NCBI GenBank assembly: GCA_039621445.1 | Contig: CP154954.1 | Location: 43,565,847 to 43,629,846, forward strand | Length of the DNA: 64,000 nt | From: Euglena gracilis | Taxonomy: Eukaryota | Reading direction: 5' to 3' | In this document: piece by piece, positions 1 to 64,000 of the stretch | Position numbering within the stretch: position 1 is the stretch's first letter | Layout of the letters: every line of letters begins with the position of its first letter | Program-made: the position numbers and the translations under genes | The notes under the pieces: model-generated | The model's input: the letters and a program-made list of their open reading frames with translations, nothing else | Told to the model about the DNA's origin: nothing | Databases searched by the model: none

Positions 1-2325
1 TACTGAAAGATCGGCGCCCCGGAAATACCACAAGGCTTGTGAGGGGCGGACCCCACCCTGCCCTGGACGGGGGTGAGGGTGGTCAGGGATCCCTTCCCCT
101 TCCCTTTGGGGATTCTTTTCAGCCTTGTCCATGTGTTACGGGGTGGTGTCGGTGAAGTTTGGAATTCTTGGGAAACCATAGGAACACTTTGGGGAGGAGG
201 GAGAGTCACGGCACACCCTGACCAGGGGTTTTTTTTTAAGGCCGGGAGCCCCCCCCCCCCGGGAACCACTCAATATTCCCAGAAAATGGCCAAAAATCGC
301 GAAAAATGCCAAAATAGCACCCTTTTCAAAAATTTTCGCTGCCGAAAGGTACAACTCACCAGCCCCTGGGGGGACCCCCGCCGGGGGGTGTTCAGTGGGA
401 CCCACCCACCCTCCCCCCCCCAGGGGTCCGGAACCAAAAAAACCTCTGACGCTCCTAAAGAAGGGACAAAAAAAGAAAGAAGGAAGAAAGGAAGCCTGGG
501 TGCAGGACCAGGGCATGTAGGCCCAGGTCCCCCAGGCCGCCCACCGTGATGGCGACCAGGTGGGCCAGCCGCACGCCGTAGTAGGCGGCGTTGTGCCGCC
601 ACGCCCGGTCTCACTGGCGGATGGCCGGGGGGGGGGGGGCAGGGAGGGGGCCACACTCCAGCTTCTTTCTACCAACCCCCAGGGCGGTGCCTTGTGCTGT
701 GGAGTGCCTGCCCACAGCAGGGACCCCCGGGGGGGGGGGGTCGGCCCCTGGTGCCTTCCACCCAACCAACCCAGCCATTTTCAGACCCCCCAGCACCGCA
801 TATGCTGCAGCACCATCCACCCCAAAACTTGACCCCTTCCAGGTGGGGATAAAAAAAAATGCCCTCCAGCCCCCCCCCCCAAAACACCGAGAGGGGGAGA
901 GGGGGGAAGTGCGGTGTTGCTCTCCTCAATAAGAAGCTGGTGGGGGTTTTTGAGGCAGGACGTGGCCCACCATAGCCGTTGCCTTCGATGAGGGGGCGGA
1001 GGCGGGCAGCGGTGGTGTGGACGAGAGCGGCAACGGCTAGCGGCGGGGGCCCCTTTGACAAGAGGGGGGTGATGCAGCCTTTTTGTTTCAACAGATGCTG
1101 AGTGTCTCGGAAATTGTGAGAAAATGACCTGAGCGTCGGAACACCCCCCCCCTCCGTTCCGTCTCTCACCTGGGAATTGAATGTTCCTTTGAAAATTGGC
1201 AATCGATCACTCAAATTGCAGGTGACCCCCCAAAAAGCATCCACCAAAACCAAATGAAAATTACTCTGGCTGCCTCTGTAACACACCCCAGGGAAATTGA
1301 TGGACAGACAGCGGAAACTTAAATGGACAGGTGCAAAACATCGCCAAATCTGAATCATGTCCAAAAGAGGAGTAGGCCAAGAGGGAGTGCCAACGAGATG
1401 GGGTGTGGGCAGGGTGCGACATAAAAGGCAGGTGGGGGGATGACAACCCACAGGTGTCATCCAGGTGGAGAGAAAGACACCCGCCCAAGGACCCCTGCCC
1501 CATGAAAGCCCCCACCCCAGGGTCGGTTCGGACCCTCCAGTCCATGGGGAACCTCACTGAACACCCCCGGGCCGGAAATTGGCGTCCGGCCCGGGACGGT
1601 GAGAGGCACCGGCCCCTCCTGTGGCATCGAACACGACCCGTAAAACAAAGAGCCCACAGGGGGCCCCCCTTCCCTGGAGGAGGGGGATGCCCCGCCCCCC
1701 CCCCCGTGGAGGGGGTCGGGGTACCCCCCCCCTGGCTGGGCTGCTGGACGAAAAAATTAACCGGTTCCAGGGTTTGCTGCAAGTGGCAGGGGGAAGCACA
1801 CAGACCCAGGGGCAACACCTCATATGGTTACTCGGCCAGCAGATATAAAACGAGCAGGTGCTTCAAGGATTGCAGATGCGGATTCAGGGGGTCGAACAGA
1901 CAACGGCTGGGTTGGCTGAAAGTCAACGGGAGATGAAATCACGGGGGACAGAAACAGAACGCCAGGTTGGGACACTGGCAGGCAACTGTGACGAGACGCT
2001 GAAAGAACTGAACCACAGGGTTCAACAAACACAAGAACATTTTACCAAGGCAATGAAAGGCCTGAACGCAGGAGTGGAACAACTGTCGGAGGGACATCAG
2101 GATCAAACATTGGAACAGCACAGGAAATGGCCATTTTGACCAGACGCCTGGACACCCTGGCCTCAAACGAAGAAAACAAAAGAAGATTTGACCGCCTGAA
2201 CCAGGAAATAACCGGGCTGGGACACAAGGTGGAGGAATCGGCCCAAACCTTCAGAAGGGTATTGGGGGAATTCCAAAAAGGAGTTTTTAAGACTGGGTCG
2301 CAGGAAGCCAATGACCAGGCCAAGT

Positions 2326-2682
2326 TGTGCGCAGCCTGAAGCCTAATTTCAGACTGAGTGCGCGCGCTGCATATTGTAATTTGTGTTTTTTCTGTTCAGT
2401 CAAACCTCACGAGTTGATTGCTGGGCCCATGGGTCGTGGCCCCGTGGCATATACCTGGACCATGGGACTGACTGAGGATTTGGAGATTTCAGTGTTGTGC
2501 TGTGGTTGAAGTGTGGAAATTTGAAGTGGAAGTTGCCTGCCAATGGGGGGGAAGGCAAAGCCCAAGGCGAAGGCAAACCCCAAGGCGAAGCCGAAGCCAG
2601 CCAAACAGGGGGCCCGGGGTCGGGCGGCTGAAAAGGTGTGGATTGCAAAGAGAGCCCCCACCCCGGCGCCGCCCCTGTTTCA
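2326..2682 (+). repeat. 5' LTR of element D
   Basis: Starts TGTGCGCAGCC; near-identical to 5080-5437. Confidence 0.8.
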
Positions 2683-3784
2683 CAATCAACTCAGCTGTGA
2701 CGGCCCGACGGAAGACACAGTGGAGCATGCTGGATTGGTGCATGCACCAGTGGTACATCCTGGAGCTGGACATGGTCAACATGTTCAAGATATACATTCC
2801 GGTCATTCGGGCCATGCCACAGATGCACATGGGGTGCATGCTGCAGATGCCGCAGATGCACATGGGGTGCATGCTGCAGATGCTTCAGGTGCACATGGGG
2901 TGCAGGCTGCAGATGACCCACATGGACATGGAGTGCATCATGGGGCTGGCCTGACTGGAGAGGCAGATGACGGAGATGTGCATGCAGTGACGGCCAGGTC
3001 AGGGCGGGCGGTGGATGATGCCCTGGCCATGCATGCTGAAGTTGGACATGATGGAGGCACGACCCGGCCCTGTACAGCCACTCAGGGTTTGGCCACTCAG
3101 AAAGCCGGCTGTTCTTCGGCCGCCGAGAGAGGGTCCCCCAGCAGAGCTTCGGCCGCTGTGGGGACGCGCAGCATTTCGCATGACGACATTGGGGATGACG
3201 ACATGGGGCATGCCGACATCGTGGCTGACGGCATTGGGAATGCTGACATCGAGGAGGACAGCATTGGGCATGCAGCGGCAGACCCCAACAGTGCTCCGGC
3301 CGTTGGGGCAACGGAGATCCAAACCGCCAGCCGTGCTGCCGCCGCTGGGGTCCCTGAGTTCTCCAATTTGGGTGATGTACCGATGGAGATCCAAACCCCC
3401 AGCTGTGCTTCGGCCGCGGGGGTCCCTGAGTTCTCCGTCCTGGCGGTGATTGGAATCCCGCCTGGGGAAGGACGGAAGTGTGATGTATTTTGCTGGGCTG
3501 ATCCGGGATGCCACTGTGGGATAAGTGGCAGCCGGCCCAATCGGGGTGGCCAGGAAATCTACGAAGGACCAGCTGGAAGCAGTGCATCGTCGCCGAGGGC
3601 GGAGGCTCCGCCGGCAACAGTGGACGAGTCCATAGCAGAGTCTCGACGACTGGCCGTGCGGTACGAGCGAGAAACCCCAGTTCGACACTGGGATGCGCTG
3701 TCGGAGATGAGGCCGCTGACGGAGACGGAGAAGCGAAAGAGGCGGAAGGACCGCCTGCTCCACCACCAGGGATGGTGGGAGTGA
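2543..3784 (+). CDS. Hypothetical 413-aa low-complexity ORF in element D (Lys/Ala/Pro N-terminus, His-rich repeats)
   Basis: ATG-initiated ORF starting inside the LTR, with 27-bp repeats encoding AHGVHAADA-like units. No recognised domain. Confidence 0.35.
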   Translation: MGGKAKPKAKANPKAKPKPAKQGARGRAAEKVWIAKRAPTPAPPLFHNQLSCDGPTEDTVEHAGLVHAPVVHPGAGHGQHVQDIHSGHSGHATDAHGVHAADAADAHGVHAADASGAHGVQAADDPHGHGVHHGAGLTGEADDGDVHAVTARSGRAVDDALAMHAEVGHDGGTTRPCTATQGLATQKAGCSSAAERGSPSRASAAVGTRSISHDDIGDDDMGHADIVADGIGNADIEEDSIGHAAADPNSAPAVGATEIQTASRAAAAGVPEFSNLGDVPMEIQTPSCASAAGVPEFSVLAVIGIPPGEGRKCDVFCWADPGCHCGISGSRPNRGGQEIYEGPAGSSASSPRAEAPPATVDESIAESRRLAVRYERETPVRHWDALSEMRPLTETEKRKRRKDRLLHHQGWWE

Positions 3785-3940
3785 GAGGGGGGAGTGGCCG
3801 AACCGAAGAGGCGGCCCGGGTAACGGGCGAAGAGTCCGCCCCGCCAGCCTTCCTGTTTAGAGTTGGCCTGCATTTTGGGGTTCCCCTCCTGGTGGGTTAC
3901 GACCCCAGGTTGGGGGTAATGCGGGTTTTTGGAATTTTTG

Positions 3941-4250
3941 AGTGACAAATGACCCATCTGGTGTGTTTCGACCCCAGGTGGGGGGGTACATGTTTCGTAT
4001 GTTGAATGTGACAAATGACCCATCTGGTGTGTTTCGACCCAGGTGGGGGGGTACGTTACCGTTTTCAGAATGAGATGAGATGACCCATCTGGTGTGTTTC
4101 GACCCCAGGTGGGGGGGACCTGTTTCGTATGTTGAATGTGACAAATGACCCATCTGGTGTGTTTCGACCCAGGTGGGGGGGTACGTTACCGTTTTCAGAA
4201 TGAGATGAGATGACCCATCTGGTGTGTTTCGACCCCAGGTGGGGGGGGGT
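3941..4250. repeat. Tandem minisatellite, 5 x ~65 bp, two alternating unit types
   Basis: Core ATGACCCATCTGGTGTGTTTCGACCC(C)AGGTGGGGGG at 3949, 4015, 4080, 4145 and 4210. Confidence 0.9.
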
Positions 4251-5079
4251 ACATTACGGTTTTTGACCCCTGGTGAGTTACGACCCCAGGGGATGCCTGG
4301 CTCGGTGACATTGTTGGTTTGATGGTCCAGGGTGTCAAGTCCTCCCCCTCGGCTGTAATGCCCTGGTGGGAATGTTTGAGGCCTGCCCTGGGAGTGGTGG
4401 GTTTGTTTTGGCTGTTCACGTTTCGACATTGGACATTTCCATATTTTGACATTGGACCACGATCGTTGCCTTATCGCCTTTGTTTTTCAGCCTGGACCCA
4501 GTGAGTCTCGACCCTGGGGGTGGAAGGCTTTGAGTTTCGGAGAGAGTGCGAGAGTTTTGTGGGTTCACGACCCCAGGCCCCTCACCCGCTGAGTTTCGAC
4601 CGCTGGGGGGGGCCGCCCTCTTTCTAATGATGTTCAGTTTGGAGCCCCCGTCTGTGGACCAAAGAGTGGAGAGATGTTCATTCGAATTCCATTCATGGAG
4701 AGCTTTGGGCCCGAGCCTCCCACCTGCTGAGTTTCGACCGCGAGGGTGGGGGAACATTTTCATTTTTGGTGGTGTAAGGCCCTGGGCCCACACCCGCCGA
4801 GTTCGACGGCGGGGGGGGGATGGACGAAAGGGACCCCCCCCCCCGGGGGCGAGTTTCGGCCCACCGGGGGGGAAGAACGGAACCCCCCCCCGGGGTGAGT
4901 TTCGACCCCCCGGGGGGACAAACAGGCCCCCCCCCCCCCCCGGGCCGAGTTTCGACCCCCCGGGGGGGAATAAACGGGACCCCCCCCCCCGGGACGAGTT
5001 CCGACCCCCGGGGTGGGAGGGTTCAGGCTGCACAGGGAGTCATTTATAAATTGCCCAGCAATTTTCGTGGTGAGGGGAG

Positions 5080-5437
5080 TGTGCGCAGCCTGAAGCCTAA
5101 ATTAGGACTGAGTACCGCGCGCTGCACATTGTAATTTGTGTTTTTTCTGTTCAGTCAAACCTCACGAGTTGATTGCTGGGCCCATGGGTCGTGGCCCCGT
5201 GGCATATATCTGGACCATGGGACTGACTGAGGATTTGGAGATTTGATTTTTGTGCTGTAGTTGAAGTGTGGAAATTTGAAGTGGAAGTTGCCTGCCAATG
5301 GGGGGGAAGGCAAAGCCCAAGGCGAAGGCAAAACCCAAGTCGAAGCCGAAGCCAGCCAAACAGGGGGCCCGGGGTCGGGCGGCTGAAAAGGTGTGGATTG
5401 CGAAGAGAGCCCCCACCCCGGCGCCGCCCCTGTTTCA
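5080..5437 (+). repeat. 3' LTR of element D
   Basis: Repeat of 2326-2682, preceded by a PPT. Confidence 0.8.
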
Positions 5438-5519
5438 AGGCGGATAGACATGACCTCCACGCTGGGACAGACAGTCAGCAAAGTGGGACGGATGGAGGCA
5501 CAGCTGGCAGATCTAACCA

Positions 5520-5840
5520 TGTGTCCGCAGCCTTTGAGGTGCTGAGTGCAGTGGATATCACAGAGTAGTGCGCTGACATGCCAAGACTGGGAGTTAAGGC
5601 TTACCCTGCGTAATTAGGAACTCCCATCTGTATATTTCTTCTGTACAGTGGCAATCAGCGTACTCCTTTGTCATGTTTGCCTGTCTAAGTGATTTTGGAT
5701 TGCTCTGCCGTCTGGTGTAACTTGGAAGTTGAAGTGAGCTCCGCAGCAAGATGGGGAAAAATTCAAGGGCCAGGAGGGCTGAAGTCCAAGAAAAAGAATG
5801 GAGGCCCCCCAGGGGAAAATCACCACACCCCCTTTTCACA
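5520..5840 (+). mobile_element. Solo LTR (321 bp) in B gag
   Basis: TG..CA ends with perfect 4-bp TSD ACCA (5516-5519, 5841-5844). Removal restores DLTTRTKLKETQDSVLWQ, homologous to A gag. Confidence 0.85.
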
Positions 5841-8315
5841 ACCACACGAACAAAACTGAAAGAAACACAAGACTCTGTACTTTGGCAGCAGCAGTGTAGA
5901 ACGCTGGCTGCCGAGTTCCACAGTCAGAACCAGCTGTGCGAAACCAAATGGGAGGCAACGGAGAAACGACTAACCGAACTGACTGAACTGACACAAAAGA
6001 CAAAAAGAAGTTTTGAAAAATCTCAATCTTATTCTTTCTCAGCAGCCTCTAGCTCTCTCAGCGACCGGCGCCAACAGGGGACGGGGAAAACCCCAGAAAC
6101 CCCAGCCCCTGTGCCAGTGGGCCAGTTGTCCAGACGGACAACAGAACCGCCAAACGGGAAGGGGCAAACCCAAGAACCCCAGCCAGCTGCTGCAGCAAGG
6201 CAGCGAAGCCCAGGTCCAGCCACAGCCATCACGGGGCAGGGGCTGGCATATGTGCCCCAGTCGGAGGCTTTGGCAGAACTGATGGGGCTGGGGGGACCCC
6301 AGCCAGCGGTCCCAGCCCCACAGCCAGCAGCCTCGACCCCACAGCCAGTGACCCCAACGGGGGTCTGGGGGCCCCAAAGTCCCCTAACACAGCCCAAGGA
6401 GGGGACCCGAGGAGCCAAGGGACAGCTACGGGAGGGGACCCGAGGACCCCAAGGACCCGTGCCAGGTGTGGGTTGGGACCTCCCCGACCAAAAAACCCTA
6501 ATGGTGCAAACGGTGCAAGAAGAATTTAAAAAACTTTCAATCCGACAGGACCCCCCCGTTTCAAAGACCTAACCCCCCAAACCCCAACCCGTGTTTGAAC
6601 TTTCAGCCGACGCCCAACCTTTTCAACCTCGACCGAAGCCGACAGACCCAATGCTGGAACACCAGCAGCGACTGGAGAGGGAACTGTTGGAAATCAAAAA
6701 CATGATGCAACAGCAGGGTCAGCAACGGGAAAACACAGGTCCCAGCCAGATCTCACAGCCACGAATATGGGATCTGTTCACATGGGTGACAGAAGAAAAC
6801 CCAGGGCCACAAAATACAGCAGGTCCTCAATTCGGCAGCACATACACACCCATTTTTCATGTGGGGGCAGAAACGGTTGTCGCCCCATTGGCAGCACAGG
6901 CTGCCCCCTCCATTGGGCTGCTGATGGGACCAGTGGGTGCAGCCATGACAAAAGACCTGGTCAGACCGCTCCTCCAAGGAAATTTTGCAGATTTTTCTGT
7001 GAAATTTCCCATTTACCTGAACCGATTGTCAGCCGGACAGGGACCCCTCACAGATGACATGAAACTGACAATTGTGGACGGAAGCCTTGACGAGACGGGC
7101 CGGCTGGAGCTCCAGCGACGACAAGAATGGGGAGAAAAAATCAGGTATCAGGAACTTTCGAACTGGCTCTTCCAAAAGTACGAAGGGGACACCCAGCTGG
7201 CAATAAAGGAGGAGCTGAAAAACCTGAAACCCAGGTGCGATGGAAAACTGACTCTGGGGGCATGAAGGGAGTTTGAAGCACGCTTCAAGCTGCTCTACAG
7301 TCGGTTGCAACACCCCTCCACAGACGATGCATACGCATTGGTCGCTGAACGGATGCCTGAAATGATGCGCAGAAACTGCATTCGTGAACAAGACAGGAGG
7401 AACCAAGACAGGCCCACCCTGAAATTGAAGGGGCTGACAAAGGTTCCTGGGATCCCAGACGCAACCAGGGAAGACGTAACAAGACTGGTGGCAGCCACAC
7501 TTGCGGCTGACGAAAGGTTCCTCGTGACAGCAGATGGAACCGATTTCATCGTCAGCCTGAACGGCAGCAGGGCGTCCCAGCTGCTGATGATGAAGAACGG
7601 CACAGCCCTGGCCTCAGGACACCAACCCAGATTCACAGTGGTACAAACAAAGCTGTCTCTGGAGGAGATGTTTGCAAAGGTGGAAACAGAACTGAGATGT
7701 CAGGAACAACCTGACACGTTCGGAAAGAATTTCGGGGGGTGGCAGAACCAGCCACGGGAACATCGATCAACATCCAGTGACAAAAGGGGGTATGTCCGGG
7801 AGGTGAAATAAAACAATTCTTCTCGACCCAGAAGCAAAACGCCCCCACCTGCCCGTTCCCGTTCCAATTCCCCAAAACCCAGTCCACCAACTCCAGAAAG
7901 GCAGCCTTCGTGTGCCCCACAACCCCAGCCCCCAGCCCCCTACAATCAGGGACAGAGTCAAAATCTGGGCCAAAACTGGGCAGCCTGGACCACTGTGGAT
8001 TACAGCAAGGGGAAAGGAAAAGGCAGGGGACAGGGTTCGTATCCTGACCAAGGCAAGGGAAAAGGGTCTGGGAAGGGGAGCGGGAAGAGAAATTCAGGAA
8101 AAGGACAACCGTCCTGGCACCAGACACAGAACTCTGGGACAGTCGGACAGCCCAGATACGTACCACCTCCAGATGAAGGACGGTGTTACAACTGTGAACA
8201 GCCGGGACACTTCAAACGGGAGTGTCCACAGCCACCGCGGTGGACACAGAAAACGGCAGCACCGCAGACTGGTCAGCAGGTTGCTGCCCAGGGGTAGAAG
8301 TTAAGCAGCTGCGGT

Positions 8316-9050
8316 ATGGAGGGAGGGGACGAGAGGGGCGACTCTCTGAGTAAACATACCAAACAGAGGGACAGAAAGGAGCCACTACCGCAGCAGAAAC
8401 AGCGAACGGAGGGAGGTAAGGGATCCAGTGGTTCAGACCAGAAAGCACAAAACAGACAAAGACAAAACACAAAGGCTCAGGTGCCACGGGAGGAGGCTAG
8501 CTGCAGGTTTGGGCGGGCAGCCTCCCGTTGGATTACCAACCAGTACTACGTGCAGGGCAGTTTTGTGAAAAAAATAATCTCACATTTTAGTTTGCAACCA
8601 CAGGTGGATGCCTTCGTCACAGAACAGGACAAGCGGTTCCCGCATTGGTGGGGACCAGACAGCCCACACGGCACAGACGCCTTCCCAAAAAATTGGCAGG
8701 GCAGCCTCCTGTGGGTCAACCCACCGTTCGACAAAATGCCAGAGGTGATCAAAAAAATTCAGACGGACCAGGCCCACGCAGTTTTGGTGGTACCTCAGTG
8801 GAAACACCGAGTTTGGTACCCACAGGCCAGGAAACTGGCCCTCATTTCCATGACGTATCCCGCAAAAAACAAATTTTTTTGGCAGGGGCGACAAGGGTTG
8901 TAGGGAAACACAGTGGCCGGTGGAGGTGCTGCTGGTGTGTGGGCACACGGAACGCTGTGATTACCTGACGGGATTCCACCAGCACATGACCCCCCGACAC
9001 CCAACGTCCAAGGTCAACTTCGGGACTGTGCAACACGTTCCACCTTTGGA
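8316..9050 (+). pseudogene. Element B Dam-like N6-adenine DNA methyltransferase domain
   Basis: QPQVDAF...DAF..NW..LLWVNPPF...VLVVPQW motifs of the phage/DIRS-type Dam family. Frameshift near 8880-8900. Confidence 0.85.
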
Positions 9051-9144
9051 GACTGGGGAGGGGGGTGATGAACACCAGCCACTGGGGAAAACCGACCTGC
9101 CGGGGAAAAGCGTTTTGGACCGTTCAGCAGAACCGAAACTGAAA

Positions 9145-9225
9145 ATGCTGGACCTTTTCTGTGGTACCAAGTCGGTGGGCCAAGCATACAAAAAAATGGG
9201 GTTTCAGGTTGGTGACAGTGGACCT
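9145..9225 (+). pseudogene. Element B C5-cytosine methyltransferase, N-terminal part
   Basis: MLDLFCGTKSV (motif I), interrupted by element A. Confidence 0.85.
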
Positions 9226-9701
9226 TGTGAGTCAGGGGTGCTGAGTGCCCAAAACAACATAACCTAACCCAACCCAACCTGATGACTCTGCAGTTAGGAT
9301 TAGGAAAATCTTATTAAGAATTATTATCAGCTGACCCCATCTGTCCCTGCACAGGGCACTGTTTCTGTTTTTGTCTGTTTCAAGTTAAAGAATCGAATTA
9401 TCTTGGTGGCATCAATTACCATTCTTACCTGGACTTTACGTACTTTTGGTTTTGGATCGGTGTGGTGGATTTGCTGAATTGCTTGTATTGTGCTGTTGGA
9501 CTTGTGGATTTTTTTCAAAGGAAAGCCAACCAACCCACCTTTTTTCACCCAAAAAACCCGCAAAAACAAAAAGAAAATACAATTTTTGAAACAAGCCGCG
9601 AGGGGAATTGAAATCACCCTGCGCAGGGTAAAAGATCCTACGCAACGGGGTGCCGGCCCCGAGGGACTGGTAACTCCAGGGCAGGCACCACGGTTACAAC
9701 A
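9226..9701 (+). repeat. 5' LTR of element A
   Basis: Matches 38573-39045 with about 13 substitutions and one 3-bp indel by eye. Confidence 0.95.
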
Positions 9702-9713
9702 TGGTCGCAGAGG
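9702..9713 (+). promoter_or_regulatory. Primer binding site of A (initiator tRNA-Met type)
   Basis: TGGTCGCAGAGG directly after the LTR; one mismatch to TGGTAGCAGAGG of B. Confidence 0.8.
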
Positions 9714-9801
9714 TAGACTGCCCAATTTTGATTCCCCCCCAACATGCGGCTACGAACAACAAGCTTAAGAACGACCAGAAACTGAAAAAACTGACGCTAA
9801 C

Positions 9802-12800
9802 ATGCCAGCTGCCGAAACCGCCATCGCTAGGGTGGTGGAGCCGGCGGAGGGCAACTCAGCCATGTACCAAACTCTGGATGTGCCAGCTGCCTGAACCGCC
9901 ATCGCTAGGGTGGTGGAGCAGGCGGATGGTTTCCCAGCCATGAACCAAACACTGGAAATTCCAGCTGCCTTAACCGACATCGTTAGGGTAGTGGAGCCGG
10001 CAGATGGTTTTGCCGCCATGTACCAATCACTGGAAAGCAACAGGAGGACTGAAACTGAACAAGACGGCACAGACATTACAGTGCCACGGACATGCAATGA
10101 CAGCCCACGTGTCATTGCCATGGTGCACATGGACCAGGACGACACCGAACAGACCGGTCCAGCACCAGATTACACAGAACTGGACGAAAACGACGAACCG
10201 TACTTCGACGAACAGGTGTTTGCACCACAAAACTGGAACCAACAGCCAGAAACGGACACTCAGAACAACCAAAACTGGCAAACCGCAACAGCACAGCAAC
10301 CAGGAACCCAGAGTTTTGCACTGGTGGCGGTACGACAGAGCCCGGAACAACCAGACCGCCTCCAGGGTGAAACTGAAACTTCGTTCCAGGAACCTTCGTA
10401 CAGCTCGTACGAGATTCCACAGCCGGAACCACAGAACCAGAACACTGACTGGGACTGGTGGTCGAACTTTGCGTACGAAACTGGACAGCTGACCCAGGAA
10501 TTTCAACAGTTCAGACGCAAAACTGAACAGACGAACCAACAAACGGCAGAAACTCTGCAGCAGCTGCAACAAACAACAACGGAATGGGTCAGCGAACTGC
10601 ATGCAACAGTGAACAGACAGGGTGAAGCACTCATGACAGAAATAAACGGCAGACACGAAGAACAGACAACAGTGCTGGTAACAACACAGGCAAACATGGA
10701 ACAGGTGAACGTTAACCAGAACAGACTGTACCAGGAACATTTCAACGGAATGTCACAGGAGATCACAGCAATCAGGGAAATGTCTGGCTCACTGGGAGAA
10801 AACCTCAGGGAATTTCACAGTTTTCTGCAGATGGCAGGTGGAAACGCACAGAACCAGGGTGAACATCTGGTTGGTTTACTACACCGACAGCGAGAAAACG
10901 AAAAAACAACTGCAGAACTGCAACAGAGATTAGCTGTGGCAGGAGAACGGGTCGCAGGAATCACAGGCAGGCATAGTGGACGAAACTGTGGCAACAGTGT
11001 CCAGAAAAGTTGAAAACCTCAGAGGCGAAATCAGCAGTGTGGTGGAAAGAATTCAGAAGGACATGGGCAGTGAAATCGGAAATCTGGCAGGACGGGTTCA
11101 GCAGCAGGAAACAAAAACGACAACAACCATTCAAAACTGTGATTACCTGCACAAAAAACTGGTGGAACTGCAGAAAATCCCAGATCAGCAGCAGCAGATT
11201 ACACAGCTGAACGAGGAAATCGGCAGACTGAAACGACAGGTGGAAACTCTGACCTGAAACGAAGAAAAACACAAACAACGCACTGAACGCCTGAACCTGG
11301 AGCAACCTGGGTCACAGGGTGGACGAAACAGCCCAAACGACTCAAAAACTGCTGGGTGAACTACAAAAAGTGACCATTAAAACAGGAACACATGACACAT
11401 CTGAACATGCCAAATGGCTGGAAATGACATCTGCCATTGGCTCAATGACAACCAGTGTCGGTCAACTGGAAGCAAAACTGGCTGGTCTCACAGCAAAAAC
11501 TGCAGAACGGGAAACACATGACAACGGCATTTGGCAGCATTTACATTCTCTGACCACGGAACTGCAAACACAGCAGAAACGGTGGACAGAACAGCTGGTG
11601 ACCCTGGACAGAAAACTCAGTACAGTGACAAAAACGACTGAAAACCTGACCGAAAAACTGGAAAGGCAAAACACCCAGCAAATTACAACCCCCAGCCCTA
11701 GCCTGGCTGAAATACCCAAACTTTTTGAAAATCTTTGCATTTCCTCTCGCCCAGCCTGCACAGGGGCCTTCGGGCCAGAGTCAGGGGCCAGCCCCCTGGC
11801 CAGTGGGCCTCCCTCGAGGACCCAGGCTGGACAGCCAGGGGCAGCCACAACGGCCCAACGGACTGAACAACCCCCCCAGGGGGCAGACAGGGCCGCGGGC
11901 CAACGGGGATCGGGGACCCACAACCCCAGAACCAGCCCCCGGCAGCCCTGAGGGGCCAACCCACAGGACAACACGGGACGGGGACCCCAGAACCCCACAC
12001 CTGGCAGACGGGGAGGGGGACCCCACAACCCCTGGCCCAGCCACGACCAGCCCTGAGGGGCCAGCCCGCAGGAAACCAAGGGACGGGGACCCCAGAACCC
12101 CAGGCCTGTCAAACGGGGACGGGGACCCCACAACCCCTGACAGGTATGTTCAGCCAGAGCAGCCAGCAGTGGGGGGACGAAACACCACACCCAAAAATGG
12201 AAGGAGGAGCTGCAGCACTGGGGACCGTTAACTCGGCTTCCCTGGTGGGGCAGCTCATCCAACAACAACTGAAAACTGCCTTGACACCGTTAATTGCCCA
12301 ACTGACTAGACAAACAGAACGACCGACTGCAGTCCCGATCAGCCCAGCACTTACGACAAACCCGACAAGCCCAGCACCACAGCCAACCCAGCCGACTCAA
12401 CAGCCAGTGACGACACAACAAAACCCACAGTCCCGGACTCGGGGCTTGTTCATGTGGGCAGACGAAACCGAAACTCAGAACACAGCCACAACAACCTGGG
12501 TGGGACCCCAGATGGGGTCTACCCAAACTGCCATCCACCACATAGGAGAGGAAACAGTGGTGGCACCCGTGGCAACGGCCCCGGCAGCATCCTTCGGGCT
12601 GCTGCTGGGTCCAGTGGGCGCGGCGATGACAAAAGACCTGGTAAGACCAACACTGCAGGGGAATTTCGCAGATTTTGCCGTTAAATTTCCAATGTACCTG
12701 CAACGTGTGTCAGCCGGTCAGGGGTCCCTGACCGACGACCTGAAACTGTCACTGCTGGAGGGCAGCCTGGACAGTGCCAGCAAACTGGAACTACAACGCG

Positions 12801-14005
12801 GACAGGAACGCGGTGAGAAAAAAAAATACCAGGAATTTTGGAACTGGATGTGCCAGAAATACGGTGGAGACACACAATCAGCCATCAAAGACGAACTGAA
12901 AAACCTGAGACCAAAAACGGAAGGAAAACTGACACTGGAAGCGTGGAGGGATTTTGAGGCCCATTTCAAACTCCTCTACAGCAGGCTGGAAAATCCATCA
13001 GAGGAAGACGCTTACAACCTGGAGGCCGAAAAGATGCCTGAAACGCAACGCAGAAGCTGCATCAGGGAACAGGCCCGCAGAAATCAGGACAGACCGACAC
13101 TGAAACTGAAAGGGGTCACAAACATTAAAAACGTCCCAGATGCAACAACGGAAGACGTTCGTGACCTGGTGGCAGCAACAGTGGGCACAGGTGAAAATTT
13201 TCAGGTGGCACGAGACGGACAAAACTTCAGGATCCAACTGCACAGCAGCAGAGCTGCTGAACTGCTCCTGATGAAAAACGGTTCAACGTTGCTGACTGGA
13301 CACAAACCACAGTTCACGCAGGTGCAAGCCAAACTCACATTGGCCGAACTGTTCCAACGGGTGGAAACCGAACTCAGGTGCCAGCAACAGTCAGACTCCC
13401 TGGGTAGGGGGTACAACGGCTGGCAGAACCAACCTCGTGAAAACAGATCACGGTCGATGGACCGCAGCGGTTACGTCAGGGAAGTCAAGGAGGAGGAGAA
13501 AACAAAATCCAGAAGTCGGACACCACCTTCCAGATCCCGACCCAACTCCCCTGGACCTCGAACCCCAACACCTGAAAAACCCAGACCCCCTTCTCCACGC
13601 CAGCCGGTGGCCATGGCAGTTTCAGAACAGCCTGGCCAGGGACGGTACACAAACTGGTCAGACTGGGGACAGAACGACTGGGGCAAAGGCAAAGGAAAGG
13701 GGAAAGGTCAAAGCTGGGGTTCAACCCAAAACTGGAACCAGAACCAGAACTGGAATCAGAATTACGGCAAAGGCTACGATTCAGGAAAGGGATACAACTC
13801 TGGGAAAGGATACGATTCTGGGAAGGGGAGCGGGAAAGGAAAAGGTAAAGGGCAGCCACAGCCACAGCCAGCAGCAACGAAAACTGAACCACAGCCACAG
13901 CAAACCAATTCACAGGAGCCAGCCAACCAGCCACAGGGACAGCCAAAGGCAGAAGCATCTTCCAGCAATCGCTGGCAGCCAGTTCAAAACGCAGAACGGA
14001 AGTGA
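9802..14005 (+). pseudogene. gag: Element A gag (very long, coiled-coil N-half, fragmented)
   Basis: Consecutive + strand ORFs 9910-11013, 10976-11257, 11319-11951, 12146-14005, homologous to B gag. The true start is uncertain. Confidence 0.8.
9805..10035. repeat. 3 x 78-bp coding tandem repeat at A gag start
   Basis: CCAGCTGCC... units at 9805, 9883 and 9961. Confidence 0.8.
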
Positions 14006-14239
14006 AGGGGGTGCGGCCTGAGGGTAGGGGACGAGAGGGGCGACTCTCTGCAGACACAACCGAAACAACAAAACAAAACAAGGGAACCAGGTCCAGAGCC
14101 GCAGCGGTCATACACACTGGGTAAGGGATGTAAGAAAAAACCCCAAAAGAAAAACATCCTGACAAAAAAACGACTCCACAGCCCAGAACCGAAAAGGGAA
14201 CAAGTCAGCTACAGGTTCGGCAGAGCAGCTTCACGGTGG

Positions 14240-14750
14240 GTGTCTGAAAACTACCACGTGAAGGAAGAAAAAATGACAGAAATTCTCTCACACTTCGGGG
14301 TCCAACCCCAGCTGGATGCCTTTGCAACCAAAAAAAACAAAAGATTCCCGCAATGGTGGGGATCGGACAGCCCAGATGGAACTGACGCCTTTGAAAAAAA
14401 CTGGCACGGAAAACTGCTGTGGATGAACCCCCCATTCAGCAAAATTTCACAGGTGGTGAAGAAAATCCAAACAGACGAGGCCCACGCACTTCTCATGGTA
14501 CCAAGATGGGTCCACAGAAAATGGTACAGGGAAATCAAAAAGCTGGCCGTGATATCAATGTTCATCCCAGCAGGAACAAAACTGTTTGGACAGGGTGACA
14601 AGAACTGCAGGAATACACCGTGGTCTGTGGAAGTGTTTTTGGTATGCGGACACAAAACACGGTGCAAGTACCTACCAGGTTTCCACAAACATTTCACCCC
14701 CCTACACCCGACATCCAAGGTGAGGTTCGGCACAGCCCATGAATACCCGC
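14240..14750 (+). CDS. Element A Dam-like N6-adenine DNA methyltransferase domain (pol frame, uninterrupted)
   Basis: QPQLDAFA...DAFEKNW..LLWMNPPFS...LLMVPRW. Confidence 0.88.
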
Positions 14751-14887
14751 CAGCGGAGGACGAGGTGGAGGGTGGTGAACAAAAAACCGACTTGGGGACG
14801 GAAAAACCACAGAAACACACCAGAAAACTGCAGGAGCCAGCCACAGCGACTCCAGAACGGGCCATTGCAGAAAAACCAAAACCACAA

Positions 14888-14969
14888 ATGCTGGACCTGT
14901 TCTGTGGAACAAAATCGGTCAGCAAGGTGTATGAAAAAATGGGTTTCCAGGCGGTGACGGTGGACTCAG
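14888..14969 (+). pseudogene. Element A C5-cytosine methyltransferase, N-terminal part
   Basis: MLDLFCGTKSV...VTVDS in frame with the Dam domain; cut by element C. Confidence 0.88.
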
Positions 14970-14971
14970 AG

Positions 14972-15395
14972 TGTACGTCCAAAGCTTTCCCTTTTCCCCT
15001 TTTTGGAACTTTCTGTAAAAGCCTTTCGCTTTCGCCTTGGTGCGCAGCCTACTTATGGTAGGGAAAAGTCTTTGGAGTAACGAAAAGTGGTTTTCCCCTT
15101 TTCTTCCCAATTCCCCAAGAAGCAAAGCACAAAGCAATGTCTCAGAAGTTTCTTCTGAGTTCAGTCTTGATTGTTCCAAGGGTTTTTCCCTCTGACAAAA
15201 CCAATGGTGAAACTTGGAATTGATGACAGTAAAGAATACCACCTGTGGGGGAAGGAGAGAAAAGTGCTGACGTGTCCAGGGGCAGATCCCAGAAGGGTCT
15301 GCCACGATCTTACCAGCTGTGGTTCCACAGTGGTGCGACCGTCACAGAACCCACTCTGCAGATATCCTACAGAGCTGGGACGTGCCTGGTACACA
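14972..15395 (-). repeat. 3' LTR of element C
   Basis: TG..CA; adjacent PPT GGGAGGGGGA (- strand, 15396-15405). Confidence 0.95.
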
Positions 15396-16796
15396 TCCCC
15401 CTCCCAGGGCTACGCCCGATTTCCTTCATGGACCAGGGTTTCCCAGTCCAGTCAGGATATCTGACGCTGCCCCAGGTGGGGTTCACTTCTCCATTCGGTG
15501 TCTCTCCTTTCCGCACAGTGGCATCCACCCAAAGCCCAAAAACGCGCAAAAGGTTAGCCGCGTTTCGCGGTTACCTATTAGCCGTTTCGGCTTAGGTGGG
15601 GTGTGAAAAAGCCCACTGTGGGAAACGGGGCTTGGCAGGTTTCCTGACAAAGTGTCCCATCCACCCACTTTGGGTGTGCCAAAGGCACGCGGGGTTGGTC
15701 AAGCGATTCGCTGAAAACCCGAGGGGAGAGGTGTGGAAGGGGGGCAGGCTCCTATCCTGGTCATACCCGGATAGGGCTCCTAGGCGGTCATATCCGCACT
15801 AGGAAACAAAAGCCTACTTACAAAACCGACTGCCGGCGACAGCTTTGCGGGGGTGGGGGGAAAGTAGAGAGGAGAGGGGGGCTGGCTTAGGCCAGAACAG
15901 AATTTTTGCTGTCTGGCAGCCTTAAGGGCCTTAGGGCCGAAAAGTGACAAGTTGGCCTATTATTACGGCGTGCGCGCTGTTTGCTGTGTGTCACTTAGCG
16001 GCTTGCCAGGTTTCCCGGCTGCCAAGGTATTCACAGCAGTAGCTCCTTCACGACGCAATAAGAGGCGATTACCTCTCGCAGACGGTTTCCGTCCGCATGG
16101 CCATTGGCAGAGGGGCAGGTGGCAGGGGGGGGGGGCTCTTGGATGCTTCCATCCAGAGCGTAGAGTGACACAGACCCAGGTTCATCCCAGGGCTGTTTAG
16201 CGATTTCCGCTACCATTGTATATATATATATAGGATATGGATGTCCAGGCTCCATGAAGGCACTTACCTTACATGAGCCTGGGAATGCCGTTTCGGCATT
16301 ACATCCGTTCCAGCCGCCAATAATCATGGCGGGAGTCCAAGGGATCTTCCACAAGGACCATCTGGAATTGTGGTGGTGGTGGCCTATCTACGAGCCAGGT
16401 TTCTGGCGATTCGTATTCGAAATCAGGTGCCACCCAGTCCCGAACCCATCCTTCGGGGACTGTGTGCTTGGTTGCACTCGCTCTTTCCGCGAGGAACCAT
16501 TGCAGCTTCTCCCAGAATTTCCTGGGTAGAGTGGCTGGCCAGATGAAGTAGTTCATCCTTGGGTGATTGGCTGACACCTGCGGGGCATTCCCCGGGTGGA
16601 AGTCAATCGGCATGTGATAGGCGCATTCCGCCCGGACTGTATGGGGTCGTAATACGGCCCCAAGCCAGTCTTTCCAGGTCATCCCGTGGCTTTCGGGTGG
16701 CCATTGTGGCAGGCACCAGCGACCGTTTCGGTCCTGGTTTTGGAACAGGCGGAAAAGTATCTTTTCCCTGTCTGCTGTTTCCCAGAGGTAAGGTAA

Positions 16797-19700
16797 TCAT
16801 ACCCCTGCCTCCTCAGCAGCGAGGCGTATCGCCCCACTGTCGATCTGCCACCCACGGGCCATTCCCGTGTGGCGGTAGTCGTCGAGCTTGAGGTTGGCAT
16901 ACTTGAAAAAGTCCTTGAACGTTTTGTTCAAGGTGGAGTATTCCTCCAGTGGCTTCTCGGCACTTGGCACGATTGTGCGTACTGCGCCTTCCGCAGTGTG
17001 CCAAAAGGTACCTCGAAGGCAGTTGACGCAGAGAACTGGTACATTCGTACCGTCTCGGTCTGTGTAGCTGAAATTGTGCTTGTGGGTCCAACTGTCCACG
17101 CACTTGGCGCATACCAAGGCGGCACAGTTAGGGATGTATACATCCTTGTGGAACGATTTCCGATCCACAGGGTTGCACACATGGACGAGGGGTAATCCCA
17201 GGTCAAGTGCCCTGTTGTACATCTTGTGGCATACAGTGCAAAGCCACACAAAACGGTTTTCCGTTGTTTTGTCGATGAGGAATTCCTCACCGAAGAATTG
17301 GGCCAAAACACGGGGAGATCTGGAATTGTAATAATTCCAGGTCACATTCTGATCAAAGGACCATTTCCGTCCCTGACAGAACAGTGGTTCAATCCACCGG
17401 TTAAGGCATTGCTGTGTCCTCAATTTATGTGTAATCATCATGTACCTGTTTTTCAGGTCATGAATGTCAGGGTCATCCTGATTGATCGCGTTCCAGTCGA
17501 TGACAACTTCGTCTTCTGAAGGTGTCTCGGCTGTCGAGGCGCGGGATTTTCCCTGCCCCTTTGTCGGAGGTTTCGGCTGTGAGGTTTTCCCATAGCCGGA
17601 TGACGTGACATGCGTGAATCCTTGTCCCGAGGTTAATCCCCGAGAAGAGGATGCAGCACTCTGGCCGCCAGCACCACCACCGCCTTTCGGTGGGGGCTGA
17701 TCACCAGATTTCGGTGTGGGTTTGCAAGGTGCGGCGCCCGGTTTACTTTTCGCCGGGGCCTTCGGGCTTCCGGTTTCCGGAGTCTCCGAGGGTCGCCGCT
17801 CGGCGTCTCGTTTGCTTGCCCACGTGCGTGGTGACGCTTGGGACGGGGGTCTTTTCCCCGACGCCGAACGTCGTTGACCTTCAGCAGGGGTTTCCCGAGC
17901 TGATGGTCGTCCTACACGCTCCTTCGCGGCTCCCGAAGGTTTCCCAGGGGTAGCCGTGGGGGATGGTGTTGGTGTAGGCCTAGCCTGTGCACTTCGCGCT
18001 GGCTGAGCCTGTGGTGGAGGCATGGACGCCCGCTCGGCCTGTTTTTCAGACGCCGGTGTCCATGTGCCTTGACGCTTCTCTGCCGTGACTGTGGCTGTAC
18101 CGTGAGATACGGGTTCATCCCGTGCCTCCGGTGGTACCGCCGGTGTCGATACAGGATCATCCTGTACTGACACGGCTGGTGTTGTCTCCACAGTCATTGC
18201 CGTCTGTACGCCTTCCGTCCGTGTCGCTTCCGACACTGGCGGTGGCGCTGCCGTTGGGGGAGGTTCATCCTCCACCATGGCTGCAGATGTGTCTTCCGTC
18301 AGCTGGGCAGTTTCCGCCGCAGCTGTGGAAGAACTGGCCGCAGTGCCACGTGGAGTGACTACTGCGATCAGTGACCGTAAACCACCGAGTACGCGTCCGC
18401 CTAGTGAGGTGCGTCTCTCCTCACCTGAAGTGGGCTCCTCGGCTGGCTCTTCTGTTGACGGGGCTTCCCCGGAAACAGGGAGCTTGAGGCGTAATACCTC
18501 AGGCGTGTGGGGTACCGTTTCCGGCGGGTTTTCCCGCGGAGGGGTTGGTACACCCGCTGTACCCAGTGAGGCTGGTGATAGAGGGACAGGTGTCATTTCA
18601 CCTGCTTGTGATCCTGGGTGTTGGGCGGTTTCTGCCACAGTATCCAGCATCACTACCGATGGGCTACGGGTTTCCCGTGCCGGAGGTTCCGTTGGCTGAG
18701 GTTCATCCTCAGCCATGGGGACCTCCTCCTCCTCCTCGTCCGCTTCCGGAGAGGATTCGGCTGCGTGTAGCTGTGCTGCAGAACGCGGGTCTTTCCCGCT
18801 CCTGTAGCACCCTTGTGCGTTTGACAGGCGGAAAAAGCTAATACTTTCACTCCTGTCAGAGTTCGGGTATGGGGGTGGCCACGTCGCTCTCACCCAGCTT
18901 TCGGGTGGAGGTTGTGGTTGATCATCGTCGATCAAGCAAAGGTCTTCCCACTGCCGTCGACAATGGTCAGTCACGCCAAACTCTCCTGTTTCTTCCAGGA
19001 ATGCTGGCAGTGGCAACGCGTAACGAGGGACTTCCCCTTCGTGCGCCGCGAAAAACATCTGAAAATCCTCCCATATCAGGATATTCCCGAATTGGGTATC
19101 CAGGTGTTCTTGGAGACCTATTTCGGCCTCTTCCCAGTCTGGTCGTAGGTTCATCCTGCGCTGGTCTGGGTCATTGGGTCTGGCGTTCACCTCCATATAT
19201 CCCCGCGGCAACCACTTTCTGTGGATTTCCACATCGGCGGTCATATATTCCAGGAAATATATGTAGACCTCTAGGACGTAGGTAATCCACGCCCTGTGCC
19301 AGTACTGCTGCAGCAGAAATATTTTCTGCCGGTGCTGTTTCAGCACCTTTCGGTCTTGCGTTCCAATCCGGGGATTCCGGCACTGATGCAGGAGGAATCT
19401 CCTGGTCGGCTGGCTGCCGGCATTCTCGGCAGACGGAGGCGGTTTTCCGCGTTCTCCGAAACCCCAGAAGTCAACGATGTGGACTTCCTTGCAAAACTGG
19501 CATTCCAGTTTGTACCGCTGGGGGTACGCGAGGTCCACGTCCAATACCTTGAACAGCATGCCATACATGCTGTCCAAGAAGACTTGGAGGTTGTTCGTGA
19601 ACATTACCGCAGCCGGTGCCTGGAGTTTCTCCGGCAGGGGGTAATACTTCCACTGGATTCCCAGTGCGCTGACTGAAAACATGTGGTTGAAGATTTCCTT

Positions 19701-20717
19701 CAACTGTGCAACGAACGTTTCGCCGTCTTCACAGGTATTCAGGCAATCGGTATACGTCAGACCGTTTCGGTCGGTAAAAATGCCGAAATTCTGGCAGGGG
19801 TATCCCAACCAGAACCACAATTCCCAGAAACCAGGCATCTGGTCCAGGACAACTTCATTCGAATGAGGGTATCCCTCGAACGCATGAAGTTCGGCACTGT
19901 AGAAAAAACGTTTGCAGTGATCGTTCATACGATTCTGCACCACTTCGAGCACCGCATCCGGTGGTCGGTGGATCACGTTGCCTGCCCTTGTGAACTTTAG
20001 GAGATCTTCGTCGATTTTCGGCCAGATCTCCTCCAGGTACTTGAACACTGAGGCAACGTCATAATCCTTCGTTTTCGAAGGTTCGGCGGCTTTCCCGCCC
20101 TTACCTGCTGGGGGTCCGGCAGATTTTCCGCCTTTGCCTGGAGCTGACCAGGCGGCTTTTCCACCTTTGCCAGGTGGGGCTTTCCCACCTTTCTCCTGGC
20201 CTTTTCCTTTCCCCTTACCTTTACCCTTTCCTTTACCCTTGCCCTTTGTGTTTGACAGCCATTCGAATGTCGCCCGGTATGGGTCAAAGTATTCCCAGTA
20301 TTCTGGGTCTTCTGGCGTAAACACTGGGTAAGTCACGGATTCCGTGCTTGGCGTCCGAGCAAATTCCTGCTCAGCATCACCACGATTCGAGTAAACCGGT
20401 GCGACTGGGGATGGTCGGGTTTCCCGACGTGCCCGTTCTGCCGTCACGTCTGGCGCTGGCGGAGCTTCCTCCTCAGCGTCGACATGCATCGCCGCGGGCG
20501 GATTTTCCGACCTCGGCGAGCGGCGCTGTGGCTGCGGCGTCAGATTTTCCGGGCCGCGGTCACGCTTGCCGGCGGCAGAACTTGTGGGCCGTGCTAGAGG
20601 CGCTTCCGCCACAGCAACGTCCTGCTGTCGCGCTGGTTGACTTGATCGTGATGGAGCTGGGACTCCTGTGAGAGCCGACACAGCAGCATCATACTGCTGG
20701 CGCTCTTCCCGTGTCAT
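16797..20717 (-). CDS. Element C accessory protein, 1306 aa, unknown function, Cys-rich (RING/PHD-like) C-terminus
   Basis: Long uninterrupted ORF with two globular-looking regions, a GKGKGK tract and CTVC..HVC..CAALVCAKC..CVNC. Confidence 0.8.
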   Translation of the reverse strand: MTREERQQYDAAVSALTGVPAPSRSSQPARQQDVAVAEAPLARPTSSAAGKRDRGPENLTPQPQRRSPRSENPPAAMHVDAEEEAPPAPDVTAERARRETRPSPVAPVYSNRGDAEQEFARTPSTESVTYPVFTPEDPEYWEYFDPYRATFEWLSNTKGKGKGKGKGKGKGKGQEKGGKAPPGKGGKAAWSAPGKGGKSAGPPAGKGGKAAEPSKTKDYDVASVFKYLEEIWPKIDEDLLKFTRAGNVIHRPPDAVLEVVQNRMNDHCKRFFYSAELHAFEGYPHSNEVVLDQMPGFWELWFWLGYPCQNFGIFTDRNGLTYTDCLNTCEDGETFVAQLKEIFNHMFSVSALGIQWKYYPLPEKLQAPAAVMFTNNLQVFLDSMYGMLFKVLDVDLAYPQRYKLECQFCKEVHIVDFWGFGERGKPPPSAENAGSQPTRRFLLHQCRNPRIGTQDRKVLKQHRQKIFLLQQYWHRAWITYVLEVYIYFLEYMTADVEIHRKWLPRGYMEVNARPNDPDQRRMNLRPDWEEAEIGLQEHLDTQFGNILIWEDFQMFFAAHEGEVPRYALPLPAFLEETGEFGVTDHCRRQWEDLCLIDDDQPQPPPESWVRATWPPPYPNSDRSESISFFRLSNAQGCYRSGKDPRSAAQLHAAESSPEADEEEEEVPMAEDEPQPTEPPARETRSPSVVMLDTVAETAQHPGSQAGEMTPVPLSPASLGTAGVPTPPRENPPETVPHTPEVLRLKLPVSGEAPSTEEPAEEPTSGEERRTSLGGRVLGGLRSLIAVVTPRGTAASSSTAAAETAQLTEDTSAAMVEDEPPPTAAPPPVSEATRTEGVQTAMTVETTPAVSVQDDPVSTPAVPPEARDEPVSHGTATVTAEKRQGTWTPASEKQAERASMPPPQAQPARSAQARPTPTPSPTATPGKPSGAAKERVGRPSARETPAEGQRRSASGKRPPSQASPRTWASKRDAERRPSETPETGSPKAPAKSKPGAAPCKPTPKSGDQPPPKGGGGAGGQSAASSSRGLTSGQGFTHVTSSGYGKTSQPKPPTKGQGKSRASTAETPSEDEVVIDWNAINQDDPDIHDLKNRYMMITHKLRTQQCLNRWIEPLFCQGRKWSFDQNVTWNYYNSRSPRVLAQFFGEEFLIDKTTENRFVWLCTVCHKMYNRALDLGLPLVHVCNPVDRKSFHKDVYIPNCAALVCAKCVDSWTHKHNFSYTDRDGTNVPVLCVNCLRGTFWHTAEGAVRTIVPSAEKPLEEYSTLNKTFKDFFKYANLKLDDYRHTGMARGWQIDSGAIRLAAEEAGV

Positions 20718-21736
20718 TTCCGCCCGGGCAGGGTATCCCTGGCCAGCGGAAACAGGGGGCGACGTGCGATTTGTCGTTGGATCGTCACAGCATATTCATA
20801 CTGTTGACGCTCCTCCTCAGTCTCGAACGGCCGACCAGTCCACGGGTTAACGGGTTCATCCCGTGCCGGGGGAACTGGTGCCGCACGAGGCGCTGCCGCG
20901 GCTTCCCGCGGACGAGCGCTTCGGGCAGAGTCAGACGCCGGGGGAGGATTTCCCTCCGCAGGACGTCGTGGGATAGGGTCAGGTATAGTTGGGTGGGGTT
21001 GAGGTGGATATACGTACTGATCCTGTGGCCTTGGCGCCTCCTGGGGATAATCCCCAGAGACGGCGTACTGAGACACATGCTCCTCTGCAGGATAATCCCG
21101 CCGGGGCACGCGCTCAGGGGATCTAAAAATGCTTTCTTTCACGCGTGGGTGTTCACTCCGGACAGGTGCTTCCACTGTCTCTTCCTCGGGTAATCCGGGG
21201 GAGTGAGCACGAAAATGTGCAGTGTAAGTGCCAACTGGTGGTACCTGCCGTGCGACCTGTGGCGGGACTTCCACGCCCAGGTCACGCATGGTAATGTCTG
21301 CCGCGAATCCCGACGCGTCCGGGTCGGTGTAATACACCAGACCGGTCATCGTCGCCTGGGCGCACATACACCACAGGGCTGGAGGGGTATTCGCGATGGT
21401 CAAAACTTTACGGCAGTGGTCATCCCACAATGCCTGTGTGAGTTGGTCTGGTGCCGGGTTTGCGCTCATACGCATAACCCGGTTCATCGTCTCCGCCGTG
21501 CGGTGGATCATCACACCCGCATACGGTGGGAGGCGACGAGAGCCTGATGGCTGAGATGGCCGCGCTTCCGCGGGCATCTGGGTCATCCTGCTACTGCTGC
21601 TGGCTTCAGGGTTTCCCTGAGCCGCAGTCCGTGCAGGTGGCTGCGTACCGTATCGGTACGCATACTGGTCAGGTTGAGGGTGAGTGGTGGGGTGGTAAGG
21701 CGGTCCTCCGCCTGGCTCCCTTCCGCCGGGCAGCAT
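20714..21736 (-). CDS. Element C accessory ORF, 340 aa, Pro-rich; possibly a frameshifted N-terminus of the 1306-aa ORF
   Basis: ATG-initiated ORF downstream of pol; ATGA overlap with the next ORF; both share an EERQQY motif. Confidence 0.65.
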   Translation of the reverse strand: MLPGGREPGGGPPYHPTTHPQPDQYAYRYGTQPPARTAAQGNPEASSSSRMTQMPAEARPSQPSGSRRLPPYAGVMIHRTAETMNRVMRMSANPAPDQLTQALWDDHCRKVLTIANTPPALWCMCAQATMTGLVYYTDPDASGFAADITMRDLGVEVPPQVARQVPPVGTYTAHFRAHSPGLPEEETVEAPVRSEHPRVKESIFRSPERVPRRDYPAEEHVSQYAVSGDYPQEAPRPQDQYVYPPQPHPTIPDPIPRRPAEGNPPPASDSARSARPREAAAAPRAAPVPPARDEPVNPWTGRPFETEEERQQYEYAVTIQRQIARRPLFPLARDTLPGRK

Positions 21737-21898
21737 ATTACCGCCCGGGGACGGTACGGTAGGATGTTGGGGTTGTTGGTTGTAAGGTGTGTGAGGGTAA
21801 CCGCTTGAGTATTATTTGCTAAAAAGTCTGCGGAAAGAAAGAATGATAAGAATCAATGATAAAAAGAAGAGAAAACAACATGGGTTTCCCATGCGTTC

Positions 21899-24800
21899 TC
21901 AAAAACTTGTCATGGAAACATCAATGTTATGCTTCTTGTTCCACAGCTTCCAATCTTGCTGGACATACCCAACAAAACTGGTTGCTGGCTCCCAAGTGTC
22001 CTCCTCGGGCCCGTACCCTTTCCAGCGGACCTTCCAAAGGTGCATACCTTTGTCGATTTTGTGATCGATAATTTTATCGACTACAAAGTCGTCCGTCTCA
22101 GGTAATCTGGAACGGGGTTTGAAGTGCAAACACGGGATGGGTTTCCCATCCGGTGGCGACAGGTATGGTTTGAAGTCGTCCATATGAACGTCCTCAACAC
22201 CATTCGGTAATGCAACCTTGTAACGCCCGCTGGTACCTAGTCTTTCTAGGATTTCACAGGGGCCGAGCCAGAGGGGGTCCAGCTTGGAAGACTGCATGCG
22301 AGTACGGCTATTCCGTACCCACACGCGGTCACCGGGACTATAAACAGGTGACTTGAAATTCTGCAAAAACGATTTCCGTTTTGCTGCATGAATATCAGTC
22401 ACGCGCTTCTGGACTGCAGAACGTAGATTTTCTACTTCCGCAAACCAGGTCTCGCAACTGACACTCGTTCGGGCGGGTCTCTCCGAAGGGACATCCCCTA
22501 TGGCCGGAGGGTCCCGTCCGAAAACTAATTTATAGGGGGAGTGAGGTAAAACCAACCCTGGTAGGGTATTGATATAAAACAAAGACCATGGTAGAACTGA
22601 TATCCAGTTGCTGCGCGAGTCAGCCAGTGAAAGGCGAAGCATATTCACGACGGATTTCACGGCTGCCTCGGCTCTACCATTGCCTTTGGGTCGGTATATA
22701 ATGGAAAAATGTTGCTCGATTCCGAGTAAACCGCACAAAGTGGTGAAAAACCTTGAAGAAATCAAATGGTCTTGATCACTCACGATTTCATTCGGTAAAC
22801 CCATTAAGCAAATGCATTTCTCCAAAAATATAGCTGCCAAACTTTGGGCAGTCAACCCTGACTTCTGGCATGGAATGGCTACAATGTACCCACTCAGCCT
22901 GCAGACGACAACAAAAACGTAATCGTAAATTTTGTCGTCTGTTCCTTTGCACGGTTCTAATTCCAGAAAATCCATGCAGAGGGATGTAAAAATGTCAGGG
23001 GGTACGGGGAAAAAATCCATCGTACCAGGGGGGGTACCTCTGCGGGGTTTTACCGCTTGACAAATTTGACACCGTTGCGCTATTCGCAAACAGCGTGAGT
23101 AAAGCTCTTTCTCGCTCAGGGTTGTACAGTACCTGCGGCCCACCAACGAAAGAAGTTTGGGGGCCCCAGGGTGACCATGGTTGTGATAACACAAAATCAC
23201 ATCATCAACCAGGTCCTGGGGGATACAATATTTGTAACCCGATTCATTGCGAAAAACCAACCGTAAAGGTGAAAGAGTGTAATTGTCCAGCACTTCGCCA
23301 TTACGAAGTCTGGTGACAATGGTGTCATACACCGGATCACGACTATAATCCCATTCGCGAAAGAACAGTGGGGAAGGGGACTCCGTGCGCGTAATACGCC
23401 GGGGCCCGGACGTGCTTCCACGTCGGCGCCTTCCTCGCACTGGTGCGACCAGGAATAGTTGTGAAACGGGAAAAGAATCCAAAAGATTGTCCGCAGCGTC
23501 GTTTCGACGTGCGTACTCGTCAGCTTCCTGACTTCCATGAAAAGTCGCGTCTCCCTCATCCGGGTTCCCAGGGTAATACCAAGGGGCCCGACTGAGCGGA
23601 TCCGCTACTTTTTGTGTGTGTCCAGGGGTATAAATAACCACAAGGTTGAATTGACTCAAGAACTCATGCCATCTGCATCGCCTTCCGACCGATGACATGG
23701 CCTTGTTCAAATCCTCGGTGTACCAGTGTTGGAGACTCTCATGGTCGGTCTTGACGAGGATCTGGACGAGGCTGCTGGCTACCCAGCTTCGGAATTTCTG
23801 GAGTATAAGCACGATTGCGTAGGTTTCCTTCTCGCGTATACTCCATTTGACTTGACCTTTTCCATCGTCGCCCTGTAACTTTCTGCTGAAGAAAGCCACA
23901 GGTCGGAGCTCATTCGCCGCATTATGCTGGCTAAGAACTCCGCCAACAGCATAATCGCTGCTGTCGACTTCCAACACGTATGGTTTGTACGGGTCCGCGA
24001 TTTCGAGGACAACATTCTCCAAAAGCAAAACCTTGATTTTCTCAAGGGCCTCGCGCATTTGGTCATCCCAAATGACTTTGGTATTGTCAACAGCCCGGTT
24101 TTTGAGCTGTTTGGTGAGGGGCACCGCGATTTTCGCGAAGTCCTTCATATAAATCGCGTAGTATTGGGCTAATCCCAAAAATCCTTTGAGGTGAGTAATC
24201 GTTTTGATTACCTCAGGGGTCCATTTCTTAATAGCTTCGAGTTTACTCGGAGCGGCTTTCCGCTGTCCATTGCTGAGGATGTGACCGCAAAATTTTATGA
24301 GATTCCGAAACAAATGCATTTTCGCGCCTTTCGCGAAAAGCACATGTTTTTGAAAAGCGGCTAATACCGCGCAAACATGGTGGAAATGTGTGACGAGGAT
24401 ATCCTCACTCGATTTTGCGGATGGTGGTGGTGTTCCCACCAGCACATCATCAATGTACACAATGGCAAACGGTAAATCGCGTAGAACCCATTGTATCATG
24501 CGCTGAAACATGGCTGGGCCATTCTTAACACCCATGGGGAGTACCGTCCATTGGTACACACCCTTGGATGTCACGAATGCCGTGTATGGTTGGGAGTCAG
24601 GGTGTAAGTGCATTTGGTGAAAACCGTCCTCCAGATCGAAAATTGACCACAACCGGTTTTCCGATTGTTTGGTGATCAAATCCTCGATCAGGGGGAGCGG
24701 GAAGGGATCATCCCTTGTTTGGGAGTTCAGGTACCGGTAATCCAGCACCAGCCTCCATTTCTTCTGACCTGAGGGGTCTGGGGGTTTAGGAACAACAAAT

Positions 24801-25195
24801 GCCTGGGATGTCCACTCGCTTTTCGAGGGTACTATCCACTTGCGCTGAATAAGCTTCTCAATCATTTCATTGAGAGCTTGTTCGCGTTCTCCCGAACAAC
24901 GAAAAAATTTCCGGTGCATTGGTTTGGCTCCATCCTTAAGCTCGATCTTACAAACACCGAACGGACCGCGTATCGCGGGGTCGATGTCGCACGCGTATAC
25001 TGGATTTTCCAGCACACCGTGGAATTCGCGGGTAATCCGCGAACAGAATTCGGCTGACTTAGGATGCTGACCTGCACTCTCGATGACTGCGGAAACCGCC
25101 AGGGTATCCCTGGGGCTACCGAGCTTCCTCGGCACCGCGAATTCGGACATTCCGAATGCATCGAAGAAACATACACGAAAAATGATTTCTTGCAA
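21899..25195 (-). CDS. pol: Element C pol: RT, RNase H, integrase, chromodomain
   Basis: WRLVLDYR, LPMGVKNGP, YIDD; LEVDSS, TDH, ADPLSR; HHCC finger, MDF..SDQD..GNGRAE, LWLGPC; VDKIIDH..VRWKGY..DTWEP. This stretch is uninterrupted. Confidence 0.97.
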   Translation of the reverse strand: MQEIIFRVCFFDAFGMSEFAVPRKLGSPRDTLAVSAVIESAGQHPKSAEFCSRITREFHGVLENPVYACDIDPAIRGPFGVCKIELKDGAKPMHRKFFRCSGEREQALNEMIEKLIQRKWIVPSKSEWTSQAFVVPKPPDPSGQKKWRLVLDYRYLNSQTRDDPFPLPLIEDLITKQSENRLWSIFDLEDGFHQMHLHPDSQPYTAFVTSKGVYQWTVLPMGVKNGPAMFQRMIQWVLRDLPFAIVYIDDVLVGTPPPSAKSSEDILVTHFHHVCAVLAAFQKHVLFAKGAKMHLFRNLIKFCGHILSNGQRKAAPSKLEAIKKWTPEVIKTITHLKGFLGLAQYYAIYMKDFAKIAVPLTKQLKNRAVDNTKVIWDDQMREALEKIKVLLLENVVLEIADPYKPYVLEVDSSDYAVGGVLSQHNAANELRPVAFFSRKLQGDDGKGQVKWSIREKETYAIVLILQKFRSWVASSLVQILVKTDHESLQHWYTEDLNKAMSSVGRRCRWHEFLSQFNLVVIYTPGHTQKVADPLSRAPWYYPGNPDEGDATFHGSQEADEYARRNDAADNLLDSFPVSQLFLVAPVRGRRRRGSTSGPRRITRTESPSPLFFREWDYSRDPVYDTIVTRLRNGEVLDNYTLSPLRLVFRNESGYKYCIPQDLVDDVILCYHNHGHPGAPKLLSLVGRRYCTTLSEKELYSRCLRIAQRCQICQAVKPRRGTPPGTMDFFPVPPDIFTSLCMDFLELEPCKGTDDKIYDYVFVVVCRLSGYIVAIPCQKSGLTAQSLAAIFLEKCICLMGLPNEIVSDQDHLISSRFFTTLCGLLGIEQHFSIIYRPKGNGRAEAAVKSVVNMLRLSLADSRSNWISVLPWSLFYINTLPGLVLPHSPYKLVFGRDPPAIGDVPSERPARTSVSCETWFAEVENLRSAVQKRVTDIHAAKRKSFLQNFKSPVYSPGDRVWVRNSRTRMQSSKLDPLWLGPCEILERLGTSGRYKVALPNGVEDVHMDDFKPYLSPPDGKPIPCLHFKPRSRLPETDDFVVDKIIDHKIDKGMHLWKVRWKGYGPEEDTWEPATSFVGYVQQDWKLWNKKHNIDVSMTSF

Positions 25196-25278
25196 GGGTG
25201 GTAATATTTTACCACAAACTCCTCAAAAATCGGTACATTAGTGGGTAAATCCCACCAATGAAAACATACATACGATAG

Positions 25279-26952
25279 TTAGGTGAACCATTCCGCTTCC
25301 GGAATGATGGGTATGAGAATAACTCCACGGGCTTCATCCCGCAGAATTTTCTCAACCGCACATTCGATAAGTTTTGGGGGAGGGTGCATCCATAACACCG
25401 TATCACCCCAAAATTTATCAAATGCGTTGGAGTGTTGTGACCAATGACGTGGCAAACGGGCATGTGCATTGGATGAGAAGGCATCGATTTCCAATGCCAA
25501 ATCAAAAGAATCAGCCAATGTCGCGATTTTGGAAAACCATCGTTCCAAAATGCGATATTGACCAAAATTGAAAGCATTCCATACGCGTTTCGCGTATTCA
25601 TGCACCCGTTTTCCGGGTTGAAGTGAAGAAACACAATGAATGGATCCACAAACATGCGGGCTGTCTTCCACTACCACAAGGGTTAATCCCAAGGGAGTTT
25701 GGACAGGTTGGGGGTTTCCCCATTCCGCATCAAATCCGTACCAAGTGTGATCGCGATTGTAATTAGGAATCGCGCTTTTCGCGTTTCCGAACAACGAGGC
25801 TAATCCGCGTTGTTGGAGTACTCGGTGTATCTCCGCGCATTGCGGGCTACAACCAAGTGTATCATGGGGGGTGGATTCCGTTTTCGGAATTGCGATTAGT
25901 GTCGGATTTTGAACTAAACATCCACAATCGAAATCCGATTGGGTGGAAATTCTCCTGCAGTGCACACATTGGAAGGAAGTGTAGTGGTGTGACGGGTGTG
26001 CGTGTACGTGGGTGTCGATGGCATTAGCCGGTGAGTCTTGTACAGGTGTGCCTGGATTCGGCACAACTGGTGGGAAACGGAGTGGTGGTGTAGCTGGGCG
26101 ACTACTCGACACCGTAATTACTTCAGGCCTTTGGGCTTTCGTCTTGTAACCCAGTGAAACGGCGGGGGTACCGCTACTCGCTTGCCCTGCCTCATGTGGA
26201 ACGCATGTTGGTGTGTCATTGGGCAGGGGGGAGGCTTTCTCCGTACCCCGGGTGTGGAAAACGGTTGTTGGTGTGGTGGGTAACGGTGTTGCCATTGTGG
26301 GTAACGGTGTGGGAAAAGCGGTGGTCATCATAGTGGATGACAACGGTGATGGTGGTTTGGGTGTCAATGAAGTGGTGGGTGCTGTGCGCAAACCGTGGGA
26401 GTGGCAATCCACAACCAATCGGTACTGGCGTAAAAATGGGTATCCCAAAATTACGTCAGACCCGTGAATTCCGGACTCGTAACCCCAAATATTGGTGAAA
26501 TGTTGTAATTGTGGGGGTTGTGAGTGATGCTTCGGAATGATGGGCAAGAGTATCTCGAGCACACATCCCAAATCACCACCACACATGGGGGTGTTATCCG
26601 CGGTTGTAATTTTGATCGGTTTCTTGGCGCTTACCAAGAGCGGGGTCGGTATCAACCCCAACCGAAAGAGCAGTGCAATGCGACAACCAGTGTCAATGAG
26701 AATTTTGACTTTGGTGGAGAAATTTTGAATGCGGATTTCCGCTTGGACGAGTAATTCCATTGGTGGTACGCAAAGTGAAGGGTCTGGCGGAAATACGTTT
26801 GCATGCCAGCTCTCCCATGAACCCTTTCCTACTTTGCTCAGCATTCCGAGCGGAAATGTGGAGTGGGGGGTAGGGGACCCGAAATAATTCCGGGTACTGA
26901 CCGTGAAGGCGGATGGGCAGGGGGGGTAAGGTTGATCAGGTCTTACCTCCAT
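25279..26952 (-). CDS. Element C aspartic protease followed by Dam-like domain (5' part of pol; separated from RT by one stop and a frameshift)
   Basis: ILIDTGC..DVILGYPFL; then LEIDAFSS..NAFDKFW..LWMHPPP..GVILIP..EWF. Plausible coding sequence continues past the TAA (LSYVCFHWWDLP). Confidence 0.85.
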   Translation of the reverse strand: MEVRPDQPYPPCPSAFTVSTRNYFGSPTPHSTFPLGMLSKVGKGSWESWHANVFPPDPSLCVPPMELLVQAEIRIQNFSTKVKILIDTGCRIALLFRLGLIPTPLLVSAKKPIKITTADNTPMCGGDLGCVLEILLPIIPKHHSQPPQLQHFTNIWGYESGIHGSDVILGYPFLRQYRLVVDCHSHGLRTAPTTSLTPKPPSPLSSTMMTTAFPTPLPTMATPLPTTPTTVFHTRGTEKASPLPNDTPTCVPHEAGQASSGTPAVSLGYKTKAQRPEVITVSSSRPATPPLRFPPVVPNPGTPVQDSPANAIDTHVHAHPSHHYTSFQCVHCRRISTQSDFDCGCLVQNPTLIAIPKTESTPHDTLGCSPQCAEIHRVLQQRGLASLFGNAKSAIPNYNRDHTWYGFDAEWGNPQPVQTPLGLTLVVVEDSPHVCGSIHCVSSLQPGKRVHEYAKRVWNAFNFGQYRILERWFSKIATLADSFDLALEIDAFSSNAHARLPRHWSQHSNAFDKFWGDTVLWMHPPPKLIECAVEKILRDEARGVILIPIIPEAEWFT

Positions 26953-26997
26953 CTGTTCATCAGCCCAGAGGTCCGTGCCCTCGGACCTCGGGCTCCC

Positions 26998-29900
26998 CTA
27001 CTCCAAGTCCGAACCGGCCGCATAGCCGGCAACGGACTTTTTGGTGGAATAGATGGAATTCAATGAGCGCACCGCCATTCGGGCCTCATTAAATTCCCCG
27101 TCCGAGGTCTCATCCCCCTCCCTGCCCGAAGCCGGGGTGTCCTCCTCCAAACAAGATATCTTGAAACCGACCTTTTGCCGGTTGGAGGAGTAACCACGGT
27201 CATCGCGGCGCTTACCGCGATTTCCGTAGCCGGGCCGGGGGGAACGAGATCTGGGACATTTGGATGCGTGGTGATCTTTGGAACCGCAAAGTGAACAACG
27301 GGATTTGTGGCGGGATTCCGCATAACGGGGGGAACGGTATTCCGTTCGACCGTCAAACCGTCGTGGTGAACGGGTTTCCCGTCGACCATGACCGGTGTAT
27401 CGGGTCTTCCCCGTTGACTCGCGCGAAGAGGATGATCCACTTCGCGAACGAGATCGTGAAGAATCGCGATTGAAATCCCGTTTTCGGGCAGGGGGGCCAG
27501 GTGACCGACCGCGAGAAGGACGGGTTTCCCGACCATCACGCGATGGTGACTTGGGCCTACTACCGCTAAAGCGGTTCTCCGAAGACCGTGAAACTCCCGA
27601 TTGACGTGAAAACGCCGAGGAACCCGATCCCCGTGAGGAGGTCGAGCCCCTTGGGCTTCCAATACGCTTTCGCGCATCGGGATTCGGGCATTCCCGAGAC
27701 ATGTGACCAGATTTGTTGCACAAAAAGCACAGTTTATCCGTGCCCTGGTCCGAAGAACGCTGATTCCGCGTTTTCGGTCCCGTGGTGGGTGATCTTGGTG
27801 ACATGGGTGATTTTTGCAACGCATTAACCGCACCCGCAGGGATTCCCGCGGTGGGATGCGTTTGGAAAGCGGACTGTATTTGTCCCAAAACTTGTGTGAG
27901 CTTGAGTTGCTTTGACACATAATTCCAACGTTGGGCAAGAGTCATCTCATGCCCTGCCAACTCCTCGCGATGGATATCCTTCACGAGGGATGGTGTGAAA
28001 TGCAACAAAACCGCATCGAATTGTTCGCGCATTTGCTTCTCGCTAAGTTCATCAACTTCGGAAGCAAGTGCTAACCATTTGGCATACCAAAGGTCAATGG
28101 ATTTCCATTTGCGATCCGATGGCGCGGATTGTCGCCATTTCTTTTCCAGGGTAATCCTGGTGACCAAGCTTGAGTTGGTTGAAGCGTATTGCTCAACCAG
28201 GTCATCAAATGATACGCCATTACGTATCACCAAATTGCGTGCGCGTTCTCGCTCCTCCCTCGGTAGGCAATCGATGAATTCCATCTTGACTACCTCGGGA
28301 TTCGGGTCTTGGGTGGGTCCCTTTAGTGCCCAATAGTACTCCCAGTCCCGAAAAAATTGTCTCCATGTGGTTGGATCCCCGTCCCATTGGGGCTTCACCT
28401 TGTTCGCGATTGCGATGGTGCCCTTGAAGTCTCTCTGAGTAACCCGCTGACCCTCGGTGGTATTCCAGGGGTTTGGGTCAGGGTAATTCTTAACACCAAA
28501 CGCGTTTCGCGGATTTTCCGCTCCATGTGTAACCCGTGCAGGATTTCCCGCACCAAGTGTAAGGTTGGCAGGATTTTCCTGCGGGATTTGCGAAAAATTT
28601 GGTGAAATTCTCCCGGTGGGGCGGGTTTCCCGCCGAAAACCCGATGGGTGATTCGGTAATCCAGAACCCGTTGGTGGTTGGTATGATCGCGAATGCGACA
28701 CATGACCAATACCAGGTGTGGGGTGTTGGCTCATTCCTCGTACAAGGTTGGAATGTTGAATTTCTTGGTGGAGACTCGAATTTTCGAGTGGGGGGTCAAT
28801 TTCCTCATCGGAAATGTCGTGCGAAGAGTGTGTTTGTGGTGTTGGCAAATGCAAAGGTGGTACAATTCGCGTTTTCGCGGGTGGTTGTACCAAATTCGCG
28901 GTGGATGTAGGGATTCCTACTCCGGAAATGGTAATTTGAGAACGCGATTCCGGGACATTTGGAATACCAACCGCAGCGCTTACCGCGGTGGATGGTGGCA
29001 CAACCGGTACCGGAGTGGACATTTTATCCAAACTCGCGGACAAGTCATGCACCGTTTCTTCCAAATGTTCCACCAACTGGAGTTGGCCGCAAATACGGTC
29101 AACCTCAGTCTCCAAATGCCTAATGCGTTTGCGGTAACGGGAAAAATCTTCCAAGTGTGGCAACTTTTCAGAAACCAAGTGTAATTCTTGGGCAAGATTT
29201 CCTTGGGACTCCTCCACATTCCGGAGTTGACCCGCAAGCGCTTTTACCGCATTTGAGACGGTTTGCAATTGGTGGAGTGACTTGGTGGGGGTTTCCACGG
29301 TGGTGCGCGAATTTTCCGCGGTTGGTTTTTCCAACAACGCAGAAATTCGTCCATCCAACCGAGAAACCTCATCTTGCATGGATCGGGCATTCCGATTCAC
29401 GCTTTCCTCAATTTGGAGCAAACTTGTACAAAATGCTTGCAAGGTTTCCTTGTTGTCACCAAGCACTTTGTCATAAAATGAGCGAAATTCCGGTGACTCG
29501 GATATCCGAGCACGCGAAATGGGGGGTAGTGAGCGGATTTCCGTCACTGTGGTGGACAACAAGGTGCAACGGGTTTGCAATTCCCCAATAGCGGCTTGAA
29601 TACCACTAATGTCGGGAATTCGCTTGGAAAGTGCAGAAACATGCTCCTGCAAACCGACAACGGTGGCATTAATACCGCCAATGTCCGTTTGCATTTGTTG
29701 TTGCGTAAAATCCAACCGTTGTGCGCAATCCGCGATTTTCGCGTTCAAGGTGGTTAATCCATCCTGATTTGCGGCACAATGGCAGGATTTTTGCTCCAAG
29801 TGTGAAATTCGTTCCTCCAAAAGCTGGATTTGTGTACGGGGAACAAAATTTTCTTGCACTTTCATCTGGAATTGCTTCAAGTGCTCGATTTCCGAGCCAA

Positions 29901-30651
29901 GATGCAAAATCCGTTGTTGGGCTTCTTGGAAAGAAGTGGTAAGTGCGGCAAAATGCTCAACCGCGACAAAGTTACCGATTTCCGGCATTTTGGGGGTGGC
30001 ATTTTGCGCTTGTAACTGCTGCTGCAATTGCAGTAGCATGGTTGAACAAGATTCCACTTTGGCAAAAAGATGGCTCATACCATCTTGCACGTGCAGAAAC
30101 TTGGAATCATTCCGCGTTTCCGCTTCATGCAGCATTTCGCTGATTTGTTGGAAATTTTGTGGAAGTTGGATGCGCAAAATACTGTCAACACTTTCTCGAA
30201 AATGCTGAAGGTCTTTCCCCGCATTTTCAAAATTGTGTTGGCAATATTTGCCGATTTCCTGCAAATAATTCCAGCAACATTCCAGTTTGGTGTTGACAAC
30301 CCTTTGATTGTCCTCATCGAACTGCAAAACTTTGTTGAGCATGGTTGCGCATTCCGCAACGCATTGGTGGACATGCAAAATTTGCTTGCTAAGCGGGTGA
30401 TCCGCTGGGAGTTGACCGAGAATTCGGTAAACATCACCGGGGGTGAGGTTATCCCTCAAATCTTCCTCATAGTCCTCCACAATGGAAACGGCACCAGAGA
30501 TTTCCGGTACCACCAGACGCATATCTGGGTTCCATGGCAATGCAGGGAAAACCGCAGCTTCCGCGGGTAATCCCGGCAATGCGCGAAGTGGTGTGGGGGG
30601 TGGTAATTGAGGGGGGGTTGGAAAAAACACGGTGTTTCCACCGAGTTGCAC
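26998..30651 (-). CDS. gag: Element C gag, 1217 aa, coiled-coil N-half, two CCHC zinc knuckles
   Basis: CFLCNKSGHMSREC and CSLCGSKDHHASKC; WDGDP..W..F capsid-like motif; lies upstream of protease. Confidence 0.9.
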   Translation of the reverse strand: MQLGGNTVFFPTPPQLPPPTPLRALPGLPAEAAVFPALPWNPDMRLVVPEISGAVSIVEDYEEDLRDNLTPGDVYRILGQLPADHPLSKQILHVHQCVAECATMLNKVLQFDEDNQRVVNTKLECCWNYLQEIGKYCQHNFENAGKDLQHFRESVDSILRIQLPQNFQQISEMLHEAETRNDSKFLHVQDGMSHLFAKVESCSTMLLQLQQQLQAQNATPKMPEIGNFVAVEHFAALTTSFQEAQQRILHLGSEIEHLKQFQMKVQENFVPRTQIQLLEERISHLEQKSCHCAANQDGLTTLNAKIADCAQRLDFTQQQMQTDIGGINATVVGLQEHVSALSKRIPDISGIQAAIGELQTRCTLLSTTVTEIRSLPPISRARISESPEFRSFYDKVLGDNKETLQAFCTSLLQIEESVNRNARSMQDEVSRLDGRISALLEKPTAENSRTTVETPTKSLHQLQTVSNAVKALAGQLRNVEESQGNLAQELHLVSEKLPHLEDFSRYRKRIRHLETEVDRICGQLQLVEHLEETVHDLSASLDKMSTPVPVVPPSTAVSAAVGIPNVPESRSQITISGVGIPTSTANLVQPPAKTRIVPPLHLPTPQTHSSHDISDEEIDPPLENSSLHQEIQHSNLVRGMSQHPTPGIGHVSHSRSYQPPTGSGLPNHPSGFRRETRPTGRISPNFSQIPQENPANLTLGAGNPARVTHGAENPRNAFGVKNYPDPNPWNTTEGQRVTQRDFKGTIAIANKVKPQWDGDPTTWRQFFRDWEYYWALKGPTQDPNPEVVKMEFIDCLPREERERARNLVIRNGVSFDDLVEQYASTNSSLVTRITLEKKWRQSAPSDRKWKSIDLWYAKWLALASEVDELSEKQMREQFDAVLLHFTPSLVKDIHREELAGHEMTLAQRWNYVSKQLKLTQVLGQIQSAFQTHPTAGIPAGAVNALQKSPMSPRSPTTGPKTRNQRSSDQGTDKLCFLCNKSGHMSRECPNPDARKRIGSPRGSTSSRGSGSSAFSRQSGVSRSSENRFSGSRPKSPSRDGRETRPSRGRSPGPPARKRDFNRDSSRSRSRSGSSSSRESTGKTRYTGHGRRETRSPRRFDGRTEYRSPRYAESRHKSRCSLCGSKDHHASKCPRSRSPRPGYGNRGKRRDDRGYSSNRQKVGFKISCLEEDTPASGREGDETSDGEFNEARMAVRSLNSIYSTKKSVAGYAAGSDLE

Positions 30652-31373
30652 TCCAAAAGGCCCACCGGTGCTTCCACCGGGGATCTTTTGGGTGTGAACA
30701 GAGCAAAGGGCAAATACCCCTCACTTTGTTCATGGGTAACATGAGTAACCAAGTGTGAGGGTGCAAGGGGTTCATCCCCTCGCCGCATCAATGATGGGTG
30801 AATCGGGATGGAGGAAGGCATTTTGCCACCTACATCCCGCACAATCAATGACAATGATGATGAAGAGGGTTCATTACCCCCATGCAACAATAAAGGCGTT
30901 TCGCCTTTTGACAATGACAAATGAGTCAAATTGCCTTCTTCTTGCTTGGGGGGTCGGGAATTGGAACTTGTTTCATTCAAACCGTTCCAATCCCCGCAAT
31001 CTTCATCACAATTGCTCAATGAACTCATCAACAAGTCATAATCAAATTTGGGGTTGGGGCTTGTGCTCTGCATCTTTTGAGATGGGTAAAAAGGCAAAAA
31101 CCCAAAAATTCACACAAATAAGCAGAGAAACAGGGACCAGAAAGGTTGTATCGGCGATTACCGAACAGAGCCTTCTGAGACCTGTATCCTTGCTTAAAGG
31201 TTGGCTAGGGGCCAGGAACAGTACTTTCACCGTGTTTCACGGCTCAGTACGATCCTCACCACCAGTCAACCGCAGAGTTTCTCTGTGTGGAACGTCTGTG
31301 TGGGATCGTTGCCTAAATCTGCTACCAAGTGTATTACCTGGTAGCCTTTCTTTCTGTAGGATCTTTGACCTAT

Positions 31374-31383
31374 TCTGCTACCA
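31374..31383 (-). promoter_or_regulatory. Primer binding site of C (initiator tRNA-Met type)
   Basis: TGGTAGCAGA, 2 nt after the 5' LTR on the - strand. Confidence 0.85.
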
Positions 31384-31385
31384 AG

Positions 31386-31809
31386 TGTACGTCCAAAGCT
31401 TTCCCTTTTCCCCTTTTTGGAACTTTCTGTAAAAGCCTTTCGCTTTCGCCTTGGTGCGCAGCCTACTTATGGTAGGGAAAAGTCTTTGGAGTAACGAAAA
31501 GTGGTTTTCCCCTTTTCTTCCCAATTCCCCAAGAAGCAAAGCACAAAGCAATGTCTCAGAAGTTTCTTCTGAGTTCAGTCTTGATTGTTCCGAGGGTTTT
31601 TCCCTCTGACAAAACCAATGGTGAAACTTGGAATTGATGACAGTAAAGAATACCACCTGTGGGGGAAGGAGAGAAAAGTGCTGACGTGTCCAGGGGCAGA
31701 TCCCAGAATGGTCTGCCACGATCTTACCAGCTGTGGTTCCACAGTGGTGCGACCGTCACAGAACCCACTCTGCAGATATCCTACAGAGCTGGGACGTGCC
31801 TGGTACACA
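31386..31809 (-). repeat. 5' LTR of element C
   Basis: Near-identical to 14972-15395. Confidence 0.95.
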
Positions 31810-32330
31810 CTCAGACCCCAGGTGGAAAGCGGATTACCAGGTGGACGTACTGGACTGGGACTTCAGAAAACATTTCAAACCTGGCGAATTCCACACGGTG
31901 GTTTGTGGAGTTCCCTGCACAGAATTCAGCATTGCCCTGACGACAAGACCCAGAAACCTGGAAAAGGGAGACAGCCTTGCAAAGAAAGCCCTGGAAATTG
32001 TGGAATTTCTGCAGCCGCAGAAATGGTGGTTGGAAAACCCAAGGTACGGATACCTGGGAAAACGAGATTACATGAAACCGTACCCGTACATTGACGTGGG
32101 TTACTGTCAATACACAGACTGGGGCTACAAAAAACCAACACGAATCTGGGGGAGCCCTGACATCCTGCAGGTACCAGCAAAACGGTGTGACGGAAAAACC
32201 TGCAAAAACCTGGACCCGAACGGTGGTGGTCACCTGGTGAAACTCAGCAACAAACACAACAGTCCAGCCTTCAAAAAATTCAGGATCCCAGAACAACTGA
32301 TTCAGGACCTGGCGGGGTGCCACGAACGGC
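31810..32330 (+). pseudogene. Element A C5-cytosine methyltransferase, catalytic part
   Basis: CGVPCTEFS (motif IV, catalytic PC), WWLENP (motif VI), YKKPTRIW; in frame with the downstream protease and RT. Confidence 0.88.
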
Positions 32331-32489
32331 TACGGCAAACCAGCCAAGCCCAGGCCGTGCAGCAACAACCGCTGCAGCAGCCCAGCCCTGCCCAGACTGC
32401 ACGACAAAACATGCTCTCACAGCCCAGCCCAGAACTGACAGGTCAACAGCCAAACCCAGATTCAACTGACAAAACAGAACCAGACCAAA

Positions 32490-35400
32490 ACATTCGGCTT
32501 CCAAAACGACTGTGTGAACCGGTGGCCAAACTCCTGCTGGGGCAGGTCATCAGCAGAAAGAAAGCAAAACAACTCCTCATCGAAGTCCGTGCTGTGTTGC
32601 CGGATAGCAAAAAAATGTTCCTACAGGCCCTGATTGACCCGGAAGCACAGGCAAACCTGGTGAAAAAGAACCTGATTCCCCAACAAAACTTCAGACGTTC
32701 ACAAAAACCCTTGGCCCTGATCACAGCAGACGGAACAAGGATGGAAGGAGGACTACACGAAGTCACACTGGAACTGCAGTTTTCATCACGGGTGCACAAC
32801 ACGGACAGAACAAGGGAATGGTCCACCATTGGAACGTTCCATGACGCCGACATCCAAGTGGATGCCATCCTCGGGTCTCCGTGGATGGAACAACACCAAC
32901 TGGGGGTTTTCCCACACCTACAATCATTGGCCCTCATAGGTGAACCACTGCGGCTGCTGTCCAGTTGGCACCAGCTGAAGGAACAAAAGCACAGGGAACG
33001 GAAAATACACCAACTTCAGAAAAAGATTTCGGCAGTGCGGGCAATTAATTTGCAGATTCCTGCTGAAGCGGGCCAGGACGAGGAAAAACTGTTTGAAGAC
33101 GAAACAACACTGGAAACACTGGCAAAACAACTTCAGAAATCGGCAAAGAAATCTGACAGGGTTCACGGTGTTGTGGTGGTGCCAGAAGGACAGGAAACAC
33201 AAGGCGAAAGGGTGGCTGAACTGGTGAAAAAACTGCGGCAGGACTGTGAAGGAGTGGTCTTGCGAGACAAAATTTACCCAGACCCCCCAGAACGCGGACC
33301 ACTGGGTTATGGGAAAATCGAACTGAAACCTGGAACAGTGGCGAAAAAGCAAAGACCCATCCACATGACAGGAGAACGCCGACAGGCACTCATCGACATG
33401 GTGGACGAATGGGTTAGGGACCTGAAAGTGGAAGACGGGAGGAGTGACTGGTCCAGCCCCACGTTCGTGGTGGCCAAAAAGGGTGGAAAATGGAGAGGGG
33501 TGGTGGATTTCAGAGCACTGAACGAGGCAACAATCACAGACGCCCATCCCCTCCCTAGGATAGAAGACATCCTATTTCAACAAGGACAACGGGCCCTGTA
33601 CTGGACCTCAAAGACGCCTTCCACCAGGTGCCACTGAGAACAGAGTCCAGACCCTACACCTGCTGCAGCACACCTAAGGGAACAAAACAGTGGAGAGTGG
33701 TGGTCATGGGGATGAAAAACGGTGTACCGATTTTCCAGAGGGTGATCGAGTACAGCCTGGAGGAGGTACAGGATATTGCAAATCCCTACGTGGACGACAT
33801 AATCGTAGGAACCGTATGGCAGGGGTCAGAAGAAAAAACCCTCGAACAACACGACAAGGACATCAGAAGGGTGATGGAGGCACTGAAAAAACAGCAGCAC
33901 GTGGCAGACATTAAGAAATGCAAATTTTTCGTGAAATAGGTGGAATTCTGTCGACACGTGCTGGGTGGTGGACAACGAAAACCAGCACCAGGCAAACTGA
34001 TGGCCTTGGAAAAATGGGAGGAACCCAAAACGGTCACAGCCCTGCGGGCATTCCTGGGATTCACAAACTACTACGCCTCATACATCCCAGGGTACGCAGA
34101 ATTGGCAGCAGACCTAATGGAGAAACTGAAGGTGAAAAAGGGACAGGGGAAGAAAGGACGCCTGACACCTGTGTTTTTCGGTGAAACGGAACGAACAGCT
34201 TTTCAGACTATCAAAGAAAAACTGCTGGGAAGCCTGAAACTGCAAACGGTGAACCCAGACAAACCGTTCATACTCAGGGTGGATGCAAGTGGCAGAGCCG
34301 TGGGTGCGGCTCTGGAACAATTTGCGGAGGACACTGCAGAAAAACCAGACCCAACAACAGCCATGACCGAAAACACAGTACCCGTAGCTTTCTGTTCACC
34401 AAAACTGACACCTGGGCAGGTTCGCTCGTGGTCTCCTAGGGAGAAGGAGACCTACGCAGTGATCCTGGCCATGCAAAAATGGGCTTCCTGGATAGGAAGG
34501 CAACCGGTTCTGGTGTTGACGGACCACAAGTCCATTGAGGCGTGGGCAACGGAGGCGCTGGACACCCCCAGTGGACCACCTGGACGTAGGGCTAGGTGGC
34601 ACGAACTGCTTTTGCGGTTCGACATAACTGTTGCATACGTACCTGGCAAAGACAACACGGTCGCCGATGCCTTGAGTAGGTGGGCCTACCCCGCCTCACA
34701 GGCATTCGCCGACGTGAGTATCCACGGGAGTGAGGAGGACGACCGACTCATGAAAGAAATCATCAAACAGGAGGAAAAGGAACAGAAAACTTGTATGGTG
34801 ATCAACGTGGCAGACCTGACACAGGCACAAAAACAACTTCAAGAACCCGTCACTGTGGCCGTCACAACAAGGGGGGGAGCCAAAACGGGTGAAGATTCGC
34901 CCACAGTGCCTGGTTCAACGGAAAACGGTGACACCCCTCAAAAAAATTCAAAGCCACCTCAAAAACCTGCAAAAACGACAAAGAAATGGGTTGTGAAGGA
35001 AACAACTGTGGTGAAACCAAGCAAAAAACTGGCAGGGGCAACCCCAAGGGAGACCACGGAGGCAGGAAACCTGGGCTCCGCCGGAAACCTGATCCGACCA
35101 GACCAACCAAAAAACAAAACCCCAGAAAATTAAAACACGGCCGAGGGACCATCCACTGAGGAAGACCCACCAAGGCGAAGACCCCTGGAAGAGGACCCTG
35201 TGGAACCCCTAACAACAACAGACACAACAAAACAACAGGACGCGCAAGGTGCGTCATCCTCAACGGGGACACCCGTTGGACCTCCATCAAGGGGAGTGCA
35301 CGCCCCGGAGCTTCAACAGGGGGAACCGAAAGGGGTGATGGACAGGGAATGGAAGAACGAGTACGAAAGTTGCCCAAGGTGGGGACCTGTGCTCAAGGAC

Positions 35401-36816
35401 CTGAAGGGAACGGGGTTCAAAAACTGGCCTGACAGGTACCGATTCGACAACGGCAGGCTCTACAAAAACGGACTCCTGTGTGTACCAAGTGGGTTGACTG
35501 GAAACGTAATTCGGGAACATCACGAAACAGCCGGGCACCCAGGGTCAGCCCGACTGTGGGACCAGATGGGAAGGTGGTTTGCATTTGCGGACCACCAGGA
35601 TGCAAAAAAACTGACAGGCAAAATGATGACCATGTGTGAAACCTGCCAAGCAACAGAACCCAGCCACTTACCATACAAGTGCCCCATTCAACCGACACCG
35701 ATTCCTGCACACCTGATGGACAGTGTTGCTATCGACTTGTTCTCTCTACCTGAAACCACCTTTGAAGGGAAAAAATACGACACGTTGGCGTTGTGTGTAG
35801 ACAGGCTGAGTGGGTGGATGGTTGCAACCCCCCACCTGGCCAAGGGACTCACAGCAGAAAGGGTTGGAAAGGAAATGTACAAACAGTGGGGAATTTTTGG
35901 GATACCCTCGGTGGTGAGCTCCGACCGGGGCTCCCACTTCACAGCCGGTTGGTGGAAAACACTGTGTGCTGCCCACGGGGTCCGTGTGGCGTACAGGCAG
36001 GCATACCACCACCAAGCCAACGGACGGGCTGAGGTAGCGGGTCAACAAGTCCTCCGAAAACTGGCAAAACTGGCTGCTGAAAAAGGGGTACCCTGGGTTG
36101 AACTCCTACCGAACGCCTTGAGGGCCCTACACGACGTCCCAGGTGAAACGGGATTGTCACCGTACGAAATTGTGTTTGGCAGGCACTGACCGTTGGCAGG
36201 ATTGCCATACCAACCACAAAAGGAAGCGGAAGGGGCCACAACGTTCATGGAAAGGATGAAAGAACAAGACCAGTGGGTGAGCCTGGTCCTGAACGAAAAA
36301 CAGCGTGAACGAGCTGAAACGGTGAACCAAAAACACAGAGAACCACCTGCCTTGGAAATCGGTTCCAAAGTCTGGTATCAACCCGAAAGACAACCCGGTA
36401 CCGACAAACTCGAACCGAAGTGGAAAGGACCTGCGGTGGCGTTGGAACGGGTTGGACAACACTCCTACGTGGTTGAACTACGACCTGGAAACCGACAACC
36501 TGCCCACCGTTCACAACTCAAACCCCACGTGGAGGACCTCTACAACGCAACCCCTGTTCCCCTCTACTTTTGGTCGGGCAAGGCACAGGAGTTGGAGGTC
36601 GGACCTGACGAATGGGAGGTTGACAAAGTGCTGAACCACCGCAGAAAAGACGGAAAACTTCAATTTTTGATTCAGTGGAAAAACTGGGACCCGTCTGACA
36701 CTCAGTGGGAACCCCTGAACCACTTCTTCCTCCGAACGAACAAGGATGTGGTCCAATATTGCAAGAAACGGGACCTGGCTGTGGATGTGAGAGAGTTTCT
36801 CGATGGGATGGAGTGA
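32490..36816 (+). pseudogene. pol: Element A pol: protease, RT, RNase H, integrase, chromodomain
   Basis: LIDPEA (degenerate protease site), WRGVVDFR, YVDD, VDAS, TDH, SDRG, WKGP, EWEVDKVL..QWEP. Frameshift near 33600; stops at 33937 and 36187. Confidence 0.93.
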
Positions 36817-38518
36817 CACATGTCGCATACCGCTGCACTCTCTCACAGATGCCGCCACGTCGCCACCCCCAACGACCCCGTCGCCAACCCCAACCCTACC
36901 ACCCACACCAACCTCGACCAGTCCCCTTCACCATCCCCACCATACTACCCCCACCCCTGCGTGCCCTTGAGGCGCAACTTCCTTCCCCCCTATGCCTCCG
37001 AACTTCAACACCAACGCAAACGAGGCCACCCCCACCACCATACCGCCCCCCACCGCCATACCAACCCCCACGACAACCCTCACCTCAACCCCATCACGAG
37101 CCCCCACATGCACCCCCACAGCGGAGCCCCAGACCGAACCCCCCACAGCCGGAGCCACCGAGCCCTCCGCGGCGGCGGAGACGCTCAGTCTGCTCCAGCC
37201 CGGGCAGTTTCCGTGGGGTATCGCTGCCCCTGGACAGCCCCCCCGCAACACCCCCCCACAGCCCACGACCCCCCTCACCGCAACCCAAGGCCCCCTCCAG
37301 CCCCGACACCCCTACCAAGAAGCAGTGGTGGGTGGAGGAGTTGCTGGGCTTGTAAACGGTGACCCCCCCTGCAAGGCGCGGGTGCCCCCACGGGCCCCGT
37401 CTGTATACTCAGAGCCTTGCGGTGGGACCCGAAAACATTTGACAAACCTGAAATGGATTTCACGACCGAACTTCCGAGCTGGTTTACAACCTTAACCTCT
37501 AAACCTCTATCGACTTGGATCGACTTGAACCTGTACACCGCTGACAAAACCCGCCTGACTCAAAAACGACAAAACGGGCCTGGGCAGCCCCCCCTGGCCA
37601 GCCCACCTGAACCGGAACCGCTGGCCAGCCCAACTCGAACCAGCCCAACGGACCTGAACAAGACCCGACCCGACCGGAATTCACTGACCTGAAGTGCCTC
37701 TCTTCTGCCAATCAACCCATTCTTCTATTCTTCATCCTTGTTGTTGTGGGTTGGGACCCCCCCGTGAAGAACGAACCTTCCCCCCCGGACCTGGCCAGCC
37801 TACCTGTAAAAAAAAAACACAGCCCCCAACCCCAACCGTGGCAGCCAGCCAAAACTGGGCAAACGGTGGAAGGGGAACCTGATTTTGACCCAAAAACGCA
37901 GACCTGGCCGACCCCGGGGGACCGGCCTGGGGGGGGGGGCGAGGATCCTCCACGGCACCTGACCTCGCACAAACCAGCCTACCCCCCAGAAAAAAATTCA
38001 AAAAAACAAAAAAACATTGTCCTTGACCCAGCCGGATTTTTAACCAAAAACCCAGCCTTCACCTGATTTTTATTAAAATTCGTCCCCGGCCGGACCTTGA
38101 CCGCTTTGCCTGGGGGGGGGGGGGGTTGGAAGACCCCAGCTGGACCCACCCCCCACCGAACAGACACCAAGCCTAGACACCGAATTGGCTAACCGAACAG
38201 AAAACGGCTGTCTAGGACCCTGACCGTGACAAAACAACTCACCTGGCCTGAGAATAAAAATTTCCGGAAAATTTAACCATGGCTGGCGCTTGGTTCACAA
38301 CGGCGCCTGCCCCCCCCCCCAACGACAAACAGCCCTAGGCGGGCTGGGGGGGGGGGACAACACACCAGACCCCGCACAGACCCAACTGTCAAAGGAGAAC
38401 ACTTGACTCAGCCCACCCGCCATAAAACGAACCTGAACGGCACAGCCCCCTGGGGGGGGGGGGCTGAACCACAACGGTCCCCTCGCTCGCCCCCTCCTCA
38501 CAACGAGTGCACTCCGCA

Positions 38519-38572
38519 CCCCTTCCTGTTGGAGTCGTGAAGAGTTGTAAACAACTCCTTCAGGAAGGGGAG
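38519..38572 (+). promoter_or_regulatory. Polypurine tract of A within a predicted stem-loop
   Basis: AGGAAGGGGAG directly before the 3' LTR; complementary arm at 38519-38535. Confidence 0.8.
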
Positions 38573-39045
38573 TGTGAGTCAGGGGTGCTGAGTGCCCAAA
38601 ACAACATAACCTAACCCAACCCAACCTGATGCCTCTGCAGTTAGGATTAGGAAAATCTTATTAGGAATTATTATCAGCTGACCCCATCTCTCCCTGCACA
38701 GGGCTCTGTCTCTGTTTTTGTCTGTTTCAAGTTCAAGAATCGAATTATCTTGGTGGCATCAATTATCATTACCTGGACTTTACGTACTTTTGGTTTTGGA
38801 TCGGTGTGGTGGATTTGCTGAATTGCTTGTATTGTGCTGTTGGACTTGTGGATTTTTTTAAAAGGAAAGCCAACCAACCCACCTGTTTTCACCCAAAAAA
38901 CCCGCAAAAACAAAAAGAAAATGCAATTTTTGAAACAAGCCGCGAGGGGAATTGAAATAACCCTGGGCAGGGTAAAAGATCCTACGCAACGGGGTGCCGG
39001 CCCCGAGGGACTGGAAACTCCAGGGCAGGCACCACGGTTACAACA
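38573..39045 (+). repeat. 3' LTR of element A
   Basis: TG..CA repeat of 9226-9701, followed by TSD ACCT. Confidence 0.95.
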
Positions 39046-39545
39046 ACCTGGACCCCAAGTGGCAGGCAGATTTTCAGGTGGATGCCTTGACGTGGGACTA
39101 CAAGAAAGTTCTGAAGCCTGGGGAATTCCACACGGTGGTCTGTGGGGTTCCGTGCACGGAATTCAGCCTGGCACTCACAACCAGACCAAGACAGCTGGAG
39201 AAGGGGGACGCATTGGCAAAAAAGGCCCTGGAGATCGTGAAATTTATGCGACCGCAGAAATGGTGGCTGGAAAATCCCAGACATGGGTACCTCAGACACA
39301 GGGAGTACATGAAACCATATCCATTTGTTGATTTGGATTATTGTCAATACTCCGACTGGGGGTACAAAAAGCCAACACGAATCTGGGGCAGCCCAGATAT
39401 CCTGCAAGTGCAGGGAAAGCTGTGTGACGGGAGAACATGTCCCAACCTGATCCCAGGGAAGAAGGGTCACCGGGTGAAAATCTCCAACACGACGAGTATT
39501 CCCAGAAACAAAGTATCAAATTCCAGAAGGACTGATCCAAGTTTT
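39046..39545 (+). pseudogene. Element B C5-cytosine methyltransferase, catalytic part
   Basis: LDPKW..CGVPCTEFS..WWLENPR..DYCQY..YKKPTRIW. Confidence 0.88.
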
Positions 39546-39547
39546 GG

Positions 39548-42500
39548 TTGGTTGGAAAGATGAGCAAAACACCTGCGGCACAGCCAAAAACCCCACGGAG
39601 GCACCATGAAAACGTTCATCTGCCAAAACGGTCGCTTGGGCCAGCATCGGAACGACTGTTGGGAGAGGTGGTGAAACGGGGGAAGTCCAAGCAACTTCTG
39701 ATTGGCATTCGTGCGGTCTGCCCGAATGGTGAAACGGTGGACCTGAAGGCCCTCGTGGACACAAGGGCCCAAACCAACCTGATCAGAAAAGACCTCCTAC
39801 CCCTGGGAGCCTTCACGGTGTCAAACCACCCCTTGGCCCTCGGCACTGCCGACGGCACATGGAAGGGGGGAGGGTTGCATGAAACGACACTGACACTGAA
39901 ATTCACGTCCCAGGTTTTCAACCAGGACAACACAAGGGAATGGACAACCACGGGGACCTTCCACGACGCGGCAATCCAGGTGGGGTATTTTGGGGTATCC
40001 CTGAATGGAGCAACACCACTTAGGGGTTTTTCCACACCTACATTCACTGGCCATGATAGGGGAACCATTGCTCCTGCTGACAAGTTGGAAAAGAGTAAGA
40101 GAACTGGAACAGGGTGACAGAAAAATTTTGAAGAAAGTCGGCAAGGTGCGGGCCATGAACCTGCAGGTGCCTGCAGAAGCAGGTGAAACGGAAGAATTTT
40201 TGTTTGAAGACGAAACAGTTTTGGAAAATCTGGCCCAGCATCTGGAAACCAGAAAACGCAAAGCCCCACAAGGGGTCCAGGGGGTGATAGCCGTGCCTGA
40301 AGGGCAGGCTGTGGAAGGAGACAGGGTGACATATTTGGTCGCAAAGCTACACAAAGACTACGAGGGAGTGGTGTTGAGGAACAAGATCCACCCAAACCCC
40401 CCTGAACGTGGTCCACTGGGTTTCGGGAAAATAGAACTCAAGCCTGGGACTATGGCAAAAAAACAAAGACCCATCCACATGACCGGAGAACGCCGACAGG
40501 CACTCCTGGACATGGTCGACGAGTGGGTCAGGGATGAAAAGGTGGAGGACGGGAGAAGTGACTGGTGCAGCCCCACGTTCGTGGTGGCAAAGGAATGGGG
40601 AAAGTGGAGGGGGGGGTGGATTTCAGGGCCCTGAACGCGGCCACGGTGACAGACGCACACCCCCTCCCCCGGATCGAAGACATCCTGGTCAAACAGGGTC
40701 AACGGGCAATGTACAGTATGTTGGACCTAAAGGAGGCTTTCCATCAGGTACCCATGAGAAAGAAATCCCGACCCTACACCTGCTGTAATACACCAAGAGG
40801 AACAAAGCAGTGGAAAGTAGTGGTGATGGGGATGAAAAACGGAGTTCCAATTTTCCAGAGGGTCATTGAATACAGCCTGGAGGAGGTGGCAGACATTGCC
40901 AACCCCTACGTAGATGACATCATTGTAGGCACAGTTTGACAGGGAACGGAAGAGGCAACAATCCTCCAACACGACAACGACATCCGCAGAGTCATGGAGG
41001 CACTCAAGAAACAGCTGCTCGTAGCCGACATCAAAAAATGTAAGTTTTTTGTTCATGAAGTGGACTTCTGCGGACACATCCTGGGGGGAGGACAACGGAG
41101 ACCAGCCCCAGGAAAACTGATGGCTCTGCAAAAGTGGGAAGAACCAAAAACCGTCACAGCCCTCCGCGCATTCTTGGGATTCATCAACTACTACTCCTCC
41201 TACATCCCAGGATACGCGGAGTTGGCAGCGGATCTGATGGAAAAACTCAAGGTGAAGAAGGGACTGGGAAAAAAGGGGAGCCAGATGCCTGTGTTTTTCG
41301 GGGAGAAGGAACGCAAGGCGTTCCAGGCCATCAAGGACAAACTGTTGGGCAGCCTCAAACTGCAAACGGTCAACCCCGACAAGCCATTCATCCTCCGAGT
41401 GGATGCCAGTGGCAGGGATGTGGGAGCCGCCTTGGAGCAGTTTGTGGAGGATGGATTGGAAAAACCGGACACCACAACAGCACAGACCAAGAAAACGGCC
41501 CCAGTGGCCTTTTGTTCACAGAAATTGGCACCGGGACAGGTCAGGACTTGGACACCACGGGACAAGGAAACATACGCGGTGATCCTGGCCCTTCAAGAAT
41601 GGGCCTCGTGGATTGGTATGCAACCGGTGCTGGTCCTGACCGATCACAAAGCTATCGAGTCCTGGGCCACAGAAAACCTGGACACAGCCACAGGGTTGTC
41701 GGGACGTAGGGCCAGATGGCACGAACTCCTTTCAAAATTTGATATCACGGTAGCCTACGTACCTGGGAAGGACAACGTGCTGGCTGACGCCTTGAGCAGG
41801 TGGGCCTATCCCGCCTCACAGGCGTTTGCCGACGTCAGTGTGCACGGCAGTGAGGAGGATGACCGCCTCATGCAAGAAATAATCGAACAGGAAAGGAAGG
41901 AGGAAAGGGGCTGCTCAGTGGTTTCAATGAAGGAATTGCTACGGGCACAGAAAAAATTGGGAGACCCACCCCTCGTTGTGGCCGTCACGACAAGGGGAGG
42001 GGCCAAGACTGGTGAGGATTCGGCCACAACGAGTAAAGTCACACCAGGGAAGGAGACCCCCCCCAGAAAAAACTTCAAAAACTTCAAAACCCAAGGACAG
42101 GGACACCGAAGGCACACAAGAAAAGGGAACCCCAGAAAAAGAAATGGCCAAGAGGACAGCCACAGAGGAAGACCCCCTTAGGTGAAGAACCTTGGAAGAG
42201 GACCCTGTGGACCCTCCAAAAACAGCAAGTCCAGGGGAGAACGGACTCGAGGACGCGCAGCGTCCCTCATCTTCGACGAGCCTGCCTGTGGGACCTCCAT
42301 CAAGGGGAGTGCACGCCCCGGAGCTTCCACCGACAGGGCCGCAGTCGGTGATGGACGAGGACTGGAGGAGCGGGTACAGCGGGTGCCCCAAGTGGGGCCC
42401 TGTGCTCAAGGGGTTGGAGGATTCGGGGTTCAAAGAATGGCCTGAGGGCTTCCGATTTGAAAACGGAAGGCTCTTCAAACACGGACTCTTGTGTGTACCA

Positions 42501-43826
42501 AGGGATGTCATGGGGAGGGTCATCAGGGAACACCACGAAGCGGCGGGACACCCAGGGGCTGAACGGCTGTGAGATCAGATGGGTCGGTGGTTTATTTTCG
42601 ACGACCACCAACACGCAAGAAAACTGACCAGCAAAATGATGGGGATGTGTGAAACGTGTCAGGTCACTGAACCAAACCATCAAACCTTCAGGTGTCCAAT
42701 ACAACCAACACCGGTCCCGCCCCACCTGATGGACAGCGTGGCGGTCGACCTCTTTGCACTACCGGAAACCACTTTTGAAGGGAAACGGTACGACACTTTG
42801 GCACTTTGTGTGGACCGATTGAGTGGGTGGATGGTTGCTACCCCCCATCTTAACAAGGGTCTCACAGCAGAAAAGGTGGCCAAGGAAATGTTTCGACAGT
42901 GGGATCTGTTCAGAATCCCCTCGGTGGTGAGTTCCGACAGGGGTCCACAGTTCACCGCAGCCTGGTGGAAAACTCTGTGCGCGGCACACGGTGTAAGGGT
43001 TGCGTGTGGACAGGCTTACCACCATCAGGCGAACGGAAGGGCAGAGGTAGCCGGGCAGCAGGTGATGCGGAAACTTGCAAAGCTGGCTGCAGAAAACGGT
43101 GTCCCGTGGGTGGAACTCCTCCCACGGGCTTTGACGGCCATTCACGACGTGCCTGGGGAGGCTGGACTGTCCCCCTAGGAGATTGTTTTTGGGCGACACC
43201 GACCGTTGTGTGGGATTCCGCACAAACCACAGCGGGAGGCCGAATGTGCGACACGATTCCTCAAACGAATGAAGGAACGAGACAGGTGGGTGGAGCAAAC
43301 GCTCAATGAAAAGCTGGAAGCTCGGAAAGAGGCTGTGAACCAGAAACGACGCGAACCCCCAGCCCTGAAAATTGGTTCCAAGGTTTGGTACCAACCTGAA
43401 CGACAGCCTGGAACCGAGTTGGAACCCAGGTGTAAAGGGCCAGCGGTGGTTTTGGAAAGAGTGTGAGACCACTCCTACGTGGTGGAGCTTCAACCAGGGA
43501 AACGGCAGCCGGCCCTCCGTTCCCAACTGAAACCACACGTGGAAGACCTTTACTCAACCACTCCCGTGCCCTTGTATTTTTGGTGTGGAAAGGCTCAAGA
43601 GCTGGAGGTTGGACCTGACGAGTGGGAGGTGGATAGGGTGCTCAACCATCGACACGAAAACGGGAAGACGGAATTTTTGGTGCGGTGGAAAGGATTTGGG
43701 CCAGAAGACGACCAATGGGAACCGCTGGGGAATTTTTTATTTAGAATCAATAAGGACGTGGTTGCCTATTGTGTGGAGAACGGGGTGGATTTGGACGCAA
43801 AGGAATTGTTGGAACTGATGAAGTGA
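39548..43826 (+). pseudogene. pol: Element B pol: protease, RT, RNase H, integrase, chromodomain
   Basis: LVDTRA, VDFRALN, YVDD, VDAS, SDRG, EWEVDRVL..VRWKGF; multiple stops and frameshifts. Confidence 0.93.
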
Positions 43827-45755
43827 CAAGGTTCCTTGTCTTCTTCATCCCCACATTCCCTCACAGATGGCCCGACATGGACGTCAACAACGCCAATACC
43901 AACCTTAACAACCCCAACATCACCACCCCTACTTTCGACCTCAACCCCTTCGACGACCACCCCCTCCCCCATACCAGACACCCCCAACCCCCGACTTCGT
44001 CATCCCCACCATTCTACCCCGACCCCTACGCAAGGCCCTCGAGGCCGAGCTCCCCCCCGCCAGCTGCTGGAGAACGCCCACACCCACCCCTACCCAGCCT
44101 ACTAGCTGCCTCCCACCCCCAGCCATTCGCATACCCACCCCAATACCACCCCAGCCCACCCCAACAACGACCCCACCCCCCCAGAGGGAGCGCGGGCGCT
44201 CCATCTGCAGCAGCCCCCGCAGCCCCCGCAGCCCCCGCTCCCTCAGCCCCCCCTCTACCTCGGGACCCCGGACCGGAGCCCGTCCCCCCCTGCATCGCTG
44301 ACCTCCCCCTCCTCCTCCGACAACGACTCGCCCCCGCGACGCCCCATCCCCTGGTTCCTCCGGGACCTCTGGGGCTAGCTCCCCCCTGGAGGCTCCCTTC
44401 CCCCCCCCCAATATTGGTTCCGGCTGCCCCCCTTGCAGCCTCCTTTTACCTGTTCAGAGCCCTCAGACCGTTTCTTCAACCGCAGTGGGAAGGGAAGCTG
44501 TCCCATACTGAACCTAGAGTGCCCCCCCCCCCCCACACCGAACCTAGGGGGCCCCCCCCCAGTGAACCAGGGCACCCCCCGCAGGACCTGGGTTCCCCCC
44601 CACGGGCAGCCCAAGGTCCGGGCAGATATTTTTTATCAAAAAAAAGGGGGAGAGGCGCTTGGCGCCTGCCGTTTCCCCCCCCCGACAAGGGATCGGAGAG
44701 GGGCGTCCAGCCACCGCACCCCAAGACAAAAAAAGATCGAAAAAAAGGGAAAACAAAAAAAGACCTAAAAAAGGAAAAGAAGGGGGGGCTCAGCCAACTG
44801 CCCCCCCCCCAAACAGGGACCGTGGGCAGCGCTTGGCACCTGCCCCCCCCCCCGTCGACGAAGGGCCTAGAGGGGGGGGGGCAGCCCCGGACCTGCAAAA
44901 AAAACCCAGAACCTGGGTTGGCCACATCTGGTCCTACCCAAAGCGTAGAGGGCTCAACTAATACCCTGCCCTCCGCTTAATTCGTGCATTTTTTAACTCA
45001 ACAGACGCTTGACGAAAGAGATGGGGTGGAGTGGAAGTCGGGCATTAATGAACCTGCTGCCCCCCCCCACGCCTGACAGAGCTGGGGGTACCAGGATACA
45101 CCCCAGGGAGCATTCAAAAAATTTTGAAAACGACTTTTTGGCTGAGGTGGGCAGCGCTGGCCTGCTCCCCCCCCCGTACAGGACCGGGACCTGGGGGGGG
45201 GGGGGTGCGCCACCGAGGCTGAAAAAAAAAACACACAAAAAAAACAACGGGGGCCCAGCCAACTGCCCCCCCCACAAAAAAGGAGGAAAAATATTTTTTC
45301 GGTTGTGGGCGGTGCTGGATGCCTGCCCCCCCCCTTGGGGGGAACCAACCACCTGACCTCCCCGGAAAAAAAAACGGACCCTGCCCCAGCCTGATTTTAA
45401 CCGAAAGACCCTGACTCAGCCTTCGCTTGATTTTTATAAAAATTCGCCACTGGCCGGCGACGGACCGCTTGGCAGGGGGAGGCGGAACACCCCGAACGGG
45501 AGCTGCCCCCCTTTAAAAAAAAAAAAAGGGCAGGGGTTGCGGTCAGCGACTGGCGCCTGCCCCCCCCCCACGACAAGGGACCTGGAGGGGAGAGCCACCT
45601 GAGAAAAAAAAACAACCAGGCCAGCCCCCCCCCCTGATGAGGGACCAACCTGGGACCAAAAACAGGAACGGCCCAGCCCCCTTTCAACAAACGCACTACA
45701 CACCCCTTCCCAAGTGAGTCGAGAACAGTTGTAAACAACTCCTTGGGAAGGGGAG

Positions 45756-46447
45756 TGTGAGTCAGGGGTGCTGAGTGCCCTTGTAAGTTAACTAACATCA
45801 GGCGCTAACCTTAAAAGCTAACCCAGGCGCCCACAGAACTAACCAGGGGACTCGACCCAACCAGGGGCCTACAGTTTCAATGATGAAACAATTAGGATAA
45901 TCCCCTCCTAACTGAATTTTAACCACTGACCACATTTTAACCACTGACTCCCACAGGGCTCTGTCACTACTCTGTTCTTACTCAAGCTGATTATCCATTT
46001 GCCATTGGCATATCTGGTTCAAGTTTCAAGTCAATTCAGGTTGTCAAGATTTCATTGGAAGTGGAAGTTGATTATCTGTTCAAGTATTGGTCCGGTGATC
46101 TGAAGTGAAGTCTGAAGCAGCAGTTGTTGCTGCTGGTGTGCCTAAGAAGCGCCAGTTCGCCGGCACCGAAGACCTTCACTGACCACGACCACCAATTTGA
46201 AAGCATTTCGCTGCTTTGAGCAAGACCTACAGGTGTTTTATACCCGATTTGTGACTCCCCAAGGACCCACCCCACACCAACCCCAAAAAGGAAAAAGGTC
46301 GTTTTACCAAAAAAAATGAAACAATTTTTAACAAAGGCCGCGCGGGGAATTGAAATAAAACTGGGCAGGGTAATCGATCCTACGCGGTGACAGGGAAACC
46401 CCGCGGACCTGGAACAAGCGGAGCAGCAAAGGGGGTTAACCCGTACA
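45756..46447 (+). repeat. LTR of element B (692 bp)
   Basis: TG..CA; first 25 nt identical to the A LTR; preceded by PPT GGGAAGGGGAG and followed by a PBS. Confidence 0.9.
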
Positions 46448-46449
46448 AA

Positions 46450-46461
46450 TGGTAGCAGAGG
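46450..46461 (+). promoter_or_regulatory. Primer binding site of B (initiator tRNA-Met type)
   Basis: TGGTAGCAGAGG, 2 nt after the LTR. Confidence 0.88.
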
Positions 46462-46465
46462 GTTT

Positions 46466-47255
46466 TTGCCCATTTTCAGTTCCCCCGAAGGCGGCTGGAC
46501 TGAACAACAGGAAAATGCCACAGAACCACGGGAATCTGTCTCATCAGCCATCGCTTGGTGGGCTGGTCCAGAGACAGATGTCCATTTCAATGACCCAGCA
46601 ACAGGAATCACACTGACAGAATTCACAATGACCGCCCCAGAAAACTTTCAGTGGAACTAGGAACCTGAACAATGGGAATACGACACAGAAACGACCACAG
46701 ACATGGTGAGGAACCTGGGGTGCGACATTGACATTGCACAGTTGTCGCAGATGACAATTGCGATGGTTGAAATGGAACAAGATGGGGAACAGAACCCCAG
46801 GACACAGGAGGAAACAGGGACAACACAGTTCACTGACGCCGAAGACGACGAACTGGGAGACATCTACCAAGACACACAGACGCTGCAGCTGACATACCAC
46901 CCAGAACCCAGAACGGACACTCAGAACCAACTGTTGAGGCACATGACGGAATTCCAGCAGGAATTCCAAACTTTCAGGCGAGCCACTGAATTTGTGAACC
47001 AGAAAACCACGGAGGTGATTCAACGACTTCAAAACACCACGGAACTGCAGTTTACACGCTTGGAACAGCAGCTGATTACACAGGGGGAACGGACAGAAGG
47101 GTTGGTGTGGCAAACAGATGGCGGGTGTGAAGAGCTGTCCACAAACCTGGCCACAGTAACTGAAAACTTGGAGGGGATGGTGACGAGTCAAAACAGACTG
47201 TACCAGGGACACTTTGAGAACCTGGGACAACAGATTCGTGACCTGAAGGGGATGG
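46466..47255 (+). pseudogene. gag: Element B gag, N-terminal part
   Basis: QEFQTFRR and QNRLYQGHF match A gag; ends abruptly at DLKGM. Confidence 0.8.
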
Positions 47256-47414
47256 GGCCGAGCCCTTGCCTTGGTCAAAATGGCTGTGGGGCCCCCTTGG
47301 GGGCCAGTGGGGCCTCAAAAGGCCCTTGGGGGCCTTAGAGCCCCCTCGCGGCCCTTCGTGGCCCCTTTGGGCCCCCTTGGGACCCCCCCTTGGGGCGGGC
47401 ATTCTCGGACCTCG

Positions 47415-47930
47415 CACAAGGGGGTGGACCTGGCAAGGACACAAAGGACCATTTCCGTGGTTGGGGAGAAGATTTTCATTTTGGTCAGGAGAAAGGGTTG
47501 GCCTTCACTAAAGTGGGAGCAAGTGTTGAAGATTGATTCACTGCCAACTTTGAGTCCATATCATTTGATGAGAGAATATGTGAAAAGAACATCTTTTATC
47601 TCCCAGGGTGCCCCTTTGTTGTGGAGTTTGGATGGCAAAAAACCCTTGACATCCAACAGAATCAACTCTTTGACAAAGGAGTTGTTGGAAACGTTTGGCA
47701 TTCCAATTTCCCACTGGAAAGCCCACAGCAACAGGGGGGAAGGGGTTTTGATGTACAAAAAGTTGGGTTTGTCCAGTGAGGAGGTGTGTGAACTTGGACA
47801 GTGGCAAAATTCCACAGCCTTTTCAGCTCATTATTCAAGATTGGTGGCGGTGGATTCAGCAAACAAAAAAATTGAAAAGGGGTCGTGCACAATGTCTCGC
47901 CCCCAGAGTATGCGAACCCCGAAAGGTTGA
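47415..47930 (+). pseudogene. Tyrosine recombinase C-terminal fragment, DIRS-type retrotransposon
   Basis: AHSNRG (HSTRG in copy 2), LGQW and FSAHY catalytic motifs; followed by an inverted repeat. Confidence 0.8.
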
Positions 47931-48279
47931 GTACTCCCGGGAAGTCTGACCAGGGAGGAAGTGACCATGAGGGCGGAGCACAAGAGGGGGGTGAGCCCAC
48001 CCAATGCACCCGAAAAAGGAAAGCAGCATCCTCCTTCAGGAGGGGGGGGCAAAAACGTCCCTACACACAGGCCGGGGAGCCCTGCGGTTCACCTTCGCCA
48101 AGTCGCTGTCGGAGAGCACATCATCACAAACTCCGGCACCAAAGTCGCAGTAAGAAGCACCCCGCCAAAAAGAACACAAACAACAAAACAGCCGGCACGC
48201 AAAATAGCATCTCACCCCCCTCTTGTGCTCCGCCCTCATGGTAACTTCCTCCCTGGTCAGACTTCCCGGAAGTACTCAA
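47927..48279. repeat. 69-bp inverted repeat (47927-47995 / 48211-48279), probable DIRS terminal structure
   Basis: Arms are reverse-complementary with 2 mismatches. Confidence 0.85.
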
Positions 48280-50649
48280 TGCACCCGACGAAACAAAAAA
48301 AATCTTTTTAACAGAGGCGGAAGAAAGGCGGCAACAGCCTGAAGTGCGGCGGAGGGCGGCAGCGTTTCCGCCGTGGTCGGCCGATGGTGCCTTTTGAAAA
48401 CGGACGAGACAGAAAAAAGCGGCAGCCTCTCCGGGGGTCTGGTGGGAGAAGCAGAAGACGAGGCGCGGCGCAATTGCCTGTTACACACTTCCTGCTGGTC
48501 TGTGACTGGGCCGGCCGAGGCGGGAAACCACGACTCTGCCGAAAAGAGGGAAGGGAAACCCCACCCCAAGAAGAAGAGACGAGGCGGAAATTGAAGCGGG
48601 GTGGGCTTGGGCGGCGCGGGCCGCTTTTGTGCCGCTTTTTTTGTCTTTATTTCAAAAATCTGATGAAGTTGCCTGGCCCTCGGTGGTTTCGCACTGTGCG
48701 CAGCAAAAAAAAAAGTCCGTCCGTGCCGATAAGACTTTCGCCGACACTCAGCACAACAGGGAGGAATCTTTCACTTTCTTTCCCTTTTCTCCTGGAGTTT
48801 GGTGCGCTCCTGGGTCCGGTGCTTTTTTTTAATAAAAAAAAAGTGATGCAAACTGGAATAATAATAATAACAAAAACAATTGGCATAAAAAAAGGGCAAG
48901 GAAAAAAAACAACGACAGAAGGAGGGAAATCATCATTTTTTTCAAATTCCCAATGAATTAATTGCACAAAAAAAATATTTTCACTGGATCAGTTTTTGGT
49001 CGGCCAAAGGCCGGACCGGAAAATTTTTTCTGCATTTTTGGCCGATTTTGGCTGGATTTTGGGTTTTAGATTTTGGGGTTGCGGGTGGTTGGTGGGTTTT
49101 CAAAAAAAATGTGGGTGGGTGGGTTTGGGCCTGGGAACAAGTGCCCCCCCCCACGCCCCGGGTGTCAGGGAGGGAGGCCTTCCAGCCTTCCGGGAAACCA
49201 TCCAACCTTCCTTCCAACCCCACCATCAATGAGTTCTTTTCCAGCTGCCCAAATGGATGTATTGTATTTATTTTGCATTCGGAGGGGAAAATATGGGCCA
49301 AAATAGGTTGACAGACGAAGGTTTTTGGCCAATTTTGTGGTTTGGATTTTGGGATGAAGAAAGGTTCAGCAATGGTGCACCCCCCTGGGGGAGGCCTGGG
49401 GGAGGGGGTCCCAGGGTGAGGGGGGAGGGGGTCACACAGGTGTCAAGTGAATATGATCCCTTCCCCAAAAAAATTTCTTTGCCTGTACCCTGGTTGCAAT
49501 TGCACATTTGAACGCAAGACAGGCTCAAAATACAAACCCAAAATCTGCTCACAGAGTGCAATCCATGTGGACACCCTGGCCATGAGGGTTGTGAAAACAG
49601 AGAAATGGGACAACGTGAGAAAGCAGGGGACAAAACCAAAGGCCGAATGGGGTCAAATTTGCAAACATTCTTGGATGCAGAAAACAGTGTGCCCACCGCA
49701 GTCAAATCAACTCTAAAACCTCCTCGGAGTTGGAGTTGAATTGAATGAAATTCAAGTTGTCCCACATTGACCAGAGCTGCAAAGTTCATGCCCACCGGAG
49801 TGCTGATGAGCACTAGGCACGAAGCCAGCTTCGGGATGCGACAAAACGAGTTATGCTTTGTGCTCCTGTGCCCAAGCGGAATTTGCACTGCACAATGCAG
49901 AGCGACTGTTCATTAATCCCATCCAAGGAAACAACCAAGCTCCCTTTCATCTTTGATTTCAGAAACCCCCCCAAATGGCCCCCTTTCTAAAAAAAAATTG
50001 GAGGGGGTTTCAGGAAGGGGGTCAGGCAATCAGGGGGAGGAGGTCTGAAGATTGGGGGGTCAAGCACGAAAAATGACAAATTTGACCATTGGTTGTGATT
50101 TTGGGGGCCCAATCATGCAAAAAAAATGACAAATTTGGCCAAGGTGGTGAAATCCATTATTTTTCTGAAATTGTTCAAAAATTGCCCCATTTTCGGCTTT
50201 TTTGAGCCATGTTTGTATAGTTCCAAAAGAATAAAAGAATCCCCCCCCCGGCTGACCTGGTCGGTTCTCGACTTGGAGGGTCAGGATTCTTTTCGCGGGG
50301 ACATTTTCTCAACTAAAAATCACAAAAATGGATCAAATTGGTGCAGAAAATATGCCAAAAAAAGCACCCAATTTTCAGAAAAGCCCAAAAATGCCAAAAA
50401 AGTGACCATTGGAGCCTGTGGAGGGGTTTTCTGGTCGAAATTTGACTTCGAAATTTTTGCCCAAATAATAAACCCCCCTGGACCCCGACTTCGGGTGTCC
50501 AAATAATAAATCGGGGGGGGGGGTATTATTTGGGGGGGGTTCAGGTGGGGATATATCATGGGCCAGGATATTGGGGGGGTCAATTTAGGGGGACAAAAAA
50601 ACTTTGGTCCCCAAAAAAAGTGGAAACCAACCCCTCCCCGGACTCACCA

Positions 50650-53600
50650 CACGTTCGTGGTGGCCAAGAAATGGGGAAAGTGGAGGGGGGTGGTGGATTT
50701 CAGGGCCCTGAACGCGGCCACGATGACAGACGCGCACCCCCTCCCCGGATCGAAGACATCCTGGTCAAACAGGGTCAACGGGCAATGTACAGTATGTTGG
50801 ACCTAAAGGAGGCTTTCCATCAGGTACCCATGAGAAAGGAATCCCGACCCTACACCTGCTGTAATACACCAAGAGGAACAAAGCAGTGGAAAGTAGTGGT
50901 GATGGGGATGAAAAACGGAGTTCCAATTTTCCAGAGGGTCATTGAATACAGCCTGGAGGAGGTGGCAGACATTGCCAACCCCTACGTAGATGACATCATT
51001 GTAGGCACAGTTTGGCAGGGAACGGAAGAGGCAACAATCCTCCAACACGACAACGACATCCGCAGAGTCATGGAGGCACTCAAGAAACAGCTGCTCGTAG
51101 CCGACATCAAAAAATGTAAGTTTTTTGTTCATGAAGTGGAATTCTGCGGACACATCCTGGGGGGAGGACAACGGAGACCAGCCCCAGGAAAACTGATGGC
51201 TCTGGAAAAGTGGGAAGAACCGAAAACCGTCACAGCCCTCCGCGCATTCTTGGGATTCATCAACTACTACTCCTCCTACATCCCAGGATACGCGGAGTTG
51301 GCAGCGGATCTGATGGAAAAACTCAAGGTGAAGAAGGGACTGGGAAAAAAGGGGAGCCAGATGCCTGTGTTTATCGGGGAGAAGGAACGCAAGGCGTTCC
51401 AGGCCATCAAGGACAAACTGTTGGGCAGCCTCAAACTGCAAACGGTCAACCCCGACAAGCCATTCATCCTCCGAGTGGATGCCAGTGGCAGGGATGTGGG
51501 AGCCGCCTTGGAGCAGTTTGTGGAGGATGGATTGGAAAAACCGGACACCACAACAGCACAGACCAAGAAAACGGCCCCAGTGGCCTTTTGTTCACGGAAA
51601 TTGGCACCGGGACAGGTCAGGACTTGGACACCACGGGACAAGGAAACATACGCGGTGATCCTGGCCCTTCAGGAATGGGCCTCGTGGATCGGTATGCAAC
51701 CGGTGCTGGTCCTGACCGATCACAAAGCTATCGAGTCCTGGGCCACAGAAAACCTGGACACAGCCACAGGGTTGTCGGGACGTAGGGCCAGATGGCACGA
51801 ACTCCTTTCAAAATTTGATATCACGGTAGCCTACGTACCTGGGAAGGACAACGTGCTGGCTGACGCCTTGAGCAGGTGGGCCTATCCCGCCTCACAGGCG
51901 TTTGCCGACGTCAGTGTGCACGGCAGTGAGGAGGATGACCGCCTCATGCAAGAAATAATCGAACAGGAAAGGAAGGAGGAAAGGGGCTGCTCAGTGGTTT
52001 CAATGAAGGAGTTGCTACGGGCACAGAAAAAATTGGGAGACCCACCCCTCGTTGTGGCCGTCACGACAAGGGGAGGGGCCAAGACTGGTGAGGATTCGGC
52101 CACAACGAGTACAGTCACACCAGGGAAGGAGACCCCCCCCAGAAAAAACTTCGAAAACTTCAAAACCCAAGGACAGGGACACCGAAGGCACACAAGAAAA
52201 GGGAACCCCAGAAAAAGAAATGGCCAAGAGGACAGCCACAGAGGAAGACCCCCTTAGGCGAAGAACCTTGGAAGAGGACCCTGTGGACCCTCCAAAAACA
52301 GCAAGTCCAGGGGAGAACGGACTCGAGGACGCGCAGCGTCCCTCATCTTCGACGAGCCCGCCTGTGGGACCTCCATCAAGGGGAGTGCACGCCCCGGAGC
52401 TTCCACCGACAGGGCCGCAGTCGGTGATGGACGAGGACTGGAGGAGCGGGTACAGCGGGTGCCCCAAGTGGGGCCCTGTGCTCAAGGGGTTGGAGGATTC
52501 GGGGTTCAAAGAATGGCCTGAGGGCTTCCGATTTGAAAACGGAAGGCTCTTCAAACACGGACTCTTGTGTGTACCAAGGGATGTCATGGGGAGGGTCATC
52601 AGGGAACACCACGAAGCGGCGGGACACCCAGGGGCTGAACGGCTGTGAGATCAGATGGGTCGGTGGTTTATTTTCGACGACCACCAACACGCAAGAAAAC
52701 TGACCAGCAAAATGATGGGGATGTGTGAAACGTGTCAGGTCACTGAACCAAACCATCAAACCTTCAGGTGTCCAATACAACCAACACCGGTCCCGCCCCA
52801 CCTGATGGACAGCGTGGCGGTCGACCTCTTTGCACTACCGGAAACCACTTTTGAAGGGAAACGGTACGACACTTTGGCACTTTGTGTGGACCGATTGAGT
52901 GGGTGGATGGTTGCTACCCCCCATCTTAACAAGGGTCTCACAGCAGAAAAGGTGGCCAAGGAAATGTTTCGACAGTGGGATCTGTTCAGAATCCCCTTGG
53001 TGGTGAGTTCCGACAGGGGTCCACAGTTCACCGCAGCCTGGTGGAAAACTCTGTGCGCGGCACACGGTGTATGGGTTGCGTGTGGACAGGCTTACCACAA
53101 TCAGGCGAACGGAAGGGCAGAGGTAGCCGGGCAGCAGGTGATGCAGAAACTTGCAAAGCTGGCTGCAGAAAACGGTGTCCCGTGGGTGGAACTCCTCCCA
53201 CGGGCTATGACGGCCATTCACGACGTGCCTGGGGAGGCTGGACTGTGTCCCCCTACTAGGGATTGTTTTTTTGGGGCCGACACGAACCGACCGTTGTGTG
53301 GGATTCCGCCACAAACCACAGCGGGAGGCCGAATGTGTGCGAAGAATTCCTCAAACGAATGAAGGAACGAGACAGGTGGGTGGAGCAAACGCTCAATGAA
53401 AAGCTGGAAGCTCGGAAAGAGGCTGTGAACCAGAAACGACGCGAACCCCCAGCCCTGAAAATTGGTTCCAAGGTTTGGTACCAACCTGAACGACAGCCTG
53501 GAACCGAGTTGGAACCCAGGTGGAAAGGGCCAGCGTTGGTTTTGGAAAGAGTGGGAGACCACTCCTACGTGGTGGAGCTTCAACCAGGGAAACGGCAGCC

Positions 53601-53916
53601 GGCCCTCCGTTCCCAACTGAAACCACACGTGGAAGACCTTTACTCAACCACTCCCGTGCCCTTGTATTTTTGGTGTGGAATGGCTCAAGAGCTGGAGGTT
53701 GGACCTGAAGAGTGGGAGGTGGATAGGGTGCTCAACCATCGACACGAAAACGGGAAGACGGAATTTTTGGTGCGGTGGAAAGGATTTGGGCCAGAAGACG
53801 ACCAATAGGAATCGCTGGGGAATTTTTTATTTAGAATCAATAAGGACGTGGTTGCCTATTGTGTGGAGAACGGGGTGGATTTGGACGCAAAGGAATTGTT
53901 GGAACTGATGAAGTGA
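50650..53916 (+). pseudogene. pol: Duplicate of element B RT-RH-IN-chromodomain
   Basis: Copy of 40574-43826. Confidence 0.92.
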
Positions 53917-55870
53917 CAAGGTTCCTTGTCTTCTTCATCCCCACATTCCCTCACAGATGGCCCGACATGGACGTCAACAACGCCAATACCAACCTTAACA
54001 ACCCCAACATCACCACCCCTACTTTCGACCTCAACCCCTTCGACGACCACCCCCTCCCCCATACCAGACACCCCCAACCCCCGACTTCGTCATCCCCACC
54101 ATTCTACCCCCACCCCTACGCAAGGCCCTCGAGGCCGAGCTCCCCCCCGCCAGCTGCTGGAGAACGCCCACACCCACCCCTACCCAGCCTACTAGCTGCC
54201 TCCCACCCCCAGCCATTCGCATACCCACCCCAATACCACCCCAGCCCACCCCAACAACGACCCCACCCCCCCAGAGGGAGCGCGGGCGCTCCATCTGCAG
54301 CAGCCCCCGCAGCCCCCGCAGCCCCCGCAGCCCCCGCTCCCTCAGCCCCCCCTCTACCTCGGGACCCCGGACCGGAGCCCGTCCCCCCCTGCATCGCTGA
54401 CCTCCCCCTCCTCCTCTGACAACGACTCGCCCCCGCGACGCCCCACCCCCTGGTTCCTCCGGGACCTCTGGGGCTAGCTCCCCCCTGGAGGTTCCCTTCC
54501 CCCCCCCCAATATTGGTTCCGGCTGCCCCCCTCGCAGCCCCCTTTTACCTGTTCAGAGCCCTCAGACCGTTTCTTCAACCGCAGTGGGAAGGGAAGCTGT
54601 CCCATACTGAACCTAGAGTGCCCCCCCCCCCCACACCGAACCTAGGGTGCCCCCCCCCAGTGAACCAGGGCACCCCCGCAGGACCTGGGTTCCCCCCCAC
54701 GGGCAGCCCAAGGTCCGGGCAGATATTTTTTTATCAAAAAAAAGGGGGAGCGGCGCTTGGCGCCTGCCGTTTACCCCCCCCCGACAAGGGATCGGAGAGG
54801 GGCGTCCAGCCACCGCACTCCAAAGCAAAAAAAGATCGAAAAAAAAGGGAAAACAAAAAAAGACCTAAAAAAGGAAAAGAAGGGGGGGCTCAGCCAACTG
54901 CCCCCCCCCAAACAGGGACCGTGGGCAGCGCTTGGCGCCTGCCCCCCCCCCCCCCCGCCGTCGACGAAGGGCCTAGAGGGGGGGGGGGGCAGCCCCGGAC
55001 CTGCAAAAAAAAAAACAACCTGGGTTGGCCACATCTGGTCCTACCCAAAGCGTAGAGGGCTCAACTAATACCCTGCCCTCCGCTTAATTCATGCATTTTT
55101 AAACTCCACAGACGCTTGACGAAAGAGATGGGGTGGAGTGGAAGTCGGGCATTAATGAACCTGCTGCCCCCCCCCCACGCCTGACAGAGCTGGGGGTACC
55201 AGGATACACCCCAGGGAGCATTCAAAAAATTTTGAAAACGACTTTTTGGCTGAGGTGGGCAGCGCTGGCCTGCCCCCCCCCCCCCCGTACAGGACCGGGA
55301 CCTGGGGGGGGGGGGGTGCGCCACCGAGGCTGAAAAAAAAAAACACAAAAAAAAAACAACGGGGGCCCAGCCATCTGCCCCCCCCCACAAAAAAAGGAGG
55401 AAAAATATTTTTTCGGTTGTGGGCGGTGCTGGATGCCTGCCCCCCCCCCTTGGGGGGAACCAACCACCTGACCTCCCCGAAAAAAAAAAACGGACCCTGC
55501 CCCAGCCTGATTTTAACCGAAAGACCCTGACTCAGCCTTCGCTTGATTTTTATAAAAATTCGCCACTGGCCGGCGACTGACCGCTTGGCAGGGGGAGGCG
55601 GAACACCCCGAACGGGAGCTGCCCCCCTTTTAAAAAAAAAAGGGCAGGGGTTGCGGTCAGCGACTGGCGCCTGCCCCCCCCCCACGACAAGGGACCTGGA
55701 GGGGAGAGCCACCTGAGAAAAAAAAACAACCAGGCCAGCCCCCCCCCCCTGAGGAGGGACCAACCTGGGACCAAAAACAGGAACGGCCCAGCCCCCTTGC
55801 AACAAACGCACTACACACCCCTTCCCAAGTGAGTCGAGAACAGTTGTAAACAACTCCTTGGGAAGGGGAG

Positions 55871-56563
55871 TGTGAGTCAGGGGTGCTGAGTGCCCTTGTA
55901 AGTTAACTAACATCAGGCGCTAACCTTAAAAGCTAACCCAGGCGCCCACAGAACTAACCAGGGGACTCGACCCAACCAGGGGCCTACAGTTTCAATGATG
56001 AAACAATTAGGATAATCCCCTCCTAACTGAATTTTAACCACTGACCACATTTTAACCACTGACTCCCACAGGGCTCTGTCACTACTCTGTTCTTACTCAA
56101 GCTGATTATCCATTTGCCATTGGCATATCTGGTTCAAGTTTCAAGTCAATTCAAGTTGTCAAGATTTCATTGGAAGTGGAAGTTGATTATATGTTCAAGT
56201 ATTGGTCCGGTTATCTGAAGTGAAGTCTGAAGCAGCAGTTGTTGCTGCTGGTGTGCCTAAGAAGCGCCAGTTCGCCGGCACCGAAGACCTTCACTGACCA
56301 CGACCACCAATTTGAAAGCATTTCGCTGCTTTGAGCAAGACCTACAGGTGTTTTATACCCGATTTGTGACTCCCCAAGGACCCACCCCACACCAACCCCA
56401 AAAAGGAAAAAGGTCTTTTTAACCAAAAAAAATGAAACAATTTTTAACAAAGGCCGCGCGGGGAATTGAAATAAAACTGGGCAGGGTAATCGATCCTACG
56501 CGGTGACAGGGAAACCCCGCGGACCTGGAACAAGCGGAGCAGCAAAGGGGGTTAACCCGTACA
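55871..56563 (+). repeat. Duplicate of element B LTR (PBS at 56566-56577)
   Basis: Copy of 45756-46447. Confidence 0.9.
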
Positions 56564-56581
56564 AATGGTAGCAGAGGGTTT

Positions 56582-57503
56582 TTGCCCATTTTCAGTTCCC
56601 CCGAAGGCGGCTGGACTGAACAACAGGAAAATGCCACAGAACCACGGGAATCTGTCTCATCAGCCATCGCTTGGTGGGCTGGTCCAGAGACAAATGTCCA
56701 TTTCAATGACCCAGCAACAGGAATCACACTGACAGAATTCACAATGACCGCCCCAGAAAACTTGCAGTGGAACCAGGAACCTGAACAATGGGAATACGAC
56801 ACAGAAACGACCACAGACATGGCCAGGACCCTGGGGTGCGACATTGACATTGCACAGTTGTCGGAGATGACAATTGCGATGGTTGAAATGGGACAAGATG
56901 GGGAACAGAACCGCAGGACACAGGAGGAAACAGGGACAACACAGTTCACTGACGCCGAAGACGACGAACTGGGAGACATCTACCAAGACACACAGCCGCT
57001 GCAGCTGACATACCACCCAGAACCCAGAACGGACACTCAGAACCAACTGTTGAGCCTGGAAGCGGCAAGACAGAGCCCGAACGAAGACCACTTCCAGGTC
57101 AACGGTGCAGGGGTGGACGAATCTGAGGCGGAACCAGAACATTACGACTGGTTCGCCGACACAAACTGGTGGTCCAGTTTCGTACAGAACATGACGGAAT
57201 TCCAGCAGGAATTCCAAACTTTCAGGCGAGCCACTGAATTTGTGAACCAGAAAACCACGGAGGTGATTCAACGACTTCAAAACACCACGGAACTGCAGTT
57301 TACACGCTTGGAACAGCAGCTGATTACACAGGGGGAACGGACAGAAGGGTTGGTGTGGCAAACAGATGGCGGGTATGAAGAGCTGTCCACAAACCTGGCC
57401 ACGGTAACTGAAAACTTGGAGGGGATGGTGACGAGTCAAAACAGACTGTACCAGGGACACTTTGAGAACCTGGGACAACAGATTCGTGACCTGAAGGGGA
57501 TGG
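56582..57503 (+). pseudogene. gag: Duplicate of B gag N-terminus (retains 132 bp missing from copy 1)
   Basis: Same DLKGM breakpoint; extra segment matches A gag (WWSSF / WWSNF). Confidence 0.8.
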
Positions 57504-57662
57504 GGCCGAGCCCTTGCCTTGGTCAAAATGGCTGTGGGGCCCCCTTGGGGGCCAGTGGGGCCTCAAAAGGCCCTTGGGGGCCTTAGAGCCCCCTCGCGGC
57601 CCTTGGTGGCCCCTTTGGGCCCCCTTGGGACCCCTCCTTGGGGCGGGCACCCTCGGACCTCG

Positions 57663-58150
57663 CACAAGGGGGTGGACCTGGCAAGGACACAAAGGACCAT
57701 TTCCGTGGTTGGGGAGAAGATTTTCATTTTGGTCAGGAGAAAGGGTTGGCCTTCACTAAAGTGGGAGCAAGTGTTGAAGATTGATTCACTGCCAACTTTG
57801 AGTCCATATCATTTGATGAGAGAATATGTGAAAAGAACATCTTTCATCTCCCAGGGTGCCCCTTTGTTGTGGAGTTTGGATGGCAAAAAACCCTTGACAT
57901 CCAACAGAATCAACTCTTTGACAAAGGAGTTGTTGGAAACGTTTGGCATTCCAATTTCCCACCGGAAAGCCCACAGCACCAGGGGGGTTTGTCCAGTGAG
58001 GAGGTGTGTGAACTTGGACAGTGGCAAAATTCCACAGCCTTTTCAGCTCATTATTCAAGATTGGGGGCGGTGGATTCAGCAAACAAAAAAATTGAAAAGG
58101 GGTCGTGCACAATGTCTCGCCCCCAGAGTATGCGAACCCCGAAAGGTTGA
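57663..58150 (+). pseudogene. Duplicate tyrosine recombinase fragment
   Basis: AHSTRG, LGQW, HY; frameshifting deletion after HSTRG. Confidence 0.78.
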
Positions 58151-60447
58151 GTACTCCCGGGAAGTCTGACCAGGGAGGAAGTGACCATGAGGGCGGAGCA
58201 CAAGAGGGGGGTGAGCCCACCCAATGCACCCGAAAAAGGAAAGCAGCATCCTCCTCCAGGAGGGGGGGGCAAAAACGTCCCTACACACAGGCCGGGGAGC
58301 CCTGCGGTTCACCTTCGCCAAGTCGCTGTCGGAGAGCACATCATCACAAACTCCGGCACCAAAGTCGCAGTAAGAAGCTTGGGGGGCGGGCTCACAATGT
58401 CTTTGTGCTTCGCCCTCGGTGTCCCTTCCTCCCTTCTCGGTCTGCCTCGAGGGAGTGCGAAATTGCCTGTTACACACTTCCTGCTGGTCTGTGCCTGGGC
58501 CGGCCGAGGCGGGAAACCACGACTCTGCCGAAAAGAGGGAAGGGACACCCCACCCCAAGAAGAAGAGACGAGGCGGAAATTGAAGCGGGGTGGGCTTGGG
58601 CGGCGCGGGCCGCTTTTGTGCCGCTTTTTTTTGTCTTTATTTCAAAAATCTGATGAAGTTGCCTGGCCCTCGGTGGTTTCGCACTGTGCGCAGCAAAAAA
58701 AAAGTCCGTCCGTGCCGATAAGACTTTCGCCGACACTCAGCACAACAGGGAGGAATCTTTCACTTTCTTTCCCTTTTCTCCTGGAGTTTGGTGCGCTCCT
58801 GGGTCCGGTGCTTTTTTTTAATAAAAAAAAAGTGATGCAAACTGGAATAATAATAATAACAAAAACAATTGGCATAAAAAAAGGGCAAGGAAAAAAAACA
58901 ACGACAGAAGGGGGGAAATCATCATTTTTTTCAACTTCCCAATGAATTAATTGCACAAAAAAAAATATTTTCACTGGATCAGTTTTTGGTCGGCCAAAGG
59001 CCGGACCGGAAAATTTTTTCTGCATTTTTGGCCGATTTTGGCTGGATTTTGGGTTTTAGATTTTGGGGTTGCGGGTGGTTGGTGGGTTTTCAAAAAAAAT
59101 GTGGGTGGGTGGGTTTGGGCCTGGGAAAAAGTGCCCCCCCCCACGCCCCGGGTGTCAGGGAGGGAGGCCTTCCAGCCTTCCGGGATCCAGCCAACCTTCC
59201 TTCCAACCCCACCATCAATGAGTTCTTTTCCAGCTGCCCAAATGGATGTATTGTATTTATTTTGCATTCGGAGGTGAAAATATGGGCCAAAATAGGTTGA
59301 CAGACGAAGGTTTTTGGCCAATTTTGTGGTTTGGATTTTGGGATGAAGAAAGGTTCAGCAATGGTGCACCCCCCTGGGGGAGGCCTGGGGAGGGGGTCAC
59401 ACAGGTGTCAAGTGAATATGATCCCTTCCCCAAAAAAATTTCTTTGCCTGTACCCTGGTTGCAATTGCACATTTGAACGCAAGACAGGCTCAAAATACAA
59501 ACCCAAAATCTGCTCACAGAGTGCAATCCATGTGGACACGCTGGCCATGAGGGTTGTGAAAACAGAGAAATGGGACAACGTGAGAAAGCAGGGGACAAAA
59601 CCAAAGGCCGAATGGGGTCAAATTTGCAATCATTCTTGGATGCAGAAAACAGTGTGCCCACCGCAGCCAAATCAACTCTAAAACCTCCTCGGGGTTGGAG
59701 TTGAATTGAATGAAATTCAAGTTGTCCCACATTGACCAGAGCTGCAAAGTTCATGCCCACCGGAGTGCTGATGAGCACTAGGCACGAAGCCAGCTTCGGG
59801 ATGCGACAAAACGAGTTATTCTTTGTGCTCCTGTGCCCAAGCGGAATTTGCACTGCACAATGCAGAGCGACTGTTCATTAATCCCATCCAAGGAAACAAC
59901 CAAGCTCCCTTTCATCTTTGATTTCAGAAACCCCCCCAAATGGCCCCCTTTCTAAAAAAAAATTGGAGGGGGTTTCAGGAAGGGGGTCAGGCAATCAGGG
60001 GGAGGAGGTCTGAAGATTGGGGGGTCAAGCATGAAAAATGACAAATTTGACCATTGGTTGTGATTTTGGGGGCCCAACCATGCAAAAAAATGACAAATTT
60101 GGCCAAGGTGGTGAAATCCATTATTTTTCTGAAATTGTTCAAAAATTGCCCCATTTTCGGCTTTTTTGAGCCATGTTTGTACAGTTCCAAAAGAATAAAA
60201 GAATCCCCCCCCCCCCGGCTGACCTGGTCGGTTCTCGATTTGGAGGGTCAGGATTCTTTTCGCGGGGACATTTTCTCAACTAAAAATCACAAAAATGGAT
60301 CAAATTGGTGCAGAAAATATAAAATATGCCAAAAAAAGCACCCAATTTTCAGAAAAGCCCAAAAATGCCAAAAAAGTGACCATTGGAGCCTGTGGAGGGG
60401 TTTTCTGGTCGAAATTTGACTTCGAAATTTTTGCCCAAATAATAAAC

Positions 60448-60903
60448 GGTACTTGTCTGTTATCGTACGACATACCCCCCCCCTTTCGGTTATGGTACGA
60501 CGCCCTGTGAACGGCCAGAATGCTTTCCCTTGGGGTCTGTTTCAGCCCTTTCGGGTGGTTTCTGGGGTTATTTGAAGGGGGATAGGGTTAGGGTTGCGAA
60601 TATGGCCCTGCCGTACCCCTTGGAACACACAAGGGGAAACCCAAAGGCGGCAGACTGGCAGGGAGAAAGAAAGATAAAGCCCGCCGACCTTCCGGCCCCA
60701 AAGGGGGGGATTTGCCATCCTGAACAGGGCATTTTGCCCAAATTTGGCCGGATTCGGAAAAAGGGCTGAAACTTCACCAGGATGGGTCCTTACCCTAACC
60801 CCACTCCTCCCAATAACCCTACATAGGCACCGGAGGAGGAAATGAGGGCGTCGTACCATAACCAAAAGGGGGGGGGTATGTCGTACGATAACAGACAAGT
60901 ACC
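60448..60903. mobile_element. 456-bp MITE, Merlin-like
   Basis: 59-bp TIRs starting GGTAC (60448-60506, 60845-60903), 8-bp TSD TAATAAAC, empty site at 50466-50473. Confidence 0.92.
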
Positions 60904-62357
60904 TAATAAACCCCCCTGGACCCCGACTTCGGGTGTCCAAATAATAAATCGGGGGGGGGGGTATTATTTGGGGGGGGTTCAGGTGGGGATATATCATGGG
61001 GCAGGATATTGGGGGGGTCAATTTAGGGGGACAAAAAAACTTTGGTCCCCAAAAAAAGTGGAAACCAACCCCTCCCCGGACTCACCCAAACCCTCCTCCA
61101 GGTGACCAACTTCTTTTTGGACAATGGCACAAATAAATAAATAAATTCCTTCTTGGTTGGGGAGTAGGAGCAAGGTGGGAATTATTGACAAGGAGGTTGT
61201 GGTCCACTGGGTGATGGCCAACCAACCTGAGCAGTTGAGGGTGAGGAGACCTTTTCCACTGATGCTGTTGCATGAAGGCTTCCGAGGTTCGCAATTTACA
61301 AGTCAGGTGAAGAGGTCAACAAACAACAGGTCTAGACAAAGGTCAAGTTGGCAATTAACGAACCGAATGGTAGAAGGGCATCGTGTACATCTCAGGGGCC
61401 ATATATGGTGGATACTGAGGGGAGTAGAGACCGCACTCAGGAGGATAAGGCATTTGTGGAAACACTGGGCATTGAGGTCAGGGCTGTATGAGATGGTTCG
61501 ATCAGCAAGGAAATTTTCACCTGAAATTTGGTACAAGGGGTGGGATCCACCCACCACCAACGTTGGGGGTTCTCATTCAGCCGTGTTTGAGGTTGAGGAT
61601 ATGCGCGGTGACCAAAAAAGTAAGGGTCCTGGACAGGCTGAATGCCACTTTTGGTGACGGCAACTTGTGCAGGAGCACATCCACTTCAAACCAGGAACAA
61701 CCCCCACGTGAACCCTCCAGATGTTCAAATACCCTTTGACACAGGAAATGCAGGAAAAAGGCCATACTTTCCGACTGCAGCAAAATTGGGGGAAAAATTG
61801 GCCTTGCACAAAAAAGCCTTGGTGAGTTCGGTTCACAAAAAAACATTGGTTGGATCTCTTTGAAGACCTTGGGGGTTGGACTGGCTGCACCTGAGCTGGG
61901 GACAGTTGCCCAAAAAAAATGACCTGCATGGCGTTGCAAAATGAGCAGCTGACAAACCCCTCAAGAGCCCCAAAACCATTTTTGGTCATTTTTGAACAGG
62001 GCTGGATGGGAGGGTCTATCCTTGGAATTATTAGAAAGACCGGTTCAGCCTGGTAATGAAGGGGACCCAGAATGGATGGAGGAGGAGGCCTCTGGCAAGA
62101 TGATGCTTGGAACCTTGCTTTTTAAGATTTATTCAAATGCTTATGCCTTGCAAAATTCGAACAATTTGACTGCCTGCAGATGAGTATTCCTGTGTGGGAA
62201 TTCTGCCTGAACTCATTCCCCATTCAACCAAGTTTTCGACATGGGATTTCTTTGGGTTTCAGAATTAGCAAATCAGAAATCAGAACAATACTCTGGACGT
62301 CATAAACAACGTTATTAACATGGTTGTGATATTTTGAAATTTTCAACTGGTAGGAGT

Positions 62358-63487
62358 TTAAATTGCTGGACTGAGGTCCACAAATAAAGATTCCCACCAA
62401 GCCTTGATAAGAAGCCCCCAAAAAAAAACAACAGAAATTTCAGGTAAAAAAAGATACTTCCAAGAACCACATTGTGCTGCATTCTTGTGCTTGATATTGA
62501 GACTGCTGTGCTGGGCATGATTCCAACACATAAGGGGCCGAAGTAGAAGAGTACGGGGAGTGAGTATATTGACCTGTTGTGGTCTCAGTTTTGGTCGTCG
62601 ATTCGAGGGCTTTTTCGGGCTCCTCGGGTTGCACTGCTTCCTTCTGGTCCTCGTTGTCGAATGGGACTGGCATGAAGTTGGGGAAGTGCCCCAGTGCATA
62701 AAACTGGCGCTCAGGAGACCTGCAAAGTTTGAGTGTAAAGAGGGAAGGAGCCACACAAGGAGCAAAACACACGAGCTGTTGCACGCGGTATTAATCGCAC
62801 TGCTGTTAACGGAATAAGTTCGCATTTCTTTGGTGCCATGTGCAAATAAGCACCGTGGACCATAGGGACACTTCTCTTGCTGCTGCCAATTCTTGCACAA
62901 CTTTGTCTTATATCGAACGGGGTCAAGGGCAGTGTTGTCCTGGTATGCGAGCGTTGAAAAAAATGTTGACAGAAAGCAGCCAACCTCTGAGCTCTTATCC
63001 TTGCTCTTCTTTCGCTTCGATCTCCTCAATTTCCCAAAGTCTGATTTTCCACCATCCACCATGTCAACTGCAACAACTTCGATCTCTGGTGTTGTTAACA
63101 CTCCATCTGGTGGGTCATTGCAAACTGGGGCCTTCGCGGAATAAAAATGAAAAATGAAGATTATTGAAAACAAAAACCTGGGCCACACTGGAAGTTGTTG
63201 ATGTGCAGGACGACACTGCGAAATCCTAAAACGTTCAAATCGGCAACGAATCCAGAAAGACAGACTAACCTCACTTTGGTTGGACTTGGGGGAATCCAGC
63301 TCAGATTCAACTTTGGCTGGCCGCCTAAGATTTTCGAATTTCTTGGTCAACGACGTGACAGCTGCGGCTTCCTTGTGTCCCTTATGGCGAACAAAAACTC
63401 CTGGAAACCTAAAAAAAATTAATTAAATATTAGGGGGAGGAAAGAGAAATACTTTGCCTTCTCGGCCTCACAACCAGATTGCTCCAT
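62358..63487 (-). CDS. Host CCCH zinc-finger (TTP/ZFP36-type finger) RNA-binding protein, ~264 aa, 6 predicted exons
   Basis: YKTKLCKNWQQQEKCPYGPRCLFAHG. Phase-consistent GT-AG model: 63487-63453, 63408-63270, 63131-62985, 62939-62773, 62719-62458, 62402-62358. First and last exons are less certain. Confidence 0.85.
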
Positions 63488-64000
63488 CCACAAACGGGTG
63501 GAGACCCTAATTCGGAATCGCGGGCGTCACCACAGGGACTACATTTTGGAGCAATGGGCTTCTTTTTCAATCTCAATTTCTGCCAATAGCAAATAAAACT
63601 AAACTAAAACTAAAGCTCAACTGAATTAGCACCACTGCTGCTGAACAAAGCAACGCATGATCAAGCTTCGGAAATTCCCTTTAACGAATGACGAGTGGGG
63701 GGGGACAATGGGAGCACAAAAGGAAAGGCGCCGCCCATGAAAGTTTTAAAAAAAATATCCTGTGCCTGCCGTGTGACGCGTGTGATGACAAGAATCTTCA
63801 TGTGAAATGTCTTTATTGCAGTCTTAGTTTAACACACCATATCTAATTTTGGCCGTAACTCCTGGGTGGACAGAAAGAAAATGGACATTTTTCTCATTAT
63901 CAACACAAAAGTGTTGCGATGAGTAAAAAGGTTGAACAGCATCCCAATGGTCAAGTGGTGATACAGTTTTTGCAGCCTGGTGAAGCTGGGTTGGACCAAA

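Follow-up and report, generated by a model that had tools for sequence, protein, structure and literature searches.

Two LTR retrotransposons nested in a 64-kb window of Euglena gracilis DNA (the whole stretch analysed here) have entered their targets at homologous positions of the same gene. The nest results from two real, independent integrase-mediated insertions: an element A entered an older, B-type relative (B), and a young element C then entered the A copy. A (9226-39045, plus strand, 4-bp duplication ACCT) lies inside B, and C (14970-31809, minus strand, 5-bp duplication CTCAG) in turn lies inside A. Each break is located in the homologous VTVD/xDP(R/K)W stretch of a predicted C5 cytosine methyltransferase (DNMT) domain, and the two duplications start only 1 nt apart in homologous coordinates. 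The DNMT gene may contain an integration hot spot used by both elements, an explanation to which we give about an even chance; the target, rather than recognition by the integrases, would then more likely determine the position. The hot spot is unproven, as two cases (n = 2) cannot decide between a hot spot and luck.

Element A is a Ty3/gypsy chromovirus, with paired LTRs, a target-site duplication, a PBS, a PPT and a pol order ending in a C-terminal chromodomain. Its LTRs, of the TG...CA type, are found at 9226-9701 and 38573-39045 (476 and 473 bp) and are 96.6% identical by self-BLAST (13 mismatches and 3 gap columns). Read directly, the left junction consists of ...GGTGACAGTGG ACCT followed by the LTR start TGTGAGTCAGG, and at the right junction the LTR end ...GGTTACAACA is followed by ACCT GGACCCCAAGTGG; the two copies of the duplication occupy 9222-9225 and 39046-39049. 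The PBS TGGTCGCAGAGG starts at 9702, and the PPT AGGAAGGGGAG ends at 38572, directly before the 3' LTR. Downstream of the PBS, gag-region ORFs (9895-14005, comprising 9895-11013 and 11867-14005) are followed by a predicted Dam-like N6-adenine methyltransferase domain (14279-14575, NPPF at 14426-14437; PF05869, 32.5 bits vs. a cutoff of 28.1). The left half of the DNMT (14891-14969) runs from motif I, LDLFCGT (14891-14911), to VTVD (14954-14965), with the left CTCAG at 14965-14969. The right half (31815-32400) begins with DPRW and carries GVPCTEFS (31907-31930), ENP (32030-32041) and PTRIW (32135-32149). The protease/RT/RNase H/integrase region (32400-36813) contains in-frame stops; Pfam recognizes RNase H, rve and Chromo in successive ORFs, the last at the integrase end (~36613-36717, E = 3.7e-10), and the RT was detected by tblastn with the pol of C.

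Element C, also a Ty3/gypsy chromovirus, belongs to a distinct chromodomain lineage. It measures 16,840 bp, and its 426-bp LTRs (14970-15395 and 31384-31809) are 99.5% identical, with 2 mismatches. The left junction reads ...GGTGACGGTGGA CTCAG and then AGTGTACG, the right one ...GGTACACA and then CTCAG ACCCCAGGTGG, the right copy of the duplication lying at 31810-31814; because of one ambiguous A, the duplication can also be read as 6 bp (CTCAGA). The minus-strand orientation is evident from the reverse complement, which shows the PBS TGGTAGCAGAA just inside 31383 and the PPT GGGAGGGGGA at 15396-15405. The ORFs of C are intact. On the minus strand follow gag with a CCHC motif (26998-30720), a Dam-like region (25285-25518; a weak match of 18.5 bits, tblastn E = 9e-13), RT (24278-24790), RNase H (23648-23995), integrase (22688-22981) and chromodomain (21980-22087, Pfam Chromo E = 4.6e-10), and two further ORFs after the chromodomain (20714-21811 and 16797-20795). 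The Pfam domains RVT_1, RT_RNaseH, rve and Chromo all fall in one ORF. Neither tblastn nor Pfam detected a DNMT in C. Compared with A, the RT/RNase H is 38-41% identical and the integrase 26-27%.

Element B shares the backbone of A: gag, Dam-like domain, DNMT and Ty3/gypsy pol. Its left part (5745-9225, plus strand) includes gag with a CCHC knuckle, the Dam-like domain (NPPF at 8718-8729) and DNMT motif I (9148-9168) and stops at the A insertion; it is decayed, with several frameshifts. The right half of the DNMT (39046-39560) begins with LDPKW and contains the PC motif (39144-39167) and ENP (39267-39278). It is followed by pol (RT, RNase H and integrase), a proline-rich ORF and an LTR (39560-46448, the LTR at 45755-46448). 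A PPT precedes this LTR, and a PBS also follows it. No 5' LTR of B was found in the 64-kb window. For an ORF at 47247-47927, a resemblance to recombinases suggested by eye was dropped, as it matched nothing in Pfam.

The interrupted domain is, by its catalytic motifs and predicted fold, a predicted C5 cytosine DNA methyltransferase. It is compact, with ~200 aa. The right half of A alone scores 17.4 bits against PF00145 (cutoff 22), whereas a natural intact copy of the A family (P0001), 90% identical to A and free of any interruption, scores just over the cutoff (22.6 bits, E = 8.1e-5) and reads ...GFDVVTVDSDPRWKADYQ... across the site. Compared with B at 8532-9225, the same protein shows 55% identity (tblastn). 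Conserved over a 29-sequence alignment are LDLFCGT(K/G)S, (V/P)PCTE(F/Y)S, ENP and K(P/R)TR(I)W, which we take to be motifs I (FxGxG-like), IV (PC), VI (ENV) and VIII (RxR). An AlphaFold2 model of P0001 has a pLDDT of ~72-98 over residues 211-410, mostly >88, and its best Foldseek matches in the PDB are DNMT3A (2qrv_E, E = 7e-8), then DNMT1, DNMT3B, DIM2 and M.HaeIII. A PDB sequence search gave no meaningful match, and a search of the ESM Atlas gave no usable one. The closest relatives of the domain, at 31-38% identity, are small stand-alone methylases encoded on metagenome contigs of marine origin.

In both cases, the entry point is the end of strand beta-2 (motif II, VTVD), so that motif I (LDLFCGT) is parted from the catalytic PC (GVPCTEFS), as the sequence-only reading had described. 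Its account of A in the DNMT of B, of C as another lineage in opposite orientation in the DNMT of A, and of duplications 1 nt apart is borne out by the junctions. One caveat concerns the B site, given there as VTVD/LDPKW: the local frame of this B copy reads VGDSGP instead of VTVD because of a private 1-nt insertion ~13 nt upstream of the site (place 9209), a base missing in other B-family contigs. Without C and one duplication, A measures 12,975 bp. If insertion into such an element were uniform, a match within 1 nt would have a chance of ~3/12,975 = 2.3e-4, a figure calculated post hoc. It is from the improbability of these two events that the directed targeting proposed in the sequence-only reading draws its support. 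The LTR identities of A and C agree with the nesting order.

A chimeric join of repeats by the assembler could mimic such a nest, the families being very high-copy and a 10-kb tandem duplication adjoining it. However, both insertions carry the full set of hallmarks (LTR pairs, duplications, PBS and PPT), and assemblers do not give rise to matching duplications next to the LTR ends at either side. Moreover, the coding frame runs on exactly across both empty sites and matches the intact copy, and an artefact is thus very unlikely. Even less credit is given to selection, by which insertions would occur anywhere and copies with a knocked-out DNMT would preferentially be kept. Both insertions do inactivate the DNMT, but several hundred positions in the ~600-nt domain would do so equally; selection therefore cannot yield 1-nt precision, a point already made from the sequence alone. 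In addition, B with its frameshifts and A with its in-frame stops were probably already dead or silenced. A third possibility, sequence-specific homing, supposes that the integrases or an accessory domain (Dam-like/DNMT) recognize the conserved DNA encoding DNMT motif II, with thousands of DNMT-bearing elements as landing pad. The site does lie where the coding sequence of the domain is among the most conserved, which would offer a stable, multi-copy target, and the 1-nt precision fits. Yet the integrases of A and C are divergent, their staggers differ and they inserted on opposite strands, a combination that points to a property of the target and away from a sequence-reading integrase common to both. 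C, moreover, has no DNMT, its LTR-end flanks in contigs are not DNMT-dominated and uninterrupted sites are common, so homing appears unlikely. A short motif does not explain the site either: GTGGAC, with 11 copies in A and 13 in the B parts when both strands are counted, is too common to mark one position.

The most serious competitor is coincidence, which we consider quite plausible while rating it below an even chance: both insertions are real and hit the same codon by luck, the families being extremely abundant, nesting common and a large scan bound to bring up surprising windows. There are two events only, and the case was picked because it is surprising; both facts count against a hot spot. 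The A and C families are highly repeated, with 18,641 (run X1) and 15,503 (run X2) contig pieces on 7.1 kb, a depth that does not equal copy number, and nested insertions must therefore be numerous. Against coincidence stand the low probability per pair, with both events at one locus, and a comparison with plants. A survey of 1,491 plant nested pairs found that nests recurring in similar positions were never closer to each other than 50 bp (PMC6911290). A codon-level coincidence is therefore not commonplace; A and C hit 1 nt apart inside a catalytic domain. The same survey describes a preference of Ty3/gypsy elements for nesting in particular regions of other LTR elements, with weak palindrome and nucleosome-occupancy signals; this preference is regional (3' UTR, inter-domain), and coding domains are under-used (PMC6911290).

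Public-run contigs, the protein database and metagenome, viral and prokaryote collections yielded no third insertion at the site, and no copies of these families were found in the last three. The public runs were examined as short-read contigs. Uninterrupted A-family sites, easily found there, are read through by 9 contigs in X1, 8 in X2 and 1 long contig in X16. Contigs leaving the outer C LTR end into sequence other than the DNMT flank number 49 (X1) and 48 (X2); as they run into other sequence, there is no sign of the DNMT dominating the flanks of C. The consensus of these contigs reaches an agreement of only 0.46 and 0.44, respectively, and terminates in the PBS side of the other LTR. Three contigs of run X20 lose their match at 14964; beyond it they share a 30-letter consensus (agreement 0.63) absent from the window, which could represent a divergent DNMT copy or another insertion and was left out of the evidence.

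A protein database search for shorter proteins returned 28 matches, of which 23 were taken into the count (P0026-P0029 were left out): 19 of these 23 homologues run through the site and none breaks there. Two fragments, one starting 2 residues before the site (P0007) and one ending ~4 residues before VTVD (P0002), were dismissed as noise because fragment ends are scattered over the whole domain. A further search of this database with the left ORF of A, including its LTR-coded tail, gave 2 matches, the tail being present in neither. Scanning metagenomes with the DNMT alignment yielded 41 loci, 31-55% identical and none of them a copy of A, B or C; 38 cross the site unbroken and the remaining 3 start downstream of it. 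Coming from other organisms, these loci tell little on A and C. Viral contigs searched with the same alignment contained no relative, and the 25-nt start common to the A and B LTRs had 0 matches both in genome_contigs and in viral_contigs. The contig and database results count against a hot spot, though they leave room for one, and they add no third hit.

A shared hot spot could arise as follows. The chromodomains of both integrases would tether A and C to silenced copies of abundant elements, within which few exposed or bendable positions may be usable. Such a position might, for example, be found on a nucleosome positioned by sequence or next to a bound factor. Unrelated integrases could then reach one place with a different stagger (4 vs. 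5 bp) and in opposite orientation. Tethered LTR elements such as Ty3, Ty1 and Tf1 have established hot spots at the nucleotide level, and integration at defined positions by means of a tether or target motif is familiar from Ty3 (Pol III start sites), Ty1, Tf1, the motifs of the Drosophila gypsy group and the chromodomain targeting of chromoviruses. Like other chromoviruses, A and C have a chromodomain tether, and their site selectivity is a proposal only. We know of no case in which the gene of another retrotransposon serves as a defined nucleotide-level target, and a literature search turned up neither recurrent nesting at codon level nor a DNMT gene as target. A bolder version, which we regard as doubtful, treats the motif-II codon of the DNMT gene carried by retrotransposons as a dedicated landing pad, on which at least two unrelated chromodomain-integrase lineages would home with nucleotide precision. 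The thousands of DNMT-bearing elements would then form a safe harbour, and each hit would disable the cytosine methyltransferase of a rival, in a warfare between elements over their epigenetic toolkit; recognition would proceed via structure or a bound protein, not via sequence reading by the integrase.

LTR retrotransposons with DAM, DNMT and chromodomain, named EpiLTRs, have been described in Euglena gracilis and Cymbomonas tetramitiformis (bioRxiv 10.64898/2026.05.21.726589). As far as the available part of that preprint describes it, A has the EpiLTR architecture, i.e., Dam-like domain, C5-DNMT and chromodomain on a Ty3/gypsy backbone. B retains Dam-like and DNMT remnants plus a Ty3/gypsy pol, while C, with a weak Dam-like match only and no DNMT, is not an EpiLTR. 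In A and B, the DNMT lies upstream of protease/RT, in contrast to the 3' end of pol in the Cymbomonas form, which fits the Euglena form called 'structurally distinct' in that part of the preprint. There, nested insertions are named only as a source of chimeric annotations, and insertion-site preference is not addressed (bioRxiv 10.64898/2026.05.21.726589). Other retrotransposon-borne DNMTs are SymbioLINE-Dnmt, SymbioDIRS-Dnmt3 and KnitGypsy-Dnmt3 (PMC5890265). As in these elements, a cytosine methyltransferase is located inside a retrotransposon polyprotein; theirs are Dnmt3-type or linked to a LINE ORF1, whereas the domain of A and B is the compact one. The sections available for that study report dispersed insertions and no site preference (PMC5890265).

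If the shared break point is a coincidence, the locus is a clean triple nesting among Dam/DNMT-bearing chromoviruses, a class already known from a 2026 preprint (bioRxiv 10.64898/2026.05.21.726589). A genuine hot spot would represent the first nucleotide-level integration target of LTR retrotransposons inside the gene of another retrotransposon, common to unrelated integrases. It would also provide a way to study the site choice of chromodomain integrases within heterochromatin, and it would show that mobile elements compete over their own DNA-methylation genes.

Self-comparison of the window yields two clean LTR pairs. Those of element A, a Ty3/gypsy-type element on the + strand (9226-9701 / 38573-39045), are 96.6% identical, with 13 mismatches and 3 gap columns, and those of element C, on the - strand (14970-15395 / 31384-31809), are 99.5% identical, with 2 mismatches. 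Read directly, element A opens with TGTGAG and closes with ACAACA; its PBS, TGGTCGCAGAGG, lies at 9702 and its PPT, AGGAAGGGGAG, ends at 38572. The PBS of element C, TGGTAGCAGAA, is found just inside 31383, and its PPT, GGGAGGGGGA, at 15396-15405. Element A is flanked by a 4-bp target-site duplication, ACCT (9222-9225 and 39046-39049), and element C by CTCAG (14965-14969 and 31810-31814), readable as 6 bp with one ambiguous A. Element C is 16,840 bp long, and element A, minus C and one duplication, 12,975 bp. The two insertions have distinct staggers and opposite orientations; they are independent and of the integrase type.

Element A interrupts element B, element C interrupts element A, and both insertions are confirmed at the same codon of the cytosine methyltransferase (DNMT) domain. 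The break reads GTGACAGTGG[ACCT]GGACCCCAAGTGG in B and GTGACGGTGGA[CTCAG]ACCCCAGGTGG in A. Direct reading of the junctions bears out the sequence-only reading that the duplications start 1 nt apart in homologous coordinates, and also that motif I is cut off from the catalytic PC: in both copies, LDLFCGT lies left of the break (B 9148-9168; A 14891-14911) and GVPCTEFS right of it (B 39144-39167; A 31907-31930). A natural A-family protein of 544 aa from a public collection (P0001, 90% identical) continues through the site (...MGFDVVTVDSDPRWKADYQ...), hence no joining of the DNMT halves of A is needed. In a structural model of this protein, the second strand (residues 237-242) ends where the break falls, at the motif-II acidic residue. 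A private extra base ~13 nt upstream of the site shifts the local frame of the B copy; this base (place 9209) is absent from other B-family contigs (four in sequencing run X1, three in X2 and one in X20).

Taken alone, the right DNMT half of A scores below the Pfam threshold (17.4 bits vs. 22), and the intact P0001 barely above it (22.6 bits, E = 8.1e-5). The identity as a cytosine methyltransferase domain is supported by SAM-binding and catalysis motifs conserved in a 29-sequence alignment, by an AlphaFold2 model of P0001 (pLDDT mostly >88 over residues 211-410), and by the top PDB structural matches of that model: DNMT3A, DNMT1, DNMT3B, DIM2 and M.HaeIII (best E = 7e-8). Among the metagenome loci and proteins L001-L041 and P0018-P0023, the closest non-retroelement relatives, found on contigs of marine and freshwater origin, are small methylases that stand alone (~200 aa, 31-38% identical), one of them labelled a site-specific DNA-cytosine methylase by one source. 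Two loci (L011 and L035) hold two methylase copies each. Another, L001, is 55% identical across the DNMT region and runs on into the protease region, and so may be a related retroelement.

Element A encodes, in order, gag ORFs, a Dam-like domain (PF05869, 32.5 bits vs. a cutoff of 28.1), the interrupted DNMT, protease/RT/RNase H/integrase and a terminal chromodomain (E = 3.7e-10). Element B, 69-77% identical to A in DNA and with reading frames broken by frameshifts, is an older relative of A. LTR elements combining DAM, DNMT and chromodomain are reported from Euglena gracilis and Cymbomonas as "EpiLTRs" in main-text passages of a 2026 preprint (10.64898/2026.05.21.726589); these passages make no insertion-site claims. 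Element A matches them by its Dam-like domain, DNMT and chromodomain, and B by its Dam-like domain and DNMT; the class of both is thus already described.

The ORFs of element C are intact and encode a gag bearing a CCHC knuckle as well as RT, RNase H, integrase and a chromodomain (E = 4.6e-10). Its Dam-like region is weak (18.5 bits; tblastn to that of A, E = 9e-13), and no DNMT was detected in it. With only 26-27% identity to A in the integrase and 38-41% in RT/RNase H, it was correctly assigned to a different lineage, and its PBS and PPT likewise confirm the opposite orientation first proposed. Downstream of pol, two long intact ORFs of 365 and 1,332 aa (16797-21811, - strand) match no Pfam family at E <= 0.5, trivial weak matches aside, and are an unexplained cargo of this 16.8-kb element.

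The remainder of the window is also rich in repeats. A ~10-kb tandem duplication (40571-50648 and 50647-61086, 97-98% identical) comprises the RT-to-LTR part of B and ~4 kb downstream; indels in low-complexity stretches make its offsets vary from 9,965 to 10,438 bp. The LTR at 45755-46448 (copy near 55850-56560) has a PPT, GGGAAGGGGAG, ahead of it and, behind it, a PBS and leader with homology to those of A, TGGTAGCAGAGG...; it therefore closes B as its 3' LTR and also opens a downstream element as that element's 5' LTR, as is the case after LTR-LTR recombination or in a tandem array of elements. No 5' LTR of B was found in the window. Just upstream of its gag, a direct repeat pair of 358 bp (2326-2682 / 5080-5437, 96% identical) starts with TGTGCGCAG; a PPT-like run precedes the second copy, no matching target-site duplication was seen, and an ORF starting inside the first copy (2525-3784) has no Pfam match. 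The ORF at 62358-63422 (- strand) encodes a CCCH zinc finger (PF00642, E = 1.8e-8) and is possibly a fragment of a host gene, at the margin of the repeat-rich region.

Further insertions at the site were sought in assembled contigs of runs carrying sequence words of 9000-15500, from 14 studies under three organism labels. When contigs of four runs were mapped onto 8300-15400, 18,641 pieces were obtained in X1 and 15,503 in X2; the A and C families are both very highly repeated. Among the matches listed, nine contigs of X1, eight of X2 and one 2,600-nt contig of X16 read uninterrupted across the A-family site (CCCCAGGTGGAAAG... in X1 and X2); at least two organisms therefore have empty sites. 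At the outer end of the C LTR, 49 (X1) and 48 (X2) of the matches listed enter other sequence, the consensus of which stops in the PBS side of the other LTR (agreement 0.46 and 0.44). In X20, three contigs of a third organism follow the DNMT of A to 14964 and then enter unrelated sequence (agreement 0.63), absent from the window; they may come from a diverged copy or record a separate insertion at this position. Among relatives, all from other organisms, none of 23 retrieved homologues in public protein collections is broken at the site (19 run across it), and 38 of 41 metagenome loci span it unbroken, the other three beginning downstream. No relatives were matched in viral and prokaryote contigs. 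An A-family deletion derivative is represented by one contig each in X1 and X2: 820 bases of A (13318-14137), from the stretch that separates the gag ORF from the Dam-like domain, are missing, with two other letters in their place.

An assembly artefact is very improbable, since assemblers do not produce matching duplications and the frames continue exactly as in P0001. Selection for DNMT knock-outs is about as improbable: as already argued from the sequence, it alone would not explain single-codon precision, and it is unable to produce a match to within 1 nt. Pure coincidence is a serious contender, if slightly short of an even chance; under uniform insertion over 12,975 bp, a second event within 1 nt of the first has a probability of ~3/12,975 = 2.3e-4, a post hoc value for two events. 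An earlier paper on DNMT retrotransposons reports that insertions are dispersed (PMC5890265), and among 1,491 nested plant LTR pairs, nesting preferences are regional and recurrent nests at similar positions always at least 50 bp apart (PMC6911290). Our literature search found no report of codon-level recurrent nesting or of a DNMT gene as insertion target.

An integration hot spot common to both lineages has, in our estimate, even odds; a dedicated homing system, its strong sub-case, is unlikely. A short motif is unable to define a single site, because GTGGAC is present in 11 copies in A and in 13 in the parts of B. Both integrases, distantly related, carry a chromodomain. Coincidence aside, a feature of the target itself is the more probable determinant, rather than recognition of sequence by two unrelated integrases; in silenced copies, a sequence-positioned nucleosome could leave the position exposed, or a factor could be bound at the site. 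If true, targeted LTR integration would gain a new form, a nucleotide-level hot spot within a DNMT gene borne by a retrotransposon.

What the first reader, a model, noticed from the sequence alone, without database searches (positions are those of the whole stretch)
14240..36816. Gypsy retrotransposons encoding both a 6mA and a 5mC DNA methyltransferase in Pol, plus a chromodomain
Seen: removing element C from A gives one open frame reading Dam-like (DAF..NPPF) - C5-MTase (LDLFCG, GVPCTEFS, WLENP) - protease - RT, with RH, IN and chromodomain downstream. The diverged relative B has the same order with protein motifs conserved despite many synonymous-looking changes. Established: Dam-like domains occur in DIRS elements, and C5-MTases have been reported in dinoflagellate and charophyte retrotransposons. 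I do not know of an LTR element carrying both. Inference: both enzymes would be packaged with Gag-Pol and could doubly methylate new cDNA or the target site, for self-marking, silencing control or defence evasion.
Basis: partly seen in the sequence, partly recalled or inferred. Interest (0 to 1): 0.95.

Follow-up and report, generated by a model that had tools for sequence, protein, structure and literature searches.

The report
Gypsy retrotransposons carrying two DNA methyltransferases

Summary
Element C (14970-31809, minus strand, LTRs 99.5% identical, 5-bp duplication CTCAG) sits inside element A. Without it, A reads in one frame: Dam-like (LDAF, NPPF), C5-MTase (LDLFCG, PCTEFS, ENP), protease, RT. 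RNase H, integrase and a chromodomain follow.

A public metagenome protein, P0158, runs uninterrupted across the junction. It is 91% and 98% identical to A's two halves and passes both Pfam cut-offs. Contigs from four sequencing runs also bridge the junction. Uninterrupted 1788-1896-aa Pol proteins with the same domain order exist in environmental assemblies.

An AlphaFold model of the C5 domain matches DNMT3/DNMT1/M.HhaI. The Dam-like model matches N6-adenine methyltransferases, with the RNA enzyme PCIF1 the closest. A versus B gives pN well below pS in every domain.

The window copies themselves are dead. The claim that no such element is known is out of date. A May 2026 preprint names LTR elements with DAM, DNMT and a chromodomain "EpiLTRs". 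Activity and substrate remain untested.

New here:
- The C5 module is a compact family of about 195 aa that also occurs in giant-virus-like contigs.
- Gag and Pol are separated by a conserved in-frame stop.
- A sits in B within 1-2 bp of the homologous site where C sits in A.

The parts
6747..9225 (+). Element B, 5' part: gag (with a CCHC knuckle), in-frame stop, Dam-like domain, C5-MTase motif I. It ends at the insertion of A. Decayed by frameshifts.
   Evidence: tblastn with A's ORFs, 53-60% identity; translations; flank alignment
9226..9701 (+). Element A, 5' LTR (TG...CA), followed by a primer-binding site starting TGG at 9702
   Evidence: 96.6% identical to 38573-39045 over 476 bp; ends read
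9895..14005 (+). Element A gag-like ORFs (9895-11013 and 11867-14005), ending in the stop TGA at 14003-14005, in frame with Pol
   Evidence: ORF list; no Pfam family above cut-off; stop context
14279..14575 (+). Element A Dam-like N6-adenine methyltransferase domain (LDAF 14312, NPPF 14420)
   Evidence: PF05869 32.5 bits against cut-off 28.1; AlphaFold pLDDT 81.2; Foldseek top hit PCIF1, E 9.4e-6
14888..14969 (+). Element A C5-MTase, N-terminal piece (motif I MLDLFCGTKS ... VTVDS); the last 5 bases, CTCAG, are the target-site duplication
   Evidence: continuous with the next piece in P0158
14970..31809 (-). Element C, a 16.8-kb chromovirus nested in A. It has LTRs 14970-15395 and 31384-31809, gag with CCHC (26998-30720), a Dam-like domain with HPPP in place of NPPF (about 25282-25620), RT-RH-IN-chromo (21899-25222), then two ORFs with no family (20714-21811 and 16797-20795). 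It has no C5-MTase.
31810..32315 (+). Element A C5-MTase, C-terminal piece (second CTCAG copy, then DPRW..., PCTEFS 31907, ENP 32024, KPTRIWG 32132, FRIPEQL 32279)
   Evidence: 98% identical to P0158; family model matches DNMT3B/DNMT1/M.HhaI
32316..33937 (+). Element A linker, protease (motif DPE at 32630-32650, not DTG) and RT (YVDD at 33787), with a frameshift near 33600 and a stop at 33937
33940..36816 (+). Element A RNase H, integrase (H2C2, rve, SH3) and chromodomain (about 36613-36717); in-frame stops at 35131 and 36187
   Evidence: Pfam; stops
38573..39045 (+). Element A 3' LTR, preceded by a polypurine tract (AGGAAGGGGAG); the 4-bp duplication ACCT lies at 9222-9225 and 39046-39049
39046..43820 (+). 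Element B, 3' part: rest of the C5-MTase, protease (DTR), RT, RNase H, integrase, chromodomain; 69-78% protein identity to A

Best explanation
The region is a three-deep nest of Ty3/Gypsy chromoviruses: B holds A, and A holds C. A and B belong to a family whose Pol polyprotein starts, right after an in-frame gag stop codon, with two S-adenosylmethionine methyltransferase domains. The first is a Dam-like N6-adenine enzyme with an NPPF motif. The second is a compact C5-cytosine enzyme of about 200 aa with the catalytic Cys (PC motif), the Glu of ENP and an Arg (KPTR). Protease, RT, RNase H, integrase and a chromodomain follow. This is the 'EpiLTR' type of element named in a 2026 preprint.

Shown here: the architecture, its presence in uninterrupted form elsewhere, purifying selection on both domains, and the two folds.

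Inferred: Gag-Pol is made by read-through of the gag stop, so both domains enter the particle as the N-terminus of Pol. There they would act on the element's own nucleic acid (cDNA, RNA:DNA hybrid or RNA) or on DNA near the integration site. The chromodomain would steer integration into marked chromatin.

The three copies in the window are dead. They carry insertions, frameshifts, stops and altered protease motifs. C is a Dam-only relative.
For: Nest structure and duplications.

Domains in A.

Uninterrupted sibling P0158 passes both Pfam cut-offs and is 91% and 98% identical to A's two halves.

Uninterrupted Pols with the same order, Dam then C5 then RT-RH-IN-chromo, both methyltransferase models above cut-off:
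- P0164, 1896 aa: Dam 33.5 bits, C5 26.4 bits.
- P0162, 1788 aa: Dam 31.5 bits, C5 23.2 bits.

Contigs that skip exactly the 16845 bases of C: X1 1 contig, X2 3 contigs, X15 1 contig of 875 nt, X20 1 contig of 754 nt.

The C5 family is large: 1649 cluster representatives at E<=1e-3, 748 at <=1e-10, 103 at <=1e-30.

In a 30-sequence alignment the catalytic Cys and the ENP Glu are invariant. A profile of that alignment hits DNMT1 in the PDB at E 6.8e-6. The AlphaFold model of P0002 (pLDDT 84.3, pTM 0.76) matches DNMT3B, DNMT3A, DNMT1, DIM2 and M.HhaI at E about 1e-8, with 244 matches at E<=0.001.

The model of A's own Dam-like domain (pLDDT 81.2) matches N6-adenine methyltransferases.

A versus B, pN/pS: Dam 0.29/0.67, C5 0.16/0.65, PR-RT 0.17/0.69, RNase H 0.13/0.66, integrase 0.14/0.61.

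An in-frame stop lies at the gag-pol border in A, B and C.

Published description of the type: preprint sections 7 and 8.
Against: - A's own C5 piece alone scores only 17.3 bits (cut-off 22), and Pfam matches only profile positions 2-112 of 324 in every relative. The C-terminal half is therefore not a canonical target-recognition domain.
- Single-sequence searches of the PDB with A's pieces found nothing meaningful.
- dS between A and B is saturated (pS 0.6-0.77), so the ratios are rough, and the codon alignments were taken from tblastn hits.
- No activity is shown. The preprint found no 6mA gain from eukaryotic DAMs in E. coli. In de Mendoza 2018 only the DIRS-Dnmt3 enzymes methylated DNA in yeast.
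- Of the 8 solved structures matching the Dam-like model at E<=0.001, all act on RNA: 6 PCIF1 entries and 2 KsgA entries.
- A carries Gly at a nearly invariant Asp (DVGYCQY).
- The RNA-library contigs may come from carried-over DNA.
Confidence: 0.8

Rival explanations
1. The architecture is as described, but one or both domains do not methylate double-stranded DNA. The Dam-like domain would be an RNA or RNA:DNA-hybrid N6-adenine methyltransferase, for example acting on the element's capped genomic RNA as PCIF1 does. The compact C5 domain might act on RNA or single-stranded cDNA.
For: - All 8 Foldseek matches at E<=0.001 for A's Dam-like model are RNA enzymes: PCIF1/CAPAM at E 9.4e-6 and TM 0.50, then KsgA. 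ZCCHC4, DIMT1 and RlmJ follow, and no bacterial DNA Dam is listed.
- The preprint reports no 6mA gain in dam- E. coli and itself raises a DNA-RNA hybrid substrate.
- De Mendoza 2018 raises RNA methylation for SymbioLINE-Dnmt.
- The C5 domain lacks a canonical target-recognition domain; Pfam covers only positions 2-112 of 324.
Against: - The Pfam family PF05869 is annotated as DNA Dam of bacteria and phages.
- The PDB may simply hold no structure of that family, so the nearest solved fold says little about substrate.
- The C5 model matches DNA enzymes (DNMT3, DNMT1, M.HhaI) ahead of RNA m5C enzymes.
- The preprint finds DAM-LTRs enriched for 6mA in three species.
Confidence: 0.3
2. The two domains are conserved relics with a structural or nucleic-acid-binding role in Pol, such as tethering, and have no catalysis.
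For: Heterologous assays were negative or inconclusive. C's Dam-like domain reads HPPP instead of NPPF, yet C is the youngest element, with LTRs 99.5% identical.
Against: The catalytic Cys and Glu are invariant, and NPP, the motif I residues and the KPTR Arg are invariant or nearly so, across 30-33 diverged sequences. That pattern is hard to explain without catalysis or at least cofactor binding.
Confidence: 0.1
3. The Dam-C5-Pol arrangement is a chimera produced by nested insertions or misassembly, and the two methyltransferases belong to different elements or to a host gene.
For: The window is heavily nested. The preprint warns of nested insertions and assembly artefacts in Euglena DAM-LTRs.
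Against: The same order is found in A and in B at about 70% identity, in P0158, P0005, P0162 and P0164 from independent assemblies, and in bridging contigs of four runs. There is no LTR, duplication or frame break between Dam, C5 and the protease.
Confidence: 0.02

Closest known systems
EpiLTRs (Fernandez-Moreno et al., bioRxiv 10.64898/2026.05.21.726589, May 2026; I read the outline, abstract and sections 6-10, plus passages of the introduction, discussion and methods; figures and supplements not seen)
   Same: An LTR retrotransposon with DAM (PF05869), DNMT (PF00145) and a chromodomain in one element. It is interpreted as an epigenetic toolkit.
   Different: In Cymbomonas the DNMT is appended to the 3' end of pol. 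Here it follows Dam directly at the 5' end of Pol, upstream of the protease. The Euglena layout is only called 'structurally distinct' in the text I could read, so it may or may not be this one. The host of this window is not identified. The preprint does not mention the compact size of the DNMT, viral stand-alone relatives, a gag stop, or same-site nesting.
DAM-LTR chromovirus-like elements (same preprint)
   Same: Element C is of this kind: Dam-like domain, RT-RH-IN and chromodomain, without a DNMT.
   Different: C's catalytic tetrapeptide reads HPPP. C also carries about 1700 aa of unassigned ORFs downstream of the chromodomain.
DIRS1-like retrotransposons with a Dam-like methyltransferase domain
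   Same: They carry a Dam-like domain. The preprint infers that DAM-LTR domains were captured from DIRS elements.
   Different: DIRS elements use a tyrosine recombinase and have split or inverted repeats. A, B and C have a DDE integrase (rve), direct LTRs and 4-5-bp duplications.
DNMT-bearing retrotransposons of Symbiodinium and Klebsormidium (de Mendoza et al. 2018, PMC5890265; passages read)
   Same: A C5-MTase lies inside retrotransposon coding regions, with Ka/Ks below 0.2 and saturated Ks. Self-methylation of cDNA was proposed.
   Different: Those are DNMT3-type or orphan DNMTs in DIRS, LINE or Gypsy elements, without a Dam-like domain. One Symbiodinium natans protein (P0170) is 52% identical over 53% of P0002; I did not test how it relates to those families.
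Stand-alone compact C5-MTases in virus-like contigs
   Same: L027 is a contig labelled as a giant-virus MAG. It encodes a complete 195-aa protein that matches PF00145 at 35.2 bits and the query at 35% identity.
   Different: It is a free-standing gene next to a D12-class N6-adenine DNA methyltransferase and a primase-helicase. It is not part of a Pol.
PCIF1/CAPAM cap-specific adenosine N6-methyltransferase
   Same: It is the closest solved fold to A's Dam-like domain (E 9.4e-6, TM 0.50, 16% identity). That PCIF1 shares the NPPF motif is my recollection, not a result of any call.
   Different: It is an RNA enzyme with extra domains, and there is no detectable sequence family link (one search found no PDB sequence match).

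Membership tests
Ty3/Gypsy chromovirus | Direct LTRs with a target-site duplication, and a PBS and PPT next to the LTRs | tested here: met
   A: LTRs 96.6% identical, ACCT duplication, TGG... PBS, purine tract. C: LTRs 99.5% identical, CTCAG duplication.
Ty3/Gypsy chromovirus | Pol order PR-RT-RH-IN with a chromodomain at the C-terminus of the integrase | tested here: met
   Pfam on A and C. RT YVDD in A. Chromo 40.0 and 39.7 bits against cut-off 25.1.
EpiLTR (2026 preprint) | DAM domain (PF05869) inside the element | tested here: met
   A 32.5 bits, P0158 31.9, P0164 33.5, P0162 31.5, all above 28.1.
EpiLTR (2026 preprint) | DNMT domain (PF00145) inside the same element | tested here: met
   A's split piece alone scores 17.3 bits (below 22). 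Uninterrupted sibling P0158 scores 22.6, P0164 26.4 and P0162 23.2. The fold matches DNMT3, DNMT1 and M.HhaI.
EpiLTR (2026 preprint) | Chromodomain in the same element | tested here: met
EpiLTR (2026 preprint) | DNMT belongs to the clade sister to DNMT4 that unites the Euglena and Cymbomonas EpiLTR DNMTs | not tested
   No reference DNMT set or EpiLTR sequences were available. The supplements are closed and the figures are not held.
C5 DNA cytosine methyltransferase (PF00145) | Motifs I (FxGxG), IV (PC), VI (ENV) and VIII (Arg), and the Rossmann-type catalytic fold | tested here: met
   LDLFsGtGS, PPCTEYS, ENP and KPTR are conserved; Cys and Glu are invariant in 30 of 30 sequences. DNMT1 profile hit at E 6.8e-6. 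Foldseek E 1.6e-8.
C5 DNA cytosine methyltransferase (PF00145) | Canonical target-recognition domain and motifs IX-X (the C-terminal two thirds of the profile) | tested here: not met
   Pfam aligns only profile positions 2-112 of 324 in all relatives. The remainder is a segment of about 90 aa with conserved Cys, Cys, Cys, His and YRIP.
C5 DNA cytosine methyltransferase (PF00145) | Methylation of cytosine C5 in DNA | not testable with these tools
   Needs a biochemical or in vivo assay.
Dam (PF05869) DNA N6-adenine methyltransferase | (D/N)PP(Y/F) catalytic motif and a match to the family profile | tested here: met
   NPPF in A and B. NPP is invariant or nearly so in 33 sequences. C has HPPP and scores only 18.5 bits.
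Dam (PF05869) DNA N6-adenine methyltransferase | DNA as substrate | not testable with these tools
   The nearest solved folds are RNA N6-adenine enzymes. The preprint's E. coli assay was negative.
DIRS retrotransposon | Tyrosine recombinase in place of a DDE integrase | tested here: not met
   rve, H2C2 and SH3 integrase domains are present and no phage-integrase hit was found.

The most novel reading that the evidence does not exclude
These chromoviruses home into one short site inside the cytosine-methyltransferase gene of their relatives. A entered B, and later the different, Dam-only element C entered A. Both insertions lie within 1-2 bp of the same homologous position. The empty sites are GTGG[ACCT]GGACCCC in B and GTGGA[CTCAG]ACCCC in A, both 11-bp imperfect palindromes between C5 motifs I and IV. 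If this is targeting rather than chance, it would be site-specific element-in-element integration that knocks out the resident's 5mC enzyme. That would be a form of competition between retrotransposons, or a safe-harbour strategy. It could be mediated by the incoming element's own DNA-binding methyltransferase or integrase.
Probability: 0.2. Interest if true: 0.75.

Novelty: new member of a known kind. Interest (0 to 1): 0.55.

Why it matters
Retrotransposons that carry both a 6mA-type and a 5mC-type methyltransferase plus a histone-mark reader could write, and not merely suffer, the host's epigenetic marks. The type has only just been reported, in two species.

This window and its relatives add four points:
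- The type is widespread in environmental assemblies, with uninterrupted Pol genes.
- The two enzymes sit at the very start of Pol, behind a conserved gag stop.
- The cytosine enzyme is an unusually small family of about 195 aa, shared with virus-like contigs.
- The adenine enzyme's substrate is open, DNA or RNA.

These points give concrete constructs and hypotheses for the activity assays that have so far been negative or inconclusive.

Tried and rejected
- Whole genome of the window: none is held.
- One Pfam call failed because a B stretch contained stops. I mapped B by tblastn in a script instead.
- Single-sequence PDB searches with A's C5 piece and its Dam piece gave 3 chance-level hits (E>=0.67) and 0 hits. 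Profile and fold searches were needed.
- Host identification failed:
  - no Rfam family and no tRNA in the window;
  - flanking ORFs gave only a CCCH zinc-finger exon;
  - the best protein relative of C's Pol is 87% identical and comes from an unnamed metagenome;
  - the only named relatives of the C5 domain are a partial 'Genlisea aurea' protein and a Symbiodinium natans protein at 52% identity;
  - run names are coded.
- Test of the same-site insertion idea outside the window:
  - the 8-sequence alignment gave 25 loci from 88 candidate stretches, the closest only 55% identical;
  - of the 16 loci I read upstream, 14 have motif I contiguous, 1 is decayed (L003) and 1 is cut by the contig end (L015), so there is no informative interrupted copy;
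  - among the 25 fragment proteins whose N-termini I printed, 13 begin within 9 residues of the site, but several of those keep 2-3 native residues upstream of it, so this is better explained by gene-caller start choice and is inconclusive;
  - a third homologue search with A's Dam-motif I piece returned 1 protein.
- ESM Atlas on C's 1332-aa ORF: no usable hit.
- Rothnie et al. 1991 on Physarum Tp1 self-nesting: I saw only its entry in a reference list, and the paper is not held.
- CpG observed/expected is 0.52-0.60 in A, B and the flanks but 0.90 in young C. This fits age and host CG methylation as well as self-methylation, so I did not use it as evidence for activity.

Full report
**Anatomy**

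The window is eukaryote-like, with GC 0.45-0.62 and no tRNA or Rfam match. It is filled with nested LTR retrotransposons.

Self-BLAST gives two LTR pairs:
- 14970-15395 and 31384-31809, 99.5% identical over 426 bp. This is element C.
- 9226-9701 and 38573-39045, 96.6% identical over 476 bp. This is element A.

C is flanked by CTCAG at 14965-14969 and 31810-31814. A is flanked by ACCT at 9222-9225 and 39046-49. A has TG...CA ends, a TGG... primer-binding site at 9702 and a purine tract before the 3' LTR. Without C, A is 12,975 bp long.

A lies inside an older relative, B. B consists of 6747-9225 and 39046-43820. It is 69-77% identical to A in DNA and 53-78% in protein. A 10-kb segment, 40571-50473, is repeated at 50647-60447 with about 98% identity.

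**The observation**

The frame ending ...MLDLFCGTKSVSKVYEKMGFQAVTVDS at 14968 and the frame starting DPRWKADYQVDVLDWDF...GVPCTEFS...WWLENP at 31815 are in phase.

Independent evidence for the uninterrupted form:
- P0158, a 544-aa metagenome protein, reads across exactly this junction. Its residues 1-243 are 91% identical to 14240-14968. Its residues 243-438 are 98% identical to 31811-32400.
- P0158 passes both curated Pfam cut-offs: Dam 31.9 against 28.1, and DNA_methylase 22.6 against 22.
- Contigs that skip exactly the 16,845 bases of C occur in all four runs laid. X1 has 1 contig and X2 has 3. X15 has one 875-nt contig, with 123 nt on one side and 752 on the other. X20, a leaf-litter metatranscriptome, has one 754-nt contig, with 527 and 227 nt.

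X15 is only guessed to be RNA, and DNA carry-over in X20 cannot be excluded, so expression is suggested and not shown.

On A's own ORFs Pfam gives:
- Dam 32.5 bits;
- DNA_methylase 17.3 bits (below cut-off, on the C-terminal piece alone);
- RT_RNaseH 71.6 bits;
- rve 28.0 bits and H2C2 25.4 bits (both just under cut-off);
- Chromo 40.0 bits.

**Is the C5-like domain a cytosine methyltransferase?**

A's C-terminal piece finds 1649 cluster representatives at E<=1e-3, 748 at <=1e-10 and 103 at <=1e-30.

I scanned 10 long hits with Pfam. Eight list PF00145 at E<=0.01 and three are above the cut-off (P0093, P0073, P0094). The match always covers profile positions of roughly 2-112 of 324.

A 30-sequence alignment shows LDLFsGtGS, PPCTEYS, ENP, DYCQF, KPTR, a Cys-Cys-His cluster and YRIP. 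The catalytic Cys and the Glu are invariant. The profile of that alignment hits DNMT1 structures at E 6.8e-6.

The AlphaFold model of P0002 (66% identical to A; pLDDT 84.3, pTM 0.76) matches DNMT3B, DNMT3A, DNMT1, DIM2 and M.HhaI at E about 1e-8 and probability 1.0.

So this is a C5-MTase catalytic fold with all catalytic motifs. Its C-terminal part is short and non-canonical.

The family also exists as free-standing genes:
- In at least 9 of the 16 metagenome loci I read, an in-frame stop and a Met directly precede motif I.
- L027, a contig labelled as a giant-virus MAG, encodes a complete 195-aa protein scoring 35.2 bits on PF00145. It lies next to a D12-class adenine methyltransferase and a primase-helicase.

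**The Dam-like domain**

A and B have LDAF/VDAF and NPPF. In 33 aligned sequences D, F and NPP are invariant or nearly so.

The model of A's own domain (pLDDT 81.2, pTM 0.71) has 8 PDB matches at E<=0.001. Six are entries of the cap-specific adenosine N6-methyltransferase PCIF1/CAPAM (best E 9.4e-6, TM 0.50) and two are KsgA. ZCCHC4, DIMT1 and RlmJ follow.

The fold is therefore that of an N6-adenine methyltransferase. The substrate is not settled.

**Same architecture elsewhere**

P0164 (1896 aa) and P0162 (1788 aa) are uninterrupted and read Dam, C5, RT, RNase H, integrase, chromodomain. Both methyltransferase models are above cut-off in each. P0005 reads Dam-C5-protease.

Other orders also exist. 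P0094 reads Dam-PR-C5 and P0168 reads C5-Dam.

Among the 120 listed relatives of C's Pol, 26 carry PF05869 and 4 carry both PF05869 and PF00145.

**Selection**

Nei-Gojobori values for A versus B, as pN/pS:

| Domain | pN | pS |
|---|---|---|
| Dam | 0.29 | 0.67 |
| C5 | 0.16 | 0.65 |
| PR-RT | 0.17 | 0.69 |
| RNase H | 0.13 | 0.66 |
| Integrase | 0.14 | 0.61 |
| Chromodomain region | 0.20 | 0.77 |

Synonymous sites are saturated and the alignments come from tblastn, so only the conclusion that pN is far below pS is safe. Both methyltransferase domains are conserved about as well as the core enzymes.

**State of the copies in the window**

- A carries the C insertion, a frameshift near 33600, and stops at 33937, 35131 and 36187. 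Its protease motif is DPE. It has Gly at a nearly invariant Asp.
- B carries the A insertion, several frameshifts and a DTR protease motif.
- C is young but has a break between its Dam ORF and its RT ORF. Part of the contigs differ there in length by one base.
- C has no C5 domain, and its Dam motif reads HPPP.

**Expression strategy (inferred)**

In A, B and C the gag ORF ends in a stop that is in frame with Pol. In A and B the stop is followed by a similar peptide (GDERGDSL). In C a GC-rich inverted repeat follows it. Read-through translation would place Dam and C5 at the N-terminus of Gag-Pol, upstream of the protease.

**Comparison with the literature**

A full-text search found the preprint by Fernandez-Moreno et al. 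(22 May 2026). I read its outline, abstract and sections 6-10, and passages elsewhere. I could not see its figures or supplements.
- It defines DAM-LTRs and 'EpiLTRs'. These are LTR elements with DAM, DNMT and a chromodomain, in Cymbomonas (DNMT at the 3' end of pol) and in Euglena ('structurally distinct').
- Their DNMTs are placed sister to DNMT4.
- It states that the combination was not described before.
- It reports that eukaryotic DAMs gave no 6mA in dam- E. coli.

A search for 'EpiLTR', 'DAM-LTR', 'Gypsy-DNMT3' and 'SymbioLINE' found 11 papers with at least one term. Only this preprint holds the first two terms.

In de Mendoza et al. 2018 I read passages only. It describes DNMTs in Symbiodinium and Klebsormidium retrotransposons, Ka/Ks below 0.2, and de novo CG methylation by the DIRS-Dnmt3 enzymes only.

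Whether this window's family is the Euglena one cannot be told. The host is unidentified. The best named relative of the C5 domain is 52% identical. Fourteen DNA-type runs from 11 studies, all under one coded organism label, hold 59-66% of the sampled words, and one of them may be the source of the window.

**Unexplained: same-site nesting**

Flank alignments put the two empty sites in register, GTGG[ACCT]GGACCCC in B and GTGGA[CTCAG]ACCCC in A. A entered B, and C later entered A, within 1-2 bp of the same homologous position, between C5 motifs I and IV. C's Pol is only 26-42% identical to A's over the aligned pieces, so the two events involved different integrases.

If insertions were uniform over a 12,975-bp element, a second hit within 2 bp would have a chance of about 4e-4. 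This is my arithmetic, not a tool result.

I could not test this beyond the window. It is my most novel reading, at a probability of about 0.2.

**Verdict**

This is a real and well-supported feature, and a new member of a very recently described kind. The activity, substrate and role of the two enzymes remain open.

Noticed in passing
9222-9225/39046-39049 and 14965-14969/31810-31814: A is inserted in B, and C in A, within 1-2 bp of the same homologous position of the C5-MTase gene. The empty sites are GTGG[ACCT]GGACCCC and GTGGA[CTCAG]ACCCC, both 11-bp imperfect palindromes. Two different elements hitting one site is unlikely by chance.
   Followed up: partly
14003-14005 (A), about 8290 (B), 26998-27000 minus strand (C): In all three elements gag ends in a stop that is in frame with Pol. 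A and B share the peptide GDERGDSL just after it, and C has a GC-rich inverted repeat after its TAG. This suggests Gag-Pol is made by stop-codon read-through.
   Followed up: partly
16797-21811, minus strand (element C): Two large ORFs (365 and 1332 aa) lie downstream of C's chromodomain and inside its LTRs. They have no Pfam family and no ESM Atlas hit. This is an unusual extra coding load of about 1700 aa for a chromovirus.
   Followed up: partly
about 25282-25620, minus strand (element C): C's Dam-like domain reads WMHPPP where A and B have WMNPPF/WVNPPF, although C is the youngest element (LTRs 99.5% identical). The Pfam score is only 18.5 bits.
   Followed up: partly
40571-50473 and 50647-60447: A segment of about 10 kb is repeated in tandem at about 98% identity. 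It covers B from mid-RT to its 3' end plus about 5 kb of downstream sequence. The repeat boundary falls inside B's RT.
   Followed up: no
L027:962-1549 with neighbours 1756-2493 and 2854-5028: On a contig labelled as a giant-virus MAG, a complete 195-aa C5-MTase of the same compact family lies next to a D12-class N6-adenine DNA methyltransferase and a primase-helicase. On L026 the homologue lies near a TET-associated glycosyltransferase.
   Followed up: partly
whole window; A 9226-14969 and 31815-39045; C 14970-31809: CpG observed/expected is 0.52-0.60 in A, B and the flanks, with a TpG excess up to 1.62 in A. It is 0.90 in young C. This fits CG methylation and deamination acting over time in this genome.
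   Followed up: partly
62358-63422, minus strand: There is a tristetraprolin-like CCCH zinc-finger exon (PF00642, 34.5 bits). It is the only host-gene-like feature found in the window.
   Followed up: no
2326-2682 and 5080-5437: A pair of 357-bp direct repeats, 96% identical and 2.75 kb apart, lies upstream of B. It is possibly a small LTR element or a local duplication. B's own LTRs were not found.
   Followed up: no

Follow-up and report, generated by a model that had tools for sequence, protein, structure and literature searches.

Element C, a complete minus-strand Ty3/gypsy LTR retrotransposon with a chromodomain, occupies positions 14970 to 31809 of a 64,000-nucleotide stretch of Euglena gracilis DNA (here referred to as the window) and carries two long sense-strand open reading frames between pol and its 3' LTR. 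We hold, with slightly better than even confidence, that these frames are a real accessory gene module encoded by the element, made up of ORF340 and a gene of ~1,470 codons, and that the module would supply an intracellular zinc-dependent nucleic acid or RNP cofactor from a subgenomic mRNA. The backbone of the element contains the following features:

31384 to 31809, minus strand: 5' LTR of 426 bp, with 99.53% identity to 14970 to 15395.
26998 to 30522, minus strand: gag-like ORF of 1174 aa with a coiled coil and two CCHC knuckles, terminating in TAG.
25279 to 26997, minus strand: continuation of the gag frame after the TAG, with a protease-like DTG (LIDTGC) and a weak Dam-like domain.
21899 to 25150, minus strand: pol, with RT, RNase H, integrase, and chromodomain (Pfam).
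15396 to 16298, minus strand: 3' untranslated region, with a GC pattern that is not coding-like, and polypurine tract GGGAGGGGGA (15396 to 15405).
14970 to 15395, minus strand: 3' LTR, identified by comparison of the LTR pair and by the target duplication.

Element C is young: its LTRs differ at 2 of 426 bp, a 5-bp target duplication (CTCAG) lies on either side at 14965 to 14969 and 31810 to 31814, a PBS-like sequence (TGGTAGCAGA...) directly follows the 5' LTR, and the polypurine tract is present. For information on other copies, we used contigs from four sequencing runs (X15 to X18), three of which are RNA by our guess; in X17 and X18, contigs span the unoccupied insertion site of the element. 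The pol domains were recognized by Pfam with E values of 4.9e-25 (RVT_1), 5.3e-23 (RT_RNaseH), 1.5e-09 (rve), and 4.4e-10 (Chromo), and the order RT, RNase H, integrase with a C-terminal chromodomain is that of a chromovirus-like Ty3/gypsy element. The gag TAG is followed by G and then by a strong hairpin. Within the post-TAG continuation, the Dam-like match (PF05869) spans profile positions 22 to 103 of 169 and scores 18.6 bits, compared to a cutoff of 28.1; an HPPP in this stretch occupies what we take to be the place expected for the Dam catalytic tetrad. An Rfam search over element C yielded nothing relevant, and neither internal repeats nor a second target duplication marking a nested insertion was found in the element. 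The accessory region and the spacer that precedes it are arranged as follows:

21737 to 21898, minus strand: T-rich spacer separating pol from ORF340; it contains two pol-frame stops and a polypyrimidine tract whose terminal CAG lies at 21828 to 21830.
20714 to 21736, minus strand: ORF340, 340 aa, Pro-rich and mostly of low complexity, with a C-terminal EERQQYxYAV motif.
16797 to 20717, minus strand: ORF1306, 1306 aa, the open reading frame between ORF340 and the 3' LTR.
20073 to 20717, minus strand: ORF1306 residues 1 to 215, with a conserved N-terminal motif (MTREERQQY...VPAP), an acidic-aromatic patch, and a basic GK/PGKGGK tract.
18798 to 20072, minus strand: ORF1306 residues 216 to 640, aromatic-rich core domain with CxxC...HxC.
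17493 to 18797, minus strand: ORF1306 residues 641 to 1075, low-complexity linker.
16800 to 17492, minus strand: ORF1306 residues 1076 to 1306, C-terminal Cys/His domain with 10 Cys.
16797 to 16799, minus strand: single in-frame TGA of the accessory frame, aligned to Glu in the relative P0005 and likewise open in P0010.
16299 to 16796, minus strand: Trp-rich extension of 165 codons in the ORF1306 frame, ending in TAA (16299 to 16301) and containing a 127-aa ORF that starts at 16682.

As the original prediction had stated, ORFs of 340 and 1306 aa lie on the sense strand in the interval from pol to the 3' LTR and are joined by an ATGA overlap, the junction reading ...GGAAATGACAC.... The longest open frame of the 5.5-kb region is 1332 codons; in 500 shuffles, the value averaged 184 and peaked at 328, and the open frame of ORF340 (365 codons) also exceeds the shuffle maximum. 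GC content by codon position is coding-like in the core domain (0.57/0.37/0.64) and in the extension, while synonymous codon usage gave no discrimination between frames. The region had also been described as ~5 kb of intact coding sequence, a label that stands only with a qualification: the frames are far above chance, but the larger one runs past its TGA for 165 codons, and relatives lack a stop where this copy has one. This extension, which was not part of the earlier reading of ORF1306, is colinear across the TGA with the C termini of P0010 (E value of 8e-4) and P0005 (E value of 0.23), and five of the seven differences between copies among those listed for it are synonymous, where a fraction of 0.21 is expected. 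Because relatives keep the extension in one open frame, we take the accessory gene to be ~1,470 codons long. Since they are open at the TGA, the protein from this copy would be either truncated by a lesion or completed by read-through. We consider it quite possible, at about an even chance, that the TGA is a lesion of this copy; its context is not strong for read-through (TGA-T, with a downstream fold z of -1.99).

A search of 1.84 billion representatives returned 15 relatives of ORF1306 at an E value of ≤1e-3, from a Euglena transcriptome and environmental assemblies. Four match the C-terminal domain (P0001, P0005, P0009, and P0010) and five match the core, namely P0011 and P0015 (27 to 30% identity) and the fragments P0004, P0006, and P0012. 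The linker relatives (P0002, P0003, P0007, P0008, P0013, and P0014) are open-frame fragments of diverged copies with 36 to 68% identity, and the Logan fragments P0006, P0008, and P0012 align partially, in a pattern like that of decayed copies. EukProt lists P0001 (43% identity and an E value of 6e-43 to the C-terminal domain) as a transcript of Euglena gracilis, indicating that a paralog is transcribed. Domain order, N-terminal start, and extension are kept in relatives, three of which begin with the N-terminal motif of ORF1306. No family match for ORF1306 was found in Pfam, NCBIfam, PHROGs, or PDB sequences, the last searched also with both alignments, and the best hits in profile searches were low-complexity histone-tail matches (E value of about 0.09). 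A word-index protein search with the core region (length window of 718 to 2286 aa) found nothing; the same type of search with alignment A1 returned only P0009, already an A1 member; and an Atlas search with the core gave no usable match. An exact lookup of four window proteins in the protein collection found none present. At the DNA level, alignment A1 gave 498 pattern matches in metagenome contigs and 42 in viral contigs, none of them confirmed as related loci, and a degenerate pattern for the VPNC..C motif had no match in metagenome contigs. Within the window, tblastn and HMMs matched only ORF1306 itself, with no second copy of either domain. For ORF340, a word-index search found no relatives among proteins of 187 to 595 aa, and Pfam, NCBIfam, and PHROGs gave no family match, with a single 13-residue subthreshold match in Pfam. 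From sequence comparison, ORF1306 appears to be a large protein with zinc-binding-type domains unlike described families.

The GK tract, the aromatic core with CxxC, the low-complexity linker, and the C-terminal Cys cluster that had been predicted were all found. In order, the complete large protein would consist of the N-terminal motif, the basic GK tract, the core of ~420 aa, the linker of ~430 aa, the C-terminal domain, and the Trp-rich tail. The GK tract spans residues 157 to 173, with PGKGGK repeats onward to ~215, and residues 151 to 215 have a net charge of +14. The gag-like ORF of a neighboring element has a similar GK tract at its C-terminal end. The core contains 14 Trp and a CQFC at residue 406, and P399, Q400, C406, E411, G419, and R423 are invariant across relatives. 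Ten Cys/His residues are invariant in the C-terminal domain (C1160, C1163, H1164, H1179, C1181, C1198, C1203, C1206, C1230, and C1233) and probably make up two zinc-ribbon-type sites; across the domain alignments, invariance falls on Cys, His, Trp, Pro, and Gly. AlphaFold2 models of the C-terminal domain (5 sequences) and the core (6 sequences) had mean pLDDT values of 35 and 45, respectively, and a VIA-align fold search of the core model against 48,161 chains gave only single-long-helix matches (Z ≤ 5.3), which are meaningless. Given the low confidence of these models, the function of the large protein can only be inferred. The +14 GK tract, the similar tract in the neighboring gag-like ORF, and zinc-ribbon profile hints below the cutoff (Pfam scan of 8 proteins) suggest a zinc-dependent nucleic acid- or RNP-binding cofactor that would act in the element's own replication.

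The large ORF had originally been read as a possible E3-like zinc finger or anti-silencing protein, which we considered as a RING-type finger or a factor directed against host defense proteins. Such a role would fit the presence of at least eight invariant Cys/His residues within 74 residues of the C-terminal domain, the chromatin-related modules (DAM, DNMT, and chromodomain) gathered by elements of this genome, and the RING-bearing clusters among the Atlas feature neighbors of the domain. However, these neighbors score 0.83 to 0.88, under the 0.9 line, with low recognition (1755), and no RING, PHD, or IBR profile was found at an E value of ≤1 in 8 proteins, 4 of them C-terminal-domain relatives, or at ≤0.1 in the whole of ORF1306. 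The weak profile hints point instead to zinc ribbons. In the RING/PHD cross-brace consensus, the second and third ligand pairs stand close together, whereas the invariant pairs here (C1160/C1163, H1179/C1181, C1203/C1206, and C1230/C1233) are separated by 15, 21, and 23 residues; with 21 residues between pairs 2 and 3, the spacing does not match a cross-brace. An E3-like or anti-silencing factor is, in our estimation, quite unlikely.

In our preferred reading, a separate cofactor gene, ORF1306 would be translated from its own conserved AUG, on a subgenomic mRNA formed when the polypyrimidine-CAG of the spacer after pol serves as acceptor for cis-splicing or spliced-leader trans-splicing. Among four cistron starts, only that of ORF340 has, within 200 nucleotides (nt), an AG preceded by a tract with a pyrimidine content of 75% or more; the AG lies 91 nt upstream of the ORF340 ATG, with no ATG in between. 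Among 15 of the 18 joints in contigs of the four runs, none was a spliced or trans-spliced joint to this CAG. The alternative proposal of a frameshift within one protein of ~1640 aa was less favored. The 82-nt overlap of the ORF340 and ORF1306 frames lacks a canonical X XXY YYZ slippery heptamer for -1 frameshifting, and the N terminus of ORF1306 pairs with those of P0010 and P0015 starting at or close to residue 1, which favors a separate conserved start, although an indel confined to this copy is conceivable. An EERQQYxxAV motif occurs both at the end of ORF340 and at the start of ORF1306, with DNA differences mostly at third positions. A more elaborate version seems unlikely to us. In it, a two-gene module would found a new protein family, its two orphan zinc-binding domains being common to this element and uncultured relatives, and would belong to a small polycistron (gag-TAG-PR/DAM, then pol from a separate AUG, and ORF340/ORF1306) expressed through spliced-leader trans-splicing and through read-through of the gag TAG and perhaps also of the accessory TGA.

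A doubtful but appreciable possibility is that ORF340, ORF1306, and the extension descend from one giant ORF of ~1,800 codons, with the ATGA and the TGA as postinsertion lesions and the gene dead in this copy. From the 2/426 differences between the LTRs, some tens of mutations would be predicted over 16.8 kb, so that one or two of a disabling kind are to be expected, and the relatives are open across the TGA. A frameshift that leaves an ATGA by chance is no rarity (about 0.16 by estimate). Two contig records spanning the junction (record 3 of X15 and record 9 of X16) each contain a single unplaced gap, so that other copies may have a fused frame. Similarly, a 464-nt skip joint (20475 to 20940) in one X16 contig would fuse both frames in phase, although it has a depth of 5 and a side of 29, and any skip of 2 modulo 3 (one in three) would do the same. 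Against a single ancestral frame, Met1 of ORF1306 aligns with the called N termini of P0010 and P0015 and so looks ancestral.

Contigs of other copies (90 to 99% alike) cover the region in 4/4 runs and bridge the pol-ORF340, ORF340-ORF1306, and ORF1306 end-extension junctions, the last including the TGA. These bridges and the lack of a signal peptide, a membrane segment, and any env family match bear out the prediction of a non-env module belonging to the element. Insertion of an unrelated nested element was rejected, as there are no flanking repeats and the pol-ORF340 join is kept in other copies. Contig depth is lower at 17.7 to 19.4 kb, which we did not count as a finding. Variation counts rest on 40 of 1256 copy differences. 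Among the differences listed, 10 of 13 are synonymous in gag, PR/DAM, and pol combined, compared with four of nine in ORF1306 (P = 0.17 against 0.25) and one of four in ORF340, with constraint not shown for either accessory frame. The absence of demonstrated constraint on ORF1306 is compatible with a transduced host gene carried as passive cargo by one subfamily and having no part in transposition, as are the lack of this accessory region in all other LTR elements of the window and the annotation of the best relative (P0001) as a transcript only. However, the diverged copies (51 to 68% amino acid identity) and distant relatives (27 to 45%) form many short fragments, as in a repeat family, and both the architecture shared with relatives and the join to pol in other copies have been kept. 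We regard host-gene cargo as very unlikely.

Extra genes downstream of pol are common in LTR retrotransposons. To our knowledge, a function has been assigned to almost none of these post-pol accessory genes, CERV of Cer1 being the exception. By its position and orientation, the accessory region fits the sense aORF class (aORF-3S), with whose members it also shares the lack of recognizable homology and of an assigned function. Some known post-pol aORFs use a spliced subgenomic mRNA, e.g., Bagy2. Described plant examples are mostly env-like with transmembrane segments, whereas the element C module has none. In agreement with the original prediction, N termini are polar, and maximum Kyte-Doolittle means over 19 residues were 0.91 for ORF340, 1.16 for ORF1306, and 0.11 for the extension, relative to the usual line of 1.6; no signal peptide or transmembrane anchor and no envelope or fusogen Pfam family was found for ORF1306. 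At 340 plus ~1,470 codons over 5.5 kb, the module is larger than described aORFs, and it differs further in its euglenid host and its two orphan Cys/His domains.

The best functional analog for a non-env cofactor, likened by description rather than sequence, is CERV of the Caenorhabditis elegans element Cer1, which occupies the place of env without encoding an envelope protein and whose homology is confined to its genus, according to the parts of the report drawn on here (Sun et al. 2023, PMC10309623). CERV is described there as a nuclear protein that is translated from a spliced mRNA and without which genomic RNA is not exported; it has 517 aa, with its N-terminal half derived from gag exons, and these parts report no zinc sites (PMC10309623). 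By analogy, the element C cofactor might handle genomic RNA or cDNA. The backbone of element C resembles DAM-LTR/EpiLTR of Euglena gracilis, Ty3/gypsy elements that, as excerpted, have a chromodomain and, placed between protease and RT, a stretch resembling Dam (Fernandez-Moreno et al. 2026, bioRxiv 10.64898/2026.05.21.726589), although the Dam match of element C is below the Pfam cutoff. The portions of the DAM-LTR/EpiLTR main text consulted make no mention of a post-pol accessory ORF, which element C has (10.64898/2026.05.21.726589). Extra post-pol coding sequence common to several element families, in other hosts and with other proteins, is likewise described in the excerpts used here for bdelloid rotifer LTR retrotransposons, which captured additional ORFs (PMC5408684), and for plant Retand, with its long pol-to-3' LTR region (PMC11963269).

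At present, the accessory gene of element C is a well-documented orphan gene rather than a mechanism. It is exceptionally large, with two conserved orphan Cys/His domains, and it belongs to an element among those noted for gathering chromatin-related modules. If it encodes a replication or host interaction cofactor, it would represent a new protein family for retroelement biology and would show how a retroelement expresses a downstream gene in an organism with spliced-leader trans-splicing. Should the polycistron and read-through version be true, element C would be a retroelement fitted to the way in which euglenozoans process their mRNA.

The accessory region belongs to element C, a minus-strand chromodomain Ty3/gypsy LTR retrotransposon with the following features.

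14970-31809, minus strand: element C, a complete LTR retrotransposon with paired LTRs, a target duplication, a PBS-like site and a polypurine tract
Minus strand: gag-like ORF of 1174 aa with two CCHC knuckles, ending in TAG
Minus strand: 572 codons in the gag frame after the TAG, containing a DTG like that of proteases and a part with weak Dam similarity
Minus strand, after a 129-nt AT-rich spacer: pol, 1083 aa, with RT, RNase H, integrase and chromodomain
20714-21736, minus strand: ORF340, behind pol
16797-20717, minus strand: ORF1306, behind pol, joining ORF340 in ATGA

The two LTRs, 426 bp each, are 99.53% identical, and the 5-bp duplication CTCAG lies on both flanks of the element. The PBS-like stretch TGGTAGCAGA follows the 5' LTR, and the polypurine tract GGGAGGGGGA precedes the 3' LTR. 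Contigs from two sequencing runs (X17 and X18) join both flanks without the element, and an empty site therefore exists. The accessory region is not bordered by repeats or by another target duplication, and contigs 90-99% alike cover it in four runs (X15-X18, three of them guessed to be RNA; the contigs show other copies, not expression). Record 16 of X17 spans the passage from pol to ORF340, record 3 of X15 and record 9 of X16 that from ORF340 to ORF1306, and record 24 of X18 the region of the TGA that ends ORF1306, where it differs at 29 places over 420 nt and has no gap. Copies vary in the length of their 3' UTR: immediately before the polypurine tract (window 15424-15819, minus strand), joints in X17 and X18 show 216-231 nt to be absent, and in X16 the stretch is replaced.

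Element C interrupts another LTR element, which lies on the plus strand (9940-15061 and 31810-36189). The Dam domain of this host element passes the cut-off (32.9 bits, 14273-15061), and behind it comes a cytosine-methyltransferase motif of the DLFCG type, which the insertion cuts; RNase H and integrase follow after 31810. The host's gag-like ORF (12146-14005, plus strand) has GKGKGK and GKGY(D/N)S repeats at its end in place of a zinc knuckle, and GK tracts recur in unrelated proteins of the window's elements. The host resembles the "EpiLTR" architecture, and the backbone of element C the Euglena DAM-LTR elements, as presented in the main text of a recent preprint (Fernandez-Moreno et al. 2026, bioRxiv 10.64898/2026.05.21.726589). 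The window also holds a tandem pair of retroelement-bearing units (40571-50473 and 50647-60447, plus strand; ~10 kb each, 97-98% identical), a third copy 75% alike (32708-34905) and a short array of ~65-nt tandem repeats (3889-4263).

Within element C, the base after the gag TAG is G, and 3 nt further on comes a strong hairpin rich in GC (-41.4 kcal/mol, z -2.65; 26901-27000, minus strand). As in read-through of the murine-leukaemia-virus type, this stop looks like a site of read-through rather than frameshifting. The Dam-like stretch beyond it (25279-25600, minus strand) scores 18.6 bits versus a Pfam cut-off of 28.1, aligns with no more than positions 22-103 of the 169 in the profile and shows HPPP at the place of the catalytic tetrad, which gives it the look of an eroded or truncated domain. 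Pol stands apart from the frame upstream of it: the 129-nt spacer has stops in all frames, and pol has its own ATG at 25150 (window 25151-25281, minus strand). Contigs from X15 and X16 match element C upstream of 25143/25150 and then diverge from pol; in relatives, another module may thus begin exactly here.

The two post-pol ORFs joined by ATGA are present as first described. Neither contains a signal peptide or membrane segment (maximum 19-residue hydropathy of 0.91 in ORF340 and 1.16 in ORF1306), and the GK tract, the aromatic core with CQFC, the long low-complexity linkers and the C-terminal Cys cluster were all found in ORF1306. The accessory frames are far beyond chance length, the longest being 1332 codons versus a maximum of 328 in 500 shuffles, which the 365-codon open frame of ORF340 also exceeds. 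What the original prediction missed is an open stretch past the end of ORF1306, where a single TGA (16797-16799) interrupts the frame and 165 open codons follow to a TAA at 16299. The TGA is without a context comparable to that of the gag stop (z -1.99). GC by codon position in this extension (0.61/0.46/0.61) is like that of both globular domains and unlike the 3' UTR, and five of the seven copy differences listed are synonymous (expected share 0.21; P ~0.013 for at least 5 of 7). The extension is colinear with the C-terminal part of one distant relative, P0010 (BLASTP E 8e-4); its match to another, P0005, has an E of 0.23 alone, yet directly continues the ORF1306 alignment. Both relatives are open at the place of the TGA, to which P0005 aligns a Glu. 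Because of these patterns the extension looks like coding sequence. Counted with it, the ORF1306 gene has ~1,470 codons, and accessory coding sequence spans ~5.4 kb (21736 to 16299).

A phmmer search of 1.84 billion representatives with residues 200-1306 returned 15 matches at E<=1e-3, originating from EukProt (one), short ENA metagenome contigs and Logan contigs. Four fall on the C-terminal domain (residues 1076-1306; P0001 at 43% identity, E 6e-43, and P0005, P0009 and P0010 at 31-33%), five on the core (residues 216-640; P0011 and P0015 at 27-30%, and the fragments P0004, P0006 and P0012 at 51-65%) and six on the "disordered" linker (36-68% identity). P0001, the closest match to the C-terminal domain, is a Euglena gracilis transcript from EukProt; this and the DAM-LTR-like backbone point to E. 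gracilis as the most likely host organism. Invariant columns in this domain number 23, including C1160, C1163, H1164, H1179, C1181, C1198, C1203, C1206, C1230 and C1233; those of the core include P399, Q400, C406, E411, G419 and R423, within the motif YPQ.Y..C..C.E....DFWG followed by H.C. Judging from these alignments, both domains are under long-term constraint. The case for a conserved accessory module is weaker on three counts. Between close copies, synonymous excess is not significant in ORF1306 (4/9) or ORF340 (1/4) among 40 of 1256 differences listed, a set in which gag, PR/DAM and pol together give 10/13. ORF340 has no relatives among proteins of 187-595 aa and no family match in profile searches, and the module is absent from the other LTR elements within the window.

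Whether one protein or two is made turns on the junction. ORF340 lies in the pol frame, separated from pol by two stops and a T-rich spacer, and ORF1306 lies in the -1 frame relative to ORF340, the frames overlapping by 82 nt (20795-20714) with no canonical slippery heptamer there. Translational coupling had been raised as one possibility for the ATGA overlap, which by itself is no evidence for it, since such a coincidence after a mutational frameshift has an estimated chance of about 0.16. Two observations speak for a true start of its own. From Met1 to residue 48, ORF1306 pairs gap-free with the first 48 residues of P0010, and its residues 18-58 match 14-53 of P0015, with E-values from a tiny search space without composition correction. 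In addition, an EERQQYxxAV peptide occurs at both the end of ORF340 and the start of ORF1306, and its DNA copies differ mostly at third positions, so both frames are read. Against a separate start, record 3 of X15 and record 9 of X16, which cross the junction, each have one gap of unlocated position, and a single contig of low depth lacks 464 nt, a skip by which the two frames would be fused. On balance, ORF1306 probably has its own conserved start.

Of the four cistron starts, that of ORF340 alone is preceded, within 200 nt, by a strong polypyrimidine tract with CAG at its end; 91 nt free of any ATG separate it from the start codon. This tract resembles a splice acceptor, from which a subgenomic mRNA would arise by retrovirus-style splicing or by spliced-leader trans-splicing, a process that Euglena uses (bioRxiv 10.64898/2026.05.21.726589). 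The acceptor stays a proposal because no joint to it occurs among those listed in the X15-X18 contigs.

The accessory protein matched no family and no sequence of a solved structure, fold searching produced nothing usable, and structure prediction gave no usable model of either the core or the C-terminal domain. The conserved ligands lie in series, as CxxC...HxC and CxxC...CxxC pairs, and their spacing departs from the RING/PHD cross-brace consensus; the sub-threshold profile hints are to zinc ribbons only. The E3-like zinc finger first suggested is not supported, and together these features suggest a zinc-stabilised binding module. The GK/PGKGGK tract of ORF1306 has a net charge of +14, and a similar tract stands at the C-terminal end of a neighbouring element's gag-like ORF, which suggests nucleic-acid binding.

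Additional ORFs on the sense strand downstream of pol have been described before (PMC7264820; PMC5408684; PMC11963269). The literature searched holds no description of this gene, and the main text of the DAM-LTR preprint mentions no such ORF ("additional orf" and "accessory" both occur 0 times). One non-env protein in the post-pol position has been characterised, CERV of Cer1, which exports genomic RNA (PMC10309623). The accessory region is likely a real, element-encoded non-env gene; tentatively, its product might act inside the cell as a cofactor of element C's cycle that binds nucleic acid or RNP in a zinc-dependent way.

Follow-up and report, generated by a model that had tools for sequence, protein, structure and literature searches.

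A Dam-like domain with a degenerate motif IV in a lineage of chromoviruses of Euglena gracilis

Two LTR retrotransposons of Euglena gracilis, one nested in the other, carry adenine-methyltransferase-like (Dam-like) domains at different positions, and in the inner element the catalytic motif reads HPPP in place of the canonical NPPF. The question raised by this locus is whether the altered motif belongs to a damaged copy, to a relocated domain or to a whole lineage, and whether the domain may still act as an enzyme. The DNA analyzed (hereafter the window) is a stretch of 64,000 nucleotides of contig CP154954.1, in whose coordinates all features are given; it contains the outer element A, a related fragment B and the inner element C. 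An earlier note on this DNA had proposed that C represents a second Dam-bearing lineage, with its domain captured independently or relocated within co-resident Gypsy families, and possibly inactive or repurposed.

Dam-carrying LTR elements, including those of Euglena, are already known. The sole study devoted to them is the DAM-LTR preprint of Fernandez-Moreno et al. (bioRxiv 10.64898/2026.05.21.726589, May 2026), which describes Ty3/Gypsy-type retrotransposons, often with a chromodomain, that carry a DIRS-derived Dam-like domain in Pol, and which distinguishes in E. gracilis two DAM clades, both strongly supported and with complicated histories. The catalytic pocket is reported there as preserved (nearly every sampled DAM has Asn-Pro-Pro and then an aromatic residue), and the domain is argued to help place 6mA on new insertions. 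According to the same text, even canonical eukaryotic DAM domains produced no 6mA in Escherichia coli, so that the canonical motif is unproven as a marker of activity in this family.

Element C (14970..31809, minus strand; 16,840 bp) is, as judged by its LTRs, target duplication and ORFs, a complete Ty3/Gypsy chromovirus, and it is inserted within the cytosine methyltransferase of element A. Its 5′ LTR (31384..31809) and 3′ LTR (14970..15395), each of 426 nt on the minus strand, were compared as direct repeats and differ only by two mismatches, at 15178 and 15295. Sequence reading revealed a 5-bp target-site duplication, CTCAG (14965..14969 on the left, 31810-31814 on the right). A primer-binding site, TGGTAGCAGA (31374..31383, minus strand), which presumably pairs with the 3′ terminus of initiator tRNA-Met, abuts the 5′ LTR, and a polypurine tract, GGGAGGGGG (15397..15405, minus strand), adjoins the 3′ LTR. 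A tRNA scan found none, and a scan of 25000-25400 for bacterial promoters and terminators, a type of scan not relevant to a eukaryotic element, returned nothing.

The gag ORF (26998..30720, minus strand; 1240 aa, coiled-coil-like, with a zf-CCHC match in Pfam) ends with a TAG codon at 26998-27000, and the next ORF follows in the same frame. The order of domains in Pol is (i) protease, (ii) a Ser/Thr/Pro-rich linker with a Cys-rich motif (CxxC ... CGC; 25918..25974, minus strand), which alignment shows to be kept in relatives, (iii) the Dam-like domain, and (iv) RT, RNase H, integrase (H2C2, rve, SH3) and chromodomain, encoded by an ORF at 21899..25222 (minus strand; Pfam). The element thus combines a zinc-knuckle gag, retropepsin, RT, RNase H, DDE integrase, C-terminal chromodomain and LTRs, as expected of Ty3/Gypsy chromoviruses, and its RVT_1, RT_RNaseH, rve and Chromo matches are of the Ty3/Gypsy type found in DAM-LTR elements. 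Between pol and the 3′ LTR lie two extra ORFs of 365 aa and 1332 aa (16797..21811, minus strand), for which no family was found; a protein atlas search with the 1332-aa product gave no usable match.

The retropepsin (26383..26754, minus strand) contains DTG (26686-26694), without variation across a 12-row alignment, and ILGYPFL (26431-26451). Its Pfam match is weak (Peptidase_A3, E 0.022) and a sequence search of the PDB gave no match; with the predicted model (pLDDT 83.8), Foldseek retrieved 15 structures at E≤0.001 (best E 1.2e-4), the top ones all being retroviral or Ddi1 proteases. No cytosine methyltransferase was detected in C: tblastn with the DNMT ORF of A as query found no match inside 14970-31809 at E≤1e-5, and Pfam found no DNA_methylase in the five long ORFs. 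The position of the Dam-like domain between protease and RT, in an element without DNMT, was therefore upheld by Pfam, tblastn and Foldseek, as were, by further evidence given below, the reality of the domain and its strand.

The stop-to-stop ORF at 25279-26997 (minus strand) has a C-terminal match to Pfam Dam (PF05869, DNA N6-adenine methyltransferase) of 18.5 bits (E 0.0016), below the gathering score of 28.1 bits; with an internal stop codon of this copy read as X, the match rises to 22.4 bits (E 1.1e-4), still below that score. By tblastn, the domain is 31% identical over 122 aa (E 4.5e-14) to the Dam domain of A (14168..14527, plus strand; NPPF at 14426-14437; Pfam Dam 32.5 bits, above the cut-off), and 28% identical over 85 aa (E 1.8e-9) to that of B (8565..8819, plus strand; NPPF at 8718-8729; 21.1 bits). 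A phmmer search of 1.84 billion representatives gave 210 matches at E≤1e-3, and the domain is homologous to accepted Dam members (P0022, E 4e-14, with a Pfam Dam score of 44.7 bits; P0023, E 5.9e-14, 38.7 bits). A search for homologous proteins of near-equal length returned P0003 as the single match, and none of 278 pattern matches to C-related loci in metagenome contigs was confirmed. The sequence comparisons indicate that the domain shares ancestry with the 'MT' domain, of phage-Dam type, that is found in DIRS elements and in DAM-LTR retrotransposons.

The AlphaFold model of the domain has a core with pLDDT >90, and the fold extends over approx. 25210-25617 (minus strand), a little more broadly than the 25200-25560 given before. 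A sequence-profile search of the PDB and a Foldseek search with the model (E≤0.001) gave no match. The methyltransferase fold became visible only with VIA-align, whose best match was the cap-specific adenosine N6-methyltransferase PCIF1/CAPAM (PDB 6irx; Z 8.4, rmsd 2.5 over 115 residues), a Z score that, by the guidance of the tool, models lacking a clear match often reach; T4 Dam (Z 6.7), EcoDam (5.7) and M.TaqI (5.5) followed, and most of the 50 matches listed were SAM-dependent methyltransferases. We conclude that the domain has a predicted class-I SAM-dependent methyltransferase fold. Strand 1 of this fold carries IDAFSS (25471..25488, minus strand), which represents the conserved D-A-F motif in the 50-row and clade alignments (in the former, D95 and F97 hardly vary). 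With D-A-F and the Pro-Pro core kept, cofactor binding or an altered chemistry is possible.

The consensus of motif IV in Dam enzymes is Asn, Asp or Ser, followed by Pro-Pro and an aromatic residue, and canonical relatives of the C domain read NPPF, NPPY or NPPW at this position. The catalytic motif of C had been described as WMHPPP and is indeed read at 25375-25392; its HPPP (25375..25386, minus strand) departs from the consensus and, in the AlphaFold model, occupies the loop between strand 124-127 and helix 131-143, i.e. the position of motif IV.

Whether HPPP is fixed in the family, a check proposed in the earlier note, was examined in contigs from sequencing runs with at least 80% likeness to C (20390 in X1, 7815 in X14). 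The motif codons carry no variant among the 40 listed of 369 differences, and the core (25282-25560) carries one, 25477 G>A, which is synonymous. Minority variants of the motif are possible among 369 differences of which 40 are listed. The motif is also spanned by two near-identical contigs, one of 627 nt from X15 with 8 differences and one of 239 nt from X18 with 1 difference; on our reading of the difference tables, these differences can be matched to listed positions outside it. Two diverged relatives read MHPPPQ (P0003, 72% identity over 76 aa) and WMHPPQ (P0057, 68% over 40 aa). The contigs, without any well-supported change in these codons, and the HPPP or HPPQ of diverged relatives together indicate that HPPP is a state of the family and not the decay of a single copy.

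The departure from the consensus reaches beyond the C family. In the Dam tree, C falls within a clade of 16 rows (SH-aLRT 94), in none of which motif IV is canonical: the states are NPPI, NPPL, NPPV, NPPH, YPPI, HPPF, HPMF, NPHY, NPTL and HPPP. In 13 of the 16 rows the aromatic fourth residue has given way to Ile, Leu, Val, His or Pro, and the other three have an aromatic residue but deviate at other positions of the motif. The C family has, besides the loss of the aromatic residue, His in place of Asn. The motif is canonical in 73 of 129 library rows, and 12 of the 129 begin it with His, but these rows are environmental ORFs chosen by similarity to C, so the share of non-canonical motifs is biased. 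Outside motif IV the clade consensus is strongly conserved, also beyond the stop position of C, and several members encode protease, Dam and RT within one open frame. Twelve of the 14 members tested fall below the Pfam Dam cut-off.

On balance we lean towards the reading that the domain of C would not transfer methyl groups to adenine N6 and would be retained in Pol as a module with a structural or binding role and without catalysis. Across the clade the adenine-binding motif IV is no longer canonical, and in the C family His also takes the place of Asn, with the remainder of the domain well conserved. The catalytic loss, which we infer from the motif, is probable, and so is the retention of the domain for a role other than adenine methylation. 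Such a module would be comparable to METTL14. In METTL3 an Asp hydrogen-bonds N6 and a Trp stacks on the adenine, whereas METTL14 has EPPL without an aromatic moiety and is inactive (PMC5023411). Like C, METTL14 combines an adenine-N6 methyltransferase fold with a motif IV that has lost its aromatic residue, and it is kept nonetheless as a non-catalytic scaffold or binding partner; the likeness would be one of mechanism and not of family membership. METTL14 is a host protein of the MT-A70 family that stands by itself, and its active partner, METTL3, is known.

The domain could instead be a neutral relic, left from an ancestor of the clade that lost methyltransferase function, its deletion from the middle of Pol being harmful or yet to occur. 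The variety of motif IV (at least 10 states in 16 rows), the scores of 12 of the 14 tested members below the Pfam cut-off and the divergence of the Dam-like domain between C and its relative P0014 (44% identity, vs 85% for RT) are consistent with this. However, numerous positions are conserved across the clade, several diverged relatives have open frames through the domain, and the sole well-supported polymorphism of the core is synonymous (a single observation), and we judge a relic to be unlikely.

We are more doubtful that the domain retains methyltransferase activity, through a non-canonical pocket or on another substrate, e.g. RNA. The conserved fold, Pro-Pro core and D-A-F motif point in this direction, as do the recurrence of His at the first position of the motif (12 of 129 library rows) and the PCIF1/CAPAM match (Z 8.4, vs 6.7 for T4 Dam), although a Z of 8.4 is typical also of models without a clear match. 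PCIF1 has NPPF as its motif. This large enzyme of the host includes a helical domain and lacks significant sequence similarity to C, in which NPPF is absent. C has neither the first residue that would form the hydrogen bond nor the aromatic residue that would stack, and loss of the latter is the argument for the inactivity of METTL14 (PMC5023411).

The copy of C in the window does carry damage of its own. A TAA nonsense codon (25279..25281, minus strand) lies inside the Dam-like domain and is private to this copy: the contigs have A>G at 25281, and hence CAA, in 99.5% of read depth (X1, 634005 of 637378 depth units; X14, 169719 of 170266; X15, 9.43 of 9.43), and in the clade alignment the homology runs on past the TAA. 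Splicing out of the codon with an intron at 25200-25280, and an alternative decoding of TAA, were both considered and rejected on these two grounds. Further private substitutions occur at 25219, 25609 and 26007. At the junction of the Dam-like domain and RT (25216..25218, minus strand) the RT lies in the -1 frame, so this copy needs a -1 shift; on sequence reading, no canonical slippery heptamer for programmed -1 frameshifting was seen in 25190-25225. Some other copies of the family have one added base, an extra A behind 25215 (66767 of 379120 depth units in X1, 21985 of 106884 in X14, 9.43 of 9.43 in X15), which creates a single continuous ORF, and in the relatives P0009, P0012, P0014 and P0015 the Dam domain through RT is likewise in one ORF. 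Element C is a complete, recently inserted member of a very high-copy chromovirus family, but it has lost the capacity to encode Pol. It is nevertheless very improbable that HPPP is part of the same private damage, as the motif codons lack any variant among the 40 listed of 369 differences from thousands of contigs, relatives of approx. 70% identity have HPPP or HPPQ, and a change from NPPF requires three base changes, against two differences in 426 nt between the LTRs.

As to the origin of the domain, A and B group together (98) inside the canonical NPPF/NPPY group of the Dam tree, and an AU test (LG+G4, 51 of 132 rows) rejected C, A and B as one clade (lnL difference 75.4, p-AU 3.1e-7). A comparison of Dam and RT phylogenies, which had been suggested earlier, gave the same grouping: C pairs with P0014 in both. 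The identity of 85% in RT and 44% in the Dam-like domain between these two also fits relaxed constraint. Among the library proteins with both Dam and RT, 15 of 18 have the order protease-Dam-RT, and this common arrangement, together with the concordant grouping, indicates that the arrangement of C was inherited. In A the Dam domain lies, as described before, ahead of the protease, fused upstream of the DNMT. That the domain of C was recombined or relocated from the A/B family of the same genome, as the coexistence of the families and the nesting of C in A might lead one to expect, deserves hardly any credence given the AU result, an identity to the A domain of only 31%, the pairing of both domains of C with P0014 and the order found in 15 of 18 relatives. 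The trees and the domain orders thus place C in a Dam-bearing lineage separate from A and B, in agreement with the earlier note as regards a second lineage and against it as regards relocation.

C resembles the DAM-LTR elements of the preprint (10.64898/2026.05.21.726589) as a Gypsy-type LTR element with a chromodomain and a Dam-like domain in Pol, and differs in that its clade departs in 16 of 16 rows from the pocket described as preserved. The hmmsearch screen for DAMs in that work used E≤1e-5 (Methods section 13), and C falls short of it, with 1.6e-3 (1.1e-4 when read through), an approximate comparison of a one-protein scan with searches of databases of different size. Most of the C clade is under the Pfam threshold, so profile-based screens probably undercount it. 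The main text of the preprint contains no mention of protease, inactivity or PCIF1.

The Euglena EpiLTRs of the preprint (DAM, DNMT and chromodomain) correspond to elements A and B, which share with C the genome, a Dam-type domain of common descent, and an RT, RNase H and integrase of the Gypsy type. C lacks the C5 cytosine methyltransferase that defines an EpiLTR. Element A has a canonical NPPF in a domain fused to DNMT upstream of the protease, whereas C has HPPP, no DNMT and a domain between protease and RT; the two domains belong to separate clades.

Goodwin and Poulter reportedly described the MT (Dam-like) domain of DIRS1-like tyrosine-recombinase retroelements. That domain and the domain of C belong to the same small PF05869-like family, with D-A-F and NPP-aromatic motifs in the family. 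In DIRS elements a tyrosine recombinase replaces the DDE integrase, the repeats are split or inverted and a target-site duplication is absent; in C, by contrast, the integrase is of the DDE type (rve), the LTRs are direct and the insertion is flanked by a 5-bp duplication, and Pfam found no match to a tyrosine-recombinase family among its scanned ORFs.

C does not represent a new kind of system. What is new, as read from the alignments, is a conserved branch of Dam-like domains with a degenerate motif, mostly under the Pfam threshold, which qualifies the recent DAM-LTR result: a very abundant, recently active family and its whole clade lack the canonical pocket, while Pol retains the domain, in frame, as one of its central parts. 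More speculatively, and in our view improbably, the clade may have turned from a writer into a conserved pseudo-methyltransferase whose binding target is SAM, adenine-containing nucleic acid or another methyltransferase that is active (e.g. that of the host, or the canonical domain of a co-resident EpiLTR). If this were true, very abundant chromoviruses would exploit adenine-methylation chromatin without making the mark, and the model in which DAM deposits 6mA on new copies would fail for a large part of these elements. One genome thus offers a contrast between canonical NPPF (A and B) and degenerate HPPP (C), which bears on whether 6mA enrichment depends on the element's own enzyme.

Element C is bounded by a direct repeat of 426 nt with 2 mismatches (14970-15395 / 31384-31809), and its LTRs are flanked by a 5-bp target duplication, CTCAG (14965-14969 and 31810-31814). 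On the minus strand, a putative primer-binding site, TGGTAGCAGA, which we take to be complementary to the 3′ end of the initiator tRNA-Met, lies directly after the 5′ LTR, and GGGAGGGGG, read from the sequence, stands immediately before the 3′ LTR. Between them we found (all on the minus strand) gag (26998-30720), which contains a zf-CCHC match and ends in TAG, an ORF in the same frame encoding the protease and a Dam-like domain (25279-26997), and, in the -1 frame, RT, RNase H, integrase and a chromodomain (21899-25222). The LTRs, the duplication and this gene content identify C as a complete 16.84-kb chromovirus. Two additional ORFs, of 365 aa and 1332 aa, separate pol from the 3′ LTR (16797-21811, minus strand); they matched no Pfam family and no entry of the protein atlas, and they contain low-complexity runs of Lys-Gly and of Pro-rich sequence, with a C-terminus rich in Cys.

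The protease of C gave a weak Pfam match (Peptidase_A3, E 0.022), all 12 rows of an alignment with relatives share its DTG, and the top Foldseek matches of its model (pLDDT 83.8) were exclusively retroviral and Ddi1 proteases (best E 1.2e-4; 15 matches at E<=0.001). The gag TAG is in frame with the protease ORF, and a 13-bp hairpin with one bulge starts 3 nt downstream (26950-27000, minus strand; 91-nt fold -37.6 kcal/mol, z -2.0); no variant at this TAG was present among the 40 listed of 369 read differences. Stop-codon readthrough occurs in gammaretroviruses, and the TAG and hairpin may constitute such a signal. The Ser/Thr/Pro-rich linker between the protease and the Dam-like domain carries a Cys motif (CxxC, 10 residues, C-G-C; 25918-25974, minus strand), which may be a small zinc-binding module and is kept in seven of the similar environmental ORFs of the protein library (P0005, P0009, P0012, P0014, P0015, P0017 and P0026).

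The 25279-26997 ORF comprises 572 aa from stop to stop, and its C-terminal stretch (residues 494-571) matches positions 22-103 of the 169 in the Pfam Dam profile (PF05869) at 18.5 bits (E 0.0016), short of the 28.1-bit gathering score; when the internal stop was read as X, the score rose to 22.4 bits (E 1.1e-4). In tblastn searches against the window, the domain matched the NPPF-bearing Dam domains of element A, the host of C (14168-14527, plus strand; Pfam 32.5 bits, above the cut-off), with 31% identity over 122 aa (E 4.5e-14), and of fragment B (8565-8819, plus strand; Pfam 21.1 bits), with 28% identity over 85 aa (E 1.8e-9). The Dam-like domain with WMHPPP (25375-25392, minus strand), proposed in the earlier note from sequence alone, is therefore real and far beyond chance. 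Its described setting also held: the domain lies between protease and RT, and no DNMT was found in C by tblastn or Pfam.

Does HPPP represent the family or a single copy? At least part of the stretch was present in 20 of 24 listed sequencing runs, and four of these were compared over 24900-27100 at >=80% likeness; with 20390 matching contigs in run X1 and 7815 in X14, the family is highly abundant. Among the 40 listed of 369 differences, none affected the HPPP codons (25375-25386, minus strand), and the only one in the core (25282-25560) was 25477 G>A (74% of depth in X1), which is synonymous (TTC to TTT); minority variants may exist among the remaining differences. Near-identical contigs spanning the motif were present in runs X15 (627 nt, 8 differences) and X18 (239 nt, 1 difference); by our reading of the tables, rather than of a printed alignment, these differences are assignable to listed positions outside the motif. 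Two library proteins lend independent support: P0003 (72% identical to C over 76 aa) reads MHPPPQ and is otherwise decayed, e.g. in the D-A-F motif, and P0057 (68% over 40 aa) reads WMHPPQ. Decay of a single copy was rejected on the lack of any listed change in these codons, on these two proteins, and on the three base changes that separate NPPF from HPPP, set against LTRs differing at only 2/426 positions.

A phmmer search of 1.84 billion representatives with the 162-aa domain yielded 210 matches at E<=1e-3, 34 of them at E<=1e-10. The Dam tree was built from 129 of the 150 listed matches (the other 21 were dropped for low domain coverage) plus A, B and C. C fell into a 16-row clade (SH-aLRT 94) in which every row is non-canonical: NPPI (four rows), NPPV (three), NPPH (two), and NPPL, YPPI, HPPF, HPMF, NPHY, NPTL and HPPP. 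Overall, 73 of the 129 library rows are canonical, 12 have His in the first position and 33 a non-aromatic fourth residue, shares that are biased since rows were picked by similarity to C. The evidence thus places the degenerate motif at the level of both family and clade. The Pfam Dam cut-off was missed by 12 of the 14 clade members tested.

The earlier note had suggested that the domain was captured independently or relocated within co-resident families. A and B pair (SH-aLRT 98) within NPPF/NPPY rows, and an AU test (51 of 132 rows, LG+G4) rejected a clade of C, A and B (lnL difference 75.4, p-AU 3.1e-7), which confirms C as a second lineage. Among 18 library proteins with both a Dam-like domain and RT, the former precedes RT in 15 and follows it in 3, and several have a protease upstream. 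P0014 is the partner of C in the Dam tree and again in the 15-row RT tree, where the two share 85% identity over 162 columns; no row exceeds 40% identity to the RT of A. The two trees thus agree on the partner of C and speak against an origin from A or B: C neither took nor moved its domain from them, and relocation is dismissed. Judged from these sequences, the order protease-Dam-RT is inherited with the RT lineage of C. Identity to P0014 is 44% in the Dam-like domain vs 85% in RT, so that the former evolves much faster.

C is inserted within the DNMT of element A, with motif I (14891-14911) on one side and PCTEFS (31913) and ENP (32033) on the other. Arithmetic on the coordinates indicates that taking out C and one duplication copy leaves the reading frame of the host unbroken; in A, Dam and DNMT are therefore joined in a single ORF that precedes the protease, in line with the placement first noted. 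The weak protease match of A (Peptidase_A3, E 0.23; 32630-32647, plus strand) reads D-P-E in place of the retropepsin D-T/S-G, which may be a degenerate or unusual active site. Elsewhere in the window, 40600-49800 and 50700-59700 (plus strand; ~9 kb each, 96-99% identical, spacing about 10.0-10.25 kb) each contain an A-like RT-RNase H-integrase region; they may have arisen by tandem or segmental duplication of element and flank, or may be two young copies. A 277-nt direct repeat (9425-9701 and 38769-39045, plus strand; 98% identity, 29.3 kb apart) may represent LTRs or common termini of A/B-type elements.

The TAA at 25279-25281 is private to this copy of C, because nearly all of the depth carries 25281 A>G, i.e. 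CAA (634005/637378 depth units in X1, 169719/170266 in X14, 9.43/9.43 in X15). Homology to relatives continues beyond it, and a W-W-D-L-P stretch past the stop is conserved in the clade. Passing from the Dam-like domain to RT takes a -1 change of frame, and no canonical slippery heptamer was seen at the junction (25210-25225, minus strand). In some copies an extra base behind 25215 creates one continuous ORF; it accounts for about 18-21% of depth in two DNA runs (66767/379120 depth units in X1, 21985/106884 in X14) and for most of it in X15 (9.43/9.43) and X18 (10.2/13.9, A or G), which we guess to be RNA. P0009, P0012, P0014 and P0015 cross the junction in one frame. Given the private TAA and the frame of its RT, the C copy is coding-dead.

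The model of the C domain, built with a 50-row alignment, had a mean pLDDT of 78.4 (above 90 for residues ~70-180) and placed HPPP in the loop from strand 124-127 to helix 131-143, the motif IV position of class-I methyltransferases. A PDB sequence search gave no match, and Foldseek none at E<=0.001, its top rows being PCIF1. VIA-align, run against 48161 chains, ranked PCIF1/CAPAM 6irx first (Z 8.4, rmsd 2.5, 115 residues), followed almost exclusively by SAM-dependent methyltransferases (T4 Dam, Z 6.7; METTL5; KsgA; Erm enzymes; EcoDam, 5.7; M.TaqI, 5.5). As Z values near 8 are common, it is the consistency of this list that supports a methyltransferase fold for the model.

In N6-adenine methyltransferases, a hydrogen bond joins the first residue of the motif to the N6 amino group, and the aromatic residue stacks on the flipped adenine; METTL14 (EPPL), in which the aromatic moiety is missing, has no catalytic activity (PMC5023411). 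C likewise lacks the aromatic residue, and its first residue is replaced too. By this analogy, adenine methylation has probably been lost in the clade, and especially in C, where both residues are replaced; on a rival reading, the domain is still an enzyme whose chemistry or substrate has changed. The rest of the domain is well kept in the clade (D-A-F-S-S, the Leu-Trp that precedes the motif and the helix that follows it). That this remainder is conserved and the domain is still carried in frame suggests a non-catalytic function within Pol, the competing view being that of a neutral relic.

The kind of element is already known. DAM-LTRs of several eukaryotes are the subject of a preprint from May 2026 (10.64898/2026.05.21.726589), which reports two strongly supported Euglena clades and, also in Euglena, 'EpiLTRs' bearing DAM, DNMT and a chromodomain, which A and B match. 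There, DAMs were screened by hmmsearch (E<=1e-5), their catalytic pocket is described as preserved, and canonical domains expressed heterologously gave no 6mA; its main text contains no mention of 'protease', 'inactiv' or 'PCIF1'. To this, the window adds a complete, young and precisely bounded copy of C, a degenerate motif that is a state of family and clade, and the rejection of its derivation from a co-resident canonical family.
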